From an uncultured Collinsella sp. (GTDB taxonomy: Bacteria; Actinomycetota; Coriobacteriia; Coriobacteriales; Coriobacteriaceae): a stretch of 64,000 bases of DNA. The position numbers were made by a program, and so were the translations under genes. The notes under the pieces are model-generated. The model was given only the letters and a program-made list of their open reading frames with translations, did not search any database and was not told the origin of the DNA. The stretch's first letter is position 1. Every line of letters starts with the position of its first letter. This document shows, in pieces, positions 1 through 64,000 of this stretch. The stretch spans positions 10,453 through 74,452 of the forward strand of contig CABQJK010000004.1 of assembly GCA_902464495.1 (NCBI GenBank), written 5' to 3'.

Positions 1-1221
1 TTCCTCGATACGATCGATGCGTGTGGCCTCGGGAAGGTCCTGCGGACTGCGGACATCGATCATTTCGCCGTCGGTCTTGTAGACGTGATAGTCAACCGAG
101 GGACTCGTGGCAATGAGGTCCAGGTTGAACTCGCGCTCCAGGCGTTCCTTGACGACTTCCATGTGCAGCAGGCCCAGGAAGCCCACGCGGAAGCCAAAGC
201 CGAGCGCCACCGAGGTCTCGGGCTCCCACACCAACGACGGGTCGTTGACGTGCAGTTTATCGAGCGCGTCACGCAGGTTCTCGTAGTCCTTGTTGTCGAT
301 CGGGAACAGGCCGGTATAGACCATGGGCTTGGCCTCGCGATAACCGGGAAGCGGCTCGGGGCAGGGGTTCGACGCCCACGTAAGGGTATCGCCCACGCGA
401 ACGGCCTCGGGATCCTTCAAGCCCGTGACCACATATCCGACCTCGCCGACGGTCAGCGCGTCGACCGGGGTCTCGGCAGGACGCTTGACGCCCACGCCGT
501 CGACCAAAAAGTCGCCCTTGGCTTGCATCATAAGCAGGGTATCGCCCTTTTTGATGGAACCATCGAAGACGCGCACCGTAGCCACCACACCGCGATACTC
601 GTCAAAGTACGAATCCAAAATGAGCGCTTTGAGCGGAGCGTTTGCATCGCCCTTAGGCGGCGAAATCAAAAAGACGATGGACTCCAGCAGATCGTGAATG
701 CCCTCGCCGGTCTTACCCGAGACGCACACGGCATCATCGGCGGGAATCGCCAGGTCGTCCTCGATCTCGGTCTTAACCTCGTCGGGATGGGCCGAGGGCA
801 GGTCAATCTTGTTGATGGCGGGCACAATGTCCAGATTGGCGTTCATGGCGAGCGTCGCGTTGGAGACGGTCTGTGCCTCGACACCCTGGGTGGCATCGAC
901 GACGAGCACCGCGCCCTCGCAGGCGGCCAGAGAACGCGAGACCTCGTAGGTAAAGTCAACGTGGCCCGGCGTATCGATCAGATTGAACTGATACGTCTCA
1001 CCATCGTCGGCGTCATAGGACACGCGGACGGCGTTGGACTTGATCGTGATGCCGCGCTCGCGCTCGATATCCATGGTGTCGAGCAGCTGCGACTCCATGT
1101 CGCGTTCGTCGACGGTATGGGTGAGCTCGAGGATGCGGTCGCTGATCGTGGACTTGCCATGGTCGATATGCGCAACGATCGAGAAGTTGCGGATGTGGGA
1201 AATGTCAATTGAAGTATTCAT
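1..1221 (-). CDS. lepA: Translation elongation factor 4 LepA, N-terminal part (runs off the window start)
   Basis: Read manually because it is absent from the ORF track: ATG at 1221 gives [25 protein letters not shown]..., then [10 protein letters not shown] and NKID GTPase motifs. Confidence 0.95.
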
Positions 1222-1246
1222 GCGGACTATCTTACCCGAGCGGTAC

Positions 1247-1283
1247 AAAAAATGGAGCCTGTTCCATAAAACAGGCTCCATTT
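1247..1283 (-). terminator. Intrinsic terminator after rpsT
   Basis: Arms aaatggagcctgtt/aacaggctccattt with an A-run on + (U-tract on -). Confidence 0.8.
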
Positions 1284-1317
1284 ATGCGCGTAATCTGTGT
1301 GGTGTGAAATTTACAAC

Positions 1318-1584
1318 TTAGGCGTTGATGCTGTTCACGAGCTTGGCAAGACCGGACTTGCGGTTTGAAGCCTGGTTCTTGTGGATAACATGCTTGGCGG
1401 CAGCCATGTCGAGACGCTTAGTGACGGTCTTGAGGGCAGCCTGGGCCTTCTCGGCGTCGCCCTCGGCGACGGCGGACTGGACGTGCTTGGTCAGCGTCTT
1501 GAGCTCGGACTTGACAGCCTTGTTACGCATGCGAGCTGCCTCATTGGTGCGGATACGCTTCTTCTGAGACTTGATGTTTGCCAC
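1318..1584 (-). CDS. rpsT: 30S ribosomal protein S20
   Basis: GTG start after an [28 protein letters not shown]...[11 protein letters not shown]. Confidence 0.97.
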
Positions 1585-1717
1585 TTCTGGAGTTCCTTTC
1601 GAGTTCCTTGCAAAAAATGTATGACACCTCTGAGACACGGTGAGGTCATGCAAGCGCCTACTATAGCACGCTCCCTCTCAAAGGGATAGAACGAATTTGT
1701 CAAATAGGCAGGTATCC

Positions 1718-2680
1718 TCACGATTTTCTCAAGATGTTCGTAATCCAGAGCAAAAGCGCCGTCTGAGAATCGGCCGAACCCTTGAGCGCGAGCTCCACAT
1801 CGACCGCACCCTCGAGCGCTGCGATGAGCTCGGTCATCGAAAAACGACGCGCCCAGGTAAGGTGATTCTTGACCTGCCAGGACTGGAGCTTGAGCGTTGC
1901 GGCCAGCTCGCGACCCTGCCCACGCGCGTCGAGCGCCTTGGCGACGATAAGCTCGCGAATGCGACCGCACAGCAATGTGTAAGTCCACACGTAGCTCTTG
2001 GAGGGCAGGAGCTTAAAGAGCTCGAGCGAACGCCGCATATCGCGAGCCGAGACGGCGTTGAGGAAGTCCCAGGGTTGGACCTCGGCCGTACGTGCAATCC
2101 AGCGCTCAACATCGGCAAGTTCAATCTGGGGCGACTCGACCATCTGGGCAAGCTTAGCCAAGTCGTTATCGAGCATGCGCGTGTTTTCGCCCGAACGCGA
2201 GACGAGCTCCTCGGCGGCCGCCGTCGAAATCGACTTACCGCGCTGCGTCGCCATCTGCTGAACACGGCGCGGCAGTTCCCAGCGCTTGGTACCCGAGCAA
2301 TCGACGATAGCCTTCTTGTCGATCTTGGCGATTGCCTTATACAGGCGCGTATTCTTGGCAAGTGAGTCGGCGATGATGAGGCAGACCGTTGTTGGGCTGG
2401 GACTCGCCAGATACCCAACGAGCGGCTCCGAGACCGCCTTGGCGAGCTTTGAGCAGCCATCGAGGATTACCAGACGAAACTCGCTGCCCATCGGAAAGGT
2501 GTTAAGCGATCCGATAATGGACTCGATATCGGGGTCCTTGGTCATGTCTCGCTCGTCAAGGTTGAACTCGACCATACCCGATTTTTCCAGACGCGCTTTC
2601 ATACGCGAGACGGCGTGGTCGCGCTTAACTCCGTCGGTACCGACGATCAGATATGCCGGCAGCAAACCGGTTTCGGACAT
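1718..2680 (-). CDS. holA: DNA polymerase III delta subunit
   Basis: 320 aa; YLIVG.D, FPMGSEFRLVI, C-terminal VELALKG; classic comEC-holA-rpsT order. Confidence 0.9.
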   Translation of the reverse strand: MSETGLLPAYLIVGTDGVKRDHAVSRMKARLEKSGMVEFNLDERDMTKDPDIESIIGSLNTFPMGSEFRLVILDGCSKLAKAVSEPLVGYLASPSPTTVCLIIADSLAKNTRLYKAIAKIDKKAIVDCSGTKRWELPRRVQQMATQRGKSISTAAAEELVSRSGENTRMLDNDLAKLAQMVESPQIELADVERWIARTAEVQPWDFLNAVSARDMRRSLELFKLLPSKSYVWTYTLLCGRIRELIVAKALDARGQGRELAATLKLQSWQVKNHLTWARRFSMTELIAALEGAVDVELALKGSADSQTALLLWITNILRKS

Positions 2681-2719
2681 TGCGCCCCCTCCCGCAGGCC
2701 TTCGTATTCGTTCCGTGCC

Positions 2720-2749
2720 ATTCTAGCCCAGGGGCCCACCACACGCCAA
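2720..2749 (-). promoter_or_regulatory. Putative sigmaA promoter for holA (TTGGCG-18-TAGAAT)
   Basis: TAGAAT at 2725-2720 in the comEC-holA gap. Confidence 0.45.
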
Positions 2750-2757
2750 CGACGTCG

Positions 2758-5061
2758 TCACGGTCGCTGGCATCGCATCACAAAGCCATTCGCAGTCGGT
2801 GTGACGGTAATGTCGCCGTGTTCGATGGTACACGCGAACACACCACCCGCTTCCTTAACGGCATCGATGCAGGCATCGGACGGATGGCCGTATCGATTCC
2901 CCTCACCGGCGCTTGCGAGGGAAAGCTCGGGCTTCAGGACGTCCAGCAACTCACCATCGACTGAAACCTTGGAGCCGTGATGCCCAAGTTTAAGCACATC
3001 GATATCCCCCACCTCCTGCACGAATTCCCGTTCTTGGTCGAGCTCGGCATCACCGGTGAGAAGTATTCGCAGGCCCTTACCTTCCTGAACATAAGAGAGC
3101 AGCAGGACAAGCGAGTCCTCATTTCCCTCGCCATCCACGGACTCGAATGGCCACATCACGCGGGCGCAAAATGATCCGATGTCGACCGTATCCCCACGGC
3201 GCACCTGCCGATACTCCACGCCAGGTCGGTTCAATACCTCGGCAGGAGCATCCTCCAGCGCATCCGCCGCCACGGCAATCGTTCCGACCGAAAACTGTTC
3301 GAGCACGGCAGGCAAACCACCCCAGTGGTCCTCATCCCAATGCGTCACAAAAACGGCATCGATATGGTGCACGTTATTGCGAACCAACGCCGCAACCACA
3401 CGCTCGTCGAGCCCGCAGTCGACGAGAGCTACTGCGCCGCCTTGGCGGATAAGAATCGCATCGGCCTGGCCCACATCGAGAACCGTCACCGAAGGCGGAG
3501 CGAATCGATCCCAATAGACGTACGGAATCGCAGCCAAGAGCATCAGGCATGCAAGCCCCACCGCCATAGGACGTGCACGGGGACGCGGCCACCAGACCAG
3601 CAGAACCGCCAGAAAACACGGCACTAGGTAAATCCACATGCTATCGGGCGGCACGCTCACGTATGCACCCGGCACGGCGGCAAACAGCTGCTCGAAGAAC
3701 AGCGCGCAACGGGCGGCAATCATGGGCACAACGAGCGCCCAAGTCCGCAACGGTCCCACGAGCGAAAAGGGAGCCAGCACGATCGACACAGCGAGCAGTG
3801 CGCTCACCACCGGACCGATGACCGCATTTGCCAGCGGAGCAATGAGCGAGAACGTACCGAAGGCAGGAATGGTAATGGGAAGTGTCGCCAGTTGTGAGCA
3901 CAGCGTGACGGAAAGCACGCTGGCAACGCCTGATGGCACACCTAGCTCACCCAAAGCGTAGGTCGCATAGGGACAAAAGCACAGAATGGCTAAGACGCTG
4001 GCACACGAGAGTTGAAAGCCCATCTCGAACAGCACCGTTGGGCGGAGCAGCACAAAGATGGACATGGTTACGAACAGTGCCGATGCGCCATGCCGGCGAC
4101 GCCCCGCGCCGTTTACGACAAACGTCGCGAACACCATGCAGCACGCGCGCACGGCCGAGGGAGACGCGCCCGTAAAGGCAGCATAGCCCACAAGCGTTAT
4201 CGCCAATATCGCCCGCTGAAGACCACGTGAGCACCGAGTCTTTTGCAATACACCCTCGATTACAAACCCCACGATAGCCAAATGGCTGCCCGAGACGGCG
4301 ATAAGATGTGCCGTTCCCGTCACAGAAAACCAGTCGCCCGCCGGCTGGGCGCGCAGCTCGGCCGAACGACCGCAGACGACACCGGCTATGAGCGCACGCG
4401 CCGGGTCGGTCGCAGGCGCGATGGACGCAAGCAGCCCATTTCGCAGCCGAAGCAGCGGCCCCGGAGAACCCTCGTCGACCGATACCAACCGGATGACTTT
4501 AATCTTTCGAAACTCGCCCCGAAGCACGCGTGAGCGCCCATACGCATCATTCTCAAACCGCGAAACTCGACCGATAGCACGTACATGCGAACCGGCGCCG
4601 AGCTCACGATCACACGACAGCCGTACCTGACCCAAACGCTTTTCGCCCGCATACGCATCGCAGGCATAGGAATACACACCGTCATTGATGGACGGATCGC
4701 CCTGCACATAAAATTCGAGACTGCTCGCAGCCCGGTTATCCAGTGCCCTCGAAGCATGCAGCGCCCCTATCGCCCAAGCCGCGGACACGACCGCTCCCGC
4801 CACGAGGCCGAGGGCCGCGGCATACAGCCATCGCCTCCACCGCACAAGACGCATACAGGACCGAGCTAATACGATGCACGCCGCAGCCGCAATGGGAATG
4901 GCTATAAGCAATGTGACGGGCGCTGGCTGCTCTCCCAGCAGCAAATCGGCTGCCATGTTAAGCACCAATCCGCAGCTCGCACACAAGCCGGCACAAATGG
5001 CCATCGTCCACGGCATCAATGGGCGCGGCGGCATCAAATGCTCGCGCTCAGTCGCACTCAT
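2758..5061 (-). CDS. comEC: DNA uptake channel ComEC/Rec2
   Basis: TGTAHLIAVSGSHL competence domain, GFQLS, metallo-beta-lactamase domain (LDVGQAD, THWDEDH, HHGS, NRYGHP); ATGA overlap with the comEA stop. Confidence 0.95.
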   Translation of the reverse strand: MSATEREHLMPPRPLMPWTMAICAGLCASCGLVLNMAADLLLGEQPAPVTLLIAIPIAAAACIVLARSCMRLVRWRRWLYAAALGLVAGAVVSAAWAIGALHASRALDNRAASSLEFYVQGDPSINDGVYSYACDAYAGEKRLGQVRLSCDRELGAGSHVRAIGRVSRFENDAYGRSRVLRGEFRKIKVIRLVSVDEGSPGPLLRLRNGLLASIAPATDPARALIAGVVCGRSAELRAQPAGDWFSVTGTAHLIAVSGSHLAIVGFVIEGVLQKTRCSRGLQRAILAITLVGYAAFTGASPSAVRACCMVFATFVVNGAGRRRHGASALFVTMSIFVLLRPTVLFEMGFQLSCASVLAILCFCPYATYALGELGVPSGVASVLSVTLCSQLATLPITIPAFGTFSLIAPLANAVIGPVVSALLAVSIVLAPFSLVGPLRTWALVVPMIAARCALFFEQLFAAVPGAYVSVPPDSMWIYLVPCFLAVLLVWWPRPRARPMAVGLACLMLLAAIPYVYWDRFAPPSVTVLDVGQADAILIRQGGAVALVDCGLDERVVAALVRNNVHHIDAVFVTHWDEDHWGGLPAVLEQFSVGTIAVAADALEDAPAEVLNRPGVEYRQVRRGDTVDIGSFCARVMWPFESVDGEGNEDSLVLLLSYVQEGKGLRILLTGDAELDQEREFVQEVGDIDVLKLGHHGSKVSVDGELLDVLKPELSLASAGEGNRYGHPSDACIDAVKEAGGVFACTIEHGDITVTPTANGFVMRCQRP

Positions 5062-5768
5062 ACGCAGATGCAATCTTTGATTTTGGCAAGTTTTTTCTCA
5101 CCGATCCCCGATACGCGCATGAGGTCATCGACCGAGGTAAAAGCCCCGTTTTGCGTCCGCTCGTCGATAATCGATTGAGCCATAGAAGGCCCGATGCCCG
5201 AAAGCGTCTGCAGCTCCGCCGCACTTGCCGTATTGATGTTCACGAGTCCCGACGAAGACCCCACACCAGAAGTCGCGGCGGCACCGCTTTCGCCCCCGCC
5301 GACCGCCGCAGCCGCTTGTTGCTCCCCCACCGACGGAACATAGATCTTTTGTCCATCCGTGATCTTGGACGCGCGATTAAGCCCTGTCACATCCGCCTCG
5401 GCCGTAAGCCCTCCGGCGGCGTCGATCGCTTGGGATACCCGTGCTCCATCTTTGAGCCGGTAAACGCCAGGCCTCACAACGGCGCCATCAACATCGACGT
5501 ACACCTCGGCAGCAGAAGAGCTCTTGTCAGACGACTCATCGGCATCGTCAGGTGACGCATCCCCGGCCCCGCGCACATCCGAGGCGCCCGCCTCATCGCT
5601 ACGTTCAAACGACACGTCGCTGGAGTGGCCACCAAAACCTGCTATCGCCAAGCCGCTCGCGGCGGCAATGACAACCAGAATCGCCAGGACCATCGCCTTG
5701 TGGCCGAGCAGCTTTTCTGCCCAGCGGTCCATCCGTTTAACCCGTTCGTGTTGCTCGCGCTGCGCCAT
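5058..5768 (-). CDS. comEA: DNA receptor ComEA
   Basis: N-terminal TM, SLBB domain (VDVDGAVVRPGVY), HhH domain (VNINTASAAELQTLSGIG); GGAGG SD. Confidence 0.95.
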   Translation of the reverse strand: MAQREQHERVKRMDRWAEKLLGHKAMVLAILVVIAAASGLAIAGFGGHSSDVSFERSDEAGASDVRGAGDASPDDADESSDKSSSAAEVYVDVDGAVVRPGVYRLKDGARVSQAIDAAGGLTAEADVTGLNRASKITDGQKIYVPSVGEQQAAAAVGGGESGAAATSGVGSSSGLVNINTASAAELQTLSGIGPSMAQSIIDERTQNGAFTSVDDLMRVSGIGEKKLAKIKDCICV

Positions 5769-5844
5769 AGCAAACACCTCCCAACACCATCGTGTCAGGA
5801 AACGAACGCCGCAGCTTCCGCACGTCCACACCGGTTTTCGCGGT

Positions 5845-5864
5845 CAAACCAAAAGCTGACCAAA
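5845..5864 (-). promoter_or_regulatory. Candidate competence box upstream of comEA (TTTGGTCAGCTTTTGGTTTG)
   Basis: Identical to 34237-34256 upstream of yraN-comM-dprA. Confidence 0.75.
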
Positions 5865-5939
5865 ACCTTACGAAATAATGTCCATTTATTCAGGCACACG
5901 TCAGCAAATGAACACTTAGCCGCAAAATGCCCAGATAGC

Positions 5940-5972
5940 AAAAGACCGACGATGCAGGCGCATCGTCGGTCT
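5940..5972 (-). terminator. Terminator after thiI, upstream of the comEA promoter region
   Basis: 13-bp perfect stem agaccgacgatgc/gcatcgtcggtct with a short U-run on -. Confidence 0.75.
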
Positions 5973-5982
5973 ATGCACAAAT

Positions 5983-7227
5983 TTACTCGTGATCTTGGTA
6001 AATCTCACGCGGAGCAAGCTCCGAATGTTTGCGTTTTAAGGTCTTAGGGGCCTTATACGTGTTGCTCTCGAAGTCGATGTACTCGGTCTGCTTGAGTAAG
6101 CGCTCAATCATCTCCTCGTGATCGAACAGCTCCCAGGCCTCGTGAACGGCATCGAGCTTGGCATGCGTCTCGGGACGGCGCGGCATAAACAGCGTGCAGC
6201 AGTCGGGAGCGGCCTCAGTCGAGATATCGAACGTACCGATCTCCTCGGCGCGTGCGATGATCTCCTGCTTGTCCGAACCGATGAGAGGACGGAACACGGG
6301 GATCTTCACGGCCTCGTTAACGGCCATGATGTTCTCAAGCGTCTGGGAGGCAACCTGCCCAAGCGATTCGCCCGTAACGATGGCCTTGGCACCCTCGATG
6401 TGTGCAATGCGCTCAGCAACCGAATACATAATGCGGCGATACATGATCACGCGCAGGTTGCTGGGACAGGTGACCGAAATCTCACGCTGGCAGTCGCCAA
6501 ACGGCACCACGTACAGGCGGCCGATCTGGACACCCGGCTCAAGCGCACGGATGATGTCCTGCACCAAATACTCACTCGTATCGGGCGTCTGCGGACGACC
6601 GGAGAAATGTACCGGCACGCAAACCGCGCCGCGGCGCGCGAGCATCCAGGTCGCCACCGGAGAATCGATACCCGACGACAGCAGCGTCACGACCTTGCCG
6701 GCAGAACCCACCGGCAGACCGCCCACGCCGCGCTCGGAGCGCGCGTACACATAAACGCTACCCTGGACCACCAGTACGTGCACCATCGCATCGGGGTCGT
6801 GCATTTGAACCTTTTTATCGGGAAAGGCCTCACACAGCACCTCGCCCACCTGACGATTGATATCGATCGAGGTGAGCTCATAGTCAGTATTGGAGCGCTT
6901 GGCGTGCACCTTAAACGAATCGAAGGAACCAAACTCGCGCAGCGCCTTCACGGCAGCGGCGCAGTACTCCTGCGGGTCGCGGTTGGTATGATACGCCAAA
7001 GACACACGGGCAACGCCGGGGACGGTGCGGATGACACGCGCCGCCTCGTCGGCCTGATGCTCGTTAAAGGTCACGAGGATATAACCGGAAATTCGAGACA
7101 CGGCATTCACGGAAAAGGCGGCCAAGGCCGCCTTGATGTTATCCATGAGGATATGCTCAAAATGCGCGCGGTTCTTGCCCTTCAGTCCAACCTCGTGATA
7201 GTGGACCAGGCAGACGCGAGCTGCCAT
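5983..7227 (-). CDS. thiI: tRNA 4-thiouridine synthase ThiI (no rhodanese domain)
   Basis: EVGLKGKNR, THUMP domain, PP-loop SSGIDS, GESLGQVASQT, DCC. Confidence 0.95.
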   Translation of the reverse strand: MAARVCLVHYHEVGLKGKNRAHFEHILMDNIKAALAAFSVNAVSRISGYILVTFNEHQADEAARVIRTVPGVARVSLAYHTNRDPQEYCAAAVKALREFGSFDSFKVHAKRSNTDYELTSIDINRQVGEVLCEAFPDKKVQMHDPDAMVHVLVVQGSVYVYARSERGVGGLPVGSAGKVVTLLSSGIDSPVATWMLARRGAVCVPVHFSGRPQTPDTSEYLVQDIIRALEPGVQIGRLYVVPFGDCQREISVTCPSNLRVIMYRRIMYSVAERIAHIEGAKAIVTGESLGQVASQTLENIMAVNEAVKIPVFRPLIGSDKQEIIARAEEIGTFDISTEAAPDCCTLFMPRRPETHAKLDAVHEAWELFDHEEMIERLLKQTEYIDFESNTYKAPKTLKRKHSELAPREIYQDHE

Positions 7228-7509
7228 TTAGGCTTCAGCAACCTTATGGCCGAGCGCCTTCTCGTAACGGGCCTCGTCGTAAGAGATGTCGCCGTCGACA
7301 ATCTCGTCCATAGCCATCGAGATGGTATCGGCACCGGAAAGCCCGATGGTGATGTCATCGACATCCTGGACGGCAAGCACGCGGTTGTGCTGGCCACGCA
7401 GCATGCTATTGATGTCGCAGGCGCGCTTGGAGGCAAGCGAAGCAAGCAGGAAGCGGTTATGATCGGTCTTCTCCAGAAGATCGTCAATGCAAGGCTTTAC
7501 AACGGACAC
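7228..7509 (-). CDS. rpoZ: RNA polymerase omega subunit
   Basis: P.IDDLLEK...RFLLASLASKRA; follows gmk. Confidence 0.92.
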   Translation of the reverse strand: MSVVKPCIDDLLEKTDHNRFLLASLASKRACDINSMLRGQHNRVLAVQDVDDITIGLSGADTISMAMDEIVDGDISYDEARYEKALGHKVAEA

Positions 7510-7514
7510 GGACC

Positions 7515-8084
7515 TCAGATCCTTTCATGCATATCGAGAACGCGAACGAGCTCATCGGTCGCGCGGTCGAGATCGTCATTCACCACGACGTCGTCGTAGC
7601 GGTCGGCAAGGGCAAGCTCATCGGCGGCGTTTGCCATACGCAGCTCAATCGTCTCGGGCGTCTCGGTACCGCGACCGACTAGACGCTCGCGGAGCACCTC
7701 AAGCGAAGGCGGCTTGATAAAGATCAGCACGGCCTCGGGGAAACGCTCCTTCACCTGCAGGGCGCCCTGGACATCGATCTCCAAAATCAGAGACGAGCCC
7801 GAGGCGAGCTTGGATGTGACCTCGCTCACCAACGTGCCGTAGCAGTTACCGTGGACCTCGGCCCACTCAACAAACTCACCGTTTGCCACGCGGCGGTCGA
7901 ACTCCTCGCGCGTCAGAAAAAAGTAGTTGACGCCGTCGACCTCACCTTTGCGTGGTGCTCGCGTGGTAGCCGAAACCGTCAGACCCAGGTTCGAGCGGCG
8001 CTCGCGCACACGAGTGACGAGCGTACCCTTGCCTGCGCCTGACGGTCCAGAAATCACAAAGAGCTTGGAATCCTGAGCGCTCAC
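7515..8084 (-). CDS. gmk: Guanylate kinase
   Basis: SGPSGAGKGT, TTRAPRKGEVDGVNY, EIDVQGA. Confidence 0.97.
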   Translation of the reverse strand: MSAQDSKLFVISGPSGAGKGTLVTRVRERRSNLGLTVSATTRAPRKGEVDGVNYFFLTREEFDRRVANGEFVEWAEVHGNCYGTLVSEVTSKLASGSSLILEIDVQGALQVKERFPEAVLIFIKPPSLEVLRERLVGRGTETPETIELRMANAADELALADRYDDVVVNDDLDRATDELVRVLDMHERI

Positions 8085-8393
8085 TTATTTGGTCAGCTGC
8101 TCGAGGAGCTGCTCGCGCTGACGGACACCGAGGCCCTGGACGCGACGAGTAGCGGAGATACCGAGCTCCTCCATGATCTTGGCGGCCTTGGCCTTGCCAT
8201 AACCGGGGAGAGACTCGATGAGGGTGGAAACCTTCATGCGGGAAGCGATGGGGTCATCGGAGTTGAGCACGGACTCGAGGGACTTCTCGCCCTTCTTGAT
8301 CTGCTCGCGAAGCTCAGCGCGGGCGTGACGTGCGGCAGCAGCCTTCTCAAGAGCCTGCTTGCGCTGCTCGTCGGTAAGCTGAGGGAGTGCCAT
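8085..8393 (-). CDS. mihF: Actinobacterial integration host factor mIHF
   Basis: MALPQLTDEQRKQALEKAAAAR...ESLPGYGKAKA..IMEELGIS; pyrF-mihF-gmk-rpoZ order. Confidence 0.95.
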   Translation of the reverse strand: MALPQLTDEQRKQALEKAAAARHARAELREQIKKGEKSLESVLNSDDPIASRMKVSTLIESLPGYGKAKAAKIMEELGISATRRVQGLGVRQREQLLEQLTK

Positions 8394-8632
8394 TCGTACC
8401 TCCAAATAGTTGGGTTATATCTGATTCAATAATTGGCATTTTAGCACGTAGAACGTACAAAATGCCTAATCGCGGCTCCATAGGTTAGACGATACCCGCA
8501 AAAAGTGCAATATACTGCGCCCAAAGTTAAGCCCCTGACCTGCGATTCCACACAAAGGATGGGAAAGTTTACGCAGGCACAGGGGCTATTTTGTGCTAAT
8601 GAGACCCAAAAGTGGTGACTTAGGGGAATCTT

Positions 8633-9349
8633 TTACGCGACGTTTTCGACCAGCTCGGCGACAATGGCGTCAAAGGCGGCAACCGGATCGTCGGCACCGG
8701 TGATGGGACGGCCCACCACAATGTGGCTTGCGCCACGCTCGATAGCCTGGGAAGGCGTCGCCACGCGGGACTGGTCACCAAGGGCGGCACCCACCGGACG
8801 CACACCCGGAGTCACGATCAGGGCATCAGGACCCAGCAGCTCACGCATGTCGTGAGCCTCCATCGGTGAGCACACGATGCCATCGATGCCGTTGGCCTGA
8901 GCAAGCTTTGCCAAGCGGGCGGCCTCCTCGGCCACGGGAGACTCGACGCCGATCTCGCTCAAGGCATCCTGATTCATGCTCGTGAGCACGGTGATGGCGA
9001 CGAGCTTGGCGCGGTCCCCACGCGCCTCTTCGGCACCCTCGCGGCAGGCAGCGAGCATAGCACCCGAGCCCAGGCCGTGGACCGAAAGCAGGTCGGCACC
9101 GGCAAGCGAGGCCGAGCGGGCAGCGCCGCGCACCTGATGCGGAATGTCATGGAACTTAAGGTCGAGGAATACCTTAAAGCCAAGGTCCTTAAAGGTCTTG
9201 ACGATCTGGGGACCCTCAGCGTAATAGAGCGTCATGCCGACCTTGAGCCAGGCGGCATGGCCCGAAAGCTCGTGGGCGAGCTCGAGCGCGCGCTCACGGT
9301 CGCAGTCGAGGGCGACGATAACACGGTCGCGGGCATCATTCTCTAGCAT
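8633..9349 (-). CDS. pyrF: Orotidine-5'-phosphate decarboxylase
   Basis: IVALD, DLKFHDIP, VTPGVR, VVGRPI. Confidence 0.97.
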   Translation of the reverse strand: MLENDARDRVIVALDCDRERALELAHELSGHAAWLKVGMTLYYAEGPQIVKTFKDLGFKVFLDLKFHDIPHQVRGAARSASLAGADLLSVHGLGSGAMLAACREGAEEARGDRAKLVAITVLTSMNQDALSEIGVESPVAEEAARLAKLAQANGIDGIVCSPMEAHDMRELLGPDALIVTPGVRPVGAALGDQSRVATPSQAIERGASHIVVGRPITGADDPVAAFDAIVAELVENVA

Positions 9350-10266
9350 TCGAAAGCACCCACCAGCTCGTTGATGTCCTTTACGCCCTGGGACTCGGCC
9401 CAGGCCTCGAGCTCATGCGCGATCTTAAGCGAAGCACACGGATCGACGAAGTTGGCCATGCCGACCGACACGCAGGTGGCGCCGGCCAGGATAAACTCAG
9501 CCGCATCCTCGCCAGTCATGACACCGCCGACACCGTTGATGGGGATATCGACGGCCTGGGCAACCTCCCAGACCATGCGCACGGCGATGTGGTGGCACAG
9601 CGGGCCCGAAAGGCCGCCCTTGGGCTTGGCCACGCGGGACTTGCGGGTATGGACGTCGATGGCCATGCCCTGGATGGAGTTGATGACCGAAAGGCCGTCG
9701 GCGCCGGCAGCCTCGAGGGCCTTGGCGATCTCGGCGACGTTGACCGGCGCCATCTTCACGAACAGCGGCTTATCGGTCACCTTGCGGCAAGCAGCCATAA
9801 CGGAAGAGGCGCCCTCGGGCGTGGAGCCCATGGCGGCACCGCCGGCGGCGATATTAGGGCAGCTCACGTTGATCTCGTAGCCGGCAGCCCAGGGGCACAG
9901 CTCGACATACATCTCGAGTGCGCGGACAAACTCGTCAACGGAGTGACCGGCAACCTGACAGATGACCTGGCAGCCGTCCTTGGACAGCTGTTCGAGCCAC
10001 GGACCGGACTCGCGGGCAAAGGCGGCCACGCCGGGGTTCTGAAGACCCACGGAGTTGATCATACCGCCGGGAATCTCGGCCATGCGGGGCGCGGGATTGC
10101 CGGGCCAGGGCTCGGCGGCACAGCCCTTGGTGGTAATGGCACCCAGCTGGGAAACATCAAAGAAGTTCTGGAACTGCCAACCGTAGCCAAAGGTACCGGC
10201 TGCGGTGTTAATGGGGTTCTGCATCTTGACGCCGCCGAAATCGACGGCCATGTTCACGGTACCCAC
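9343..10266 (-). CDS. pyrD: Dihydroorotate dehydrogenase 1B catalytic subunit (start 10266 GTG or 10251 ATG)
   Basis: AAGTFGYG, GNPAPR, NSVGLQNPG, EINVSCPN, GGLSG. Confidence 0.95.
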   Translation of the reverse strand: MGTVNMAVDFGGVKMQNPINTAAGTFGYGWQFQNFFDVSQLGAITTKGCAAEPWPGNPAPRMAEIPGGMINSVGLQNPGVAAFARESGPWLEQLSKDGCQVICQVAGHSVDEFVRALEMYVELCPWAAGYEINVSCPNIAAGGAAMGSTPEGASSVMAACRKVTDKPLFVKMAPVNVAEIAKALEAAGADGLSVINSIQGMAIDVHTRKSRVAKPKGGLSGPLCHHIAVRMVWEVAQAVDIPINGVGGVMTGEDAAEFILAGATCVSVGMANFVDPCASLKIAHELEAWAESQGVKDINELVGAFEC

Positions 10267-11057
10267 TAGAAGACCACCACCTTGGAAGCATCGAACACGG
10301 GGCCGCACATACAAGCACCCTTCATACCGTCGACCGTCTCGACATTGCAGGTGTTGCAGGCGCCAAAGCCACAGCTCATCATGCGCTCGAGCGACACCTC
10401 GCAGTACACACCGGCCTCGGCGGCAGCGGCGGCGACCTTCTTCATCATGACGGCGGGGCCGCAGCTGGCGACGTAGTCGTAGCCGCCCTCTCCAAGCAGC
10501 TCGGCTGCCGGATCGGTGCAAAAACCGTGCGTGCCGAGCGAACCGTCGTCGGTGCACACGTTAACCGTGGCGCCCAGCGCACGGAACTCATCGACACCCA
10601 CGACTTTGGAAGCGGTGCCGAAGCCCAGGCACACGTCCACATCAACACCCTGCTCGGCAAGCATGCCGGCAAGACACAGCACAGGCGGAACGCCGATGCC
10701 ACCGGCGACGAGCAGTGCCTTCCTGGTGCCCTCGGGTACCATCCAGCCACGGCCACCGGGGCCCAACAGGTTAGAGGTGGAGCCAGGGCCCATCTGGGAC
10801 AAACGGCGGGTATCGTCGCCCACGACGGCGTACCACAGCTCGACGGTGCCGGCCTCGGCGTCGGCGCGGTAGAAACTCAAGGGCACACGAAGCAGAGAAG
10901 ACGCATCGCCGGGGACGGCGATGTTCACAAACTGACCGGGCTTGAGCGCACTTGCAAGCTTGGGGGCCGAGATGACGAGCGAGAAGATGCCGTCGGCGAT
11001 CTCCCGGTTCGAGACGACCTCGAAGTCGTGCATGCGTGCAGTGGAAGGTGTGGGCAT
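10266..11057 (-). CDS. pyrK: Dihydroorotate dehydrogenase electron transfer subunit
   Basis: PGQFV, AGGIGVPP, SLERMMSCGFGACNTC...CMCGPVF [2Fe-2S] motif. Confidence 0.95.
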   Translation of the reverse strand: MPTPSTARMHDFEVVSNREIADGIFSLVISAPKLASALKPGQFVNIAVPGDASSLLRVPLSFYRADAEAGTVELWYAVVGDDTRRLSQMGPGSTSNLLGPGGRGWMVPEGTRKALLVAGGIGVPPVLCLAGMLAEQGVDVDVCLGFGTASKVVGVDEFRALGATVNVCTDDGSLGTHGFCTDPAAELLGEGGYDYVASCGPAVMMKKVAAAAAEAGVYCEVSLERMMSCGFGACNTCNVETVDGMKGACMCGPVFDASKVVVF

Positions 11058-11149
11058 AGACGCTCCAATCCCCCATGCGGTTGCATGGTCTAAACGAACA
11101 GAAAGCGCGGCACCGCAAGGGCGCCGCGCACAAAAGCGATAAGGCTATG

Positions 11150-12422
11150 CTAGCAGATGCAGCCGTCGGCGAGCGTCTGCTTGCCACCGACAAATACATC
11201 GGTGGCACGACCGGTGAGCGTGCGGCCGGCAAAACCGGAGTTCTCGGCGCGCGACTCGTAACCGTCCTCGCCAACCGTCCAGGTTGCGGAGGGGTCGAAC
11301 ACGGTCAGGTCGGCGACAGAGCCCGCCTTGACCTGAACCTGATCGAGGCCCAGAATCTCACGCGGCTTGATGGCCATGAGCTCGACCATGCGGCTCACGC
11401 TCATCTTGCCCGTGTTGACCAGCTCAGTGAGCACGAGCGACAGCGAAGTCTCGAGGCCAATCATTCCAAAGGGCGCGAGCTCGAACTCGCGGGCCTTCTC
11501 CCACGGGGTGTGGGGAGCGTGGTCGGTAACGATAGCGTCGACGGTACCGTCGATGACACCCTGACGGATGGCCTCGGCATCCTCGTCGGTGCGCAGCGGC
11601 GGATTGACCTTGAGCGAGGTGTTGTAGGTCTCGTCCAGGTCGTTCTCGGTCAGGAACATGTGGTGCGGGGTGGCCTCGCAGGTCACCTGGACACCGGCAG
11701 CCTTACCGGCACGCACGAGCTCCAGGCCATGAGCGGTGGAGATGTGCTGGATGTGCAGCTTGGCACCGGTCAGCTTGGCAATCTCGATGTCGCGGGCAAT
11801 CTGAAGCTCCTCGCCGGCGGCCGGCCAACCCTCGAGGGCCAGACGGGTCGAGACCTTGCCCTCGTTGATCTGGCCGTGGCCGACCAGATCCTCGTCCTGG
11901 CAGTGGCTCATAAAGACCTTGCCGAACATCTTGCCGTAGTCCATGCAGCGACGGAGCATGCCCGCACCCTGCACGCCGCGACCGTCATCGGTGAAGGCGA
12001 CGGCGCCGTGGGCGACCATATCGCCCATCTCGGACATAGCCTCGCCCTTAAGGCCGCGAGTCATAGCACCAGAAGGATAGACGCGGCAGTGGCCGACCTC
12101 GGCAGCGCGGGACTTGACGAACTCAACGACGGTTCCGTTATCGGTAACGGGGTCGGTGTTGGGCATGGCGCACACGCCGGTGAAGCCGCCCTTGGCAGCA
12201 GCGCGGGTGCCGCTCTCGATGTCCTCTTTGACCTCGTAGCCAGGCTCGCGAAGGTGAACGTGCATATCCACCAGGCCGGGGACGAGGTACTTGCCGGAAA
12301 GGTCGCGGACCTCGGCTCCCTCGACGGCGAGATTCTCGCCGACCTCGGCGATCTTATCGCCGTCAATCAGGACGTCAACGACACCGTCAAGCTCGACGGA
12401 CGGGTCGACGACGTGGGCATTC

Positions 12423-12439
<17 letters not shown>
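11150..12439 (-). CDS. pyrC: Dihydroorotase
   Basis: DMHVHLREPG, MPNT, KVNPPLR, TDHAPH. Confidence 0.96.
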
Positions 12440-13968
<1,529 letters not shown>

Positions 13969-13995
13969 TCACATGTCTTGACTGCTGACACAGTC

Positions 13996-14116
13996 AAAAA
14001 AATAGATGCCCGACCGCTCAAAGCGGACCAGACACCCACAGGAAGGGCTGCTCTTTGGCAGCTATGTAATTCCATGTGGGTATCTCGTACCCCTTTAATG
14101 GTCAAGGGATAGTGTA
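13996..14116 (-). promoter_or_regulatory. pyr leader: -10 TACACT plus PyrR-type attenuator (binding loop, antiterminator, terminator with U7)
   Basis: Mutually overlapping stems: binding loop 14072-14101, antiterminator arms 14070-14084/14031-14044, terminator 14004-14037 with A7 at 13996-14002. Confidence 0.8.
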
Positions 14117-14407
14117 GCCAACCTTGAGCTTAATTGCGAGCATAAATACAGAGCAATCCGTAAACGGAGCCCTACGCTCAATAAACCTATATATATTTGT
14201 GGGACGAGCTTGAAAACCTTGTTGCGAGCTGGCATAATCCCCCCTGCTGCACGCAAATCGGATCTACGTCCAGGGCCGTGGCGTGGGCACTATCGCCAAA
14301 AGAGAAATATCTCTGTGTAGATTGCGCACAGGGAGTGACTTCTGTGCTATAGTTCAGGCTTGTTTGTTAACGCGACATGTTCGTTTGTCGCCCAAGGAGG
14401 GTCAGTT

Positions 14408-14596
14408 ATGTCCAAAGTTTGCGAAGTTTGCGGTAAGCACCCCGTTGCCGGTCGCTCCATCAGCCACTCTCACCGCGTCACCAACCGTAAGTTCCGCCCC
14501 AACATCCAGCGCGTCTACGTCGTCGTCGATGGTCACCGTCGCAAGATGAACGTTTGCTCCACCTGCCTCAAGTCCGGCAAGGTTGCGCGCTCCTAA
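14408..14596 (+). CDS. rpmB: 50S ribosomal protein L28 (zinc-ribbon type)
   Basis: MSKVCEVCGK...SHSHRVTNRKFRPNIQ...CSTCLKSG; AAGGAGG SD. Confidence 0.97.
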   Translation: MSKVCEVCGKHPVAGRSISHSHRVTNRKFRPNIQRVYVVVDGHRRKMNVCSTCLKSGKVARS

Positions 14597-14664
14597 ATAA
14601 GGTCTTACCAACAAGTACCTCGGACTCTCCGGGTCAAAGACCTCGCGTTCATATAGAACTTACC

Positions 14665-14697
14665 AAAGGCGTCCTCCCCTACGGAGGGCGCCTTTTT
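14665..14697 (+). terminator. Terminator after rpmB
   Basis: aaaggcgtcctcc/ggagggcgccttt stem followed by T-run. Confidence 0.8.
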
Positions 14698-14823
14698 GCA
14701 CTCATTGGGGACGGATTTAAATGAGTGTTTGCGAATGTCAAAGGGATCCTAACCCAGCTGATATGCCTTGTAGCTTGACCTGCGCCCAATAATTGAGGCG
14801 ATGCGGCAGGCGGATCGTTTTGT

Positions 14824-14853
14824 TAAAACGCTTCAGTATATTGAAGCGTTTTA
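14824..14853. promoter_or_regulatory. Palindromic operator upstream of adhE
   Basis: TAAAACGCTTCA-gtatat-TGAAGCGTTTTA; extended -10 TGcTATCAT at 14897-14905. Confidence 0.6.
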
Positions 14854-14945
14854 GTGTGCCTTTTACGGGAATCTTACCGTTTACCGAATTATTTCTTGCT
14901 ATCATGCAAGCCGTAGGGTAAATCTCCGATCGCAAGGAGACACAA

Positions 14946-17594
14946 ATGGTGAAAAAGTCACCGGAAAACACTACTCCCGCAATTGTGGACAACGTAGAGG
15001 CGCTTGAGGCTAAGCTCGCTCAGATGCGAGAGGCCCAGGCGCTTTTTGCTACGTACACGCAGGAGCAGGTCGACAAGATCTTCTATGAGGCCGCCATGGC
15101 CGCCAACAAGGCTCGTATCCCGTTGGCGAAGATGGCCATCGAGGAGACCGGCCGCGGCGTTCTTGAGGACAAGGTCATCAAGAACCACTACGCCGCAGAG
15201 TACATCTACAACGCTTACAAGAACACCAAGACCTGTGGCGTTCTGGAGCGCGACGAGGCCTACGGCATCACCAAGATCGCCGAGCCCATCGGCATCGTGG
15301 GCGCCGTCATCCCGACGACCAACCCCACCTCCACTGCGATCTTCAAGACGCTGATCAGCCTGAAGACCCGCAACGCCATCATCATCTCCCCGCACCCGGC
15401 TGCCGCCAAGTGCACCATCGCCGCCGCCAAGCTCGTGCTTGACGCCGCCGTCAAGGCCGGCGCCCCCGAGGGTATCATCGGCTGGGTCGATGTCCCCTCC
15501 ATCGAGCTGACCAACATGGTCATGCGCGACGTCGACATCATCCTCGCCACCGGTGGCCCGGGCATGGTCAAGGCCGCCTACTCCTCGGGCAAGCCCGCCC
15601 TGGGCGTTGGCGCCGGTAACACCCCGGTCGTCATCGACGACACCGCCGACGTGCTGCTCGCCGTCAACTCCATCATCCACTCCAAGACCTTCGACAACGG
15701 CATGATCTGCGCTTCCGAGCAGTCCGTGACCGTCATCGACACCATCTATGACCAGGTTAAGGCCGAGTTCCAGAAGCGCGGCTGCTACTTCGTCAAGCAG
15801 GGTGCCGAGATGGAGGCCCTGCGTGCCGCCATGTTCAAGAACGGCGCCCTCGATCACCGCATTCCCGGCATGGCTGCCGCCAAGATCGCCGAGCTCGCCG
15901 GCATCGAGGTTCCCGCCAAGACCAAGATCCTGATCGCCGAGGTCACCTCCACCGACCCCGCCAAGGAAGAGTTCTCCCACGAGAAGCTCTCCCCGGTCCT
16001 GGCCATGTATCACGCCAAGGACTTCCAGGAGGCCGTCGACAAGGCCGAGCACCTGGTGCTCGCCGGTGGCCCGGGCCACACCGCCTCTCTGTACGTGCAC
16101 CCCGCCCAGGCCGAGAAGATCAGTCTGTTCGAGCACGTCATGAAGGCCTGCCGTATCGTCATCAACACCCCGTCCTCGCACGGCGGCATCGGTGACCTGT
16201 ACAACTTTGGCATGAAGCCGTCTCTGACCCTGGGCTGCGGCTCCTGGGGCGGCAACTCCGTCTCCGAGAACGTTGGGGTGAAGCACTTGATCAACGTTAA
16301 GACTGTGGCCGAGCGCCGTGAGAACATGCTGTGGTTCCGCGCTCCCGAGAAGGTCTACTTCAAGAAGGGTTCCACGCCCGTCGCCCTCGACGAGCTCGGT
16401 ACCGTCATGGGCAAGAAGCGCGCCTTCATCGTCACCGACCAGTTCCTCTTCAAGAATGGCAACACCCGCGCCATCGAGGCCAAGCTCGACGAGATGGGCA
16501 TCGCCCACGACTGCTTCTACGACGTCGAGCCCGATCCGTCGCTGCAGTGCGCACGTCGCGGCGCCAAGCAGATGGCTCTCTTTGAGCCTGACGTGATCAT
16601 CGCCGTCGGCGGTGGCTCCGCTATGGACGCCGGCAAGATCATGTGGATGATGTACGAGCACCCCGAGTGCAAGTTTGAGGACATGGCCATGGACTTCATG
16701 GACATCCGCAAGCGTATCTTCACTTTCCCCGAGATGGGCAAGAAGGCCTACTTCGTCGCCGTCCCGACCTCTTCGGGTACCGGCTCCGAGTGCACGCCGT
16801 TCGCCATCATCACCGACAAGGAGACCGGCATCAAGTGGCCGCTCGCCGACTACGCGCTGCTCCCCAACATGGCTATCGTCGACGCCGACAACTGCATGAC
16901 CGCCCCGCGCGGCCTGACCGCTGCCTCCGGCATCGACGTCATGACCCACGCCATCGAGTCCTACGTCTCCATCATGGCTTCCGACTACACCAAGGGCCTC
17001 TCCGAGCGCGCTGCTAAGCTCGTCTTCGAGAACCTGCCCTCCAGCTTCACGAACGGCGCCAAGGACCCGCATGCCCGCGAGGAAATGCACAACGCCTCTT
17101 GCATGGCCGGTATGGCCTTCGCCAACGCCTTCCTGGGCCTCAACCACTCCATGGCTCACAAGCTCGGCGCCTTCCATCACCTACCCCACGGCCTCGCCAA
17201 CGCCGTCATCCTGACCCGCGTTATGCGCTACAACGCCGCCGAGGCTCCCGTCAAGATGGGTACCTTCTCCCAGTATCCTTACCCCAACGCGCTGCACAAC
17301 TACGCCGAGATGGCCAAGTACTGCGGCATCGAGGGCAAGGACGACAAGGAGGTCTTCGAGAACTTCATCACGAAGCTCGAGGAGCTCAAGGACTTCATCG
17401 GCGTCAAGAAGACCATCGCCGACTACGGTGTTGACGAGCAGTACTTCCTCGACACCCTCGACGAGATGACCGAGCAGGCATTCAACGACCAGTGCACCGG
17501 CGCAAACCCGCGCTACCCGCTCATGAGCGAGATCAAGGAGCTCTACCTGGACGCCTACTACGGCCGCGAGCCTCAGGACTACGCCGTCTGCTAG
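14946..17594 (+). CDS. adhE: Bifunctional acetaldehyde-CoA/alcohol dehydrogenase
   Basis: 882 aa; PTTNPTST, catalytic ICASEQ, LGCGSWGGNS, GGGSAMD, HSMAHKLG; strong codon bias. Confidence 0.97.
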   Translation: MVKKSPENTTPAIVDNVEALEAKLAQMREAQALFATYTQEQVDKIFYEAAMAANKARIPLAKMAIEETGRGVLEDKVIKNHYAAEYIYNAYKNTKTCGVLERDEAYGITKIAEPIGIVGAVIPTTNPTSTAIFKTLISLKTRNAIIISPHPAAAKCTIAAAKLVLDAAVKAGAPEGIIGWVDVPSIELTNMVMRDVDIILATGGPGMVKAAYSSGKPALGVGAGNTPVVIDDTADVLLAVNSIIHSKTFDNGMICASEQSVTVIDTIYDQVKAEFQKRGCYFVKQGAEMEALRAAMFKNGALDHRIPGMAAAKIAELAGIEVPAKTKILIAEVTSTDPAKEEFSHEKLSPVLAMYHAKDFQEAVDKAEHLVLAGGPGHTASLYVHPAQAEKISLFEHVMKACRIVINTPSSHGGIGDLYNFGMKPSLTLGCGSWGGNSVSENVGVKHLINVKTVAERRENMLWFRAPEKVYFKKGSTPVALDELGTVMGKKRAFIVTDQFLFKNGNTRAIEAKLDEMGIAHDCFYDVEPDPSLQCARRGAKQMALFEPDVIIAVGGGSAMDAGKIMWMMYEHPECKFEDMAMDFMDIRKRIFTFPEMGKKAYFVAVPTSSGTGSECTPFAIITDKETGIKWPLADYALLPNMAIVDADNCMTAPRGLTAASGIDVMTHAIESYVSIMASDYTKGLSERAAKLVFENLPSSFTNGAKDPHAREEMHNASCMAGMAFANAFLGLNHSMAHKLGAFHHLPHGLANAVILTRVMRYNAAEAPVKMGTFSQYPYPNALHNYAEMAKYCGIEGKDDKEVFENFITKLEELKDFIGVKKTIADYGVDEQYFLDTLDEMTEQAFNDQCTGANPRYPLMSEIKELYLDAYYGREPQDYAVC

Positions 17595-17611
17595 TTTTAG
17601 CACGGTTTTTA

Positions 17612-17650
17612 ACGGCGGGGGTGCACGGGTGTTTCACACACCCCCGCCGT
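17612..17650 (+). other. Intercistronic stem-loop between adhE and the kinase gene
   Basis: 12-bp perfect arms acggcgggggtg/cacccccgccgt, no U-tract. Confidence 0.6.
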
Positions 17651-17682
17651 CGCTTCTATCGCATCGTTGAAAGGATGCAACC

Positions 17683-18447
17683 ATGCTGCTACCCGATTCC
17701 AAGACCGAGCTCGTCCGCCGTGGCAACAAGGTCGTTTACGACCTGGGCGACAAGATTGTCAAGGTCTTTAACGAGACCAAGCCTGTCTCCGACGTGTTCA
17801 ACGAGGCTTTGAATCTTGCCCGCATCAATGAGTGCGGCATCCGCAGCCCCAAGGCTCTCGAGGTTTCCCAGCTCGAGAACGCCAACGGCTGGGCGCTCGT
17901 GACCGAGAAGGTTCCGGGCACCACCCTTGCCGAGAAGATGACTGCCGAGCCCCAGCGCTTTGGTGAGTATCTCGAGATGTTCGTCGACCTTCAGATTGAG
18001 ATCCACGGCTACACCTCCCCGCTGCTCAACCGTCAGCGCGACAAGTTCGCCCGCATGATCGACAGCCTTGATCAGCTCAATGCCACCACGCGCTACAACC
18101 TTCAGGAGCGTCTGGACGGCATGACCAAGGAGTTCAAGGTCTGCCACGGCGACTTCAACCCCTCCAACGTCATCGTCGGCGACGACGGCCAGCTCTATGT
18201 GTGCGACTGGGCACACGCCACCCAGGGCTCCCCTGCTGCCGACGTTGCCACCACCTACCTGCTCTTCGCCCTCAACAGCAAGGATCAGGCTGAGGCCTAC
18301 CTGGAGCTCTACTGCGACCGCGCAGACATGCCCATGCAGGTCGTGCGTCAGTGGACGAGCATCGTCGCCGCTTCCGAACTCGCTCGCAAGCGCAACGTGA
18401 ACGATGAGTTCCTGAAGAACTGGATCGACGTCGTCGATTATCAGTAA
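17683..18447 (+). CDS. APH/choline-kinase-fold phosphotransferase of unknown substrate
   Basis: VKVF (ATP Lys), CHGDFNPSNV Brenner motif, CDW. Confidence 0.85.
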   Translation: MLLPDSKTELVRRGNKVVYDLGDKIVKVFNETKPVSDVFNEALNLARINECGIRSPKALEVSQLENANGWALVTEKVPGTTLAEKMTAEPQRFGEYLEMFVDLQIEIHGYTSPLLNRQRDKFARMIDSLDQLNATTRYNLQERLDGMTKEFKVCHGDFNPSNVIVGDDGQLYVCDWAHATQGSPAADVATTYLLFALNSKDQAEAYLELYCDRADMPMQVVRQWTSIVAASELARKRNVNDEFLKNWIDVVDYQ

Positions 18448-18481
18448 TATCTGAGCGATTTATTTCGCATCGGAGGCACAA

Positions 18482-18521
18482 GAAAACCCCGCAGCTCATA
18501 TGGGCTGTGGGGTTTTCCTTT
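18482..18521 (+). terminator. Terminator of the adhE-kinase operon
   Basis: gaaaaccccgcagctca/tgggctgtggggttttc then T-rich. Confidence 0.75.
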
Positions 18522-18545
18522 ACCCATCGAGTTTATTCACGCAAC

Positions 18546-18592
18546 AAAATAGACTGCTCCGCATCTCTTCCTAAGAGAGATACGGAGCAGTC
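18546..18592 (-). terminator. Terminator after proS
   Basis: gactgctccg...cggagcagtc long stem, with aaaata on +. Confidence 0.7.
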
Positions 18593-18623
18593 CCGCAATT
18601 ACATCTAATAGCAGAAACGTCGA

Positions 18624-20345
18624 TTAACGGCGGGCCGCCTTAACAAGCTCGGCGACCTTGGCGACGACCTCGTCAATCGCCACGTCCTCGCGCTCGCCCG
18701 TGGCACGGTCCTTGAGCTCAACGGTGCCATTCTTAAGGCCACGCTTGCCAAGCACCACCTGATACGGAAATCCCATAAGGTCGTTATCGGCAAACTTAAA
18801 GCCGGGACGCTCGTCACGGTCGTCGACGACGACCTCGATACCCTCGGCGCACAAGCCCTCGACGATTTGGTCGCAGACGGTTGCGCACTCCTCCTTCTTG
18901 GGATCGAGCGGAATCACAGCGACCTCGTACGGGGCAACGGAAACCGGCCAGACGATACCGTGCTCGTCGTTGTGCTGCTCCACGACGGCAGCGAGCGAAC
19001 GGGACACGCCCACGCCGTAGCAACCCATGATAAGCGGCTTCTCCTTGCCGTCCTCGTCCATAAAGGTGGCACCCATGGCCTCGGAGTACTTGGTGCCCAG
19101 CTGGAAGACCTGGGAAACCTCGATGCCGCGAGCAGCAGAGAGCGGCTTGCCGCAGTGCGGGCAGGGATCGCCGGCGACGACGGTGACCAGGTCGGCCCAC
19201 TCGTCGACGGTAAAGTCGCGCTCGGGACAGGCACCGGTAAAGTGATAATCGACCTCGTTGGCACCGCAGGCCCACTGCTTGGACTCGCGCAGGCTCTCGT
19301 CGCACACCAGACGGATGCCCTCGGGCAGATTGACCGGTCCGATAAATCCCTTGTGCAGACCGTAGGTCTGGAGCTCCTCGTCGGTCATCATACGATAGCC
19401 CTTGCCAAAGACGTGCTCGGCCTTGCAGTCGTTGAGCTCGTGGTCGCCCGGGACAATGGCCACGACCGGCTTGCCCTCGGAGTCGATCAACGCCAGCGAC
19501 TTGCGCGTACCGTTCTCGGGGAAGCCGAAGAACTTGGCGACGGCCTCAATGGTGCCCATGCCCGGAGTCTCGACCTTGGTGAGCGTGCCGTCGCCGGGGC
19601 CCTCGGTCACAACGACCTTGGTGCTTGCGGCCTCGTCATCGGCAGCAAAGCCGCAATCGTCGCAGTAGACGAGCGAAGCCTCGCCGGCGTCGGCAAGAGC
19701 CATGTACTCGACGGAGGTGTCGCCGCCGATCTCGCCGGAGTCGGCGACAACGGGCAGAGCCTTGATGTAGCAGCGCTCACAGATGTTGGCGTAGGCCTGC
19801 TTCATCTTGTCGTACTCCTCCTGCAGACTCTCCTGCGTGGCAGAAAAGCTGTAGGCGTCCTTCATGATGAACTCACGGCCGCGCATCAGGCCAAAGCGGG
19901 GACGGAACTCATCGCGGAACTTGTCCTGAATGTGGTACAGGTTGACGGGCAGCTGCTTATAGGAGCGCAGCTCATTGCGCACCAGGGCGGTGACAGTCTC
20001 CTCGTGGGTGGGGCCCAGCACGAACTCGCGACCATGACGGTCGTCAAAGCGCACAAGCTCCTTGCCATAGGCGTCGATACGGCCGGACTCACGCCACAGC
20101 TCGGCATCGACCATGATGGGCATCATAAGCTCCTGGGCGCCGGCAGCGTCCATCTCGTCGCGCACGATGTTCTCAATCTTGCGGATCGAGCGCCAAGCAA
20201 GCGGCAGATAGGAATACAGGCCGGCGGCCTCCTTGCGGATCATGCCGGCACGGAGCAACAGGCGGTGGCTGGCGAGCTCAGCGTCCGCCGGATCCTCTTT
20301 AAGCGTCGGAGCATAGAGCTTAGACATATACATTGCTCGAGTCAT
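18624..20345 (-). CDS. proS: Prolyl-tRNA synthetase (with editing domain)
   Basis: LGPTHEE, FRDEFRPRFGLMRGREF, MGCYGVGVSR. Confidence 0.97.
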   Translation of the reverse strand: MTRAMYMSKLYAPTLKEDPADAELASHRLLLRAGMIRKEAAGLYSYLPLAWRSIRKIENIVRDEMDAAGAQELMMPIMVDAELWRESGRIDAYGKELVRFDDRHGREFVLGPTHEETVTALVRNELRSYKQLPVNLYHIQDKFRDEFRPRFGLMRGREFIMKDAYSFSATQESLQEEYDKMKQAYANICERCYIKALPVVADSGEIGGDTSVEYMALADAGEASLVYCDDCGFAADDEAASTKVVVTEGPGDGTLTKVETPGMGTIEAVAKFFGFPENGTRKSLALIDSEGKPVVAIVPGDHELNDCKAEHVFGKGYRMMTDEELQTYGLHKGFIGPVNLPEGIRLVCDESLRESKQWACGANEVDYHFTGACPERDFTVDEWADLVTVVAGDPCPHCGKPLSAARGIEVSQVFQLGTKYSEAMGATFMDEDGKEKPLIMGCYGVGVSRSLAAVVEQHNDEHGIVWPVSVAPYEVAVIPLDPKKEECATVCDQIVEGLCAEGIEVVVDDRDERPGFKFADNDLMGFPYQVVLGKRGLKNGTVELKDRATGEREDVAIDEVVAKVAELVKAARR

Positions 20346-21428
20346 TTACTTCTCCTCAATAAGCTTGTCGACCTCGGCCATAAGCGCGTCGACAATTTGG
20401 TCCTCAGCTACTTTACCAATGATCTGGCCATGCGAAAAGAGCAAGGCCTGACCACGTCCGCAAGCAACGCCCAGGTCGGCATCAGAAGCCTCACCGGGGC
20501 CATTAACGGCACATCCCATGACGGCAATCGAAAGCGGCGCGGCATAGTTCTTAAGCCGCTCGGTTACTTCCTCGGCGATGGGAATCAGGTTAACCTGGCA
20601 GCGGGCGCACGTGGGGCAAGAGACAATCTCGGGACCACGGCGACGCAGGCCCAGTGACTGCAAAATTCCCCAGGCGACCGGCGGCTCCTCAACCGGATCG
20701 GCCGTGAGCGACACACGCATGGTGTCGCCGATGCCTTCGGAAAGCAAGATACCCAAGCCTACAGAGCTCTTGATGGTGCCCTGAAGCTTGGTCCCCGCCT
20801 CCGTCACGCCCAGGTGGAGCGGAACATGCGGTATCTCGCGCGACAGGGCGCGATAGGTATCAAGCGTCGTCTGTACGCTATGGGCCTTGGCGGATAGCAC
20901 GATGTTGGTAAACCCACGGTCCTCAAAGTGCCGCACAAAGCGCTCGCTCGACATCACGAGCTTTTCGGGCTGCGTGAGGTCGTCGCGCTCGGCAATATCT
21001 TGCTCAAGCGAGCCCGCGTTCACGCCAATGCGAATCGCGCAGCCCGCGGCACCCGCGGCATCGATGACAGCGTCAACCTTGGCCCAATCGCCGATATTGC
21101 CGGGGTTGATGCGCAGCTTGGAGGCACCAGCCTCGACAGCGCCAATGGCGAGCTTATGGTTAAAGTGGATATCGGCGACAATCGGCACCGGAGACTCGGA
21201 ACAAATCGTGCGAAAGCCCTCGAGCGCAGCCTCGGTAGGCACGCTCACGCGCACGATATCGCAGCCAGCCTGCGCCAACGCGCACACTTGCGCAAGCGTT
21301 GCCTGGGCATCAGCGGTATCGGTGCAGGTCATAGACTGAACCACGACCGGAGCGCCACCACCGATCTGCACGCCGCCCACATGCACGGGGCGCGTCAACT
21401 CGCGAGGCAAAGGATGGGATAAAGACAA
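20346..21428 (-). CDS. ispG: HMBPP synthase IspG (TTG start inferred)
   Basis: VQSMT, ADIHF, RINPGN, HLGVTEAG, CPTCAR, MGCAVNGPGE. Confidence 0.96.
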   Translation of the reverse strand: MSLSHPLPRELTRPVHVGGVQIGGGAPVVVQSMTCTDTADAQATLAQVCALAQAGCDIVRVSVPTEAALEGFRTICSESPVPIVADIHFNHKLAIGAVEAGASKLRINPGNIGDWAKVDAVIDAAGAAGCAIRIGVNAGSLEQDIAERDDLTQPEKLVMSSERFVRHFEDRGFTNIVLSAKAHSVQTTLDTYRALSREIPHVPLHLGVTEAGTKLQGTIKSSVGLGILLSEGIGDTMRVSLTADPVEEPPVAWGILQSLGLRRRGPEIVSCPTCARCQVNLIPIAEEVTERLKNYAAPLSIAVMGCAVNGPGEASDADLGVACGRGQALLFSHGQIIGKVAEDQIVDALMAEVDKLIEEK

Positions 21429-21441
21429 TCCAAACACTCCC

Positions 21442-22803
21442 CTACAGAATAAATCGAAGGATGTCGGAACGAAGCATATAGACAAACAGCAGCGCAAAGA
21501 GCGCGATGCCGACATAGCTGACGATTGTCTGCACTTTGAGCGGCAGCTCGCGGCCCGCAATCTTTTGAATGATCTCGATGACCAGCTTGCCGCCATCGAG
21601 TGGTGGGATGGGCAGCAGGTTCATAAAGCCAAGCGAGAACGAAATGAGGGCGGCAAACGAAAGGAACGTGGCAGGGCCGGCAGCAGCGGCCTGTGAGGAC
21701 ATAACGCTAATACCCACGATCGAAGAAGACTGATCGAGAATCTCCATCGTATGCTGCGGCTGGAGCAGGCGCATCACGCCATCCGCTGTCTGCACGACAT
21801 AGGAGAACGACAGGCGAGTCGACGTGATGGGGTCTAAACGGACCACCTGCGTAGAGGCATACACACCTAGGCGCTCGTCCTCTTTGAGCGCAACCGTGGT
21901 CGAATGCTGCTTGCCGTCACGCTCGTACTCGATGGCGATATCGTCCTTACCGGCGGCCTTGCCGATGGCATCGTAGACATCCATCCAAGTGGAACATGAG
22001 ACACCGTCAACCGAAAGGATTGCATCACCGGCCTCGATACCCGCCTTGGCGGCAATAGACCCCTCGTCAACCTGACCGATCACGTTGGTATCCATCGGCA
22101 CGGTGACACCTGCGATGGAATAGATGCTCATAAGGAGCAAAAAACCCGTCAGGATATTGACGATAATGCCCGCAAGCAGCATAAAGGCACGCTTGACAAA
22201 GCCCTGGCCCAAATAGGTGTGCGAGCGCTCGCGCGCAAGGAATTCGGCCTCGTCGCACGGCAGTTCCCATACATCGCCCTCGGCAGTCGCATGCCCGCGA
22301 TCGAACCGACGGCCGTCAAAGGTGGTATAACCCGCCGCGTCACGCGGCAGAGTCTGGTACTTGGTGGGATAGTAGCTCGGCGAGGGCTTCTCCCCTTCCT
22401 CATACCAGGGCGCGATGGAGCCCCAGCCCAGCAAAAGGGCGCATGCCTCGAGCACAACCTCCTCGGAAAGCTCGAGCTCGACAGCAAGGTCGGCCACGGT
22501 CACGCGACCATGACGATAGATAGCCGCGAGCACGCGATCGGCGCACGAAACATCGGTCGGATCCATACCGCAGATGGCAGCGTAGCCACCCAGCAGCAGC
22601 GGGGTCACGCCAAACTTGGTTCCAATGCGACGCGACGTGTAATGGATGTCAAAGCGGCACGGCAGACCCAAAAAGAACTCGGTCACACGGACGCCGCAGG
22701 CACGCGCCGCCAAAAAGTGGCCGCCCTCGTGCAAAAACACGAGGACGGAAAGCATCAGCAGGCCCCAAAAGACCGATGAGAGAACGCTCAGAACAGTATC
22801 CAT
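21442..22803 (-). CDS. rseP: Site-2 (M50) metalloprotease RseP with one PDZ domain and an unusual cytoplasmic insert
   Basis: HEGGH, LGGY, NLLPIPPLDGG; dxr-rseP-ispG order. Confidence 0.93.
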   Translation of the reverse strand: MDTVLSVLSSVFWGLLMLSVLVFLHEGGHFLAARACGVRVTEFFLGLPCRFDIHYTSRRIGTKFGVTPLLLGGYAAICGMDPTDVSCADRVLAAIYRHGRVTVADLAVELELSEEVVLEACALLLGWGSIAPWYEEGEKPSPSYYPTKYQTLPRDAAGYTTFDGRRFDRGHATAEGDVWELPCDEAEFLARERSHTYLGQGFVKRAFMLLAGIIVNILTGFLLLMSIYSIAGVTVPMDTNVIGQVDEGSIAAKAGIEAGDAILSVDGVSCSTWMDVYDAIGKAAGKDDIAIEYERDGKQHSTTVALKEDERLGVYASTQVVRLDPITSTRLSFSYVVQTADGVMRLLQPQHTMEILDQSSSIVGISVMSSQAAAAGPATFLSFAALISFSLGFMNLLPIPPLDGGKLVIEIIQKIAGRELPLKVQTIVSYVGIALFALLFVYMLRSDILRFIL

Positions 22804-22828
22804 AAAACGAAAAAGCAATCCTTATGGG

Positions 22829-24016
22829 TTAGGAACGGGTTGCGGCGAGCACCTGCGCAGCCTTTTCACGCGCCCACGCATCGATGTCGCGAAGCTGCTC
22901 AAACGAATCGACCGCCTGCATATCGTGGGCGTCCATGCAGGATTCCACAATGCGATCGATATCGGTAAAGCTGCAGCCATCGTGCAGGAAGGCATCGACG
23001 GCGACCTCGTTGGCGGCATTGAGCACGCACGGCATGGTGCCACCCGTCTTGCCGGCGCGTTCGGCCAGTGCCAGACAGCGGAAGGTATCCATGTCGGCAG
23101 CATCAAACGTGAGCTGCCCCAGCTCGCGGAAATCGATACGAGGCGCCGGGGTATCCCAACGCTCGGGATACGAGAACGCGAACTGGATGGGAATACGCAT
23201 GTCGGATGCACCGAGATGCGCCATCACGGAGCCGTCGGCGAACTCGACCATAGAGTGAATCTTGGACTGACGCTGCACGACCACGTTAATGAAATCGAGG
23301 TCGCAGTTAAACAGATGCATGGCCTCAATGCGCTCCAGGCCCTTGTTCATGAGGGTGGCGGAGTCAATGGTGATCTTGGCACCCATGGCCCACGTGGGAT
23401 GCGCGAGGGCATCGGCACGCGTCACGCGATCGAGCTCGTCGCGCGTGCAGCCAAAGAACGGACCGCCCGAGCAGGTGAGCCAAATACAATGAGCCTCGCG
23501 CGGGTTCTCCCCCAGATAGCACTGGTAAATGGCGGAGTGCTCAGAGTCGACTGGAATAAGCTGGCCCGGTTGCGCCAACGGCATAAGCAAGTCGCCACCG
23601 ACGACGAGGGACTCCTTGTTGGCAAGGGCAAGGCGCTTATTCGAGGTCAAGGCCGCATGGCTCGCCTCGAGACCGGCGGCGCCCACAATAGCGACAAGCA
23701 CGCAGTCGACATCGTCGCGACGCGCGAGCTCGCAAACCGCCTGCGCGCCAACGCCGAGCTTCGTTCCCTCGGGCAACTCCTGCAGCACGGCGTCATCGCC
23801 ATGAGCGGCATCGGCCACGGCAACCGCCGGAACCGAGAACTCGCGGGCAGCGGCAACGAGCTCGGAGGTACTGGAGTTAACGGACAGCGCCGTCACCTGC
23901 AGGCGATCGGCATGCTGGCGGCACACATCGAGCGCCTGGGTGCCGATAGAGCCCGTACAACCCAGGATGGCAACGCGAAGGCGTCCATCAGGGCCATACG
24001 TCGTCTGGAAGGACAT
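22829..24016 (-). CDS. dxr: 1-deoxy-D-xylulose-5-phosphate reductoisomerase
   Basis: LGCTGSIG, LANKES, PVDSEH, HPTWAMGAKITIDSATLMNKGLE. Confidence 0.97.
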   Translation of the reverse strand: MSFQTTYGPDGRLRVAILGCTGSIGTQALDVCRQHADRLQVTALSVNSSTSELVAAAREFSVPAVAVADAAHGDDAVLQELPEGTKLGVGAQAVCELARRDDVDCVLVAIVGAAGLEASHAALTSNKRLALANKESLVVGGDLLMPLAQPGQLIPVDSEHSAIYQCYLGENPREAHCIWLTCSGGPFFGCTRDELDRVTRADALAHPTWAMGAKITIDSATLMNKGLERIEAMHLFNCDLDFINVVVQRQSKIHSMVEFADGSVMAHLGASDMRIPIQFAFSYPERWDTPAPRIDFRELGQLTFDAADMDTFRCLALAERAGKTGGTMPCVLNAANEVAVDAFLHDGCSFTDIDRIVESCMDAHDMQAVDSFEQLRDIDAWAREKAAQVLAATRS

Positions 24017-24915
24017 TACAGCACGCCTCCGATCATCAGCAACAGCTGCGCGGTGATGCAACCGAAGATAAGCGAATCGCTACGATCGAGCATGCCGCCG
24101 TGGCCCGGGATAAGGTTGCCGGAATCCTTGACGCCCACACCGCGCTTGATGCGCGACTCGATAAGGTCGCCGATAACGCCCAGAATGGACACGACCACGC
24201 CGCACAGCAGCGCATAGGGCAGGCTGAGCTTGTAGAAGTGCGTCGCCCACAGGATGAGCCAAATCAAAACCGAGCCCAGGATGCCGCCGACAAACCCCTC
24301 CCAGCTCTTTTTGGGAGAAATCTTGGGAACCATCTTGTGCTTGCCGATACGGCTGCCCACGATGTAGGCAAACGAATCGGAGACCCAAAGGGACGCGCAA
24401 ACGCCCACTGAAAGCAGGGCGCCGGCAAAACCGGGCACGGCATCGCGCAGCAGCACGATAGCCGACAGCATAAAGCCAGTGTAGATGGGACCCATGAGCG
24501 TCACGGCCACATCAGAGATGCGGGTACGCGGCGACCAGACATACCAAATGCCCACAGCGAGCATCAAGGCAAAAAGCAGGGCATTCAGCAACATCGAATC
24601 GCCCAACGCTGACAGCGGAAAGAGTACGGCGGCAGCGATACCCATGCGCTCGTTAGCCATCTTGCCATCGAGCCTTGTCATACGGAAAAACTCATAGCAG
24701 CACAGACCGCTCATGACGGAAACAAAGATGGCCGTGGGCACGATACCCAAAACCAGGCACAGGATAAAGACAACAGCGTAGACGATACCGGCGGCGGCAC
24801 GGGTAATAAAGCCCGCCAGCCACGAACCGGTGCCGCTCTTCGCTGCAGACGCTCCCGCAGTGGCAGCCTTACGCTCAGGCGTCTTGGGAGCAGTTGCCTT
24901 GGGACGATCGGACAC
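24016..24915 (-). CDS. cdsA: Phosphatidate cytidylyltransferase
   Basis: ISPKKSWEG, KDSGNLIPGHGGMLDRSDS. Confidence 0.96.
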   Translation of the reverse strand: MSDRPKATAPKTPERKAATAGASAAKSGTGSWLAGFITRAAAGIVYAVVFILCLVLGIVPTAIFVSVMSGLCCYEFFRMTRLDGKMANERMGIAAAVLFPLSALGDSMLLNALLFALMLAVGIWYVWSPRTRISDVAVTLMGPIYTGFMLSAIVLLRDAVPGFAGALLSVGVCASLWVSDSFAYIVGSRIGKHKMVPKISPKKSWEGFVGGILGSVLIWLILWATHFYKLSLPYALLCGVVVSILGVIGDLIESRIKRGVGVKDSGNLIPGHGGMLDRSDSLIFGCITAQLLLMIGGVL

Positions 24916-24917
24916 GA

Positions 24918-25712
24918 TTAAGCCTCCTCGGACTTGCTCAGTCCACCAAACCTACGGTCACGGCCCTGATAGGCCAAAATGGCGTCGACAAGGCCCCAAC
25001 GATCAAAGTCGGGCCAATAGGTATCGGTGACATAGAACTCGGAATAAGCCACCTGCCACAGCAGATAGTTCGAAAGGCGCAGCTCACCAGAGGTGCGAAT
25101 CACAAGCTCAGGATCGGGAAGACCGGCGGTATAGAGGTGGGAAGCCACCATATCGTCATCAATTGCAGCGGGATCGATCTTACCGGTGGCAGCGTCGAGT
25201 GCGATCTGACGGACAGCGCGGGTAATCTCGGCACGCGCGCCGTAGTTGACGGCAAGCGCCAGCGTCATACCGGTGTGATCGGCGCACTCGGCTAGACCGC
25301 GTTCAAAAACGTCGCGAGTCTTCTTGGGCAGCGCTGAAATATCACCCAAAAAGACAACACGCACGTTTTCGCGCTTCAGAAGCGGCAGCTCGTCGATAAA
25401 CGTCTTGGCAAACAGGTGCATCAAGACGTTGACCTCATGCTGCGGGCGGTTCCAGTTTTCGGTAGAAAACGCATAGGCCGAAAGCACGTCGACGCCCAGA
25501 CGCACGCAGGCGGTAATAATCTCGCGAAGGGAGACGATACCCGCCTTGTGGCCCTCGGTGCGTGCAAGACCACGCGACGTGGCCCAACGACCGTTGCCGT
25601 CCATGATGCACGAGATATGGTGCGGAATGTTATTGAGGTCAAGGTCGGAAAAACCGACGCCCGCAGGGGCGTCGGCAAAGTACTCGACCAGTTTATGCTC
25701 GTCGTATTGCAC
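24918..25712 (-). CDS. uppS: Undecaprenyl diphosphate synthase
   Basis: IMDGNGRW, AFSTENW, IRTSGELRLSNYLLWQ. Confidence 0.97.
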   Translation of the reverse strand: MQYDEHKLVEYFADAPAGVGFSDLDLNNIPHHISCIMDGNGRWATSRGLARTEGHKAGIVSLREIITACVRLGVDVLSAYAFSTENWNRPQHEVNVLMHLFAKTFIDELPLLKRENVRVVFLGDISALPKKTRDVFERGLAECADHTGMTLALAVNYGARAEITRAVRQIALDAATGKIDPAAIDDDMVASHLYTAGLPDPELVIRTSGELRLSNYLLWQVAYSEFYVTDTYWPDFDRWGLVDAILAYQGRDRRFGGLSKSEEA

Positions 25713-25713
25713 C

Positions 25714-26250
25714 TTAGATCTCCATGACCTCGGCTTCTTTTTCCTTCAGAAGCTCCTCGACCTTGGCGACATACTCATCGGTGTGCTTCTGGACCTTGGC
25801 CTGCTCGCGACGGACATCGTCCTCGGTGAGCTCCTCATCGCGCTCGAGCTTATTGTTGAAGTCGCGACGGATGTTACGGATAGACACCTTGGCCTGCTCG
25901 GCGTACTCGCGGCACTCCTTGACGAGCTCGCGACGGCGCTCCTCAGTGGGAGCCGGGAACGGAAGACGAACGACGGTGCCATCGGAGTTGGGGGTAATAC
26001 CCAGATCGGAAGCGCCGATGGCCTTGACGATAGCATTGATGAGTGCCTTGTCCCACGGCTCGATGAGCAGCATGTGGGCCTCGGGGGTCTTGACGGCGGC
26101 AACCTGCGTGACCGGCGTGGGAACACCGTAATAATCGACGGTGATGTCGGACAGAATGTTGGCATTGGCGCGGCCGGTACGGACCTTGGAGAAGTTATGC
26201 TTGAGGGACTCGAGCGACTTGTCCATATGGGCGGTGATGTTCTCTGCCAT
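25714..26250 (-). CDS. frr: Ribosome recycling factor
   Basis: VRTGRAN, VDYYG, TEERRRELVK, IRNIRRD. Confidence 0.97.
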   Translation of the reverse strand: MAENITAHMDKSLESLKHNFSKVRTGRANANILSDITVDYYGVPTPVTQVAAVKTPEAHMLLIEPWDKALINAIVKAIGASDLGITPNSDGTVVRLPFPAPTEERRRELVKECREYAEQAKVSIRNIRRDFNNKLERDEELTEDDVRREQAKVQKHTDEYVAKVEELLKEKEAEVMEI

Positions 26251-26252
26251 GC

Positions 26253-26975
26253 TTAATCCTCCTGATAGACGAGCGTGCCGACGGGCTCACCCGCGAGCGC
26301 GCGCTTGACGGTGTCCTCGCCATCGATGTTGAGGACCAAAATCGGCATACGGTTGTCCTGGCACAGTGCCGTAGCCGTGGAATCCATAACCTGCAGACCG
26401 CGGACGAGAACCTCGTGATAGGTAATCTTGTCAAAACGGACGGCATCGGCGCACTTGACGGGATCCTTGTCGTAGATGCCATCAACCTTGGTGGCTTTAA
26501 TCAGAATCTCGGCGCCGATCTCGCACGCACGAAGAGCCGCTGCGGTGTCGGTCGTAAAGTACGGATTGCCCGAACCGGCGGCAAAAATAACGACGTTGCC
26601 CTTGGAAAGGTGGTTGATGGCGCGACGGCGAATATAGGGCTCGCAGATCTCGTTCATCTGGATAGCGCTCATCACGCGGCAGGGAACATCGTTATGCTCG
26701 AAGGCATCCTGCAGGGCGAGCGCGTTCATAACGGTTGCCAGCATGCCCATGTAGTCGGCCTGAGCACGCTCCATGCCACCGGCAGCGCCGGCCATGCCGC
26801 GAAAAATGTTGCCGCCGCCGACAACGACGCCGACCTCATGGCCAACGGCGAGCAGCTCCTTGACCTGCTTGGCAAGATGGTCGGTAACTTTGGGGTCGAT
26901 GCCATATTGGCCGTCGCCCATCAGTGCTTCGCCGGAAAGCTTAAGAAGCACGCGTTTATATCGGATGTCGGACAA
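26253..26975 (-). CDS. pyrH: UMP kinase
   Basis: [25 protein letters not shown]. Confidence 0.97.
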
Positions 26976-27034
26976 AGCGATCCTCCTTTAATTAGACTTT
27001 CAATATGATATCAAAGGCTCTGATAAGAGCCATG

Positions 27035-27069
27035 AAAAAGCAGGCTGTGAGTAAAACCCACAGCCTGCT
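27035..27069 (-). terminator. Terminator after tsf
   Basis: agcaggctgtg/cacagcctgct stem with U-run on -. Confidence 0.8.
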
Positions 27070-27092
27070 CATTACCAGCTACAAGAGCTTAT

Positions 27093-27962
27093 TTACTCGC
27101 CACGGACCAGACGGTCAAAGGCAACGACGGTAATGGTGTCGCCGAGCTCCTTGGAGACCTGCTCAGCGTACTTCTTGATGGTGAGGGAGCTGTCCTTGAT
27201 GAACTCCTGCTCGGTGAGCACGGACTGCTTGTAGAACTTCTCCAGACGGCCAACAGCCATCTTCTCCTGGATAGCCTCGGGCTTGCCGGACTCGGCAGCC
27301 TGGGCCATGTAGATCTGCTTCTCGTGCTCGACGGTCTCGGCCGGAACCTGATCGCGGGTAGCGCAGATCGGTGCGACGGCGGCAACCTGAAGGGCAACGT
27401 CGTGAGCGAAGGTCTTGAAGGACTCAGCCTGAGCGGTCTCGACCTTCTCGAAGGCGAACTCGACGAGGACGCCGATCTTACCACCCATGTGGATGTAAGA
27501 AGCGAGCGCGCCGTTCTCGGCCTTGCGGGCAGCGAAGCGGGAGATCTTCATGTTCTCGCCCATGATGTGAATCATCTCGGTGAGCTCGGAGGAAACGGTC
27601 TCCTCGCCCATCGGCTTCTCGAGCAGAGCGTCGACGTCAGCAGGCTCGGTGGTAGCGACAACCTCAGCGACCTTAGAAGCAAAGCCGGTGAACTTGGCGT
27701 TGGAGCCAACGAAGTCTGTCTCGCAGGAGAGCTCGAGCAGAGCGCCGGTCTTGCCATCCTCGGAGACGAACGCGGCGACAGCGCCCTCGTTGGTCTCGCG
27801 GCCAGCCTTCTTGGCAGCCTTGGCGAGGCCGTTCTTACGCAGAACGTCGACAGCGGCGTCCATGTCGCCGTCAGCCTCGACGAGAGCCTTCTTGCACTCC
27901 ATCATCGGGGAGTCGGTCATCTCGCGGAGCTGCTTGACCATAGCGGCGGTAATCTGGGCCAT
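27093..27962 (-). CDS. tsf: Elongation factor Ts
   Basis: ITAAMVKQLREMT, MMECKKAL, CETDFV. Confidence 0.97.
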   Translation of the reverse strand: MAQITAAMVKQLREMTDSPMMECKKALVEADGDMDAAVDVLRKNGLAKAAKKAGRETNEGAVAAFVSEDGKTGALLELSCETDFVGSNAKFTGFASKVAEVVATTEPADVDALLEKPMGEETVSSELTEMIHIMGENMKISRFAARKAENGALASYIHMGGKIGVLVEFAFEKVETAQAESFKTFAHDVALQVAAVAPICATRDQVPAETVEHEKQIYMAQAAESGKPEAIQEKMAVGRLEKFYKQSVLTEQEFIKDSSLTIKKYAEQVSKELGDTITVVAFDRLVRGE

Positions 27963-28007
27963 TGTGGTTCCTTTCAAAGAGATGAAAAAGAATTAACTAA
28001 GACTGAT

Positions 28008-28736
28008 TTACTCGGCCTTGGGCTCAGCGGCCATCTCGGCCTCGGAGACCTGCTCCTTACCGGAGCCAGCGAGGCAGGCGTCAGCCATGAGCTCGCACAT
28101 AAGGGTGACAGCGGAGATAGCGTCATCGTTGCAGGGGATGCCGTACTCGACCTCGTCGGGATCGGAGTTGGTGTCGATCAGAGCGACGACGGGGATGTTC
28201 AGGCGCTGAGCCTCCTTGATGGCGTTCTCCTCGCGCTTAGTGTCGATGACGAAGAGAGCCTGGGGCAGACCCTTCATGTCGCGGGCGCCACCGAGGTTGG
28301 TCTGGAGCTTGGTGAGCTCCTTGCCGAGCACAGCCTGCTCCTTCTTGGGGAGCACTGCCATGCGGCCGTCCTCGACCATGGCCTCGAGCTCCTCCATGCG
28401 GTTGATGCGGGAGCGGATGGTGACGAAGTTGGTCAGCATACCGCCGAGCCAACGCTGGTTGATGTAAGGCATGTTGGCGCGCTCAGCAGCGTTCTTGACG
28501 GCCTCCTGAGCCTGCTTCTTGGTGCCGACGAACAGCACGTTGCCACCCTTGGCGACGTTCTTGACGAAGGTGTAGGCCTGGTCGGCGTCGAGGATGGTCT
28601 GCTTGAGGTCGAGGATGTAGATGCCGTTGCGCTCACCGAAGATGAACGGCTTCATCTTGGGGTTCCAGCGACGGGTCTGGTGACCGAAGTGGCAGCCGGC
28701 CTCGAGCAGGGTGCGGATATTAATCTTGGTAGCCAT
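28008..28736 (-). CDS. rpsB: 30S ribosomal protein S2
   Basis: [29 protein letters not shown]. Confidence 0.98.
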
Positions 28737-28739
28737 GTT

Positions 28740-28886
28740 AAACCTCCTGTGGTTTGCCTCCGCGCGGGGTCATCCTCCAAAACCAACCCGGACATGTGCT
28801 ACCAAAGCCCGGGCACCACGGTATGAAGTAGCCGCGCGTGCGTGATAAAAACATGTTGCCGTGAAGCAACCCGATGAATGATAGCA
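28740..28886 (-). promoter_or_regulatory. rpsB promoter (extended -10 TGcTATCAT) and long structured leader, probably the S2 autoregulatory RNA
   Basis: atgatagca at 28878-28886; cgcgcgg/ccgcgcg pairing followed by GGAGGC near the SD. Confidence 0.5.
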
Positions 28887-28955
28887 GGAATGCTTCTTCC
28901 TGCCAACCCGCAATCAAAACCACACACCTGAGTGCGGCGCGGGACGTCCCAGCCA

Positions 28956-29876
28956 CTATTCGCCGCGGGGATGGGCTTGAGCCACGGCACGTTTGAGCCG
29001 ATCGGGCGTGAGGTGCGTGTAGATCTGCGTCGTGGACAGGCTCGCATGACCCAGCAGCTCTTGAACCGAGCGCAGGTCCGCACCGCCCTCGAGCAAGTCG
29101 GTCGCAAAGGTATGGCGCATCGCATGCGGGGCGATGTCGGCCGGAATGCCGGCGAGTGTCGCCAGAGTATGGAACCGCCGCCTGAGCATAGCGGCACTCA
29201 TGCGATTACCGCGCGCCGATATAAGCAGCGGATGCGGCCCGGTAGCGGAGTCACGGCGCTTTGCCTGAGCGAGCAACTCCGGCCTCCCCTCCTCAATATA
29301 GAGACGCGTCGCCTCGAGCGCACGACGATACAGAGGGACGATACGTTCTTTGCTCCCCTTGCCCCACAGGCGCAGCGTGCGTTCGGACCACGCAATGGAC
29401 TCCACATTGAGTGCTGCGAGCTCAGAGATACGGGCGCCCGAGGCATAGAGCAGCTCGAGCATCGCCGCATCGCGCAGTCCCGCGGGTGTTGAGGTATCAG
29501 GCGTCTTGAGCAGCGCCTCCACCTGTTGGGTCGTCAGCACACCGGGTAGATCGCGCGGGAGCTTGGGCGAGGAAATTGCCGAGACCACATCGCCCTCCAC
29601 GACCCCCTCGGCAGCCATCCACCGATAGAGCGAGCGAACGGCAGACAGGTGTGCCGCAAGCGTTCGGGGAGCCACCTGCCCACGCGAAAGCTCGGCAAGA
29701 TAGCGACGAATGGTGCGCACGTCGGCAGCGAAAGCATCTATATCCTCGCGCTCGCACCAGGCAGCAAAGCGCTCCAGCCTCGAGCCATAGGCCGTCACCG
29801 TGTTGGGAGAAAGCCCCTCGACACGTGAGATATAGGCGATAAACGAGTCGACGGTGTCGTACAGGTCAAAGGCTAT
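28956..29876 (-). CDS. xerC: Tyrosine recombinase XerC/XerD family (inferred non-canonical ATA start)
   Basis: Catalytic R (GARISE), K (GKGSKER), HAMRH, LGH, TQIY; SAM-like N-terminal helix continues in frame upstream of the first GTG. Confidence 0.88.
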   Translation of the reverse strand: MAFDLYDTVDSFIAYISRVEGLSPNTVTAYGSRLERFAAWCEREDIDAFAADVRTIRRYLAELSRGQVAPRTLAAHLSAVRSLYRWMAAEGVVEGDVVSAISSPKLPRDLPGVLTTQQVEALLKTPDTSTPAGLRDAAMLELLYASGARISELAALNVESIAWSERTLRLWGKGSKERIVPLYRRALEATRLYIEEGRPELLAQAKRRDSATGPHPLLISARGNRMSAAMLRRRFHTLATLAGIPADIAPHAMRHTFATDLLEGGADLRSVQELLGHASLSTTQIYTHLTPDRLKRAVAQAHPRGE

Positions 29877-31210
29877 GACCGGTCGCCTCCAAACAGATCG
29901 GGGCGAGTGGCCAGATAGGCATCAAGGGCCTCGAGCGCACGGTCCGCATAGGCCTGGTAGCGGTCGCGCTTGCTGCGGCGCTTACCATCCTCGAGTGGCG
30001 GCACCAGGCCAAAGTTGACATGCATAGGCTGATAGCCCACGGTGGCAGGATCGGTCGCATAGCCCACGAGCGCACCCAGGGCGCCCACACGCGGCAACTC
30101 GACGCCCGCGGCACCGATAGCCTCGGCATAGGTGTTGAGCGCCGCGAGCAGACCTGTCGCCACGGCTTCCATGTACCCCTCGGTGCCGGTGATCTGACCG
30201 GCCAGGCGCACGCCGGTACCGGGCACGGCAAAGGTGCCATCGAGCACGTGCGGGGCGTCGACAAAGGTATTGCGGTGCATGACACCGTAGCGGAAGAACT
30301 CAGCGTTCTCCAGGCCCGGCACCATATGGAAGACGCGCTTCTGCTCGCCAAAGGTCAGGTTGGTCTGGAAGCCCACCAGGTTATAGGCGGTCTTCTCCTT
30401 GTTCTCGGCACGCAGCTGAATCGCCGCCCAGGGGCGACGTCCGGTACGCGGGTCGGTGAGGCCGACGGGCTTCATGGCACCAAAGCGGATGGCATCCTTG
30501 CCGGTGCGCGCGACCTCCTCGGCGGGCTGGCAGGCCTGGAACAGATCGCCACCCTCAAAGTCTTTGAGCACCACGCGGTCGGCCGTGGTAAGCGCCTCGA
30601 TAAAGGCCTCGTACTCCTCCTTGTTGAGCGGAGCGTTGAGATAGTCGCCGCTCCCCTGCTCCTCGTAGCGCGACTGCGAGAACAGCACGTCCATATCGAG
30701 CGTGGAGGCATCGACGATCGGCGCCGCGGCATCGAAGAACGCAAGGGCGTCGCCACCGACGAGCTTCATGACCTCTTCGCTCAGCGCAGGTGAACACAGC
30801 GGGCCCGCGGCAATGACCACGTGGCCCTCGGGAATCTGCGTGACCTCGCCGTGCACGACCTCGATATTGGGACGAGCGGCAACTTCGGCCTCGACAAGCT
30901 CGGAAAACTTGACGCGATCGACCGCTAAGGCGCCACCGGCGGGAACAGCCGCGCGATGGGCGCAATCGAGCAGAACTGAACCCATGCGCTCAAGCTCGGC
31001 CTTCAGCAAACCAGCCGCGGAATCCGGACGGGTCGACTTAAACGAATTGGAGCAGACGAGCTCTGCCAGGTGATCGGTATGGTGGGCCGGGGAGCTCACC
31101 TGGGGGCGCATCTCGCACAGCTTTACGGCAAACCCGCGATCTGCCAGCTGGATCGCGCACTCCGAACCCGCCAGACCGCCACCGATAACTGTCACCTGAT
31201 CGAACTGCAT
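29873..31210 (-). CDS. trmFO: Folate-dependent tRNA m5U54 methyltransferase TrmFO
   Basis: IGGGLAGSE, AELVCSNS, FFDAAAPIV, YGVMHRNTF, AGQITGTEGY. Confidence 0.96.
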   Translation of the reverse strand: MQFDQVTVIGGGLAGSECAIQLADRGFAVKLCEMRPQVSSPAHHTDHLAELVCSNSFKSTRPDSAAGLLKAELERMGSVLLDCAHRAAVPAGGALAVDRVKFSELVEAEVAARPNIEVVHGEVTQIPEGHVVIAAGPLCSPALSEEVMKLVGGDALAFFDAAAPIVDASTLDMDVLFSQSRYEEQGSGDYLNAPLNKEEYEAFIEALTTADRVVLKDFEGGDLFQACQPAEEVARTGKDAIRFGAMKPVGLTDPRTGRRPWAAIQLRAENKEKTAYNLVGFQTNLTFGEQKRVFHMVPGLENAEFFRYGVMHRNTFVDAPHVLDGTFAVPGTGVRLAGQITGTEGYMEAVATGLLAALNTYAEAIGAAGVELPRVGALGALVGYATDPATVGYQPMHVNFGLVPPLEDGKRRSKRDRYQAYADRALEALDAYLATRPDLFGGDRS

Positions 31211-31224
31211 CTGCAAACACCTTT

Positions 31225-32160
31225 CTAATTGACACGTTTTCCATTGTGACCGAAGGGTGTCTGGGCGTGAAGGGCAAACTTGGAGGGCGCATACCTTCCA
31301 TCCATCATGCGCTCGATAAGGCCCTCGAGTTCAAGCGAACCCAAGAGTTTGAGTACGCCGACAGCATCGAGCGAGACGAGCGCCGCGATGTCGTCGACCT
31401 TGAGCGGAGAGGCGATGAGCGCATGCATCACGGTCTGCTGCGTTGAATCCAGGTCGGCAATGCCGGGAGCATCGGGGCGCGAGTAGCGCAGGGTTCCATA
31501 GATGCGTGAGATAGCCATCTCGATAGATTCCTCGTCGATGATGCAGCAGGCACCGTTCGCAATGAGGTAATTCGTGCCACGCGACTCGGGCGATAGGATC
31601 GACCCCGGTACGGCAAGAAGTTCTCGCCCCAAATCCATAGCAGCCTCGGCTGTAGAAAACGTCCCGGAAGGCATACCCGCCTCGGATACAAAGAGGGCTT
31701 GCGACAGGGCCGCGATCACGCGATTGCGGCGCGGAAAGGCAAACTTGCGAGGACCCATGCCCCACGGGGAGATCGACACGACCGCGCCACCCGTATCGAG
31801 CGTGCGCGTAATAAGCCCCGCGCTCGAGCGCGGATAGACCACGTCGGCGCCCGTCCCCAGCACCACGACGTGTTTGCCGCCAGCGTTGACCGCAGCCCAA
31901 CCCGAGGCCTGGTCGCAACCGACCGCGCCGCCCGAAACTACCGTCACTCCCGCCTCGACCGCCACCTTTGCCGCAAGCTCTGCCACGGCAAGACCATACG
32001 GCGAGGCTTTGCGCGCGCCGATGATGGAGAGCGCGGGCGTCGAAAGCACCTCGGGGTTGCCGCGCACATAGAGCGTCTGGGGTACATCAGAAAGCTCCAA
32101 AACAGTCTCGGGAAACAACGCATCACCTGGATGCAGCTCAAAGGTCCCCTCTGCCATCAT
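31225..32160 (-). CDS. dprA: DNA processing protein DprA (Rossmann fold plus C-terminal wHTH)
   Basis: IIGARKASPYG, VVSGGAVGCD, FPRRNRVIAALS, GTNYLIANGA. Confidence 0.95.
   Translation of the reverse strand: MMAEGTFELHPGDALFPETVLELSDVPQTLYVRGNPEVLSTPALSIIGARKASPYGLAVAELAAKVAVEAGVTVVSGGAVGCDQASGWAAVNAGGKHVVVLGTGADVVYPRSSAGLITRTLDTGGAVVSISPWGMGPRKFAFPRRNRVIAALSQALFVSEAGMPSGTFSTAEAAMDLGRELLAVPGSILSPESRGTNYLIANGACCIIDEESIEMAISRIYGTLRYSRPDAPGIADLDSTQQTVMHALIASPLKVDDIAALVSLDAVGVLKLLGSLELEGLIERMMDGRYAPSKFALHAQTPFGHNGKRVN
31243..31271 (-). promoter_or_regulatory. Possible internal promoter for trmFO-xerC inside the dprA 3' end (TTCACG-17-CACAAT)
   Basis: Near-consensus hexamers with 17-nt spacing. 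Confidence 0.3.
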
Positions 32161-33680
32161 TGGTCCCTCCTTCCCTGATACATCGCCGCCTCGAGCACGT
32201 GGTCCTGCGTCACTTGCTCGCTCTCGGCGACATCTGCGATCGTGCGCGCAATGCGAACCAGGCGCACGATGCCGCGGCCCGTGAGATGCGTGCGCTTCGA
32301 CAGGCCGAGCACACACTTCTCCGCCGCATCATCGAGCTCAAAGGTCGAAACGACGCCGTCAATGGACCGCGTCTCATCATCCTCGGCCTCGGCATCCGCA
32401 TCGTCCATACGGGACTCGCGCCAGGCGCGAAAGGCGCGACCGCGCACAACGTAGTCACGTAACTCGGCCGACGACATACCCTCCGCTCCCTCGATAATCA
32501 CCTGGGGGTCGGGACGGATCACATCGATCATCATGTCGATACGGTCGGCCAAAGGACCGCGCAGTTTAGACCGATAGCGCTCGACCATCGCCGCCGAGCA
32601 GCGACACGGCACCTCGCGATCACCCAAGAAGCCGCAGGGGCAGGGATTGCTCGCAGCCAGCAGCTGAAAGCGCGACGGGAAGGTAAAGGCCCCGTCGACG
32701 CGTACGATCCTCACATAGCCGCGCTCGATGGGCTGACGCAGCGTCTGCAGCACACCCGTGGGAAACTCGGCAAGCTCGTCCAAAAAGAGCACGCCGCCAT
32801 GAGCAAGGCTGATCTCACCCGGATGCACCGGGCGTCCTCCGCCAATGAGGCCCGCCGTTGAAATGCTGTGATGGGGACTGCGGAAGGGCCGGTGTCCCGC
32901 CAACAAGCCATCAATGTTCTCACCCAAAACCGAATGGATGCACAGCGCCTCCTGTTGATCCTCAACGGAAAGCTCGGGCAGGATGCCGGTCATACGACGC
33001 GCGAGCATCGTCTTGCCCGATCCCGGGGACCCGATCATAAGCAAACCGAGCTCACCCGCTGCCGCCAGCGCCATGCCGCGTTTGGCAACCTCCTGCCCTA
33101 GCACGTCGGCATAGTCGAGTTCGGGCTCAAAGGTCGCCTCAACACCCTCGGAATCCAAGTAGTGCCGCGCGGCATCGCCCATGCCATGGGCAAGCTGAGA
33201 CAAATGATCGATGAATCCGCAATCAACGCCCGCAAGCGGCACATGCTGATCGGACCTGCCGGCGATAAAGGACAGCCCCATATCACGCGCCAATAGCTGA
33301 AACGCCACCTCGCCCTTGACAGGAAGCACCGTACCGTCCAAGCCAAGCTCACCAGCGATAAGACAACGATCGAGGTTGTCGCGGGGAATCTGACCATCGG
33401 CCGCCAATACCGCGATTGCGATGGGCAGATCAAAGCCGCTACCGGTTTTGCGAATATCGCCAGGCGCCAGATTGACCGTAATGCCCGAGCGCGGGATCTC
33501 GAACCCGGCGGAGCGCATCGCGCAGCGAATACGACCGCGTGACTCCATCACCTCCATACTCGGAATGCCGAGCATCTGAATACCCGGAACGCCGCCGGCA
33601 AGCGAGACCTCGACCGTGACGGGAATCGCCTCGACGCCGCGGATGCAGGCCGCGTGAACGGCAAACGTCTCGAACGCCAT
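32157..33680 (-). CDS. comM: ComM/YifB AAA+ helicase (Mg-chelatase-like)
   Basis: TVNLAPGDIRKTGSGFDLPIA, GSPGSGKT, RPFRSPHHS, LFLDE, ASNPCPCG. Confidence 0.95.
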   Translation of the reverse strand: MAFETFAVHAACIRGVEAIPVTVEVSLAGGVPGIQMLGIPSMEVMESRGRIRCAMRSAGFEIPRSGITVNLAPGDIRKTGSGFDLPIAIAVLAADGQIPRDNLDRCLIAGELGLDGTVLPVKGEVAFQLLARDMGLSFIAGRSDQHVPLAGVDCGFIDHLSQLAHGMGDAARHYLDSEGVEATFEPELDYADVLGQEVAKRGMALAAAGELGLLMIGSPGSGKTMLARRMTGILPELSVEDQQEALCIHSVLGENIDGLLAGHRPFRSPHHSISTAGLIGGGRPVHPGEISLAHGGVLFLDELAEFPTGVLQTLRQPIERGYVRIVRVDGAFTFPSRFQLLAASNPCPCGFLGDREVPCRCSAAMVERYRSKLRGPLADRIDMMIDVIRPDPQVIIEGAEGMSSAELRDYVVRGRAFRAWRESRMDDADAEAEDDETRSIDGVVSTFELDDAAEKCVLGLSKRTHLTGRGIVRLVRIARTIADVAESEQVTQDHVLEAAMYQGRRDQ

Positions 33681-34165
33681 CACGACACCTGCCAATCGAA
33701 CGCGTTGTACTGATGCTCGATCTCGGCGATATGCCCGCCACGAATGGTGACACCCACGGCATCGAAGCGAATCGCCTTGAGCGGATAATGCTCCATGAGA
33801 TAGCAACTTGCGATGCGGCGGTAGCGGCGTTGCTTTTGGGCGTCCACGGCCTCCTCGGGAAAGACCCGCGTGCTGCAATCCAGTGCAACGCGTCTGGTCT
33901 TGACCTCGGCCATCACCACGACATCGTCGAGCTCATCGAGCAGCACCAGATCGGCCTCGCCCTCGGAGCAACGATATCCCTGCTCCAGCAAGGTGTAGCC
34001 GCGCTCGTTAAAGTAGTCGATGGTGATCAGCTCGCCCAGCATGCCCAGCTCGCGGGGACTGAGTCCCTTGATAAACTCAGGCGTCATCGCCCCGCAGTCG
34101 AGCTCGCCGTTTTCCCAACGCTCCTTGAGCTGCTGCGTCTTGCTCTTTTTGCTTGCGGCACTCAT
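33680..34165 (-). CDS. yraN: YraN family nuclease (UPF0102)
   Basis: G.LGE...Y, GEADLV, EVKTR, EAVDAQKQRR, RFDAV; AAGGAG SD. Confidence 0.92.
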   Translation of the reverse strand: MSAASKKSKTQQLKERWENGELDCGAMTPEFIKGLSPRELGMLGELITIDYFNERGYTLLEQGYRCSEGEADLVLLDELDDVVVMAEVKTRRVALDCSTRVFPEEAVDAQKQRRYRRIASCYLMEHYPLKAIRFDAVGVTIRGGHIAEIEHQYNAFDWQVS

Positions 34166-34236
34166 GGGGTCTCCTTTCCCGCACGCTGCATTGCCCCGAT
34201 GATGAGGGCACCTTTCGTGCGGGTAAGTACCGGAAG

Positions 34237-34256
34237 CAAACCAAAAGCTGACCAAA
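34237..34256 (-). promoter_or_regulatory. Candidate competence box upstream of yraN-comM-dprA (TTTGGTCAGCTTTTGGTTTG)
   Basis: Identical to 5845-5864. Confidence 0.75.
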
Positions 34257-34263
34257 TGCCGTC

Positions 34264-34305
34264 AAAAAACGGGCCGTACGCAGCAATGGTGTTGCGTACG
34301 GCCCG
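34264..34305 (-). terminator. Terminator after rnhB, directly upstream of the candidate competence box
   Basis: 13-bp perfect arms cgggccgtacgca/tgcgtacggcccg plus A6 on +. Confidence 0.8.
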
Positions 34306-34354
34306 CTACCAGCAGGTTTATAAAACCCCAGAGGTCCCTGTCTCCACAATTGAC

Positions 34355-35143
34355 CTAGAAAAGGCGCTCAGTCTGCAGAAAGTTTCCGCAAAAGCTCACG
34401 CGGTGCAGTGGACAAAGTCCATGTTTGCGAATGGCCTCGATATGCTCGGGGCTTGCATAGCCCTTCGACTCGGCCAGATGGTACTCGGGATACTCGGCGT
34501 CGTACTCGACCATCATCTCGTCACGCGTGACCTTGGCCATGATGGATGCCGCGGCGATACAGGCGATCTTGGCATCGCCCTTGACCACGTCGCGCTCGTT
34601 AGGAACGGCGCCCAAGGGGTTGCCATCCATGAGGACGTAGTCGGGTTCAAGTCCCGTATCGGCCACGGCGCCCGCAACGGCGGCACGGATAGCACGGGCC
34701 ATGCCCATCTCATCGATATCCTTCGGCGCGATATGGCAAAAACCGATCGCCGTCGCCACCTCGGCAATCTTCACCGAGAGCAACTCGCGGCGCGCGGGCG
34801 TGAGCTTTTTGGAATCGTTGATACCCCAGACGCGCGGCTCCATAGGAAGACAGACGGCGCATACCGTCAAAGGGCCGGCCACCGATCCGCGACCTACCTC
34901 GTCGACACCAACGACCACACCATCACCGCCGAGCTCATGCATAAGCTCGTACATGTCATTGACGCGCTCGCGCTCGGCAAGCTCTTTGTCATGGCGTTTG
35001 AGGGCGCGTTCACAAGCCTTGATCACCTGCTGGCGCGGGTCCTCGCGATAATGCTCCACGAGGGCGGGAATCTCCTCAAACGTAGCGCTCGCCAACTCAC
35101 CGGCAACCTGCGATGCCGAAACCGAGCTCGTCATGTTGGCCAT
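34355..35143 (-). CDS. rnhB: Ribonuclease HII
   Basis: GVDEVGRG, DSKKL, KGDA, IAAASIMAKVTRD. Confidence 0.96.
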   Translation of the reverse strand: MANMTSSVSASQVAGELASATFEEIPALVEHYREDPRQQVIKACERALKRHDKELAERERVNDMYELMHELGGDGVVVGVDEVGRGSVAGPLTVCAVCLPMEPRVWGINDSKKLTPARRELLSVKIAEVATAIGFCHIAPKDIDEMGMARAIRAAVAGAVADTGLEPDYVLMDGNPLGAVPNERDVVKGDAKIACIAAASIMAKVTRDEMMVEYDAEYPEYHLAESKGYASPEHIEAIRKHGLCPLHRVSFCGNFLQTERLF

Positions 35144-35172
35144 ACCAGGCCCTCCTTGCATGCAAATCAGAT

Positions 35173-35202
35173 AAAAAGAAGGGCCACCCGAAGGTGACCC
35201 TT
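35173..35202 (-). terminator. Terminator after rplS
   Basis: aagggccacc/ggtgaccctt stem with U-run on -. Confidence 0.7.
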
Positions 35203-35236
35203 GTGTCCAAACGAGTGGACAGACGCTGCGATCTTC

Positions 35237-35578
35237 TTAGCGCTTCTCGGGGATGCGAGCAGCCTTGCCCACCTTGTCGCGGAGGTAGTACAGCTTGGCG
35301 CGACGGACGCGACCATGACGGACGACCTCGAGCTTGGCGATCTTGGGGCTGTGAAGCGGGAAGGTACGCTCAACACCGACACCGAAGGACATCTTGCGGA
35401 CGGTGAAGGTCTCGCGGGCACCGGCGCCGGCCATGCGGATGACGTCGCCCTGGAAGACCTGGATGCGCTCGCGGTCGCCTTCCTTAATGCGGTAGTGAAC
35501 CTTGACGTTGTCGGCGACGCGAACCTGAGGAATGTCCTCGCGGATCTGCTGACGCTCGATTGCGCGGATGTAATCCAT
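35237..35578 (-). CDS. rplS: 50S ribosomal protein L19
   Basis: [30 protein letters not shown]. Confidence 0.98.
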
Positions 35579-35787
35579 GTGCAATTCCTTACTCTTCTAG
35601 AGGTGCCGTACCACCTTGGCCGGCACGTAGTTGAACAAACGTATTCGAGTATACACGCGCGGGTTTCTGCTGCAAGAACATTTTTTCACGCAGACAAAAA
35701 GACAAAACCCGCACATGATAACCGCCCGTCTCACGAATGAGACGGGCGGCATGAAGGGGGCTACGCTAGGCGTCTAAACCCAAAACG

Positions 35788-38538
35788 TTAGGCGGAACGC
35801 TTGGCCTCGAGCTTGGCCTGAGCGGCAGCCAGGCGCGCGAGGGGCACGCGATAGGGCGAGCAGGACACGTAGTCCACGTCGGCCACGTTAAACAGGCCCT
35901 TGATGGACTTGGGGTCGCCGCCGTGCTCGCCGCACACGCCAAAGTGCATGTCAGGATTGGTGGCGCGGCCCTTCTCGACGGCCAAGCGCACGAGCTCCAG
36001 CACCGCCGCGTCGATGGTCTCGAAGGGGTTGTCTTTCAGGATCTTTTTATGCATGTACAGCGGGATGAACTTGGCCTCGGCGTCATCGCGCGAGAAGCCA
36101 AAGGTCGTCTGGGTGAGGTCGTTGGTGCCAAAGCAGAAGAAATCTGCGTGATGTGCGATCTCGTCGGCGACCATGCAGGCACGCGGCAGCTCGAGCATCG
36201 TGCCCACGGAAATATTGAGCTCGACGCCTTCCTCGGCGGAAACCTCGGCGATCACGTGCTCGATAACCTCGCGGGTCTGGACATGCTCGGCCGTGATGGA
36301 AACGAGCGGAACCATGATCTCGGGGCGCGGGTCGACACCCTCCTTGATAAGGCGGGCAGCGGCCGTGGCGACGGCGCGAACCTGCATGAGCGGCAGATCG
36401 CCAAAGACGACGGACAGGCGCACGCCGCGCAAGCCCAGCATGGGGTTGGACTCGACCATGCCGTCAATGCGACGCAGGCGGGCGCGCAGGGCAGTGAGCT
36501 CCTCCTCGGGAGCGCCGGCGGCCTCCTTCTTGGTGATGGCGACCTCGAGCTCGCGAGGATTATCCAGGAACTCATGAAGCGGCGGATCGAGCAGGCGGAC
36601 GACCACATCGCGACCGGACATGGTCTTGAACATCGCCAGGAAGTCCTCGGTCTGAACCTTGAGTAGGTCGGCCAGGGCCTGCTGCTTTACGGCCTCGTCA
36701 TCGGACAGGATAAAGCTCTGGATGATGTTCTTGCGGTCGCCCAGGAACATATGCTCGGTGCGGCACAGGCCGATGGCCTCGGCGCCAAACTCGAGCGCGA
36801 GTGCAGCATCCTCGGGGTTGTCGGCGTTAACGCGCACGTGGTTGGCGTGGCCGCAGGTCTCGTCCAAGCGAATCTCGTCGGCCCAGGACAGGATGGTGTC
36901 CAGGTCGCCGGTGAGCTCGGCCGAAACCAGGTCGACGGCGCCGTCGACGACGATGCCCTGGGTACCGTCGATGGAGATGACATCACCCTCGCGCAGCACG
37001 CGGTCGCTGCCCTCGATGTGCACGACCTTCTCGGCGGCGTCGATATGGAAGAGCTCGACACCGCAGACGCAGGGCGTACCCATGCCGCGGGCGATAACGG
37101 CGGCATGGCTCGTCTTGCCGCCATGGCTGGTCAGGATGCCCTCGGCGGCGACCATGCCCTTCAGGTCGTCGGGGTTGGTCTCCCAGCGGACCAGAATGAC
37201 CTTGTGGCCCTCGGCGGAACGCGCGACGGCGTCATCACTCGAGAACACGACCTCGCCCACGGCGGCACCAGGGCTGGCGTTAAGGCCGCTGGCCAGGGCC
37301 TCGTACTTCTTGGAGGCGTCGAACTGCGGGTGCAGGAGCTGATCGAGCTGCGCGGGATCGATGCGGCTCACAGCCTCCTCGCGGGTGATCAGGCCCTCCT
37401 CGACCATTTCGATAGCAATGCGCAGGGCGGCAGTGGCGGTGCGCTTGCCCACGCGGGTCTGGAGCATCCAGAGCTTGCCCTGCTCGATGGTGAACTCGAT
37501 ATCGCACATATCGCGGTAATGATCCTCGAGCGTCAGGAACACGCGCTCGAGCTCCTCGCCTGCGGACTCGAGGCCCGAGGTGGTCTTGAGGTCGGCGATG
37601 GGCTCGGTGTTTCGGATGCCGGCGACGACGTCCTCGCCCTGGGCATTCACCAAAAAGTCGCCATAGAACTCCTTGGTGCCGTCGGCCGGGTTGCGCGTAA
37701 AGGCGACGCCGGTCGCAGAGGTCTCGCCCTTGTTGCCAAAGGCCATGGCCTGGACGTTGACGGCGGTGCCGAGCTCGTCGGAAATGCCGTGCTGCTTGCG
37801 GTAGATGCAGGCGCGCTCGTTCATCCAGCTGCCAAAGACGGCCTGGATGGCAAGGCGCAGCTGGAGCTCCGGATCGTGCGGGAAAACGGGCTTACCGTCG
37901 GCGACCTCGAGCTCGGGATACAGGGTCGCCTCGACGTTCTCGGAGAAGATGCCCTTAAAGGTCTCGACGAGCTCCTGCAGGTCCTCGGCCGAAAGCTCGG
38001 AATCGACACGAACGCCGGCGACCAGGCGGGCCTGGGTCAGGGCGTTCTCGAATAGGTCGGCGTCGACGCCCATGACGACGTTGGAGAACATCTGGATAAA
38101 GCGACGGTAGCTGTCCCAGGCAAAGCGCGGGTTCTGCGTCTGCGCGATAAGGCCCTGGACGGAATCGTCGTTGAGGCCCAGGTTGAGGACCGTGTCCATC
38201 ATGCCGGGCATGGAGAACGGAGCGCCCGAGCGAACCGACACGAGCAGCGGATCGGAGGCATCGCCGAGTTTCTTGCCGCAACGGGCCTCGAGGTCCGCCT
38301 CGGCGGCAACGATCTCATCGAGTGCGCCTTCGGGCCAGACGTTGCCGGCACCGGAGTACTCGACACAGGTCTGGCAGGTAATGGTAAAGCCACCGGGAAC
38401 CGGCAGACCGATGCGGCTCATCTCGGCAAGGTTTGCGCCCTTGCCGCCAAGCACGAAGTTCATGGACTTGTCGCCCTCAGTGACACAGGTGCCCAGGGCG
38501 TCGGTTCCAAAACGGTAAACCCTCTTGCAATCGCTCAC
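35788..38538 (-). CDS. ppdK: Pyruvate phosphate dikinase
   Basis: GGKGANLAEM, SVRSGA..SMPGMMDT, GGKTSHAA, GLCRTEHMF, FGTNDLTQ. Confidence 0.97.
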   Translation of the reverse strand: MSDCKRVYRFGTDALGTCVTEGDKSMNFVLGGKGANLAEMSRIGLPVPGGFTITCQTCVEYSGAGNVWPEGALDEIVAAEADLEARCGKKLGDASDPLLVSVRSGAPFSMPGMMDTVLNLGLNDDSVQGLIAQTQNPRFAWDSYRRFIQMFSNVVMGVDADLFENALTQARLVAGVRVDSELSAEDLQELVETFKGIFSENVEATLYPELEVADGKPVFPHDPELQLRLAIQAVFGSWMNERACIYRKQHGISDELGTAVNVQAMAFGNKGETSATGVAFTRNPADGTKEFYGDFLVNAQGEDVVAGIRNTEPIADLKTTSGLESAGEELERVFLTLEDHYRDMCDIEFTIEQGKLWMLQTRVGKRTATAALRIAIEMVEEGLITREEAVSRIDPAQLDQLLHPQFDASKKYEALASGLNASPGAAVGEVVFSSDDAVARSAEGHKVILVRWETNPDDLKGMVAAEGILTSHGGKTSHAAVIARGMGTPCVCGVELFHIDAAEKVVHIEGSDRVLREGDVISIDGTQGIVVDGAVDLVSAELTGDLDTILSWADEIRLDETCGHANHVRVNADNPEDAALALEFGAEAIGLCRTEHMFLGDRKNIIQSFILSDDEAVKQQALADLLKVQTEDFLAMFKTMSGRDVVVRLLDPPLHEFLDNPRELEVAITKKEAAGAPEEELTALRARLRRIDGMVESNPMLGLRGVRLSVVFGDLPLMQVRAVATAAARLIKEGVDPRPEIMVPLVSITAEHVQTREVIEHVIAEVSAEEGVELNISVGTMLELPRACMVADEIAHHADFFCFGTNDLTQTTFGFSRDDAEAKFIPLYMHKKILKDNPFETIDAAVLELVRLAVEKGRATNPDMHFGVCGEHGGDPKSIKGLFNVADVDYVSCSPYRVPLARLAAAQAKLEAKRSA

Positions 38539-38835
38539 GATACTTCCCCTTCCATGCACTCTCGCGCACGACCGTGGTAACGAATCGACCCGCCGGATGC
38601 GAGCCGTGAGGGTACTATACGGCGGGCGTTGAGCGGGCTTGCGAAGAGGGCGCGGGGTTTGGTAAACGTGATAAATGTGACGGTAAACGGTAGGTAAAAG
38701 TGGTTACCTTATGAAGATACCAATACAACGAACTTGCAGGTCAAATGCAAGTATATTGCTAAATCGCTTTACCATTATCGTGCATTATTTTAGGCAGTCT
38801 TTATTAGACGGGGCATTTTTAGCTACCCCAATGAG

Positions 38836-39711
38836 CTAGCTTTGTTGGGCTCGACGAGCGGCGCGGCGGGTACGGGCTTCTTGGATTTCCATCAAATGAC
38901 CGATGATCTCGGCAGCGCTTTCCTCGATGGCCTTGCCGTCGGTACGAACCACAAAGCAGCCCAGGCGTTTCATGAGCGCGCGGGCTTCAGCAAGCTCGCT
39001 GCACACGCTCTCGGGCTCGGCATAGGAGCCCGCGACGGCGCGGGCGTAGTCATCACCCAAGCGGCTATCGCGAATCTCGGAAATCACATCGACGGTCGAA
39101 ATCAAGCCAAACAACCGCATCGGGTCGACCTCGTAAATCGACTTCGGCGGCTCCATGCCGTGCGCGAGCGGAACGTTGGCAACCTTGTAACCCTGATAGG
39201 CCAAATACATCGACAGCGGCGTCTTGGACGTGCGCGACACGCCCAGCAGCACGATATCGGCACCCGACAGATCGTCGCAGCCGCGCCCGTCGTCGTGCTC
39301 AACGAAATACTCCATGGCTTCGATGCGATGGAAATAGCGGTCATCGGTCTTGTGAATCACGCCCGCAATGCCCTTGGGCGGCACACCGATGAGTGACGAC
39401 AGCACGGCAAGCGTCGGGCCGATCAGGTCCACCGAACGGATATGCAGCATGCCCAGGTAATCGAGCACGCGGGCGCGAAGCACCGGATCGACAATGGTAT
39501 GGAACACGGCAATATCGCGATGATCCGCATCGACACGCGGGCCCACAAACGATTTAACCTGCTCCACCGAGGTCACCTTGGGGAGGCGCAAGAGACGAAA
39601 AGCCCCTTCATCAAATTGCCCGGACGCCGCAAGCACCACCTCACAAGCGGTATCACCGAGCGAGTCGGAGATAACGATGACGGTGGGACGAGCGGTGACC
39701 AGGCAATCCAT
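38836..39711 (-). CDS. PPDK/PEP-synthase regulatory kinase-pyrophosphorylase (DUF299)
   Basis: ISDSLGDT, HDDG, GVSRTSKTPLSMYLA, ANVP. Confidence 0.93.
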   Translation of the reverse strand: MDCLVTARPTVIVISDSLGDTACEVVLAASGQFDEGAFRLLRLPKVTSVEQVKSFVGPRVDADHRDIAVFHTIVDPVLRARVLDYLGMLHIRSVDLIGPTLAVLSSLIGVPPKGIAGVIHKTDDRYFHRIEAMEYFVEHDDGRGCDDLSGADIVLLGVSRTSKTPLSMYLAYQGYKVANVPLAHGMEPPKSIYEVDPMRLFGLISTVDVISEIRDSRLGDDYARAVAGSYAEPESVCSELAEARALMKRLGCFVVRTDGKAIEESAAEIIGHLMEIQEARTRRAARRAQQS

Positions 39712-39745
39712 GCGGGGCTCCTTTTGCGCTTATGTGCAGGCTGGC

Positions 39746-41842
39746 TTACTTTTTGCGGGCAAGCTCACCGATGTTGGCGATGCCGGAGAAAACGGCCTCG
39801 AAGCGGTTGAGCAGCTTAAGGCGATTATCGCGAAGCTGCTCGTCCTTGTCCATGACCATGACCTCATCGAAGAAACGGTCGATGGGCGCGCGCAGGGCGG
39901 CGAGGGCGGCAAATGCGGCCGGGTAGTCCTCGGCAGCAAGGGCGGCATCGACGGCGGTCTGAGCAGCCTCGGAGGCGTCGGCGAGCGCAAGCTCGACCTC
40001 GCCCATCAGGCTGCGGTCATACTCAGCACCCAGCTCGGGCTTGGAGATATGCGCGGCGCGAGCATAGGCGGTCGCCAGGTTGTCGAACGTCTCAGCATCG
40101 TTCTTGCGGGCCTCGTCGAGGGCGGCGCAGCGGGCGAAGAAGACGGACGGGGCGATGATGTGCACCGCGGAGACGGCGGCGACGGTATCGGCCGGAATCT
40201 TTTCGTCGCGGGCCATGCTCACCAGGCGGCCATGGAAGAAGTCACGAACCTGCTGGGCGACCTCGGCGGCGTCGAACTCAATGCCCTGCTCACTGTAGAG
40301 TTCGAGGGCAAAGTCGATGAGCAACGTGGGGTCGATCGGCAGACGGTCGCGCAGGATGTTGATAATGCCGATAGCGGCACGACGCAGCGCGTAGGGGTCG
40401 GAGGAGCCGGTCGGGGGCTCACCGATGGCAAAGATACCGGCGATGGTATCGAGCTTGTCGGCGCAGGCCACGATGCAGCCAGCGGTGCCCTCGGGCAGCT
40501 CGTCACCGGCAAAACGGGGACGATAGTGATCGCGAATAGCATGAGCGACCTCGTCGTTCTCCCCCATCGCGGTCGCGTAATAACCGCCCATCACGCCCTG
40601 CTGGCTCGTGAATTCGACGACGGCGTTGGATACCAGGTCGGCCTTGCACAGGTGCGCGGCGCGAGCAGCGTCGGCGGCAAGATGGGCGCCCAAATGAGCC
40701 TCGCGGGCGATAGCGAGCGCGAGCTGCTCAATACGCTCGGACTTGGCGAGCACGCTACCGAGCTTCTCCTGGAAGGCGACCTTGGCCAGACGCTCGCGGA
40801 ACTCGTCGAGGGAGATCTTCAGGTCCTCCTCGTAGAAGAACTTGGCGTCGTCCAGACGGGCGCGCACGACGCGCTCGTTGCCGTCGATCACGCGCTCGGC
40901 GTTCTCGGGCTTGCTGTTGGAGACGACCACGAACTCACGCGTCAGCTTGCCCTCGCCGTCATAGATCGGGAAGTAGCGCTGGTTGGTGAGCATGGACTCG
41001 CAGATGATCTCGTGCGGGACCTTGAGGAACTCCTCATCGAAGGTACCGACGAGCACCGTCGGCCACTCGCAGAGGTTGATGACCTCCTCGAAGACCTTCT
41101 TGGGCGTATCGACATGGCAGCCGGGACGGGCAGCCTCGACCTCGGCGATACCGGCGAGGATGACCTCACGACGACGCTCGGCAGAAAGCACACCTGCGTC
41201 CTCGAGCACCTGCTCGTAAACAGCGGGGCTGGCAACCACATGGTCGCCAGGCCCAAGTACGCGATGGCCGCGCGTAGTGTTGCCGCTCGTCACGTCGGCA
41301 AACGACACGGGCACAACATCCTCGCCCAAAAGGCAGCAGATCCAGCGGACCGGGCGCACGAAGGTGGCGTGCTCGTGGCCCCAGCGCTGACTACGGTAGT
41401 TGGGCCACTGCAGGCCGGCGATGGTCTTCTCGCACAGGGCCGTCAGGATCGGAGTAGCCGGAGCGGAAGGAATGTTCTTCTCGGCAAAGACGTACTCACG
41501 GCCGTCGGTGTCCTCGCGACGGACCAGATCCTCGGCAGCCACACCGCACTTGCGGGCGAAGCCCTGGGCGGCCTTGGTGGCGTTACCGTCAGCGTCGAAG
41601 GCAATGTTGGCCGCGGGGCCACGCTTGACCTCGTGAACCTCATCGGTCGCGGTGGCGACGTCGGCCACGAGTGCAGCCAAACGACGCGGACTCGAGATCA
41701 CGCGGACCTCGCCGTGGGCCAGACCGGCCTCGTCGAGACCCTTGGCGATCATGGTGCCAAGCTGCTTTACGGCATTGTTCAGCGGTGCGGAGGGCATTTC
41801 CTCCGTACCGATCTCAAACAGGAAATCCTTAGCGTCTGCCAT
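39746..41842 (-). CDS. glyS: Glycyl-tRNA synthetase beta subunit
   Basis: EIGTEEMP, RARLDDAKFF, PTGSSDPYALRR. Confidence 0.97.
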   Translation of the reverse strand: MADAKDFLFEIGTEEMPSAPLNNAVKQLGTMIAKGLDEAGLAHGEVRVISSPRRLAALVADVATATDEVHEVKRGPAANIAFDADGNATKAAQGFARKCGVAAEDLVRREDTDGREYVFAEKNIPSAPATPILTALCEKTIAGLQWPNYRSQRWGHEHATFVRPVRWICCLLGEDVVPVSFADVTSGNTTRGHRVLGPGDHVVASPAVYEQVLEDAGVLSAERRREVILAGIAEVEAARPGCHVDTPKKVFEEVINLCEWPTVLVGTFDEEFLKVPHEIICESMLTNQRYFPIYDGEGKLTREFVVVSNSKPENAERVIDGNERVVRARLDDAKFFYEEDLKISLDEFRERLAKVAFQEKLGSVLAKSERIEQLALAIAREAHLGAHLAADAARAAHLCKADLVSNAVVEFTSQQGVMGGYYATAMGENDEVAHAIRDHYRPRFAGDELPEGTAGCIVACADKLDTIAGIFAIGEPPTGSSDPYALRRAAIGIINILRDRLPIDPTLLIDFALELYSEQGIEFDAAEVAQQVRDFFHGRLVSMARDEKIPADTVAAVSAVHIIAPSVFFARCAALDEARKNDAETFDNLATAYARAAHISKPELGAEYDRSLMGEVELALADASEAAQTAVDAALAAEDYPAAFAALAALRAPIDRFFDEVMVMDKDEQLRDNRLKLLNRFEAVFSGIANIGELARKK

Positions 41843-41845
41843 GGC

Positions 41846-42757
41846 TTACGCCACCTCGCCTTCCTGGTCGGCATTCTCGTTGACTCCGGCGACCTCGGCC
41901 ATATAGGCCTCGCAGCACGCCTTGGCGACGGCGCGGACACGCAGGATGTAGTTGGCACGCTCGACCGCAGACAGAGCGCCGCGGGCATCGAGCAGATTGA
42001 AAGCGTGGCTGCACTTCATGACGCAGTCGTATGCGGGCAACGGCAGCTTGCGCTCCAGGCAGGAATGGCACTCGGCCTCGTAGTCGTCAAACTTCTGACG
42101 CATCATCTCGACGTTGGCGACCTCAAAGTTATAGGCACTGAACTCGCGCTCGTTCTCGAGGAACACGTCGCCGTAGGTCATGGGCGTGCCATCGGGCAGG
42201 TAGCTCCACACCAGATCGTAGACCGAGTTGACGCCCTGGGCGTACATGGCGATACGCTCCAGGCCATAGGTAATCTCGACGGGCACGGGGTCGACCTCGA
42301 TACCGCCCACCTGCTGGAAGTACGTAAACTGCGTGACCTCCATGCCGTTGAGCCAGACCTCCCAGCCAAGGCCCCAGGCGCCCAGGGTCGGGCTCTCCCA
42401 GTCGTCCTCGACAAAGCGGACGTCATGGTCGTTGGGGTCCAGGCCAATGGCGGCCAGCGAACCCAGGTAGAGCTCCTGGGCGTTGACCGGCGACGGCTTG
42501 ATGAGCACCTGGAACTGATAGTAGTGCTGCATGCGGTTGGGGTTCTCGCCGTAGCGGCCGTCGGCGGGACGGCGGCAGGGCTGCGCATAGCAGGTGCGCC
42601 ATTCGGCGGGACCGAGCGAGCGCAGCGTGGTCGCGGTATGGAAGGTACCGGCACCGACCTCGGAGTCATAGGGCTGCATAATGACGCAGCCCTGCTCGCC
42701 CCAGTACTGCTGGAGGCGCAGGATGATGTCTTGGAAGGAAAGCGATGAAGCGTTCAT
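41846..42757 (-). CDS. glyQ: Glycyl-tRNA synthetase alpha subunit
   Basis: [37 protein letters not shown]. Confidence 0.98.
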
Positions 42758-42816
42758 GCCTCTAATATCCCCTCGTCGAAACGATTACACGGTTAGGTAC
42801 TGTACTATAGCGGTTT

Positions 42817-43380
42817 TTAGTCGATAGCGCCCAGACGGTTGAGCGGCCAGTAACGCACGAGCGCCACGGCGATCAAATCAGAGCGATCGACGGGACCAAA
42901 GTAGCGTGAGTCGGCTGAGTTCTCGCGGTTGTCGCCCATCACCCACACGCAGCCGTCGGGGACGGTGTAGGGATAGCTCACCTGGGCGGCGGGCGCCTGG
43001 ACCGAAAGCGGCCAGCTCATGCCGGTCGTATAGCCCTCGTCGAGCGCTTGGCCGTCAACGACCACCTTGCCGTCCTGCAGGTCAACCGTCTGGCCGGCCG
43101 TGGCGATGACGCGCTTTACCAGCACGTCATGCTCAGACGTGGCATCGGGGTTGTGGAACACCACGATATCGCCCTGCTTGACGGGCTGACCGAGCTCGAG
43201 GCTCACCTTTTGTGCCAGGATCTGGTCGCCGATCTCGATCGTGTCCTCCATAGAGCCGGTGGGCACCACAAAGGGCTCGACCACAAAGGTGCGGATCAGG
43301 AAGGTGGCCACGAGCGCGATTGCGATGACCGCGATCCACTCAAAGGCGCCCCTCAACGCGGAATGCTGCGATGGAACCAT
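42817..43380 (-). CDS. lepB: Signal peptidase I
   Basis: TM, VPTGSMEDT, LVKRVI, MGDNRENSADSR. Confidence 0.95.
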   Translation of the reverse strand: MVPSQHSALRGAFEWIAVIAIALVATFLIRTFVVEPFVVPTGSMEDTIEIGDQILAQKVSLELGQPVKQGDIVVFHNPDATSEHDVLVKRVIATAGQTVDLQDGKVVVDGQALDEGYTTGMSWPLSVQAPAAQVSYPYTVPDGCVWVMGDNRENSADSRYFGPVDRSDLIAVALVRYWPLNRLGAID

Positions 43381-43382
43381 TC

Positions 43383-44141
43383 TCACTCCTCGCTCTGCGA
43401 ATACGAAGCGTCCAGAATCTCCTGCGCGTATGCGCGCTCCTGGGGCGTAAGCCGCGCCGTCTCGATCAGGTCGGGACGCCAGCGGCAGGTGCGCTCGATG
43501 GCATTCTTACGGCGCCAGGCATCGACCTTGGCATGGTCACCGCTCACGAGCACCGGCGGCACGCCCTCGCCGTTGAATTCAGCAGGGCGAGTGTACTGCG
43601 CATACTCGAGCAGGCCTCCGTCCTCGGCGGTCGAGAACGACTCGTCGACGTTGCTCATCTCGTCACCAAGGGCGCCGGGAATCAGGCGTACGACAGCATC
43701 GGCAACGACCATAGCGGGAAGCTCGCCGCCCGTGAGCACGTAATCGCCGATCGACAGGCGCTCGTCGGCATACGCATAGGCACGCTCGTCGACACCCTCG
43801 TAACGGCTGCACACAAACAGCAAGCGCTCGCTTTTGAGCAGGCGCTCGGCCACATGCTGTGTAAAGGGCTCGCCACAGGGGGTAAAAAACACCACGGTGG
43901 GCTTAGGACCCTCGGAGCTAATAGCCTCGATGGCCTCGGCAATTGGCTCGACCTTCATGAGCATGCCCTGCCCGCCGCCGTACGGCTCGTCATCGACGGT
44001 ACGATGGCGGTCGTGCGTCCAGTCGCGCAGGTTATACGCCTTAAAATCAAAAAGGCCGGCCTTGCGGGCGCGGCCCAAAATCGATGTGGACATGACGGGC
44101 TCAAACATCTCGGGAAAGACCGAAAGGGTCTCAATCAGCAT
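43383..44141 (-). CDS. trmD: tRNA (guanine-N1)-methyltransferase
   Basis: VDDEPYGGGQGM, RYEGVDER, SIGDYVLTGGE. Confidence 0.97.
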   Translation of the reverse strand: MLIETLSVFPEMFEPVMSTSILGRARKAGLFDFKAYNLRDWTHDRHRTVDDEPYGGGQGMLMKVEPIAEAIEAISSEGPKPTVVFFTPCGEPFTQHVAERLLKSERLLFVCSRYEGVDERAYAYADERLSIGDYVLTGGELPAMVVADAVVRLIPGALGDEMSNVDESFSTAEDGGLLEYAQYTRPAEFNGEGVPPVLVSGDHAKVDAWRRKNAIERTCRWRPDLIETARLTPQERAYAQEILDASYSQSEE

Positions 44142-44151
44142 GTTGTCCTCC

Positions 44152-44673
44152 CTACTTGTCCATATCGATCAGGCCGTCCATAACGTGGACGGAAATTGTT
44201 CCTGTGTCGGGAAGATCGAGCACAACCTGCTCGATCACGGGAATCAGTACCTCGCCGTACCGATCACCCTCGACAACCCAAACATCGTTAGCGGGCGTCG
44301 ACATGATCTCGACGATTGTGCCGAGTGAACCGAAGCGCTCGTCGACCACCTCGCGACCCATCAGGTCGGTATAGGCGGCGTCGAGTGAATCGAGCTCAAA
44401 ATCGTCACGATTTGCCAACACATAGCATCCCGTGATGCCCTCGGCGGCCGTCAAGTCGTCAATGCCCTCAAACAAGACCAGATCGCCATCGCCCGTATCG
44501 GTGACGGACACGACCGTGCAAAAGCGGTCGCGCTTGAGCGCCGGCGGCGTCAGGGCGACGCGCATACCCGGCTCTAATACAGAAGGAAGCCCCCGCAGCG
44601 GCTGCGCGAGGACCTCCCCCTTCCTTCCGTGCGGCTTGACCACACGGGCGATGTTTTTGTACTGGGACCTCAA
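44152..44673 (-). CDS. rimM: Ribosome maturation factor RimM
   Basis: IARVVKPHGRKGEV, PRC barrel ANDVW, VLIP. Confidence 0.92.
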   Translation of the reverse strand: MRSQYKNIARVVKPHGRKGEVLAQPLRGLPSVLEPGMRVALTPPALKRDRFCTVVSVTDTGDGDLVLFEGIDDLTAAEGITGCYVLANRDDFELDSLDAAYTDLMGREVVDERFGSLGTIVEIMSTPANDVWVVEGDRYGEVLIPVIEQVVLDLPDTGTISVHVMDGLIDMDK

Positions 44674-44677
44674 GGTC

Positions 44678-44962
44678 CTAGCCCAGAACCTCTACCTCGA
44701 CAGCAGTGTCGAGGCGAGCGGCCAGTGCACGGGCGAGCGTGCGAATGGCCTTGATGGTACGGCCACGACGGCCGATGACCTTAGCGACGTCATCCTCGGC
44801 GACAGAAACCTCAATCGTAGAGGCGTCATCACCATCAATGACCTCAAGGCTCACGGAATCCGGGTCGTCGACGATCTGAACAACGAGATATTCGACGAGA
44901 TCGGCGATGCGATCTGAGAGCATTGCCTCACCCTCGAGCTGTGCAGCGTCAACCTCAGGCAC
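44678..44962 (-). CDS. khpA: KH-domain RNA-binding protein KhpA
   Basis: IVDDPD.V, DVAKVIGRRGRTIKAIR; rpsP-khpA-rimM order. Confidence 0.92.
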   Translation of the reverse strand: MPEVDAAQLEGEAMLSDRIADLVEYLVVQIVDDPDSVSLEVIDGDDASTIEVSVAEDDVAKVIGRRGRTIKAIRTLARALAARLDTAVEVEVLG

Positions 44963-44965
44963 GAT

Positions 44966-45307
44966 TTACTCCTCGGCGCCCTCAGCGGCCTCAGCGGCAG
45001 CCTTAGCTGCCTCGGCCTCTTTGGCGAGCTGCTTCTTGGACTTCTTGACGACGGTCTCGGTCTTCTCGCCCTCGTTGGCGGCCTTGACCAGAGCGGCGAC
45101 GGCGTCGGTGAGCTGAGCGCCCTTGGACTGCCAGTCGGCGATCTTCTCGAGGTCGAGGTTGATGGTCTTGGGGGCGGTCATCGGGTTGTAGCGGCCAACC
45201 TCCTCGATGATACGACCGTCACGCGGGGCGCGGGAATCGGCGACGACGACACGGTAGTACGGACGCTTCTTAGCGCCGTGACGAGCAAGGCGAATCTTGA
45301 CTGCCAA
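44966..45307 (-). CDS. rpsP: 30S ribosomal protein S16
   Basis: TTG start; [25 protein letters not shown]. Confidence 0.97.
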
Positions 45308-45508
45308 AGGAAACTCCTCCAACCAAGCAGCTTTAGGCTGCAACTACAAACAAACAGTTGAACATAATACGCCATCGACGCGGGCAGGTGAAGTCCGTGA
45401 GACCAACTTCTTCGGTGTAGTCGAGGGCAAATCCATATCTTAGACAAGAATTCGGGATTTGCAAGCACATACACGCACCCCACATGAGCTGCGCGGTATA
45501 CTCATGAC

Positions 45509-46762
45509 ATGGAAAGACGCGAACATACATACGGTTATGAGGATGCCATGGGCGTCACGCCACCTCCCTGGACGGGTCCGGCGGTGGGCCTCATGGACCT
45601 CGATGCGTTTTTTGCGAGCGTGGAGATGCTCGATCATCCCGAATGGCGCGGAAAGCCGCTCATCGTGGGCGGAGACGCCGATTCGCGTGGCGTCGTGTCC
45701 ACGTGTTCGTATGAGGCGCGTCGCTTTGGCGTGCACTCTGCCATGGCCTCGGCCGAGGCGCGGCGCTTGTGCCCGCAAGCCATTTGGACGCACGGGCACT
45801 TTGATCGCTACCGCGAGGTGAGCGCGCAGGTCATGGCGATTCTTGCCGAGGAAACGCCGCGCGTAGAGCGCGTATCCATCGACGAAGCCTTTATCGATAT
45901 CACACCGGGTCGCTTTGCACCCGAAGACCCGCTACTGGTTGCGCGGCGTATAAGCGACCGCGTGGCAGCGCTGGGAGTGACGTGCTCCATTGGCGTAGGC
46001 TGCAACAAGACGGTCGCAAAGATCGCAAGCGAGCGGGATAAGCCGTTTGGGCTGACCATCGTGCGCCCCGGGACGGAACAGCGCTTTTTGGCCGCGCTAC
46101 CAGTGTCTGCCATGAGCGGCATCGGGCGCTCGGCCGAGGAGCGACTGCGCCGCATACGCATCTACACGCTCGGCGAGCTATCACGTGCACCGGAATCCAC
46201 CTTGGCCTCTATTTTTGGCGTCAACGGCGAACGCATGCGCCAGCGTGCGCTGGGACTCGAAATCTCCGAAGTCACGAGTCTCGATGAAGAGCGCGAGGTC
46301 AAGTCGGTCAGCAATGAACGCACCTTTGCGAAAGATTTGACTGAGCGCGGGGACATCGAAGCGGCGATTACGCTGCTGGGTGAGTCGGTTGGACGCCGCC
46401 TGCGCCGTCAGGGACTGACGGGCGGCACGGTAACGCTCAAGCTCAAGTATTCGTATGGCAGCGGGCGTACGGCACAGCGCCGGCTGCCTCATCCGACCGA
46501 CGATGAGAACATCTTCGTGGCGGTTGCACTCGAACTACTCGACAACATCTGGCAGGAAGGCATGCATGTGCGCTTGGCAGGTATCGGCATGAGCGACTTC
46601 GACCATCAGGGCGGTATCCAGACCGACCTGTTCTGCGAAATCGACGACCGCGGAGCCCAATCAAGCGACCGTCGCGACCTCTCGGTTGCTATCGACGCCG
46701 TCCGAGACAAGTTCGGCGACACCGCCCTATCCTTCGGCCGCCAATCCCGCTTCAACGATTAA
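45509..46762 (+). CDS. dinB: DNA polymerase IV (start 45509 or 45548)
   Basis: DLDAFFASVE, SYEARRFGV, SIDEAF, AKIASERDKP. Confidence 0.96.
   Translation: MERREHTYGYEDAMGVTPPPWTGPAVGLMDLDAFFASVEMLDHPEWRGKPLIVGGDADSRGVVSTCSYEARRFGVHSAMASAEARRLCPQAIWTHGHFDRYREVSAQVMAILAEETPRVERVSIDEAFIDITPGRFAPEDPLLVARRISDRVAALGVTCSIGVGCNKTVAKIASERDKPFGLTIVRPGTEQRFLAALPVSAMSGIGRSAEERLRRIRIYTLGELSRAPESTLASIFGVNGERMRQRALGLEISEVTSLDEEREVKSVSNERTFAKDLTERGDIEAAITLLGESVGRRLRRQGLTGGTVTLKLKYSYGSGRTAQRRLPHPTDDENIFVAVALELLDNIWQEGMHVRLAGIGMSDFDHQGGIQTDLFCEIDDRGAQSSDRRDLSVAIDAVRDKFGDTALSFGRQSRFND
45520..45533. promoter_or_regulatory. Degenerate LexA (SOS) box at dinB
   Basis: CGAAC-ATAC-ATACG vs CGAAC-N4-GTTCG; -10 TATACT at 45497-45502. 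Confidence 0.45.
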
Positions 46763-46774
46763 CCGCCTTTGGGC

Positions 46775-46817
46775 AAAAAGAAAGCCGGGCAGGTACGGAA
46801 AACCGCAACTGCCCGGC
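46775..46817 (-). terminator. Terminator between convergent dinB and rsfS
   Basis: gccgggcag/ctgcccggc stem preceded on + by aaaaagaaa. Confidence 0.7.
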
Positions 46818-46860
46818 AAAATGCGCGAGGCTAGCTAAAAGCCCCGTATCAAATGAGCTA

Positions 46861-47316
46861 CTAGAGGAGATTGAGGGGGAGCTGGGGGGCGTCACCCCAG
46901 AGCTTTTCTAGACGGTAGAAGTCGCGGGCTTCGGGAGTGAAGACGTGGACGACGACTGAACCGTAGTCCATGAGCATCCAGGTCTTCTGCTCGCGGCCCT
47001 CGATGGAGAACGGATGCTCACCGCAAGCCTCGGCGACCTTCTCCTCGATCTCGTCGACAATCGAATCGACCTGGCGGTTGTTGGTACCGGTGGCAAGCAC
47101 AAAGTAGTCGCACACGTCGGAAAGCTCGGTCAGGTCGAGCACCTGCACGTCCTCGCCCTTCTTGTCGTAGGCGGCCTGCGCGGCGGCGCGGGCGACATCC
47201 TCGGCGGCGACACCGCTCGCGGACAGCGAGGCGGCAGTGCGGTCGGACGTGGCAACGAAACTCTTGTGCTCCACACCTTCAAGAATCTGCTCGTCGGTCA
47301 TGGTCTCGTCGGCCAT
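46861..47316 (-). CDS. rsfS: Ribosome silencing factor
   Basis: DKKGEDV, DYFVLATG, W.LMDYGSVVVHVF, RDFYRLEKLW. Confidence 0.96.
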   Translation of the reverse strand: MADETMTDEQILEGVEHKSFVATSDRTAASLSASGVAAEDVARAAAQAAYDKKGEDVQVLDLTELSDVCDYFVLATGTNNRQVDSIVDEIEEKVAEACGEHPFSIEGREQKTWMLMDYGSVVVHVFTPEARDFYRLEKLWGDAPQLPLNLL

Positions 47317-47344
47317 GGAATACCTCTTTCTAGACACACCCGAG

Positions 47345-47968
47345 CTAGCGCAGCTGGGCGTAATGGTTGTAAATCGTAATTGCCGTGGGATAAAGATAGC
47401 GCCCGGACTGGATCACATAGACCAGACCCTGCGCAAAACAGGAGAAGAACAACTCGTCAAGCGTCGACTCCCCCACCATCTTGCGCAGCGCGTGGGCATA
47501 ATCACCATGGCGGTTGGGCTCGATGGCATCGGCCACAAAGACCACCATATCGAGCGGCGTCATGTCGCAGGCGCCTACGGTGTGACGGTCGACAGCCTGG
47601 AAAACGGCCGGCGATAACTCGGGAAATAGCTGCGGAAGCTCATAGGCGGCAACCGGGCCATGCAGCAGCGGCGTAGCGGCGGAAGGAGAGCCGGCAACCT
47701 TGATGCCATAGTGAAGCGCGCGGGCCACGAGCTCGTCATCGGAAAGCACCTTGTCCCAGTCGTGAATTAAGCCGGCGGCAGCGGCATCAAAGCGGTCAAC
47801 GCCGTAGACCTCGGCCAGATGAAGTGCGGTCTCGGCAACACCCAACGAATGCACATAGCGCTTGCGCTTATCTTTCATGCGAACATCGAGCAGCTCTTGA
47901 ATGCGCTTGAGCAGCGCGCACTCATCGCCCTCAAACTGATCCTCTACCGACAACGTAGCCCCCATCAC
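47345..47968 (-). CDS. yqeK: HD-domain Ap4A hydrolase YqeK
   Basis: RYVHSLGV, GLIHDWDK, HT.G, VADAIEPNR; follows nadD. Confidence 0.92.
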   Translation of the reverse strand: MMGATLSVEDQFEGDECALLKRIQELLDVRMKDKRKRYVHSLGVAETALHLAEVYGVDRFDAAAAGLIHDWDKVLSDDELVARALHYGIKVAGSPSAATPLLHGPVAAYELPQLFPELSPAVFQAVDRHTVGACDMTPLDMVVFVADAIEPNRHGDYAHALRKMVGESTLDELFFSCFAQGLVYVIQSGRYLYPTAITIYNHYAQLR

Positions 47969-48642
47969 TCAAAATCTTCTTGACCCAGATCGACATACAA
48001 ACTGCGCTTGCGAATGTAGCCGAGCACAGACTCGCTCGTAAGATAGCGCACGCTCATGCCGCGGGCAACTCGCTTACGAATGTTTGTCGAGCTGATCGCC
48101 AGCGCCGGAATCTGAATATAGCGCACGTCGAACGGCAGCCCCGACTCTTTGATTCGCGCGCGAGCAGTATCGATATCAAAGCCCGGTCGCGTCGCCGCAA
48201 TAAAGGTAGCAAGCTCAGCGATTCGTTCGGCATCATGCCAAGTCACAATATCGATAATCGCGTCGGCGCCCGTAATAAAGTAGAGCTTTACCTGCGGCGG
48301 GTAAAAGTCGCGAAGGGCATGAAGCGTATCGGCAGTATAGGTCACGCCCGGACGGTCGATCTCGAACCGGCTCGCCAAAAAGGCCGGGTTCGCGGCGGTG
48401 GCGAGGACCGTCATGGCATAACGGTCCTCGGCAGGCGTCACCGGCTTGTCAAGCTTAAAGGCGGGAGAGCCCGCCGGCATAAAGAGCACGGCGTCCAAGT
48501 CGAGCGACTCGCGCGCCTGCTCGGCAGTCACCAGGTGCCCGTAATGAATCGGGTCGAATGTGCCGCCCATAATGCCAAGCCGAAACTCTTTGCCCTCTTT
48601 TATGGGCAGCTCGGGCAAACCGATTCCACCGCGCAGCGACAT
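47965..48642 (-). CDS. nadD: Nicotinate-nucleotide adenylyltransferase
   Basis: GGTFDPIHYGH, FITGAD, ISSTNIR. Confidence 0.96.
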   Translation of the reverse strand: MSLRGGIGLPELPIKEGKEFRLGIMGGTFDPIHYGHLVTAEQARESLDLDAVLFMPAGSPAFKLDKPVTPAEDRYAMTVLATAANPAFLASRFEIDRPGVTYTADTLHALRDFYPPQVKLYFITGADAIIDIVTWHDAERIAELATFIAATRPGFDIDTARARIKESGLPFDVRYIQIPALAISSTNIRKRVARGMSVRYLTSESVLGYIRKRSLYVDLGQEDFE

Positions 48643-48645
48643 GGC

Positions 48646-50124
<1,479 letters not shown>

Positions 50125-50128
50125 CTAC

Positions 50129-50171
50129 AAAAAGAGGGAGACCCTTGAATCCTAAAACTCAAGTGCCTCCC
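50129..50171 (-). terminator. Terminator-like hairpin between rpmA and obgE
   Basis: gggaggcacttgag/ttcaagggtctccc then tcttttt on -. Confidence 0.6.
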
Positions 50172-50196
50172 ACATATGTGCTCTATGAAGGGTGAA

Positions 50197-50454
50197 TTAC
50201 GCGTTCGCGAGCGGGCGTACGCTGACCCTGTGCTTGATACCCTTGTGGAACTCAACGGTACCGTCGACCAGCGCGAACAGCGTGTCGTCCTTGCCACGGC
50301 CAACGTTCTCACCCGGGTGGATGTGCGTGCCGTGCTGACGGACGAGAATCGTGCCCGTGGTTACCGTCTGGCCGGCATAGCGCTTCGTGCCAAGGCGCTG
50401 ACCGCGGGAGTCACGGCCATTACGGGAGGAACCGAGTCCTTTTTTGTGTGCCAT
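50197..50454 (-). CDS. rpmA: 50S ribosomal protein L27
   Basis: [16 protein letters not shown]. Confidence 0.98.
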
Positions 50455-50487
50455 TGTGTATACCTACTCTTTCGTTACGAGTGTAAT

Positions 50488-50862
50488 CTACTCGGCGACG
50501 GGAGCCTCGGCAACAGCCTCGGCCTCTGCCTTGACAGCCTTCTTGGCGCGGGACGTAGCCTGGACCTTCACGATCTTCAGCTTGGTGAGCTGCTGACGGT
50601 GACCCTTCAGACGACGATAGCGCTTACGCTTGTGGAACTTGAAGACCAGCTGCTTCTCGCCCTTGAACTGCTCAACGATCTGAGCGGTAACCTTGGCCTT
50701 GGCCAGCTTGTCGGGATCGGTGACGATCTTCTTACCATCGTTGAGGAAGATGACCGGCAGGGTGACCTTGTCGCCCTCATTGCCCTCGATCTTCTCGACG
50801 GTGATGACATCGTCGGTGGCGACCTTGTACTGCTTGCCGCCCGTGTTAACGATTGCGTACAT
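50488..50862 (-). CDS. rplU: 50S ribosomal protein L21
   Basis: MYAIVNTGGKQYKV, GHRQQLT. Confidence 0.98.
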   Translation of the reverse strand: MYAIVNTGGKQYKVATDDVITVEKIEGNEGDKVTLPVIFLNDGKKIVTDPDKLAKAKVTAQIVEQFKGEKQLVFKFHKRKRYRRLKGHRQQLTKLKIVKVQATSRAKKAVKAEAEAVAEAPVAE

Positions 50863-50904
50863 GTTTACTTGCCCTTCATGCATCAGTTAGTGCAACAGCC
50901 GAAT

Positions 50905-50933
50905 ATAGTAGCAGGCGAAAATACCCCCGTCAA
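50905..50933 (-). promoter_or_regulatory. sigmaA promoter of rplU-rpmA: TTGACG-17-TACTAT with extended TG
   Basis: cgtcaa at 50928-50933 and atagta at 50905-50910 on +. Confidence 0.75.
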
Positions 50934-51742
50934 CGAGTATGTGGAGCAAATCCACAAGTTCGCACAGGTATGGGGCTGACGAGTCGGCCCTCGTCGTCCT
51001 CGCATGCTTGATTCTGACGCTCGACATCGTAGGAGCAGATGGTCACGAGGTCTTGCATACCGGTGGAAACAATAGGTGCATCCACGCCCGGGGTCAAGCC
51101 CTGCAACAAAACATCAGCTGCAGAAAGCAAAATTTCCGGACGCATGGAGCCCTCGTTATCGGCATGGGTGTCGAGCATGAGCACCAAATGGTCCGGGCGC
51201 TCCCCCGCCGTGAGCTCATAGCCCACGAGCGTGTGATCCAAATCCAAGCGCTTGCTCTTTTTGCCGCGCGCGTAGTCGATGCCATGGTCCGCGCGCAGCG
51301 TGTCGATCGCACGACGCACCTCGTCGGCGCTTACGGGCGCCTCGGGATCCAAGTGCAGGTCGATGCGATACGACAGGCGCGTGAGCTGCGCCGTCAACGC
51401 TGGCGCGCGCACGTCGATGTACGCCGCCTCGATGGGCGCCAGATCGGCCGGAGACGCCACGGCCAGGCGCCCAAACGCCTCGTCGAGCGCCACGAACTCG
51501 GTCATAAACAGGTCATACCACTCGCAGGTCGACGACGTACCCACCGGTAGCGCCGAAGAGAAGCCCACGCGCATGTGAGGAGAAAAGCCCTGCGTGACGG
51601 CATAGGGAAGCCCCGCACGGCGCACGATGCGCTCAATGGTATGGATTACTTCGAGATGGCCCAGGTACTTAAGGCGATCACGCTTGCCATAGCGAACACG
51701 AAGCCTAAAGAGCGTGGGGTTGTCGGTCAGGCGCTCACTCAT
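50930..51742 (-). CDS. Radical SAM-associated protein (TIGR03936/DUF2344-like)
   Basis: RLRVRYGK...YLGHLE...RRAGLP...QGFSPH; overlaps the radical SAM gene stop. Confidence 0.88.
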   Translation of the reverse strand: MSERLTDNPTLFRLRVRYGKRDRLKYLGHLEVIHTIERIVRRAGLPYAVTQGFSPHMRVGFSSALPVGTSSTCEWYDLFMTEFVALDEAFGRLAVASPADLAPIEAAYIDVRAPALTAQLTRLSYRIDLHLDPEAPVSADEVRRAIDTLRADHGIDYARGKKSKRLDLDHTLVGYELTAGERPDHLVLMLDTHADNEGSMRPEILLSAADVLLQGLTPGVDAPIVSTGMQDLVTICSYDVERQNQACEDDEGRLVSPIPVRTCGFAPHTR

Positions 51743-53616
51743 GCGCGATCACCCATCAATACATTCTTGGCGTGGAGCGTGGGGCAGATTCCGCAGCCGG
51801 TGCACGACGTGCGGGTGCAGTCGGGAGTCGTGACACCCTCGAGCGAGCGACGGTACTCGCGCTCGAGGAAGCCGCGCGTGCAGCCGGGGCTCACATGCTC
51901 CCACGGCAGACGCCAGTCCAACTCGTAGGGCAGGTGCACGAGCTCATTGAGGTCGATGCCGTTTTTGGCAGCAGCCTCCTTCCAGTTATCGAGCGAGAAA
52001 TGCTCTACCCAGGCGTCAAAGCGAGACCCCGAGCGCCAAGCATCGATGATGACGGGCGTCATGTCACGACCGGCGCGGGAGAGCGCGGCCTCGATGAGCG
52101 AGGTCTCGGCATCGTGGTAATGCACGCGGACGGCACGGTTGCGAACGCTCGTGATAAGCAGCTTCTGGCGACGCTTGACGTCGTCGTAGTCGAGCTGCGG
52201 GCACCACTGGAACGGCGTGGCAGCCTTGGGAATAAAGACCGAAACCGAGATCGACACCGAGATCGACCCGCGACGAGCCTTGGGCACCACGGAACGACCG
52301 AGCTCCAGCACGTGATCGGCCAGATTGGCGATGGCCACGATGTCCTCGTCGCGCTCGCCGGGAAGGCCCATCATAAAGTAGAGCTTCATGCGGTTCCAGC
52401 CGGCCTCGAAGGCCGCCTTGGCCGCACGGTCCAGGTCCTCCTCGGTCACGTTCTTGTTAATGATGTCGCGCATGCGCTGGCTGCCGGCCTCGGGCGCGAA
52501 CGTCAGGCCGCCCTTCTTTTCGCCGGCGACCGACTCGGCCATATCCACGCCAAACGAATCCAGGCGCTGCGACGGAATAGACACGCGAATACCCGTATCC
52601 TCCAGGCGACGGTTGAGCCTGCCGAGCACGTCACGAATGCAGGAGTGGTCGGTCGTGGAGAGCGAGGTCAGCGACACCTCGTCATAGCCGGTCTTTTCCA
52701 GACCCTGAATCACCGACGAGACGATCTGGTCGGCCGAGCGCTCGCGCACCGGGCGATAGGTCATGCCGGCCTGGCAAAAACGACAGCCGCGGGCGCAGCC
52801 GCGCAGGATCTCGATAGACAGGCGGTCGTGGACCAGCTGCGCATAGGGCACGCACGACTGCGACAGCGGATTCGTGGCACCGAAATCCTCGACGACGCGC
52901 TTGTAGACCACGGTCGGCGCATCCTTGCCCTCACGCGGCACGGTGTAGCCATGCGGCGAGCAGGGCTCGTCATGGCGCACCTCATAGAGCGACGGCACGT
53001 AGTTGCCGGCAATGGATGCAAGCTGCTCAACAATCTGCGCGCGCGGGACTCCTTCGTCGCGCAGGCGGCGATGCAGCTGGCAGGTCTCGAGCAGCGATTC
53101 CTCACCCTCGCCGATGAGGACGGCATCGAAGAAGGCCGCGTACGGCTCGGGGTTGTACACCGAGGGACCGCCGGCGATGATGATGGGGTCGTCTTCGCCT
53201 CGGTCGGCCGCCAACAGCGGAATGCCAGCGAGGTCGAGAGCCTCGAGGAAGTTCGTCACCGCCATCTCGTGCGGCACATGCAGGCCGACAATATCAAACG
53301 AAGCGACGGGGGCAGCGCCTTCGAGCGACAGCAGGGGAATACCCGCCTCGCGCATGGCGTCACCCATATCGGGCCACGGCACATAGCCACGCTCGCAGGA
53401 GATGCCCTCGGCCTGGTTAAGGATGTTGTAGAGGATGGCGATGCCCTGGTTGGGCAAACCAACCTCGTACACATCCGGATAGATCAGGCAGCAACGATAG
53501 TCGGCATCGGCCTTTGAAAGCGTGCCCCACTCGTGATCGATATAGCGACTCGGCTTTTCGACCTTGGCGAGCAGCGGCTCAATTAAATGAAAACAGTCTT
53601 GATACGGAACGCGCAA
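51739..53616 (-). CDS. B12-binding radical SAM protein (TIGR03960-like; TTG start inferred)
   Basis: VEKPSRY, YPDVYEVG, RGCARGCRFC, TFAPEAGSQRMR, C-terminal C..C..CG.C. Confidence 0.9.
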   Translation of the reverse strand: MRVPYQDCFHLIEPLLAKVEKPSRYIDHEWGTLSKADADYRCCLIYPDVYEVGLPNQGIAILYNILNQAEGISCERGYVPWPDMGDAMREAGIPLLSLEGAAPVASFDIVGLHVPHEMAVTNFLEALDLAGIPLLAADRGEDDPIIIAGGPSVYNPEPYAAFFDAVLIGEGEESLLETCQLHRRLRDEGVPRAQIVEQLASIAGNYVPSLYEVRHDEPCSPHGYTVPREGKDAPTVVYKRVVEDFGATNPLSQSCVPYAQLVHDRLSIEILRGCARGCRFCQAGMTYRPVRERSADQIVSSVIQGLEKTGYDEVSLTSLSTTDHSCIRDVLGRLNRRLEDTGIRVSIPSQRLDSFGVDMAESVAGEKKGGLTFAPEAGSQRMRDIINKNVTEEDLDRAAKAAFEAGWNRMKLYFMMGLPGERDEDIVAIANLADHVLELGRSVVPKARRGSISVSISVSVFIPKAATPFQWCPQLDYDDVKRRQKLLITSVRNRAVRVHYHDAETSLIEAALSRAGRDMTPVIIDAWRSGSRFDAWVEHFSLDNWKEAAAKNGIDLNELVHLPYELDWRLPWEHVSPGCTRGFLEREYRRSLEGVTTPDCTRTSCTGCGICPTLHAKNVLMGDRA

Positions 53617-53626
53617 CGGAAAACCC

Positions 53627-54556
53627 CTAAGCAGCGAGATCGGATGCGTCCTCATAGGACGCCATAGGACGGGTAGCGCCCGCGACCGTGGTCACCAGAT
53701 CGCGAACGCGGGAGAACGTGGCAGTGACCACCTCGTTGGCACGGCTGTAGTCGACATCGCGCTCGTAGAGCGAAACGAGCGCACGGCCCATGCCATAGGT
53801 GCCCGCGGCAGCAGTGAGCGCCTTGACGGCAAACCCAATATGCGGCGTCTGCTTGACGAGCGCACGGGTGACCGCGCGGATCACAAGACCGCCGGCAAGC
53901 ACGCCCGCGACCTCGTAGCCGCGCTCAGGCTTAATGCCGCGTCCAAAGACGGCAGCGAGCTCAAAGAGCATGCCCACCTGAGCCAGCGCCATAACGGGAT
54001 AATCGGCGCCCGGCAAAAACACCAGCGCACCGGTCGCCATATTGGTGAGCGCGCACGAGGTAATGATACGATTGGCCGCCGCGATGCGCATGAAGGCAAA
54101 GTTCGCCGCAAAAGCCGTTTCCTTTTCGGTGCGATCGAGAATCCAGCGGGCAAGCGTCTCGAGCAGATACGTCTTATCGGTTGCCGCCACCACGCCGAGC
54201 ATGGGCGTGGACTCCTCGATAAACGGCACCTCCACAGCAGACTCGGCAAGCACGCACACGGGCGCGCCGGCGATCACGAGCTCCTGCACGGCACTCTCCA
54301 AGCGGTCGGAACCGCACGAGAGCACCAGTACCACATCGGTATCGGTCTTTGGAGTAATTCGCTCCTCCCCCAGACGCTCGACGCGCACAATGCCCGAGGT
54401 CGTCTGCGGCACAAAGGCGTCACGCACCGTCTCGGCCAGAAAGCGCGAGGCGGACGAATCCAAATAGACCGAGACGCGCACCGGCGTATCGGAATCCTTC
54501 TTAACGGACGCGCCCATCTTAAAAGCGCGGGTCAGCTTATCTACGGGAATTTTCAT
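53627..54556 (-). CDS. DUF697/YcjF-like membrane-associated protein
   Basis: LPGAD...AQVGML..LA..FG and P.IG.....AAAGTYGMG pattern. Confidence 0.6.
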   Translation of the reverse strand: MKIPVDKLTRAFKMGASVKKDSDTPVRVSVYLDSSASRFLAETVRDAFVPQTTSGIVRVERLGEERITPKTDTDVVLVLSCGSDRLESAVQELVIAGAPVCVLAESAVEVPFIEESTPMLGVVAATDKTYLLETLARWILDRTEKETAFAANFAFMRIAAANRIITSCALTNMATGALVFLPGADYPVMALAQVGMLFELAAVFGRGIKPERGYEVAGVLAGGLVIRAVTRALVKQTPHIGFAVKALTAAAGTYGMGRALVSLYERDVDYSRANEVVTATFSRVRDLVTTVAGATRPMASYEDASDLAA

Positions 54557-54574
54557 AGCAAACCCCTCCAGCGG

Positions 54575-55801
54575 TTACGCGGCGCCCGAACGATGCCGCC
54601 ATATGGATTGTACGATACCCACCGTCAGCAGCTGAATCATCATCGAAGACGAACCGAAGCTAATAAACGGTAGCGGAATACCGGTAATCGGCATCATGCC
54701 AATGCACATGCCGATGTTTTCGAAGGTCTGGAACGCCCACATGCCAACGATGCCCACACACGATAGGCGCAAGAACAGCGACTCACACTTAAAGGCGACG
54801 CGAATCGTCGAAAAGATCAGCAGCACGTAGAGGCACAGGAGCAAAAAGGAACCGCAAAAGCCAAAGGTCTCGGATAGGAAGGCGAAGACAAAGTCGGTGT
54901 GGAACTCAGGAAGAAAGCCGCCGGCCGACTGCGTCGCATGGCCCAAACCCTTACCAAAGAAGCCGCCCGAGCCAACGGCGATAAGCGACTGCTGCAGGTT
55001 GTAGGCATCGTCCGAATCGGCATTATCGGGGTCGATAAAGACCGTCAGGCGGTTCATCTGATACTGCTTGATGAGCACATCGTGGCCGAGCAGCGAATCA
55101 AAGACCGAATCGAGCGCCAGGACGAGGGCCACCAGGCCCACGAGCAGGGCCAGGGTCGACAGCACCCATTCGCGGCGTGCACCGCTCATGCAGATGACGA
55201 TGGCGCCCGAGACCAGCACGACCAGGCCCGAACCCAGGTCGCCCATGGCAACGACGGCCAAAAACGGGATGGACAGCATGCCGCAGAGCTTAACGTAGTC
55301 GCGGACGGTATCGATGCGCCCGTTGTACTGCGAGCCAAGCGTGGCGATGAAGAAAATCGTGATGAGCTTGGCAAGCTCAACCGGCTGGAACGTCAAGCCG
55401 ATACCGGGAATCTTGATCCAGCCCGTCATACCTAGGCCGCCTGTATAGGACAGACCAGGAATCTTGGGCGAGAAGATCACGATCAGGTCGATGACGAGCA
55501 ACGCCGTCGAGAAGTTGGAGATGCCGCGCAGGTCGGTACGCCAGACCAGCACCGCCAGCACCGCCCCGATGCCAATTCCCAGAAGATGACGTGAGAACGA
55601 GGCATCGGCCTTAAACTGCGAAGCCGACCAAATAATGATGGCGCCATAGGCAACGAGCGCGACGGTAGCCAGCAGCACACCGATATGCACCTTTTGGCGA
55701 AACGTACCGCGCGAGGCCGAAAGTTGCTTGTTGACGCGGTCCAGGCTGCTGCGAGAGCCGGTCTTGGTTGAACGGAACAGATCCGCCGGAGAAAAATCCA
55801 T
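54575..55801 (-). CDS. rodA: SEDS glycosyltransferase RodA
   Basis: FQPVELAK, QSLIAVGSGG, PEFHTDF, PITGIPLPFISFG. Confidence 0.95.
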   Translation of the reverse strand: MDFSPADLFRSTKTGSRSSLDRVNKQLSASRGTFRQKVHIGVLLATVALVAYGAIIIWSASQFKADASFSRHLLGIGIGAVLAVLVWRTDLRGISNFSTALLVIDLIVIFSPKIPGLSYTGGLGMTGWIKIPGIGLTFQPVELAKLITIFFIATLGSQYNGRIDTVRDYVKLCGMLSIPFLAVVAMGDLGSGLVVLVSGAIVICMSGARREWVLSTLALLVGLVALVLALDSVFDSLLGHDVLIKQYQMNRLTVFIDPDNADSDDAYNLQQSLIAVGSGGFFGKGLGHATQSAGGFLPEFHTDFVFAFLSETFGFCGSFLLLCLYVLLIFSTIRVAFKCESLFLRLSCVGIVGMWAFQTFENIGMCIGMMPITGIPLPFISFGSSSMMIQLLTVGIVQSIWRHRSGAA

Positions 55802-55810
55802 CGCAACCTC

Positions 55811-57880
55811 CTATCGAACCGAAGAATCGCCCGAGGCCGAAGAGGTATCGGGCTCGTCATAAATCACGCCGAGCACATCGCGCACGACATGCATCGCGGT
55901 ATCTGAGCCACCGCCGCCCTGCTCCAGGACAGTAGCGATGACATACTTGGGATCATCGGCCGGTGCATAGGCGCAGAACCACGCGTATTCGTCCTCGCCG
56001 CTTTTCTCGCCCGTGCCCGACTTGCCGTATACCTGCGGCGTCAGGGTGCCAAAGTGAGCCGCCAGGGACGTCGATGCCGTGTAAATCACGTCGTGCATGC
56101 CGTTGCGAACAAGAGCCAAATCCGAATCGCTGTTGATCTTGGCCTCCAGGCGCTTCTTCTTGCCCTTGCCGTTGTACTTATAGGCATCGCCGTCGCCATC
56201 GCGCGACACGGCAGACAAAAACACGTGAGGCACGTACTGTTTGCCGCCGTTGGCAAGACCCATATAGGCGCACGCCATCTGCAGGGGCGTCACCAGGATG
56301 TCGCCCTGGCCGATGGCAATGTTGGTCATATCGCCGGCATTCCACTTGCGGTCCTCGGCAGAGGCGTCGGTGAAGTACGACTCTTTCCACTCGGCATCGG
56401 GAATACGGCCCGCGCCCTCACTCGGCAAATCGATACCGCAGGTCTTGCCTAGGCCCCAGCGACGAAAGACCTCCTGCAGGCCCTCGGAATGTTGCTCGTC
56501 ATAAAAGAACGCCTTGCCCATATCGTAGAAGACGGGGTCGCACGAGTTGGCAATACCCGACTGCAGCGTCATGGTGCCGTGTCCAGACGTCAGCCAGCAG
56601 CGCTTGCCCCAAGCCTTGCCCAAGCCCGTCCAATAGCCCGTGCAGTTGGTTGTCTGCGTTGAAGTGTAGGTTCCAAACTCAAGACCGGCCAGTGCCGAGA
56701 GCGGCTTGATGGTCGAGGCCGACATGTACTGTCCGCTAATGGCGCGGTTGAGCAGCGGGTGCGAACCCTTGTCATCATTGAGCTCGGTCCACACGTCATT
56801 TGAGACGCCGCCGATAAAGACGGACGGATCGAACTTGGGCTCGCTCGCCATGCCCAGGATCTCGCCATTGTTGGGATCGAGACACACCACAGCGCCGTTG
56901 CCGGCATTGCTGTAGCCAGTGGTCTTGGCAAGCTCGATGGCGCTCGCCAGCGCCGTCTCACAGGCCTGTTGGATCTTAAGATCGAGCGTGAGCTTAATGT
57001 CGGAGCCGGCCTTGGCGGGCACGGCGCCGGCCTGACCGGTCACATTGCCCGAGGCATCGACCTTGACGGTCTGCTCGCCACGAATACCCTGCAGCAGGTT
57101 TTCGTAGTAGCTCTCAACACCCGCCTGGCCCACGATATCGCCCGACTGGTACGTAATCCGGCCAGCAGAAGCATCATCATCACCAGAGGTTTTCTTATTC
57201 TGGGCCTCGAGCTGCTCGGAGGTAATGGTGCCGGTATAGCCCAAGATATGGCATGCCGTCTCGCCATATGGATACTGGCGCTCGGTACGCTCGGCAATCT
57301 TGACGCCCGGGAACTCGCCGGCGTGCTCCTGAATATAGGCAACCGTGGAGCGACGGACGTCCGTCGCGATGGTATGCAGGCTCTGAGCGCCCTCGGAATT
57401 GTCCTGAATATTGCGCAGCACCGCCACGTAGGGCATACCGAGCACGTTGGCAAGATGGCGAACCAGAACCTCATCCTCGGCAAGGTCGCGGTAGGCCACG
57501 ACAGCAAGTGAGGGACGGTTCTGGACAAGCGCCACGCCATTGCGGTCGAGGATGCGGCCGCGCACAGCGGGTGTGGTAACGGTGCGCGTCTGATTGCTAT
57601 TAGCCTGCTTTTCGTAATAGTCCGACGAGACCATCTGCATGCCCCACAGCTTGACGGCAAGCGCCGCGAACATCGCGCCCACACCCGTGGTGAGGATGGA
57701 GAAGCGGCCCTTAAAGGCGGTCGCCGCGGTATTGCCCTCGCCCTCGGTGGCGCGCGGGGCCGTTCCATGCTGCGTATCGTAGGTAAAACGAGAATCGCCG
57801 CGACGCATGATGACCAGTGCAACCACGATGGCCACAACCAGCACGATACCGGCGATAATAACCGTCATCTGGGAAGACAT
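55811..57880 (-). CDS. mrdA: Penicillin-binding protein 2 (class B)
   Basis: TM, RGRILDRNG, STIK, SCD, KSGT motifs. Confidence 0.93.
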   Translation of the reverse strand: MSSQMTVIIAGIVLVVAIVVALVIMRRGDSRFTYDTQHGTAPRATEGEGNTAATAFKGRFSILTTGVGAMFAALAVKLWGMQMVSSDYYEKQANSNQTRTVTTPAVRGRILDRNGVALVQNRPSLAVVAYRDLAEDEVLVRHLANVLGMPYVAVLRNIQDNSEGAQSLHTIATDVRRSTVAYIQEHAGEFPGVKIAERTERQYPYGETACHILGYTGTITSEQLEAQNKKTSGDDDASAGRITYQSGDIVGQAGVESYYENLLQGIRGEQTVKVDASGNVTGQAGAVPAKAGSDIKLTLDLKIQQACETALASAIELAKTTGYSNAGNGAVVCLDPNNGEILGMASEPKFDPSVFIGGVSNDVWTELNDDKGSHPLLNRAISGQYMSASTIKPLSALAGLEFGTYTSTQTTNCTGYWTGLGKAWGKRCWLTSGHGTMTLQSGIANSCDPVFYDMGKAFFYDEQHSEGLQEVFRRWGLGKTCGIDLPSEGAGRIPDAEWKESYFTDASAEDRKWNAGDMTNIAIGQGDILVTPLQMACAYMGLANGGKQYVPHVFLSAVSRDGDGDAYKYNGKGKKKRLEAKINSDSDLALVRNGMHDVIYTASTSLAAHFGTLTPQVYGKSGTGEKSGEDEYAWFCAYAPADDPKYVIATVLEQGGGGSDTAMHVVRDVLGVIYDEPDTSSASGDSSVR

Positions 57881-57893
57881 CTACGAGCCTCCC

Positions 57894-58466
57894 CTATTTG
57901 AGCTTACGGGTCTTGGGCTTAAAGCGCATGCCCGTCTGTCGTCCGCCACGTGCGGAGAATCCATAACCGGACTGCGGCACGACGCCGGACATCAAAAACG
58001 GAATGGCAACCAGACCCGTCAGGATCGAAGACGGCAGCGCATGGCCGAAGATCGCCACGACAAAGCTCGTCTCCAAACCCATAAACAGCAAGATGATGCT
58101 GTAGATCACATTAATGACGAACGCGAAGGCGCCCACAGTGATGCCGCGCGCACTCGGGGTACCGCCCGTCTGACCGGCAGCGCTATGCACCAGGGCAAAA
58201 GAACCCACGGTCAGCAGGAGCGACATAACGCCCACCGGCACGGCAGCGGAAAGGTCATAGAACAAGCCGCTGCAAAAACCGCACACGACGGCACGGGTCG
58301 GGTCGCCCGAGAACACGCTTAGGCACACCAGGATAATCATAAAGTTGACGCGACCGCCCGCAATGGAGATCTGCGGTGCCAGGCCTGCCTGCAACAGCAC
58401 GCACACGATGGCGGCGATTACAGACGTGCGGGAGCTCATCCCCTGCTCGTGTAGATCCATGGACAT
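57894..58466 (-). CDS. mreD: Rod shape-determining protein MreD
   Basis: Multi-TM protein, GF.SGLFYD; between mreC and pbp2. Confidence 0.88.
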   Translation of the reverse strand: MSMDLHEQGMSSRTSVIAAIVCVLLQAGLAPQISIAGGRVNFMIILVCLSVFSGDPTRAVVCGFCSGLFYDLSAAVPVGVMSLLLTVGSFALVHSAAGQTGGTPSARGITVGAFAFVINVIYSIILLFMGLETSFVVAIFGHALPSSILTGLVAIPFLMSGVVPQSGYGFSARGGRQTGMRFKPKTRKLK

Positions 58467-58471
58467 GCCCC

Positions 58472-59470
58472 CTATTCGCTCGAGCCGGAATCGGTCGTCT
58501 CGGACGTGTCGGAACTGTCATCCGGGCTCTCGTCCTTCGTCTTGGTCGCAGCATCGCGCGACGTTCCCTGCGGCGTGCTGTTGGCCGTGTTCACGTCCTC
58601 ATCCGAGGCCGACTGTTCGTCGGTCAGCGAGGTAATGACCAGCACTTCCTCGTTGTTCTCGGCCGTCGTCTGGGCGCGCACCACAATGGTGTAGTACACG
58701 TCGTTAGCCGATTTCTCAACAGACGAGACGGTGCCGAGCGGTAGACCCTTGGGGAACACACCGCCAATGCCCGAGGTCACGATGATGTCGCCAACCTTAA
58801 CGTCGGAATCGACGCTCACGTACTCAAGACGCAGCGTGCCGTCAGCCTGACCCTGCAGCATGCCCTGGGCGCGCGTGTCCTGCACCATAGCGGACACGCC
58901 CGAGTTCTCATCGCCAATCAGGCGCACGGTGGACGTCTTGGCCGAGACCTCGATAATCTGGCCTATGACACCGGCAGAACTCGTCACAGGCATGTTGATG
59001 GTAAGACCGTCGGCAGAACCCTTATCGATGGTGACGGTCGAGGTCCAGGCATCGCCCGAAGCGCCGACGATACGAGCTGCGGTTGATTTGAGGTTGTAGG
59101 TCGACTGCAGGCCGACCAGCCCCTCCAGTCGCTCGGCGGTCTTTTGAGCCTCGGAGAGCTCGGCAACCTTAGAGGTCAGTTCCTCGTTTTGCTTCTTAAG
59201 CTCGTCAAGCGTGTCCTGCGACGCCGTAAGGTTAGAGAACACGTTACCGATCGCATTGAAGGGAGCCGCCACAGCCGAGCCCACAAAGCGCACCGGCGAG
59301 GTAATCGTCGTCACGCCCGAGCGCACGGCATGAATCGGTCCTGCCTCGCCCTCGCGGATGTAAAACGTGAGCAGCAACACCGAAATCAGGCTGAAAACAA
59401 TCAACGGGCGCATACCCGTTGATTGTCGCTTGGTATTCAGATTTGTGGAGAAACCCGAAGATCGTGCCAA
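58472..59470 (-). CDS. mreC: Rod shape-determining protein MreC
   Basis: TM, coiled coil, TIDKGSADG, VTSGIGGVFPKGLPLG. Confidence 0.95.
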   Translation of the reverse strand: MARSSGFSTNLNTKRQSTGMRPLIVFSLISVLLLTFYIREGEAGPIHAVRSGVTTITSPVRFVGSAVAAPFNAIGNVFSNLTASQDTLDELKKQNEELTSKVAELSEAQKTAERLEGLVGLQSTYNLKSTAARIVGASGDAWTSTVTIDKGSADGLTINMPVTSSAGVIGQIIEVSAKTSTVRLIGDENSGVSAMVQDTRAQGMLQGQADGTLRLEYVSVDSDVKVGDIIVTSGIGGVFPKGLPLGTVSSVEKSANDVYYTIVVRAQTTAENNEEVLVITSLTDEQSASDEDVNTANSTPQGTSRDAATKTKDESPDDSSDTSETTDSGSSE

Positions 59471-59491
59471 ATGGAATCCACCTTTTGGAAA

Positions 59492-60535
59492 TTAAGCATT
59501 GGTCTGGACGAAGCCGCCATCAAACGCATTGGCCTCGAGCACGCGGGCACAGCCGTTAACAACGTTATCGAGCGCCGTGGGGCTGACGTTGACCGAAACG
59601 CCGGTCTCATCGCGCAGGCGCACATCGAGACCGCGCAGCAGCGCGCCGCCACCAGTCAGCAAAATGCCGTAGTACATAAGGTCCGAGGCAAGATCGGGAG
59701 GCGTAGCGTCGAGTGCGTCCTTGACGGCCTTGGCCATCTCGTCGAGCGGCTTGTTGAGCGCGCGACGAATCTCCTCGCTCTCGATGCGCACGGTCTTGGG
59801 CAGACCGGTGATCACGTCGCGGCCGTTGACCTCGACGTCGAGCTCGTCCTTAAGCGGCACGGCGGAGCCGACCTTGATCTTGATGTCCTCTGCCGTACGC
59901 TCGCCGATGGCCAGGTTGTAGGCATCACGAACGTGCGTAAGGATGGCCTGATCGAACTCGTCGCCGGCAATACGAATGGACTGCGAGACGACGATGCCGC
60001 CCATAGCGATAACGGCGACCTCGGTGGTACCGCCGCCGATGTCGATGACCATGGAGCCGGTGGGTTCCTCGACGGGCAGGTCGGCGCCGATAGCGGCTGC
60101 CATAGGCTCTTCGATCAGATAGGCCTGGCGGGCACCGGCCTGGATCGTGGCCTCAAAGACAGCGCGCTTCTCGACCGACGTGACACCGGAGGGAACGCAG
60201 ACGACGACACGCGGACGCGGAGTCCACGGATAGCGCTTCTCGGACGCCTTGTCGATAAAGTAGCGAAGCATGGCCTCGGTAACATCGAAGTCGGCGATGA
60301 CGCCGTCCTTCAGGGGACGAACGGCCACGATGTTGCCGGGCGTACGGCCGAGCATGCGCTTTGCCTCGATACCGACCGCCAGGATGCGCTCGTCGTTCTT
60401 GTCGATGGCGACAACGGAGGGCTCGCGAATGACGATGCCCTTGCCGCGCACGGAGACAAGCGTATTTGCGGTGCCGAGGTCGATGGCAAGATCGCCCGCA
60501 TAGCTACCGAAGAACATATCCATCAAAGAAAACAA
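59492..60535 (-). CDS. mreB: Actin-like MreB
   Basis: DLGTANT, RPLKDGVIADF, DIGGGTTE, LTGGGALL. Confidence 0.97.
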   Translation of the reverse strand: MFSLMDMFFGSYAGDLAIDLGTANTLVSVRGKGIVIREPSVVAIDKNDERILAVGIEAKRMLGRTPGNIVAVRPLKDGVIADFDVTEAMLRYFIDKASEKRYPWTPRPRVVVCVPSGVTSVEKRAVFEATIQAGARQAYLIEEPMAAAIGADLPVEEPTGSMVIDIGGGTTEVAVIAMGGIVVSQSIRIAGDEFDQAILTHVRDAYNLAIGERTAEDIKIKVGSAVPLKDELDVEVNGRDVITGLPKTVRIESEEIRRALNKPLDEMAKAVKDALDATPPDLASDLMYYGILLTGGGALLRGLDVRLRDETGVSVNVSPTALDNVVNGCARVLEANAFDGGFVQTNA

Positions 60536-60650
60536 CGCAACTCCTGATGTGTTGGATGATTGCTGGAAAACTACTAGCTCATCATACTAGCGCAAGCCCG
60601 GCACCTCACTTGCGGTGAAGCGCCGGGCAAAGCTAAATCCCATAAGGTCA

Positions 60651-61955
60651 CTACTGGTTGTCAGCAGCCGAGAAATCCATATCAAGCGAAGAAACGGCCC
60701 AGCCGATATGGTTGTCGGAGCGCACGAATTTGACGGTGTACTCCTGCTCGCCGCCCTTGGACAGCGATGCCTTCACCTTAGCGGTCGTCTCGGTCATGGA
60801 CTGATCCATGCCCTCGACGGACACCGTGGCACCCTGCGGAATCGAGGAGATGATCATCGACTTAGCGTCCTCGGACAGGCTCGAGGCCAGGCAAGACTCG
60901 GCCTTTGCGGTGTCACCGTCGCCGGCAGCCTGGAACAGATCGGTAACGACAGACTCCTGAGACGGGAAGCCAAAGCCGCGCGTGTAGGCAAAGCCCAGAC
61001 CGCCCGCGGCGATCAAAATGAGCAGAAGCAGCACGATGAAGACTTTGAGACCCGTGTGGCGATGGCGACGACGGACCTTGGCCTGCTTACGATCCTGACG
61101 GTCCTGCTGGACCATCTCGGACTCGGACAGCGTAAAGAAGCCGGTGTCCGAGGGATCGGGCATAAACTGACCGGTCGCGCCGGTAGGATCGAGCGGATCG
61201 ACGGCAGAAGCGTCCATCGCGGGCGCCGGAGCCGTGGCCATGGCCGTCTGGGCAGACAGCGCGGCAAGCGAATCGTGCACGCGGGCAAGCTCGTCGGCCT
61301 GCTCGGAGGTGAGCTGGTAGATGCCATCGGCAGTAGCGGCGTTAAAGGCATCGAGTGCGTCGGAGGGACGGCCGGCGGCAGAAAGCGCCTGACCCATGCC
61401 GGCGTTGAGCGCACGCGTGTCGTCGCGGGGACCGGCAAAGTCGATAGCCGTGCGGTAGGTCTCCACGGCATCCGCCGGACGGCCGAGCTTAATGAAGCAA
61501 CGACCGAGCTCGCCGAGTGCGGCGGCAGGAGCCGGATTGGCGCCGTCGATGGCAGCCTGACGGAAGGCGGTTCCCGCGTTGGCATAGTCGCCCGACTGGA
61601 ACAGCGCATTGCCCAGGCCCAGATAGGCCTTGAACGGCGTGGCATAGGAAGCATCCTGCGTAGCGGCAGAGAAAGCCTGGGCGGCCGTCGTGTAGTCGCC
61701 CACGGCGGCGAGCGCCTTGCCGCGGTTGGTGAGCAGCGCGCCGCGCTTGCCGTAGGTGCCGTCGTTGAGGGCGGCGGCATAGGCCTCGGCAGCCTCGGCA
61801 TACATGCCCAGGTGCATCAAGGCGTTGCCACGAAGGTGATCGGCCTCGCCCATAATCTCAGCGGGAGTCTTTGCCGCCCCAAGCATCTGGGCTGCAGCAG
61901 AAAAATCACCCGCGCGGTAAGCGGCGCGGCCCTGTTGGATCAGCTGGCTATTCAA
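60651..61955 (-). CDS. TPR-repeat bitopic membrane protein
   Basis: About six N-terminal TPR-like repeats, basic stretch, TM (VFIVLLLLILIAAGGLGFAY), small C-terminal domain. Confidence 0.8.
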   Translation of the reverse strand: MNSQLIQQGRAAYRAGDFSAAAQMLGAAKTPAEIMGEADHLRGNALMHLGMYAEAAEAYAAALNDGTYGKRGALLTNRGKALAAVGDYTTAAQAFSAATQDASYATPFKAYLGLGNALFQSGDYANAGTAFRQAAIDGANPAPAAALGELGRCFIKLGRPADAVETYRTAIDFAGPRDDTRALNAGMGQALSAAGRPSDALDAFNAATADGIYQLTSEQADELARVHDSLAALSAQTAMATAPAPAMDASAVDPLDPTGATGQFMPDPSDTGFFTLSESEMVQQDRQDRKQAKVRRRHRHTGLKVFIVLLLLILIAAGGLGFAYTRGFGFPSQESVVTDLFQAAGDGDTAKAESCLASSLSEDAKSMIISSIPQGATVSVEGMDQSMTETTAKVKASLSKGGEQEYTVKFVRSDNHIGWAVSSLDMDFSAADNQ

Positions 61956-61966
61956 GAAAGTCCCCT

Positions 61967-62509
61967 TTACTCGTGAACGATCTCGACATGGACGATCTCG
62001 TCGCCGGCACGCAGCTGCGAAATCACATCGAGACCCTCGACCGTGGTACCAAAGACGGTGTAACCAGAATCGAGGTTATGCTGGGCACCCAGGCAGAAGT
62101 AGAACTGCGAACCCGCGGAATCGGGATCCATGGAGCGTGCCATGGCAAGGGCGCCATCGACATGGCTGTTGCGCGGATTGGTGGCAAACTCGCCCTTGAT
62201 GCAGTAGCCGGGGCCACCGGTACCGGGCATGCCGTCGGGGCCCTCAAGACCGGCGGCGACGTCGGCGCCGGACATGTCGCGGGTATTGGGGTCGCCACCT
62301 TGGATAACAAAACCGGGCACATAGCGATGGAACTTAAGGCCATCATAGAAGCCCATCGTGGAAAGCTCGCAGAAGTTCGCGACATGAATGGGAGCGCCCT
62401 CGCCGTCAAACTTGACCTTGATGGTACCCTTCGACGTCTCGATTACGGCGCACTCGTCGCCGACAAGCTGATACTCGGGCGTGTAGAGCTCTTTCTTAAA
62501 ACCAAACAT
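61967..62509 (-). CDS. Cyclophilin-type peptidyl-prolyl isomerase
   Basis: FYDGLKFHRYVPGFVIQGGDP, AMAR, SAGSQF, YTVFG. Confidence 0.95.
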   Translation of the reverse strand: MFGFKKELYTPEYQLVGDECAVIETSKGTIKVKFDGEGAPIHVANFCELSTMGFYDGLKFHRYVPGFVIQGGDPNTRDMSGADVAAGLEGPDGMPGTGGPGYCIKGEFATNPRNSHVDGALAMARSMDPDSAGSQFYFCLGAQHNLDSGYTVFGTTVEGLDVISQLRAGDEIVHVEIVHE

Positions 62510-62616
62510 GTGGTTCCTTCCTCGTGCGTTTAAAGCATATTTGTACGAATTGTAGCAATAAGCACGGGCTTACATCAATTGCGCACGTAGGTTATGCCGA
62601 CTATGGCGAACTAATT

Positions 62617-63759
62617 TTAGGAACGCTGCTGCGGCTTCCAGGAACCCACATTGGCATCGTACTGGTTCAGCGCGCTGTTGCCACCCTGCGCGATGGGCGC
62701 CAGGATCTCGCTTTGGTGGGAACTCATCGACTCGCCATCGGGAATGGCCAGCGAGATATCCCAGCTCTGGCAGATCACGTCAACGCGCTCATACATCCAC
62801 TCGGCAAGCTGCTTTAAGTGGGCGATGTCATCCGCATAGACCGTATCGTCCTGGTACTTAAGGTTGTTGAGCTCATCTTGCGTCTTTTTGATCTGGTCGC
62901 GCAGGGCGTAGGCACTCTGCGACAGCTCCTGACGGGTGGACAGCGGCGTTCGGAGATAGCCGTTGTTAAAGGAATCGATGACCTCGCCGATCTGGTCCTC
63001 GTCAGCGTAGGACACGATGGTCTGATACAGACCGTCGAGCCTGGTATAGAGCTGATCATCGGTGAGCACGGTTTCTTCCTGGACCACCTCCGCAGAATCG
63101 TCCTGCTTGGTATCGTCCTCAGTGGCCTCGCCCTTTTGGCGCGTGGGGAAGGTGGTCTGTGCAGCTTGGCCAAACTGGTCGTAGAAGCCGGGCATAACAC
63201 CCATGGGATCGGTCGTCACGAACCAATAGGCACCGCCGCAAACGACGGCAAGGACCGCGATTACGATAAGCGGCTTGGGAATATGACGCTTGTGCTTGTG
63301 ATAGGCGTCCTCGTCGGGGTGCACCTTGCGCTTGGGTTTTTGAGCATCGTCATGCAGGGAAACGGGCATGGGAATATCGACCTTGGGGATACCGAAATCC
63401 TTATCGAAAGCCGGCAGCACGCAGGTCTCATTGGGGTCGGCGGCGTCCGAAAGCACCGCAGCGGCAGAGGCCGGCGCATGCGGCACCTCGGTATCGATCT
63501 GCTCTTGCGTTAGGCGCGGAAAGCCCGCCGTGCGGCCCGCTGCCAGGTCGGATGCGGCCGCGTCCTCGGAGAGGATACCCGGAGCGGGGCGTCCGCATTT
63601 GGGGCACGTACGATCATGCGGAGAAAGACGGGCACCACAGCCCTCACAGAACACGAACTCGGTGTGCTCGGGACCATCGCCCGGACCCACATAGGCGTTG
63701 CAGTAGGGGCAGAACGAGGCGCCGTCCTCGATGGTCTTAAGGCAATGCGGACAGATCAC
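62617..63759 (-). CDS. Double zinc-ribbon bitopic membrane protein (GTG start inferred)
   Basis: CPHC...CPYC and CEGC...CPKC, central TM, helical C-terminal domain. Confidence 0.8.
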   Translation of the reverse strand: MICPHCLKTIEDGASFCPYCNAYVGPGDGPEHTEFVFCEGCGARLSPHDRTCPKCGRPAPGILSEDAAASDLAAGRTAGFPRLTQEQIDTEVPHAPASAAAVLSDAADPNETCVLPAFDKDFGIPKVDIPMPVSLHDDAQKPKRKVHPDEDAYHKHKRHIPKPLIVIAVLAVVCGGAYWFVTTDPMGVMPGFYDQFGQAAQTTFPTRQKGEATEDDTKQDDSAEVVQEETVLTDDQLYTRLDGLYQTIVSYADEDQIGEVIDSFNNGYLRTPLSTRQELSQSAYALRDQIKKTQDELNNLKYQDDTVYADDIAHLKQLAEWMYERVDVICQSWDISLAIPDGESMSSHQSEILAPIAQGGNSALNQYDANVGSWKPQQRS

Positions 63760-63862
63760 GGCATCCTCTTTTCGAAGCAATTCAAACAATCGAGGTTAGA
63801 GCATAACATCGCCAAGGCCCCACAGGAGCAAGGCACCAATTCAACATCGCCAGGGCGCGTAG

Positions 63863-64000
63863 TTACTTCTTCTTTTTGCTCGGCATCGAGACTTTGATGC
63901 CTTGGGCGGACTTGGTTACGCGGGAGCGCTTGACTCCGGTACTCTTCTTTTTCTTGGGCTGGGCCTGGGCCACGCCCTCGAGTGCGCGGGCCTCGGCCTC
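63863..64000 (-). CDS. C-terminal end of an unidentified protein with a lysine-rich tail
   Basis: EAEARALEGVAQAQPKKKKSTGVKRSRVTKSAQGIKVSMPSKKKK* in an open frame from the window end. Confidence 0.6.
   Translation of the reverse strand, partial: EAEARALEGVAQAQPKKKKSTGVKRSRVTKSAQGIKVSMPSKKKK

Follow-up and report, generated by a model that had tools for sequence, protein, structure and literature searches.

Why are two natural-transformation operons, comEA-comEC and yraN-comM-dprA, preceded by the same 20-bp box? In the window, which is the whole 64,000-nucleotide stretch analyzed, TTTGGTCAGCTTTTGGTTTG lies on the minus strand at 5845-5864, 76 nt upstream of the comEA ATG, and again at 34237-34256, 71 nt upstream of the yraN ATG, as the sequence-only reading had reported. 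No further copy was found in the window with up to 3 mismatches allowed, and shuffled sequence gave matches in 0 of 100 shuffles. The box proved to be two units of a direct-repeat array of 3 to 5 units with an 11-bp period. At both loci, a degenerate unit is present 11 bp farther upstream, and at yraN two extra units follow downstream. The 11-bp repeat described earlier was retained, but the full element extends beyond the 20-mer, with three units at comEA and five at yraN. The features of the two loci are as follows.

2758-5073, minus strand: comEC, Competence and MBL domains, open frame of 771 aa, start codon provisional
5058-5768, minus strand: comEA, SLBB and HhH domains, 236 aa, intact
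5789-5794, minus strand: putative weak -10, CACGAT, 50 nt past the last core of the comEA array
5843-5875, minus strand: comEA array, three 11-bp units (cores CGTAAG, GGTCAG and GGTTTG), holding the 20-mer at 5845-5864
5940-5972, minus strand: hairpin terminator behind thiI, upstream of the comEA array
31225-32316, minus strand: dprA, DNA_processg_A and DprA_WH domains, open frame; the true start is probably further downstream
32157-33677, minus strand: comM (YifB/Mg-chelatase-like), 506 aa
33680-34165, minus strand: yraN (UPF0102), 161 aa
34199-34204, minus strand: putative -10, CATCAT, exactly 10 nt past the fifth core of the yraN array
34213-34267, minus strand: yraN array, five 11-bp units (TGACGG, GGTCAG, GGTTTG, GGTACT and GCACGA), holding the 20-mer at 34237-34256
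34264-34305, minus strand: hairpin terminator behind rnhB, its T tract overlapping the first unit of the yraN array

Both hairpin terminators described upstream of the operons fold (-28.0 and -30.4 kcal/mol), and RNA depth falls across the rnhB hairpin from 261-392 to 37-73. The yraN-comM-dprA operon was near-silent in culture in three RNA-seq runs, with only a low basal level; the RNA data cover 4 of 24 listed runs, and the Logan-contig run X1 was uninformative on expression. Among the RNA-seq 5'-end rows listed, none lay at the yraN promoter. The earlier statement that no TAnnnT follows the box held for the strict form of the hexamer, but weak -10-like hexamers are present at conserved distances.

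Arrays across the genome

This Collinsella-like genome contains approximately 20 arrays. They precede DNA-uptake and recombination genes (comEA-comEC, yraN-comM-dprA, recA-recX and rpsF-ssb) as well as the Tad/Flp pilus operon cpaB-cpaE-cpaF-tadB-tadC-flp-tadE. The comEA, comEC and dprA genes and the pilus genes searched for are intact. Pilus genes, comF and recombination genes had been suggested as further targets, and this was borne out for Tad/Flp, recA and rpsF-ssb but not for comFC, which, like uvrB and lexA, has no array in its upstream region in this genome. SOS-like boxes at recA and lexA are separate from the array. In the scan of the genome, 21 sites outscored the best control match, of which 17 had been training sites and 4 were new; two of the new sites lie upstream of a gene for a SARP-like protein, considered below.

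Other arrays precede five AbiEi/REase-like (nuclease-like) paralogs, one of which comes second in a two-gene pair, and also a RAYT, a pilin-like gene and unknown genes. An identical 39-bp stretch is common to three array sites, and two sites are flanked by inverted repeats. About half of the strong sites are before non-competence or unknown genes or before no gene, a caveat to the competence reading. The exact 20-mer precedes yraN or comEA in 79 of the 80 loci listed (of at least 120 among GTDB representatives) and is lineage restricted, 77 of those 80 carrying Collinsella titles.

Conservation and promoter geometry

The expectation that orthologous promoters carry the motif was confirmed by motif search and by spacing tests. 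A de novo search of 14 relatives, made without input from this genome, recovered three units, which end 70 to 74 nt before the comEA ATG in 13 of the 14; the log-likelihood ratio was 511 against 302 to 314 for shuffled sequence, a lenient control because it had fewer restarts than the real run. Cores were spaced by 11, 22 and 33 nt in 27, 27 and 23 of 69 held-out regions, compared with 6, 10 and 6 of 101 controls, and lay 10, 21 and 32 nt from a -10 in 21, 23 and 17 of 57 regions, compared with 9, 6 and 4 of 74 controls. The N10 peak at rpsF (15 of 23) was left out of the argument because a conserved housekeeping promoter may cause it.

The position of the array is fixed in orthologous promoters, and its distance to the -10 holds while the sequence between units diverges; within each genome, the unit drifts in step across promoters. 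In 24 of 29 genomes, the target promoters resembled one another more closely than controls did, and in 26 of 30 they were closer to one another than to the promoters of the same genes in sister genomes, although the significance of such comparisons is overstated because the genomes are kin. Scored with a matrix from this genome, the yraN and rpsF regions of relatives reached a median of 1.4, barely above intergenic controls (0.2 to 1.2). For the exact degenerate pattern, counts of 10 to 16 were confined to this genome and 8 of the 18 genomes of the same genus; 111 of the remaining 112 genomes had 0 to 3 copies, which makes the pattern unsuitable for following the motif through the class. In G035, a different motif stands at all five promoters, each time 17 nt from YAnnnT; clear arrays are present in G035, G075 and G005, and no shared motif was visible at the target promoters of G047 and G039. 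It is very likely that the arrays are a real operator.

In many arrays, the last unit stops 10 nt short of a -10-like hexamer. Among 16 sites in this genome, the last core is 10 nt from the -10 at yraN, the upstream one of the two recA promoters, rpsF-ssb and three others. SARP operators are 11-bp-period direct repeats whose 3' repeat lies 8 bp from the -10 (PMC10936776; see also PMC11301090), and at these sites the 10-nt spacing from core to putative -10 corresponds to that published geometry. In this family, the comEA and cpaB promoters instead have 50 to 51 nt between the last unit and the -10, which is not the SARP distance; the 50-nt gap from core to hexamer is seen again at the comEA and cpaB promoters of relatives.

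A SARP-domain protein is the candidate regulator

The genome encodes one protein in which a BTAD domain was found (33.3 bits; cut-off, 22.1). This 999-aa protein (G000:C30:11446-14445, minus strand) has a STAND-like P-loop near residue 45, a helical middle and a C-terminal SARP domain (approximately residues 740 to 990) composed of an OmpR-type HTH and BTAD. Trans_reg_C scored 22.8 bits in one search and 26.2 in another (cut-off, 26.2). The protein matched the profiles of EmbR (E, 1.6e-14), MalT (E, 6.5e-7) and AfsR, and its structure model aligned with the AfsR SARP domain at a TM score of 0.78; the C-terminal domain, used alone as a single-sequence query against the PDB, returned nothing significant. 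One such locus each is present in 116 of 121 Coriobacteriia genomes, with a degenerate P-loop in several distant orthologs.

Arrays flank the gene in two different genomic contexts. A reverse-strand array scoring at least 16 precedes it in 6 of 12 family relatives (forward strand, 0 of 12), and in 8 of 11 basal genomes the stop codon of the gene is followed directly by repeats, N10 and a -10. Class-wide, the link to its own upstream region is weak (16 of 29 and 18 of 28). The RNA behind the gene had no Rfam match, whether judged by gathering score or by E-value. Outside the closest clade, the DNA-binding region is only 38 to 45% identical to that of family relatives, which fits a drifting operator. 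Where Val follows "LY", core position 5 is G in 24 of 41 cores, compared with 12 of 115 otherwise, but this covariation between recognition helix and operator represents at most two independent events because a single clade contains four of the five genomes, and we treat it as a lead only.

We infer that the SARP-domain protein binds the arrays, and a class-wide competence regulon activated by it would be the best reading. The box is probably the operator of an activator that co-regulates natural-transformation genes in Coriobacteriia, with this single protein as its candidate binder. One OmpR-type winged helix may occupy each unit, with protomers side by side. Where the last unit is 10 nt from the -10 (yraN, upstream recA and rpsF-ssb), the protein would recruit RNA polymerase carrying the housekeeping sigma factor to promoters without a usable -35, in the manner of AfsR. 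For comEA and cpaB, the 50- to 51-nt distance leads us to propose activation from upstream. The regulator is probably kept off by its N-terminal P-loop and helical domains until a signal arrives, and feedback is suggested by the reverse-oriented arrays that precede its gene. The nuclease-like paralogs, RAYT and pilin-like gene may be passengers with the same promoter, expressed on DNA entry. To the full version of this model we give roughly even chances: a self-regulating STAND-NTPase/SARP fusion would be the master switch for competence throughout the class, its recognition helix and operator co-evolving fast between lineages, and selfish nuclease and transposase genes would have copied the promoter to fire on DNA entry.

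Alternative explanations

The same competence-type regulon might be read by another binder, most likely an OmpR/PhoB-family response regulator with the same repeat geometry. Pho boxes are 11-bp repeats approximately 10 nt above the -10, much like the arrays; ten Trans_reg_C (OmpR-family) response regulators in the genome share the type of DNA-binding domain, and the case for the SARP-like protein is circumstantial. However, none of the 21 strong sites in this genome lies directly upstream of a response-regulator gene, whereas arrays flank the SARP-like gene in both contexts and its divergent DNA-binding region fits the drifting operator, and we regard this reading as unlikely. Less probable still is a PafBC-type DNA-damage regulon that includes DNA-uptake genes. 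The genome has an adjacent pafB/pafC-like pair, the PafBC motif tGTCgg(N10)tA(N3)T (PMC8635444) has the N10 spacing of the arrays, recA has two promoters, and the proximal unit is TGTCGG or TGTCAG in some relatives. Mycobacterial PafBC, which acts by sigma adaptation and controls a recA promoter, reads a single element with a near-invariant GTC (PMC8635444), and its heterodimeric WYL proteins and repair-gene regulon also differ from the present system. In contrast, the arrays have 3 to 5 units, the proximal ones mostly without GTC, and are missing from uvrB and lexA; a search for adjacent WYL pairs found none in all 9 family f2 genomes or in G005, and no pafBC pair was found in G035, G075 or G005 despite their clear arrays.

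The arrays at five AbiEi/REase-like paralogs and a RAYT, together with the shared 39-bp stretch and the inverted repeats, could point to a dispersed repeat spread by mobile nuclease/RAYT elements without a dedicated regulator. This is very improbable given that orthologous promoters hold the array-to-(-10) distance over diverged between-unit sequence and that nearly all listed exact matches precede yraN or comEA. The sequence-only reading had offered either a dedicated activator of the winged-helix type or an alternative-sigma promoter. The former is favored, and a candidate protein can now be named for it. The latter would account for the lack of a good -35 and the weak -10 hexamers in this genome, but unit number varies from 2 to 5, and basal and f2 genomes have a TAnnnT of the housekeeping type as their downstream hexamer; it is the least probable explanation. 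A LexA SOS regulon was rejected: the SOS box is a palindrome, GAAC-N4-GTTC, the array is a direct repeat, and the SOS-like boxes stand apart from it.

Relation to known systems

Returning to the candidate SARP-domain activator, known SARP activators (Streptomyces coelicolor AfsR at afsS and Mycobacterium tuberculosis EmbR) share with it an OmpR-type HTH followed by BTAD and with the arrays the 11-bp-period direct repeats and, at some sites, the 8-bp distance from repeat to -10; the afsS -35, TTCAGC, resembles the unit GGTCAGC. Their targets are antibiotic or cell-wall genes rather than DNA-uptake genes, and the arrays here differ in having 3 to 5 units and a second promoter class with a 50- to 51-nt gap. 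In AfsR-type large SARPs, the SARP domain is N-terminal to NOD and TPR, whereas here the order is reversed, with the NTPase N-terminal and SARP C-terminal. MalT-type STAND activators share the N-terminal P-loop region, helical repeats and C-terminal DNA-binding domain, but the effector of MalT is a LuxR HTH and not a SARP domain. The ComK, ComX and Sxy-CRP regulons include comEA/EC, pilus, dprA, comM, ssb and recA genes. Their content thus resembles the targets of the arrays, although the operator and candidate regulator family are unrelated to these regulator types of Bacillus subtilis, streptococci and Haemophilus/Vibrio (PMC8467076).

Literature searches found no description of such a competence switch or regulon in Coriobacteriia and no role of SARP or STAND proteins in competence control. 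If the model is correct, both protein types would enter competence control, the fusion would be the first such competence regulator named in Actinomycetota, and DNA uptake would be inducible in common gut bacteria, which were long without genetic tools (PMC9734109). Now that a putative operator, its targets and a single candidate gene have been listed, the regulator question is testable with a single construct.

Micrococcus luteus, the model for Actinomycetota competence, uses the same type of machinery, a Tad/Flp pilus with ComEA/EC, and its tad genes are needed for transformation (PMC4322843); the upstream regulators remain unidentified according to a 2026 paper (PMC12849477). In that species, an HTH_17 gene located next to cpaB has an effect on com expression (PMC8467076). 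No HTH_17 above the cut-off was found in the present genome, and two sub-threshold HTH_17/BldC-like matches, neither near the regulon, were set aside. An HTH-WYL-like gene with an array (C22) was treated as a target; searching with a single protein as query found it in 4 of 42 genomes. No divergent gene upstream of cpaB was conserved in 24 loci; the upstream neighbor there is usually an RsgA-like gene on the same strand.

Transformation genes share an 11-bp repeat array

The sequence-only reading had reported an identical 20-mer before comEA and yraN. Both copies were confirmed on the minus strand, at window positions 5845-5864 and 34237-34256, lying 76 nt from the comEA ATG and 71 nt from the yraN ATG, and Pfam bore out the identities of comEA, comEC, yraN, comM and dprA. 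With up to 3 mismatches allowed, 0 of 100 shuffles contained any 20-mer match. An exact scan of GTDB representatives gave at least 120 stretches with a match; among the 80 listed, 60 were before yraN, 19 before comEA and 1 before a nuclease-like gene. Judged by these matches, the genome (2.19 Mb, 60% GC, 92% complete) is Collinsella-like, a name given because 77 of the 80 listed are titled Collinsella.

The 20-mer is part of an array of three to five direct repeats of 11 bp, with a unit of approximately TTTGGTCAGCT. A tied-unit matrix applied to the whole genome gave 21 sites scoring above the best reversed-genome hit (19.4), of which 17 were training sites of the matrix and 4 were not. The proposal that such a scan might lead to other competence genes was borne out: sites were present at the Tad/Flp pilus operon, recA and rpsF-ssb, none was found in this genome at the comFC-like gene, uvrB, lexA or pafB, and non-competence genes also carried arrays. 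Some array sites had no gene behind them.

Array targets in this genome (L numbers are excerpted loci with their own coordinates)
comEA-comEC, by Pfam
yraN-comM-dprA, by Pfam
cpaB-cpaE-cpaF-tadB-tadC, continued by flp and tadE genes across an overlap between contigs
recA-recX
rpsF-ssb, labels read off the translation
L003:2965-3924, L006:2334-3329, L008:1463-2536, L005:2839-3990, L007:2719-3573 and L011:2810-3607: five AbiEi/REase-like paralogs of two families, one the second gene after an unknown ORF, and a RAYT-like transposase (family match below cut-off)
L012:4498-7926 and L013:2903-6076, minus strand: pilin-like gene for a thioester-domain, SpaA-repeat surface protein, and a small operon whose products are predicted to be secreted or on the surface
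L004:3728-4510, minus strand: HTH-WYL-like gene (HTH plus degenerate WYL-like protein)
small unknown ORFs

Pfam support for the AbiEi/REase-like paralogs was below cut-off; in Atlas clusters similar to them, AbiEi families were found on 11-28% of members. Three more paralogs of one family lacked a strong array site. The array-linked nuclease-like and RAYT-like genes are possibly selfish genes timed to competence. The array-bearing HTH-WYL-like gene occurred in 4 of 42 genomes.

Divergent, back-to-back arrays lay before cpaB (L009:848-912), where the inverted unit recurs in several relatives, and convergent, facing arrays lay between prfA- and prmC-like genes (L014:2669-2742). SOS-type boxes were present, separate from the arrays, at recA and lexA. 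The recA region (L010:2448-2576) has two promoters, array-N10-TATGAT and TTGACC-N17-TATTAT, the latter with the SOS-type box inside its spacer; most relatives' recA regions also show such a box. We did not find radA in this 92%-complete genome, the sole radA/sms family hit being far below cut-off and inside a DnaB-like gene (contig C14:11582-11902).

The array is conserved and positioned in relatives

Upstream regions were compared for comEA in the best 30 of 42 genomes, and for comM/yraN (29/30), recA (30/30), cpaB (24/30) and rpsF (30/30), with housekeeping-gene upstream regions as controls. Motif discovery in orthologous promoters, suggested earlier, was run de novo with 42 regions, drawn from 14 members of the family that lie beyond the closest clade; it returned TGTTAG-N5-GGCAAG-N5-TGTAAG, whose end falls 70-74 nt upstream of the comEA ATG in 13 of the 14. 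Spacings of 11, 22 and 33 between the six-nt unit cores occurred in 27, 27 and 23 of 69 held-out regions versus 6, 10 and 6 of 101 controls; spacings of 21 and 32 were likewise raised. In a motif-free test, target promoters resembled each other more than they did controls in 24 of 29 genomes, and in 26 of 30 their similarity within a genome exceeded that across sister genomes. In distant families the unit has changed yet is common to several target promoters of one genome: G035 has its own unit at 5/5 promoters, each at an identical distance to YAnnnT, and G075 and G081 share a unit at 3/5, while nothing clear was common to the target promoters of G047 and G039. Counting against conservation, this genome's matrix scored relatives' yraN and rpsF regions barely above intergenic controls, and all compared genomes are kin.

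In this genome, 6 of 16 sites had an nAnnnT hexamer at 21 or 32 nt (10 + 11n) from the third core, downstream of it, and at 2 further sites the hexamer was 1 nt beyond that; for comEA, for cpaB and for an unknown gene it was 50-51 nt away. Distances of 10, 21 and 32 were found in 21, 23 and 17 of 57 relatives' regions (recA, yraN and basal loci, yraN having belonged to the training set) versus 9, 6 and 4 of 74 controls, and relatives' comEA and cpaB peaked at 50-51 (16 and 9 of 50). On the sequence evidence, these comparisons establish that the transformation genes carry a positioned, co-evolving repeat array, which is very probably a real operator.

PafBC sites share the N10 spacing (PMC8635444). 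At SARP promoters the repeats are spaced by 11 or 22 bp and 8 bp separate the 3' repeat from the -10; the afsS promoter has a -35 TTCAGC and a 20-bp spacer (PMC10936776, PMC11301090). Calculated from these values, the SARP core is 10 nt from the -10, the distance seen here at yraN, recA and rpsF-ssb though not at comEA and cpaB. Since PafBC sites and Pho boxes have N10 too, the geometry narrows the family and cannot name the protein.

Expression of the yraN operon

Raw-read RNA-seq data came from three runs, all of a single study on a related strain with 394 differences over 9 kb. In them, sense depth over yraN-comM-dprA was 37-73, and that of neighbours was 261-392 (rnhB), 109-204 (trmFO), >2,200 (rpsB) and ~14,000 (rplS). 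Among the 5' ends listed for these runs, rpsB and rplS were represented and yraN was not. The low depth is compatible with an off state; inducibility is a separate matter. Depth rose at the dprA end (window 31225-31310), supporting the separate trmFO promoter suspected earlier, and TAGAAT upstream of holA (window 2720-2725) likewise fits a separate holA promoter.

A SARP-like protein is the probable regulator

The genome encodes 10 OmpR-type response regulators and a pafB/pafC-like pair, and it has a single BTAD gene, here called SARP-like. The 999-aa product of this BTAD gene carries a P-loop at the N-terminus and HTH-BTAD at the C-terminus, with a helical region between them. A profile built from 26 sequences matched EmbR, MalT and AfsR, and the predicted structure (pLDDT 85.7) resembled the AfsR SARP domain (TM 0.78) and, overall, STAND proteins. 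The gene is a single locus in 116 of 121 Coriobacteriia genomes; outside the class, the match was limited to the C-terminal third, in 22 of 93 genomes (including the unpublished G121, G165 and G202, which enter into none of the other results).

Of the four non-training array sites, two are reverse-oriented and lie upstream of this gene, at distances of ~90 and ~340 nt. Among family relatives, reverse arrays scoring at least 16 occurred there in 6/12 versus 0/12 forward, in a count that lacks 6 of 27 loci overlooked by the ORF finder; class-wide the link was weak (16/29). In basal families secA, so labelled by its translation, lies downstream of the gene, and in 8 of 11 basal genomes two or three repeats, 10 nt and a -10 directly follow its stop codon. 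In 10 of 45 genomes the search found no adjacent WYL pair; G035, G075 and G005 are among these, and all three have clear arrays. The pafB/pafC-like pair (L203:3917-5843, minus strand) adjoins a helicase gene that its translation marks as DinG-like, and PafBC-type promoters are scarce in this genome (4 intergenic matches).

The SARP-like protein is probably the regulator acting at the arrays. Its SARP domains would sit side by side and cooperatively on the array, where a bound domain would recruit primary-sigma polymerase; the NTPase and helical domains would gate the protein, which may feed back on its own gene.

Our search of full-text literature, covering few subscription journals and no supplements, found no description of a Coriobacteriia competence regulon, of the array motif or of a SARP/STAND competence regulator. 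The activator-operator type is already known; the role in competence proposed for it here is one that the search did not find described.

A possible small RNA behind the SARP-like gene

In 11 basal Coriobacteriia, a conserved non-coding stretch of ~200-250 nt lies between the SARP-like gene and secA, behind the repeat, N10 and -10 promoter.

L230:1259-1620, plus strand: SARP-like/secA non-coding stretch
L231:5840-6200, plus strand: the same stretch
L232, L233, L234, L235, L241, L243, L244, L245 and L248: further loci

Rfam gave no match, and the stretch was not found in the genome of the window. It contains a near-invariant GAGGGGCAC and is predicted to form a long stem, in which 23 of 45 pairs show compensatory changes among 9 sequences; the stretch may represent an undescribed small RNA.
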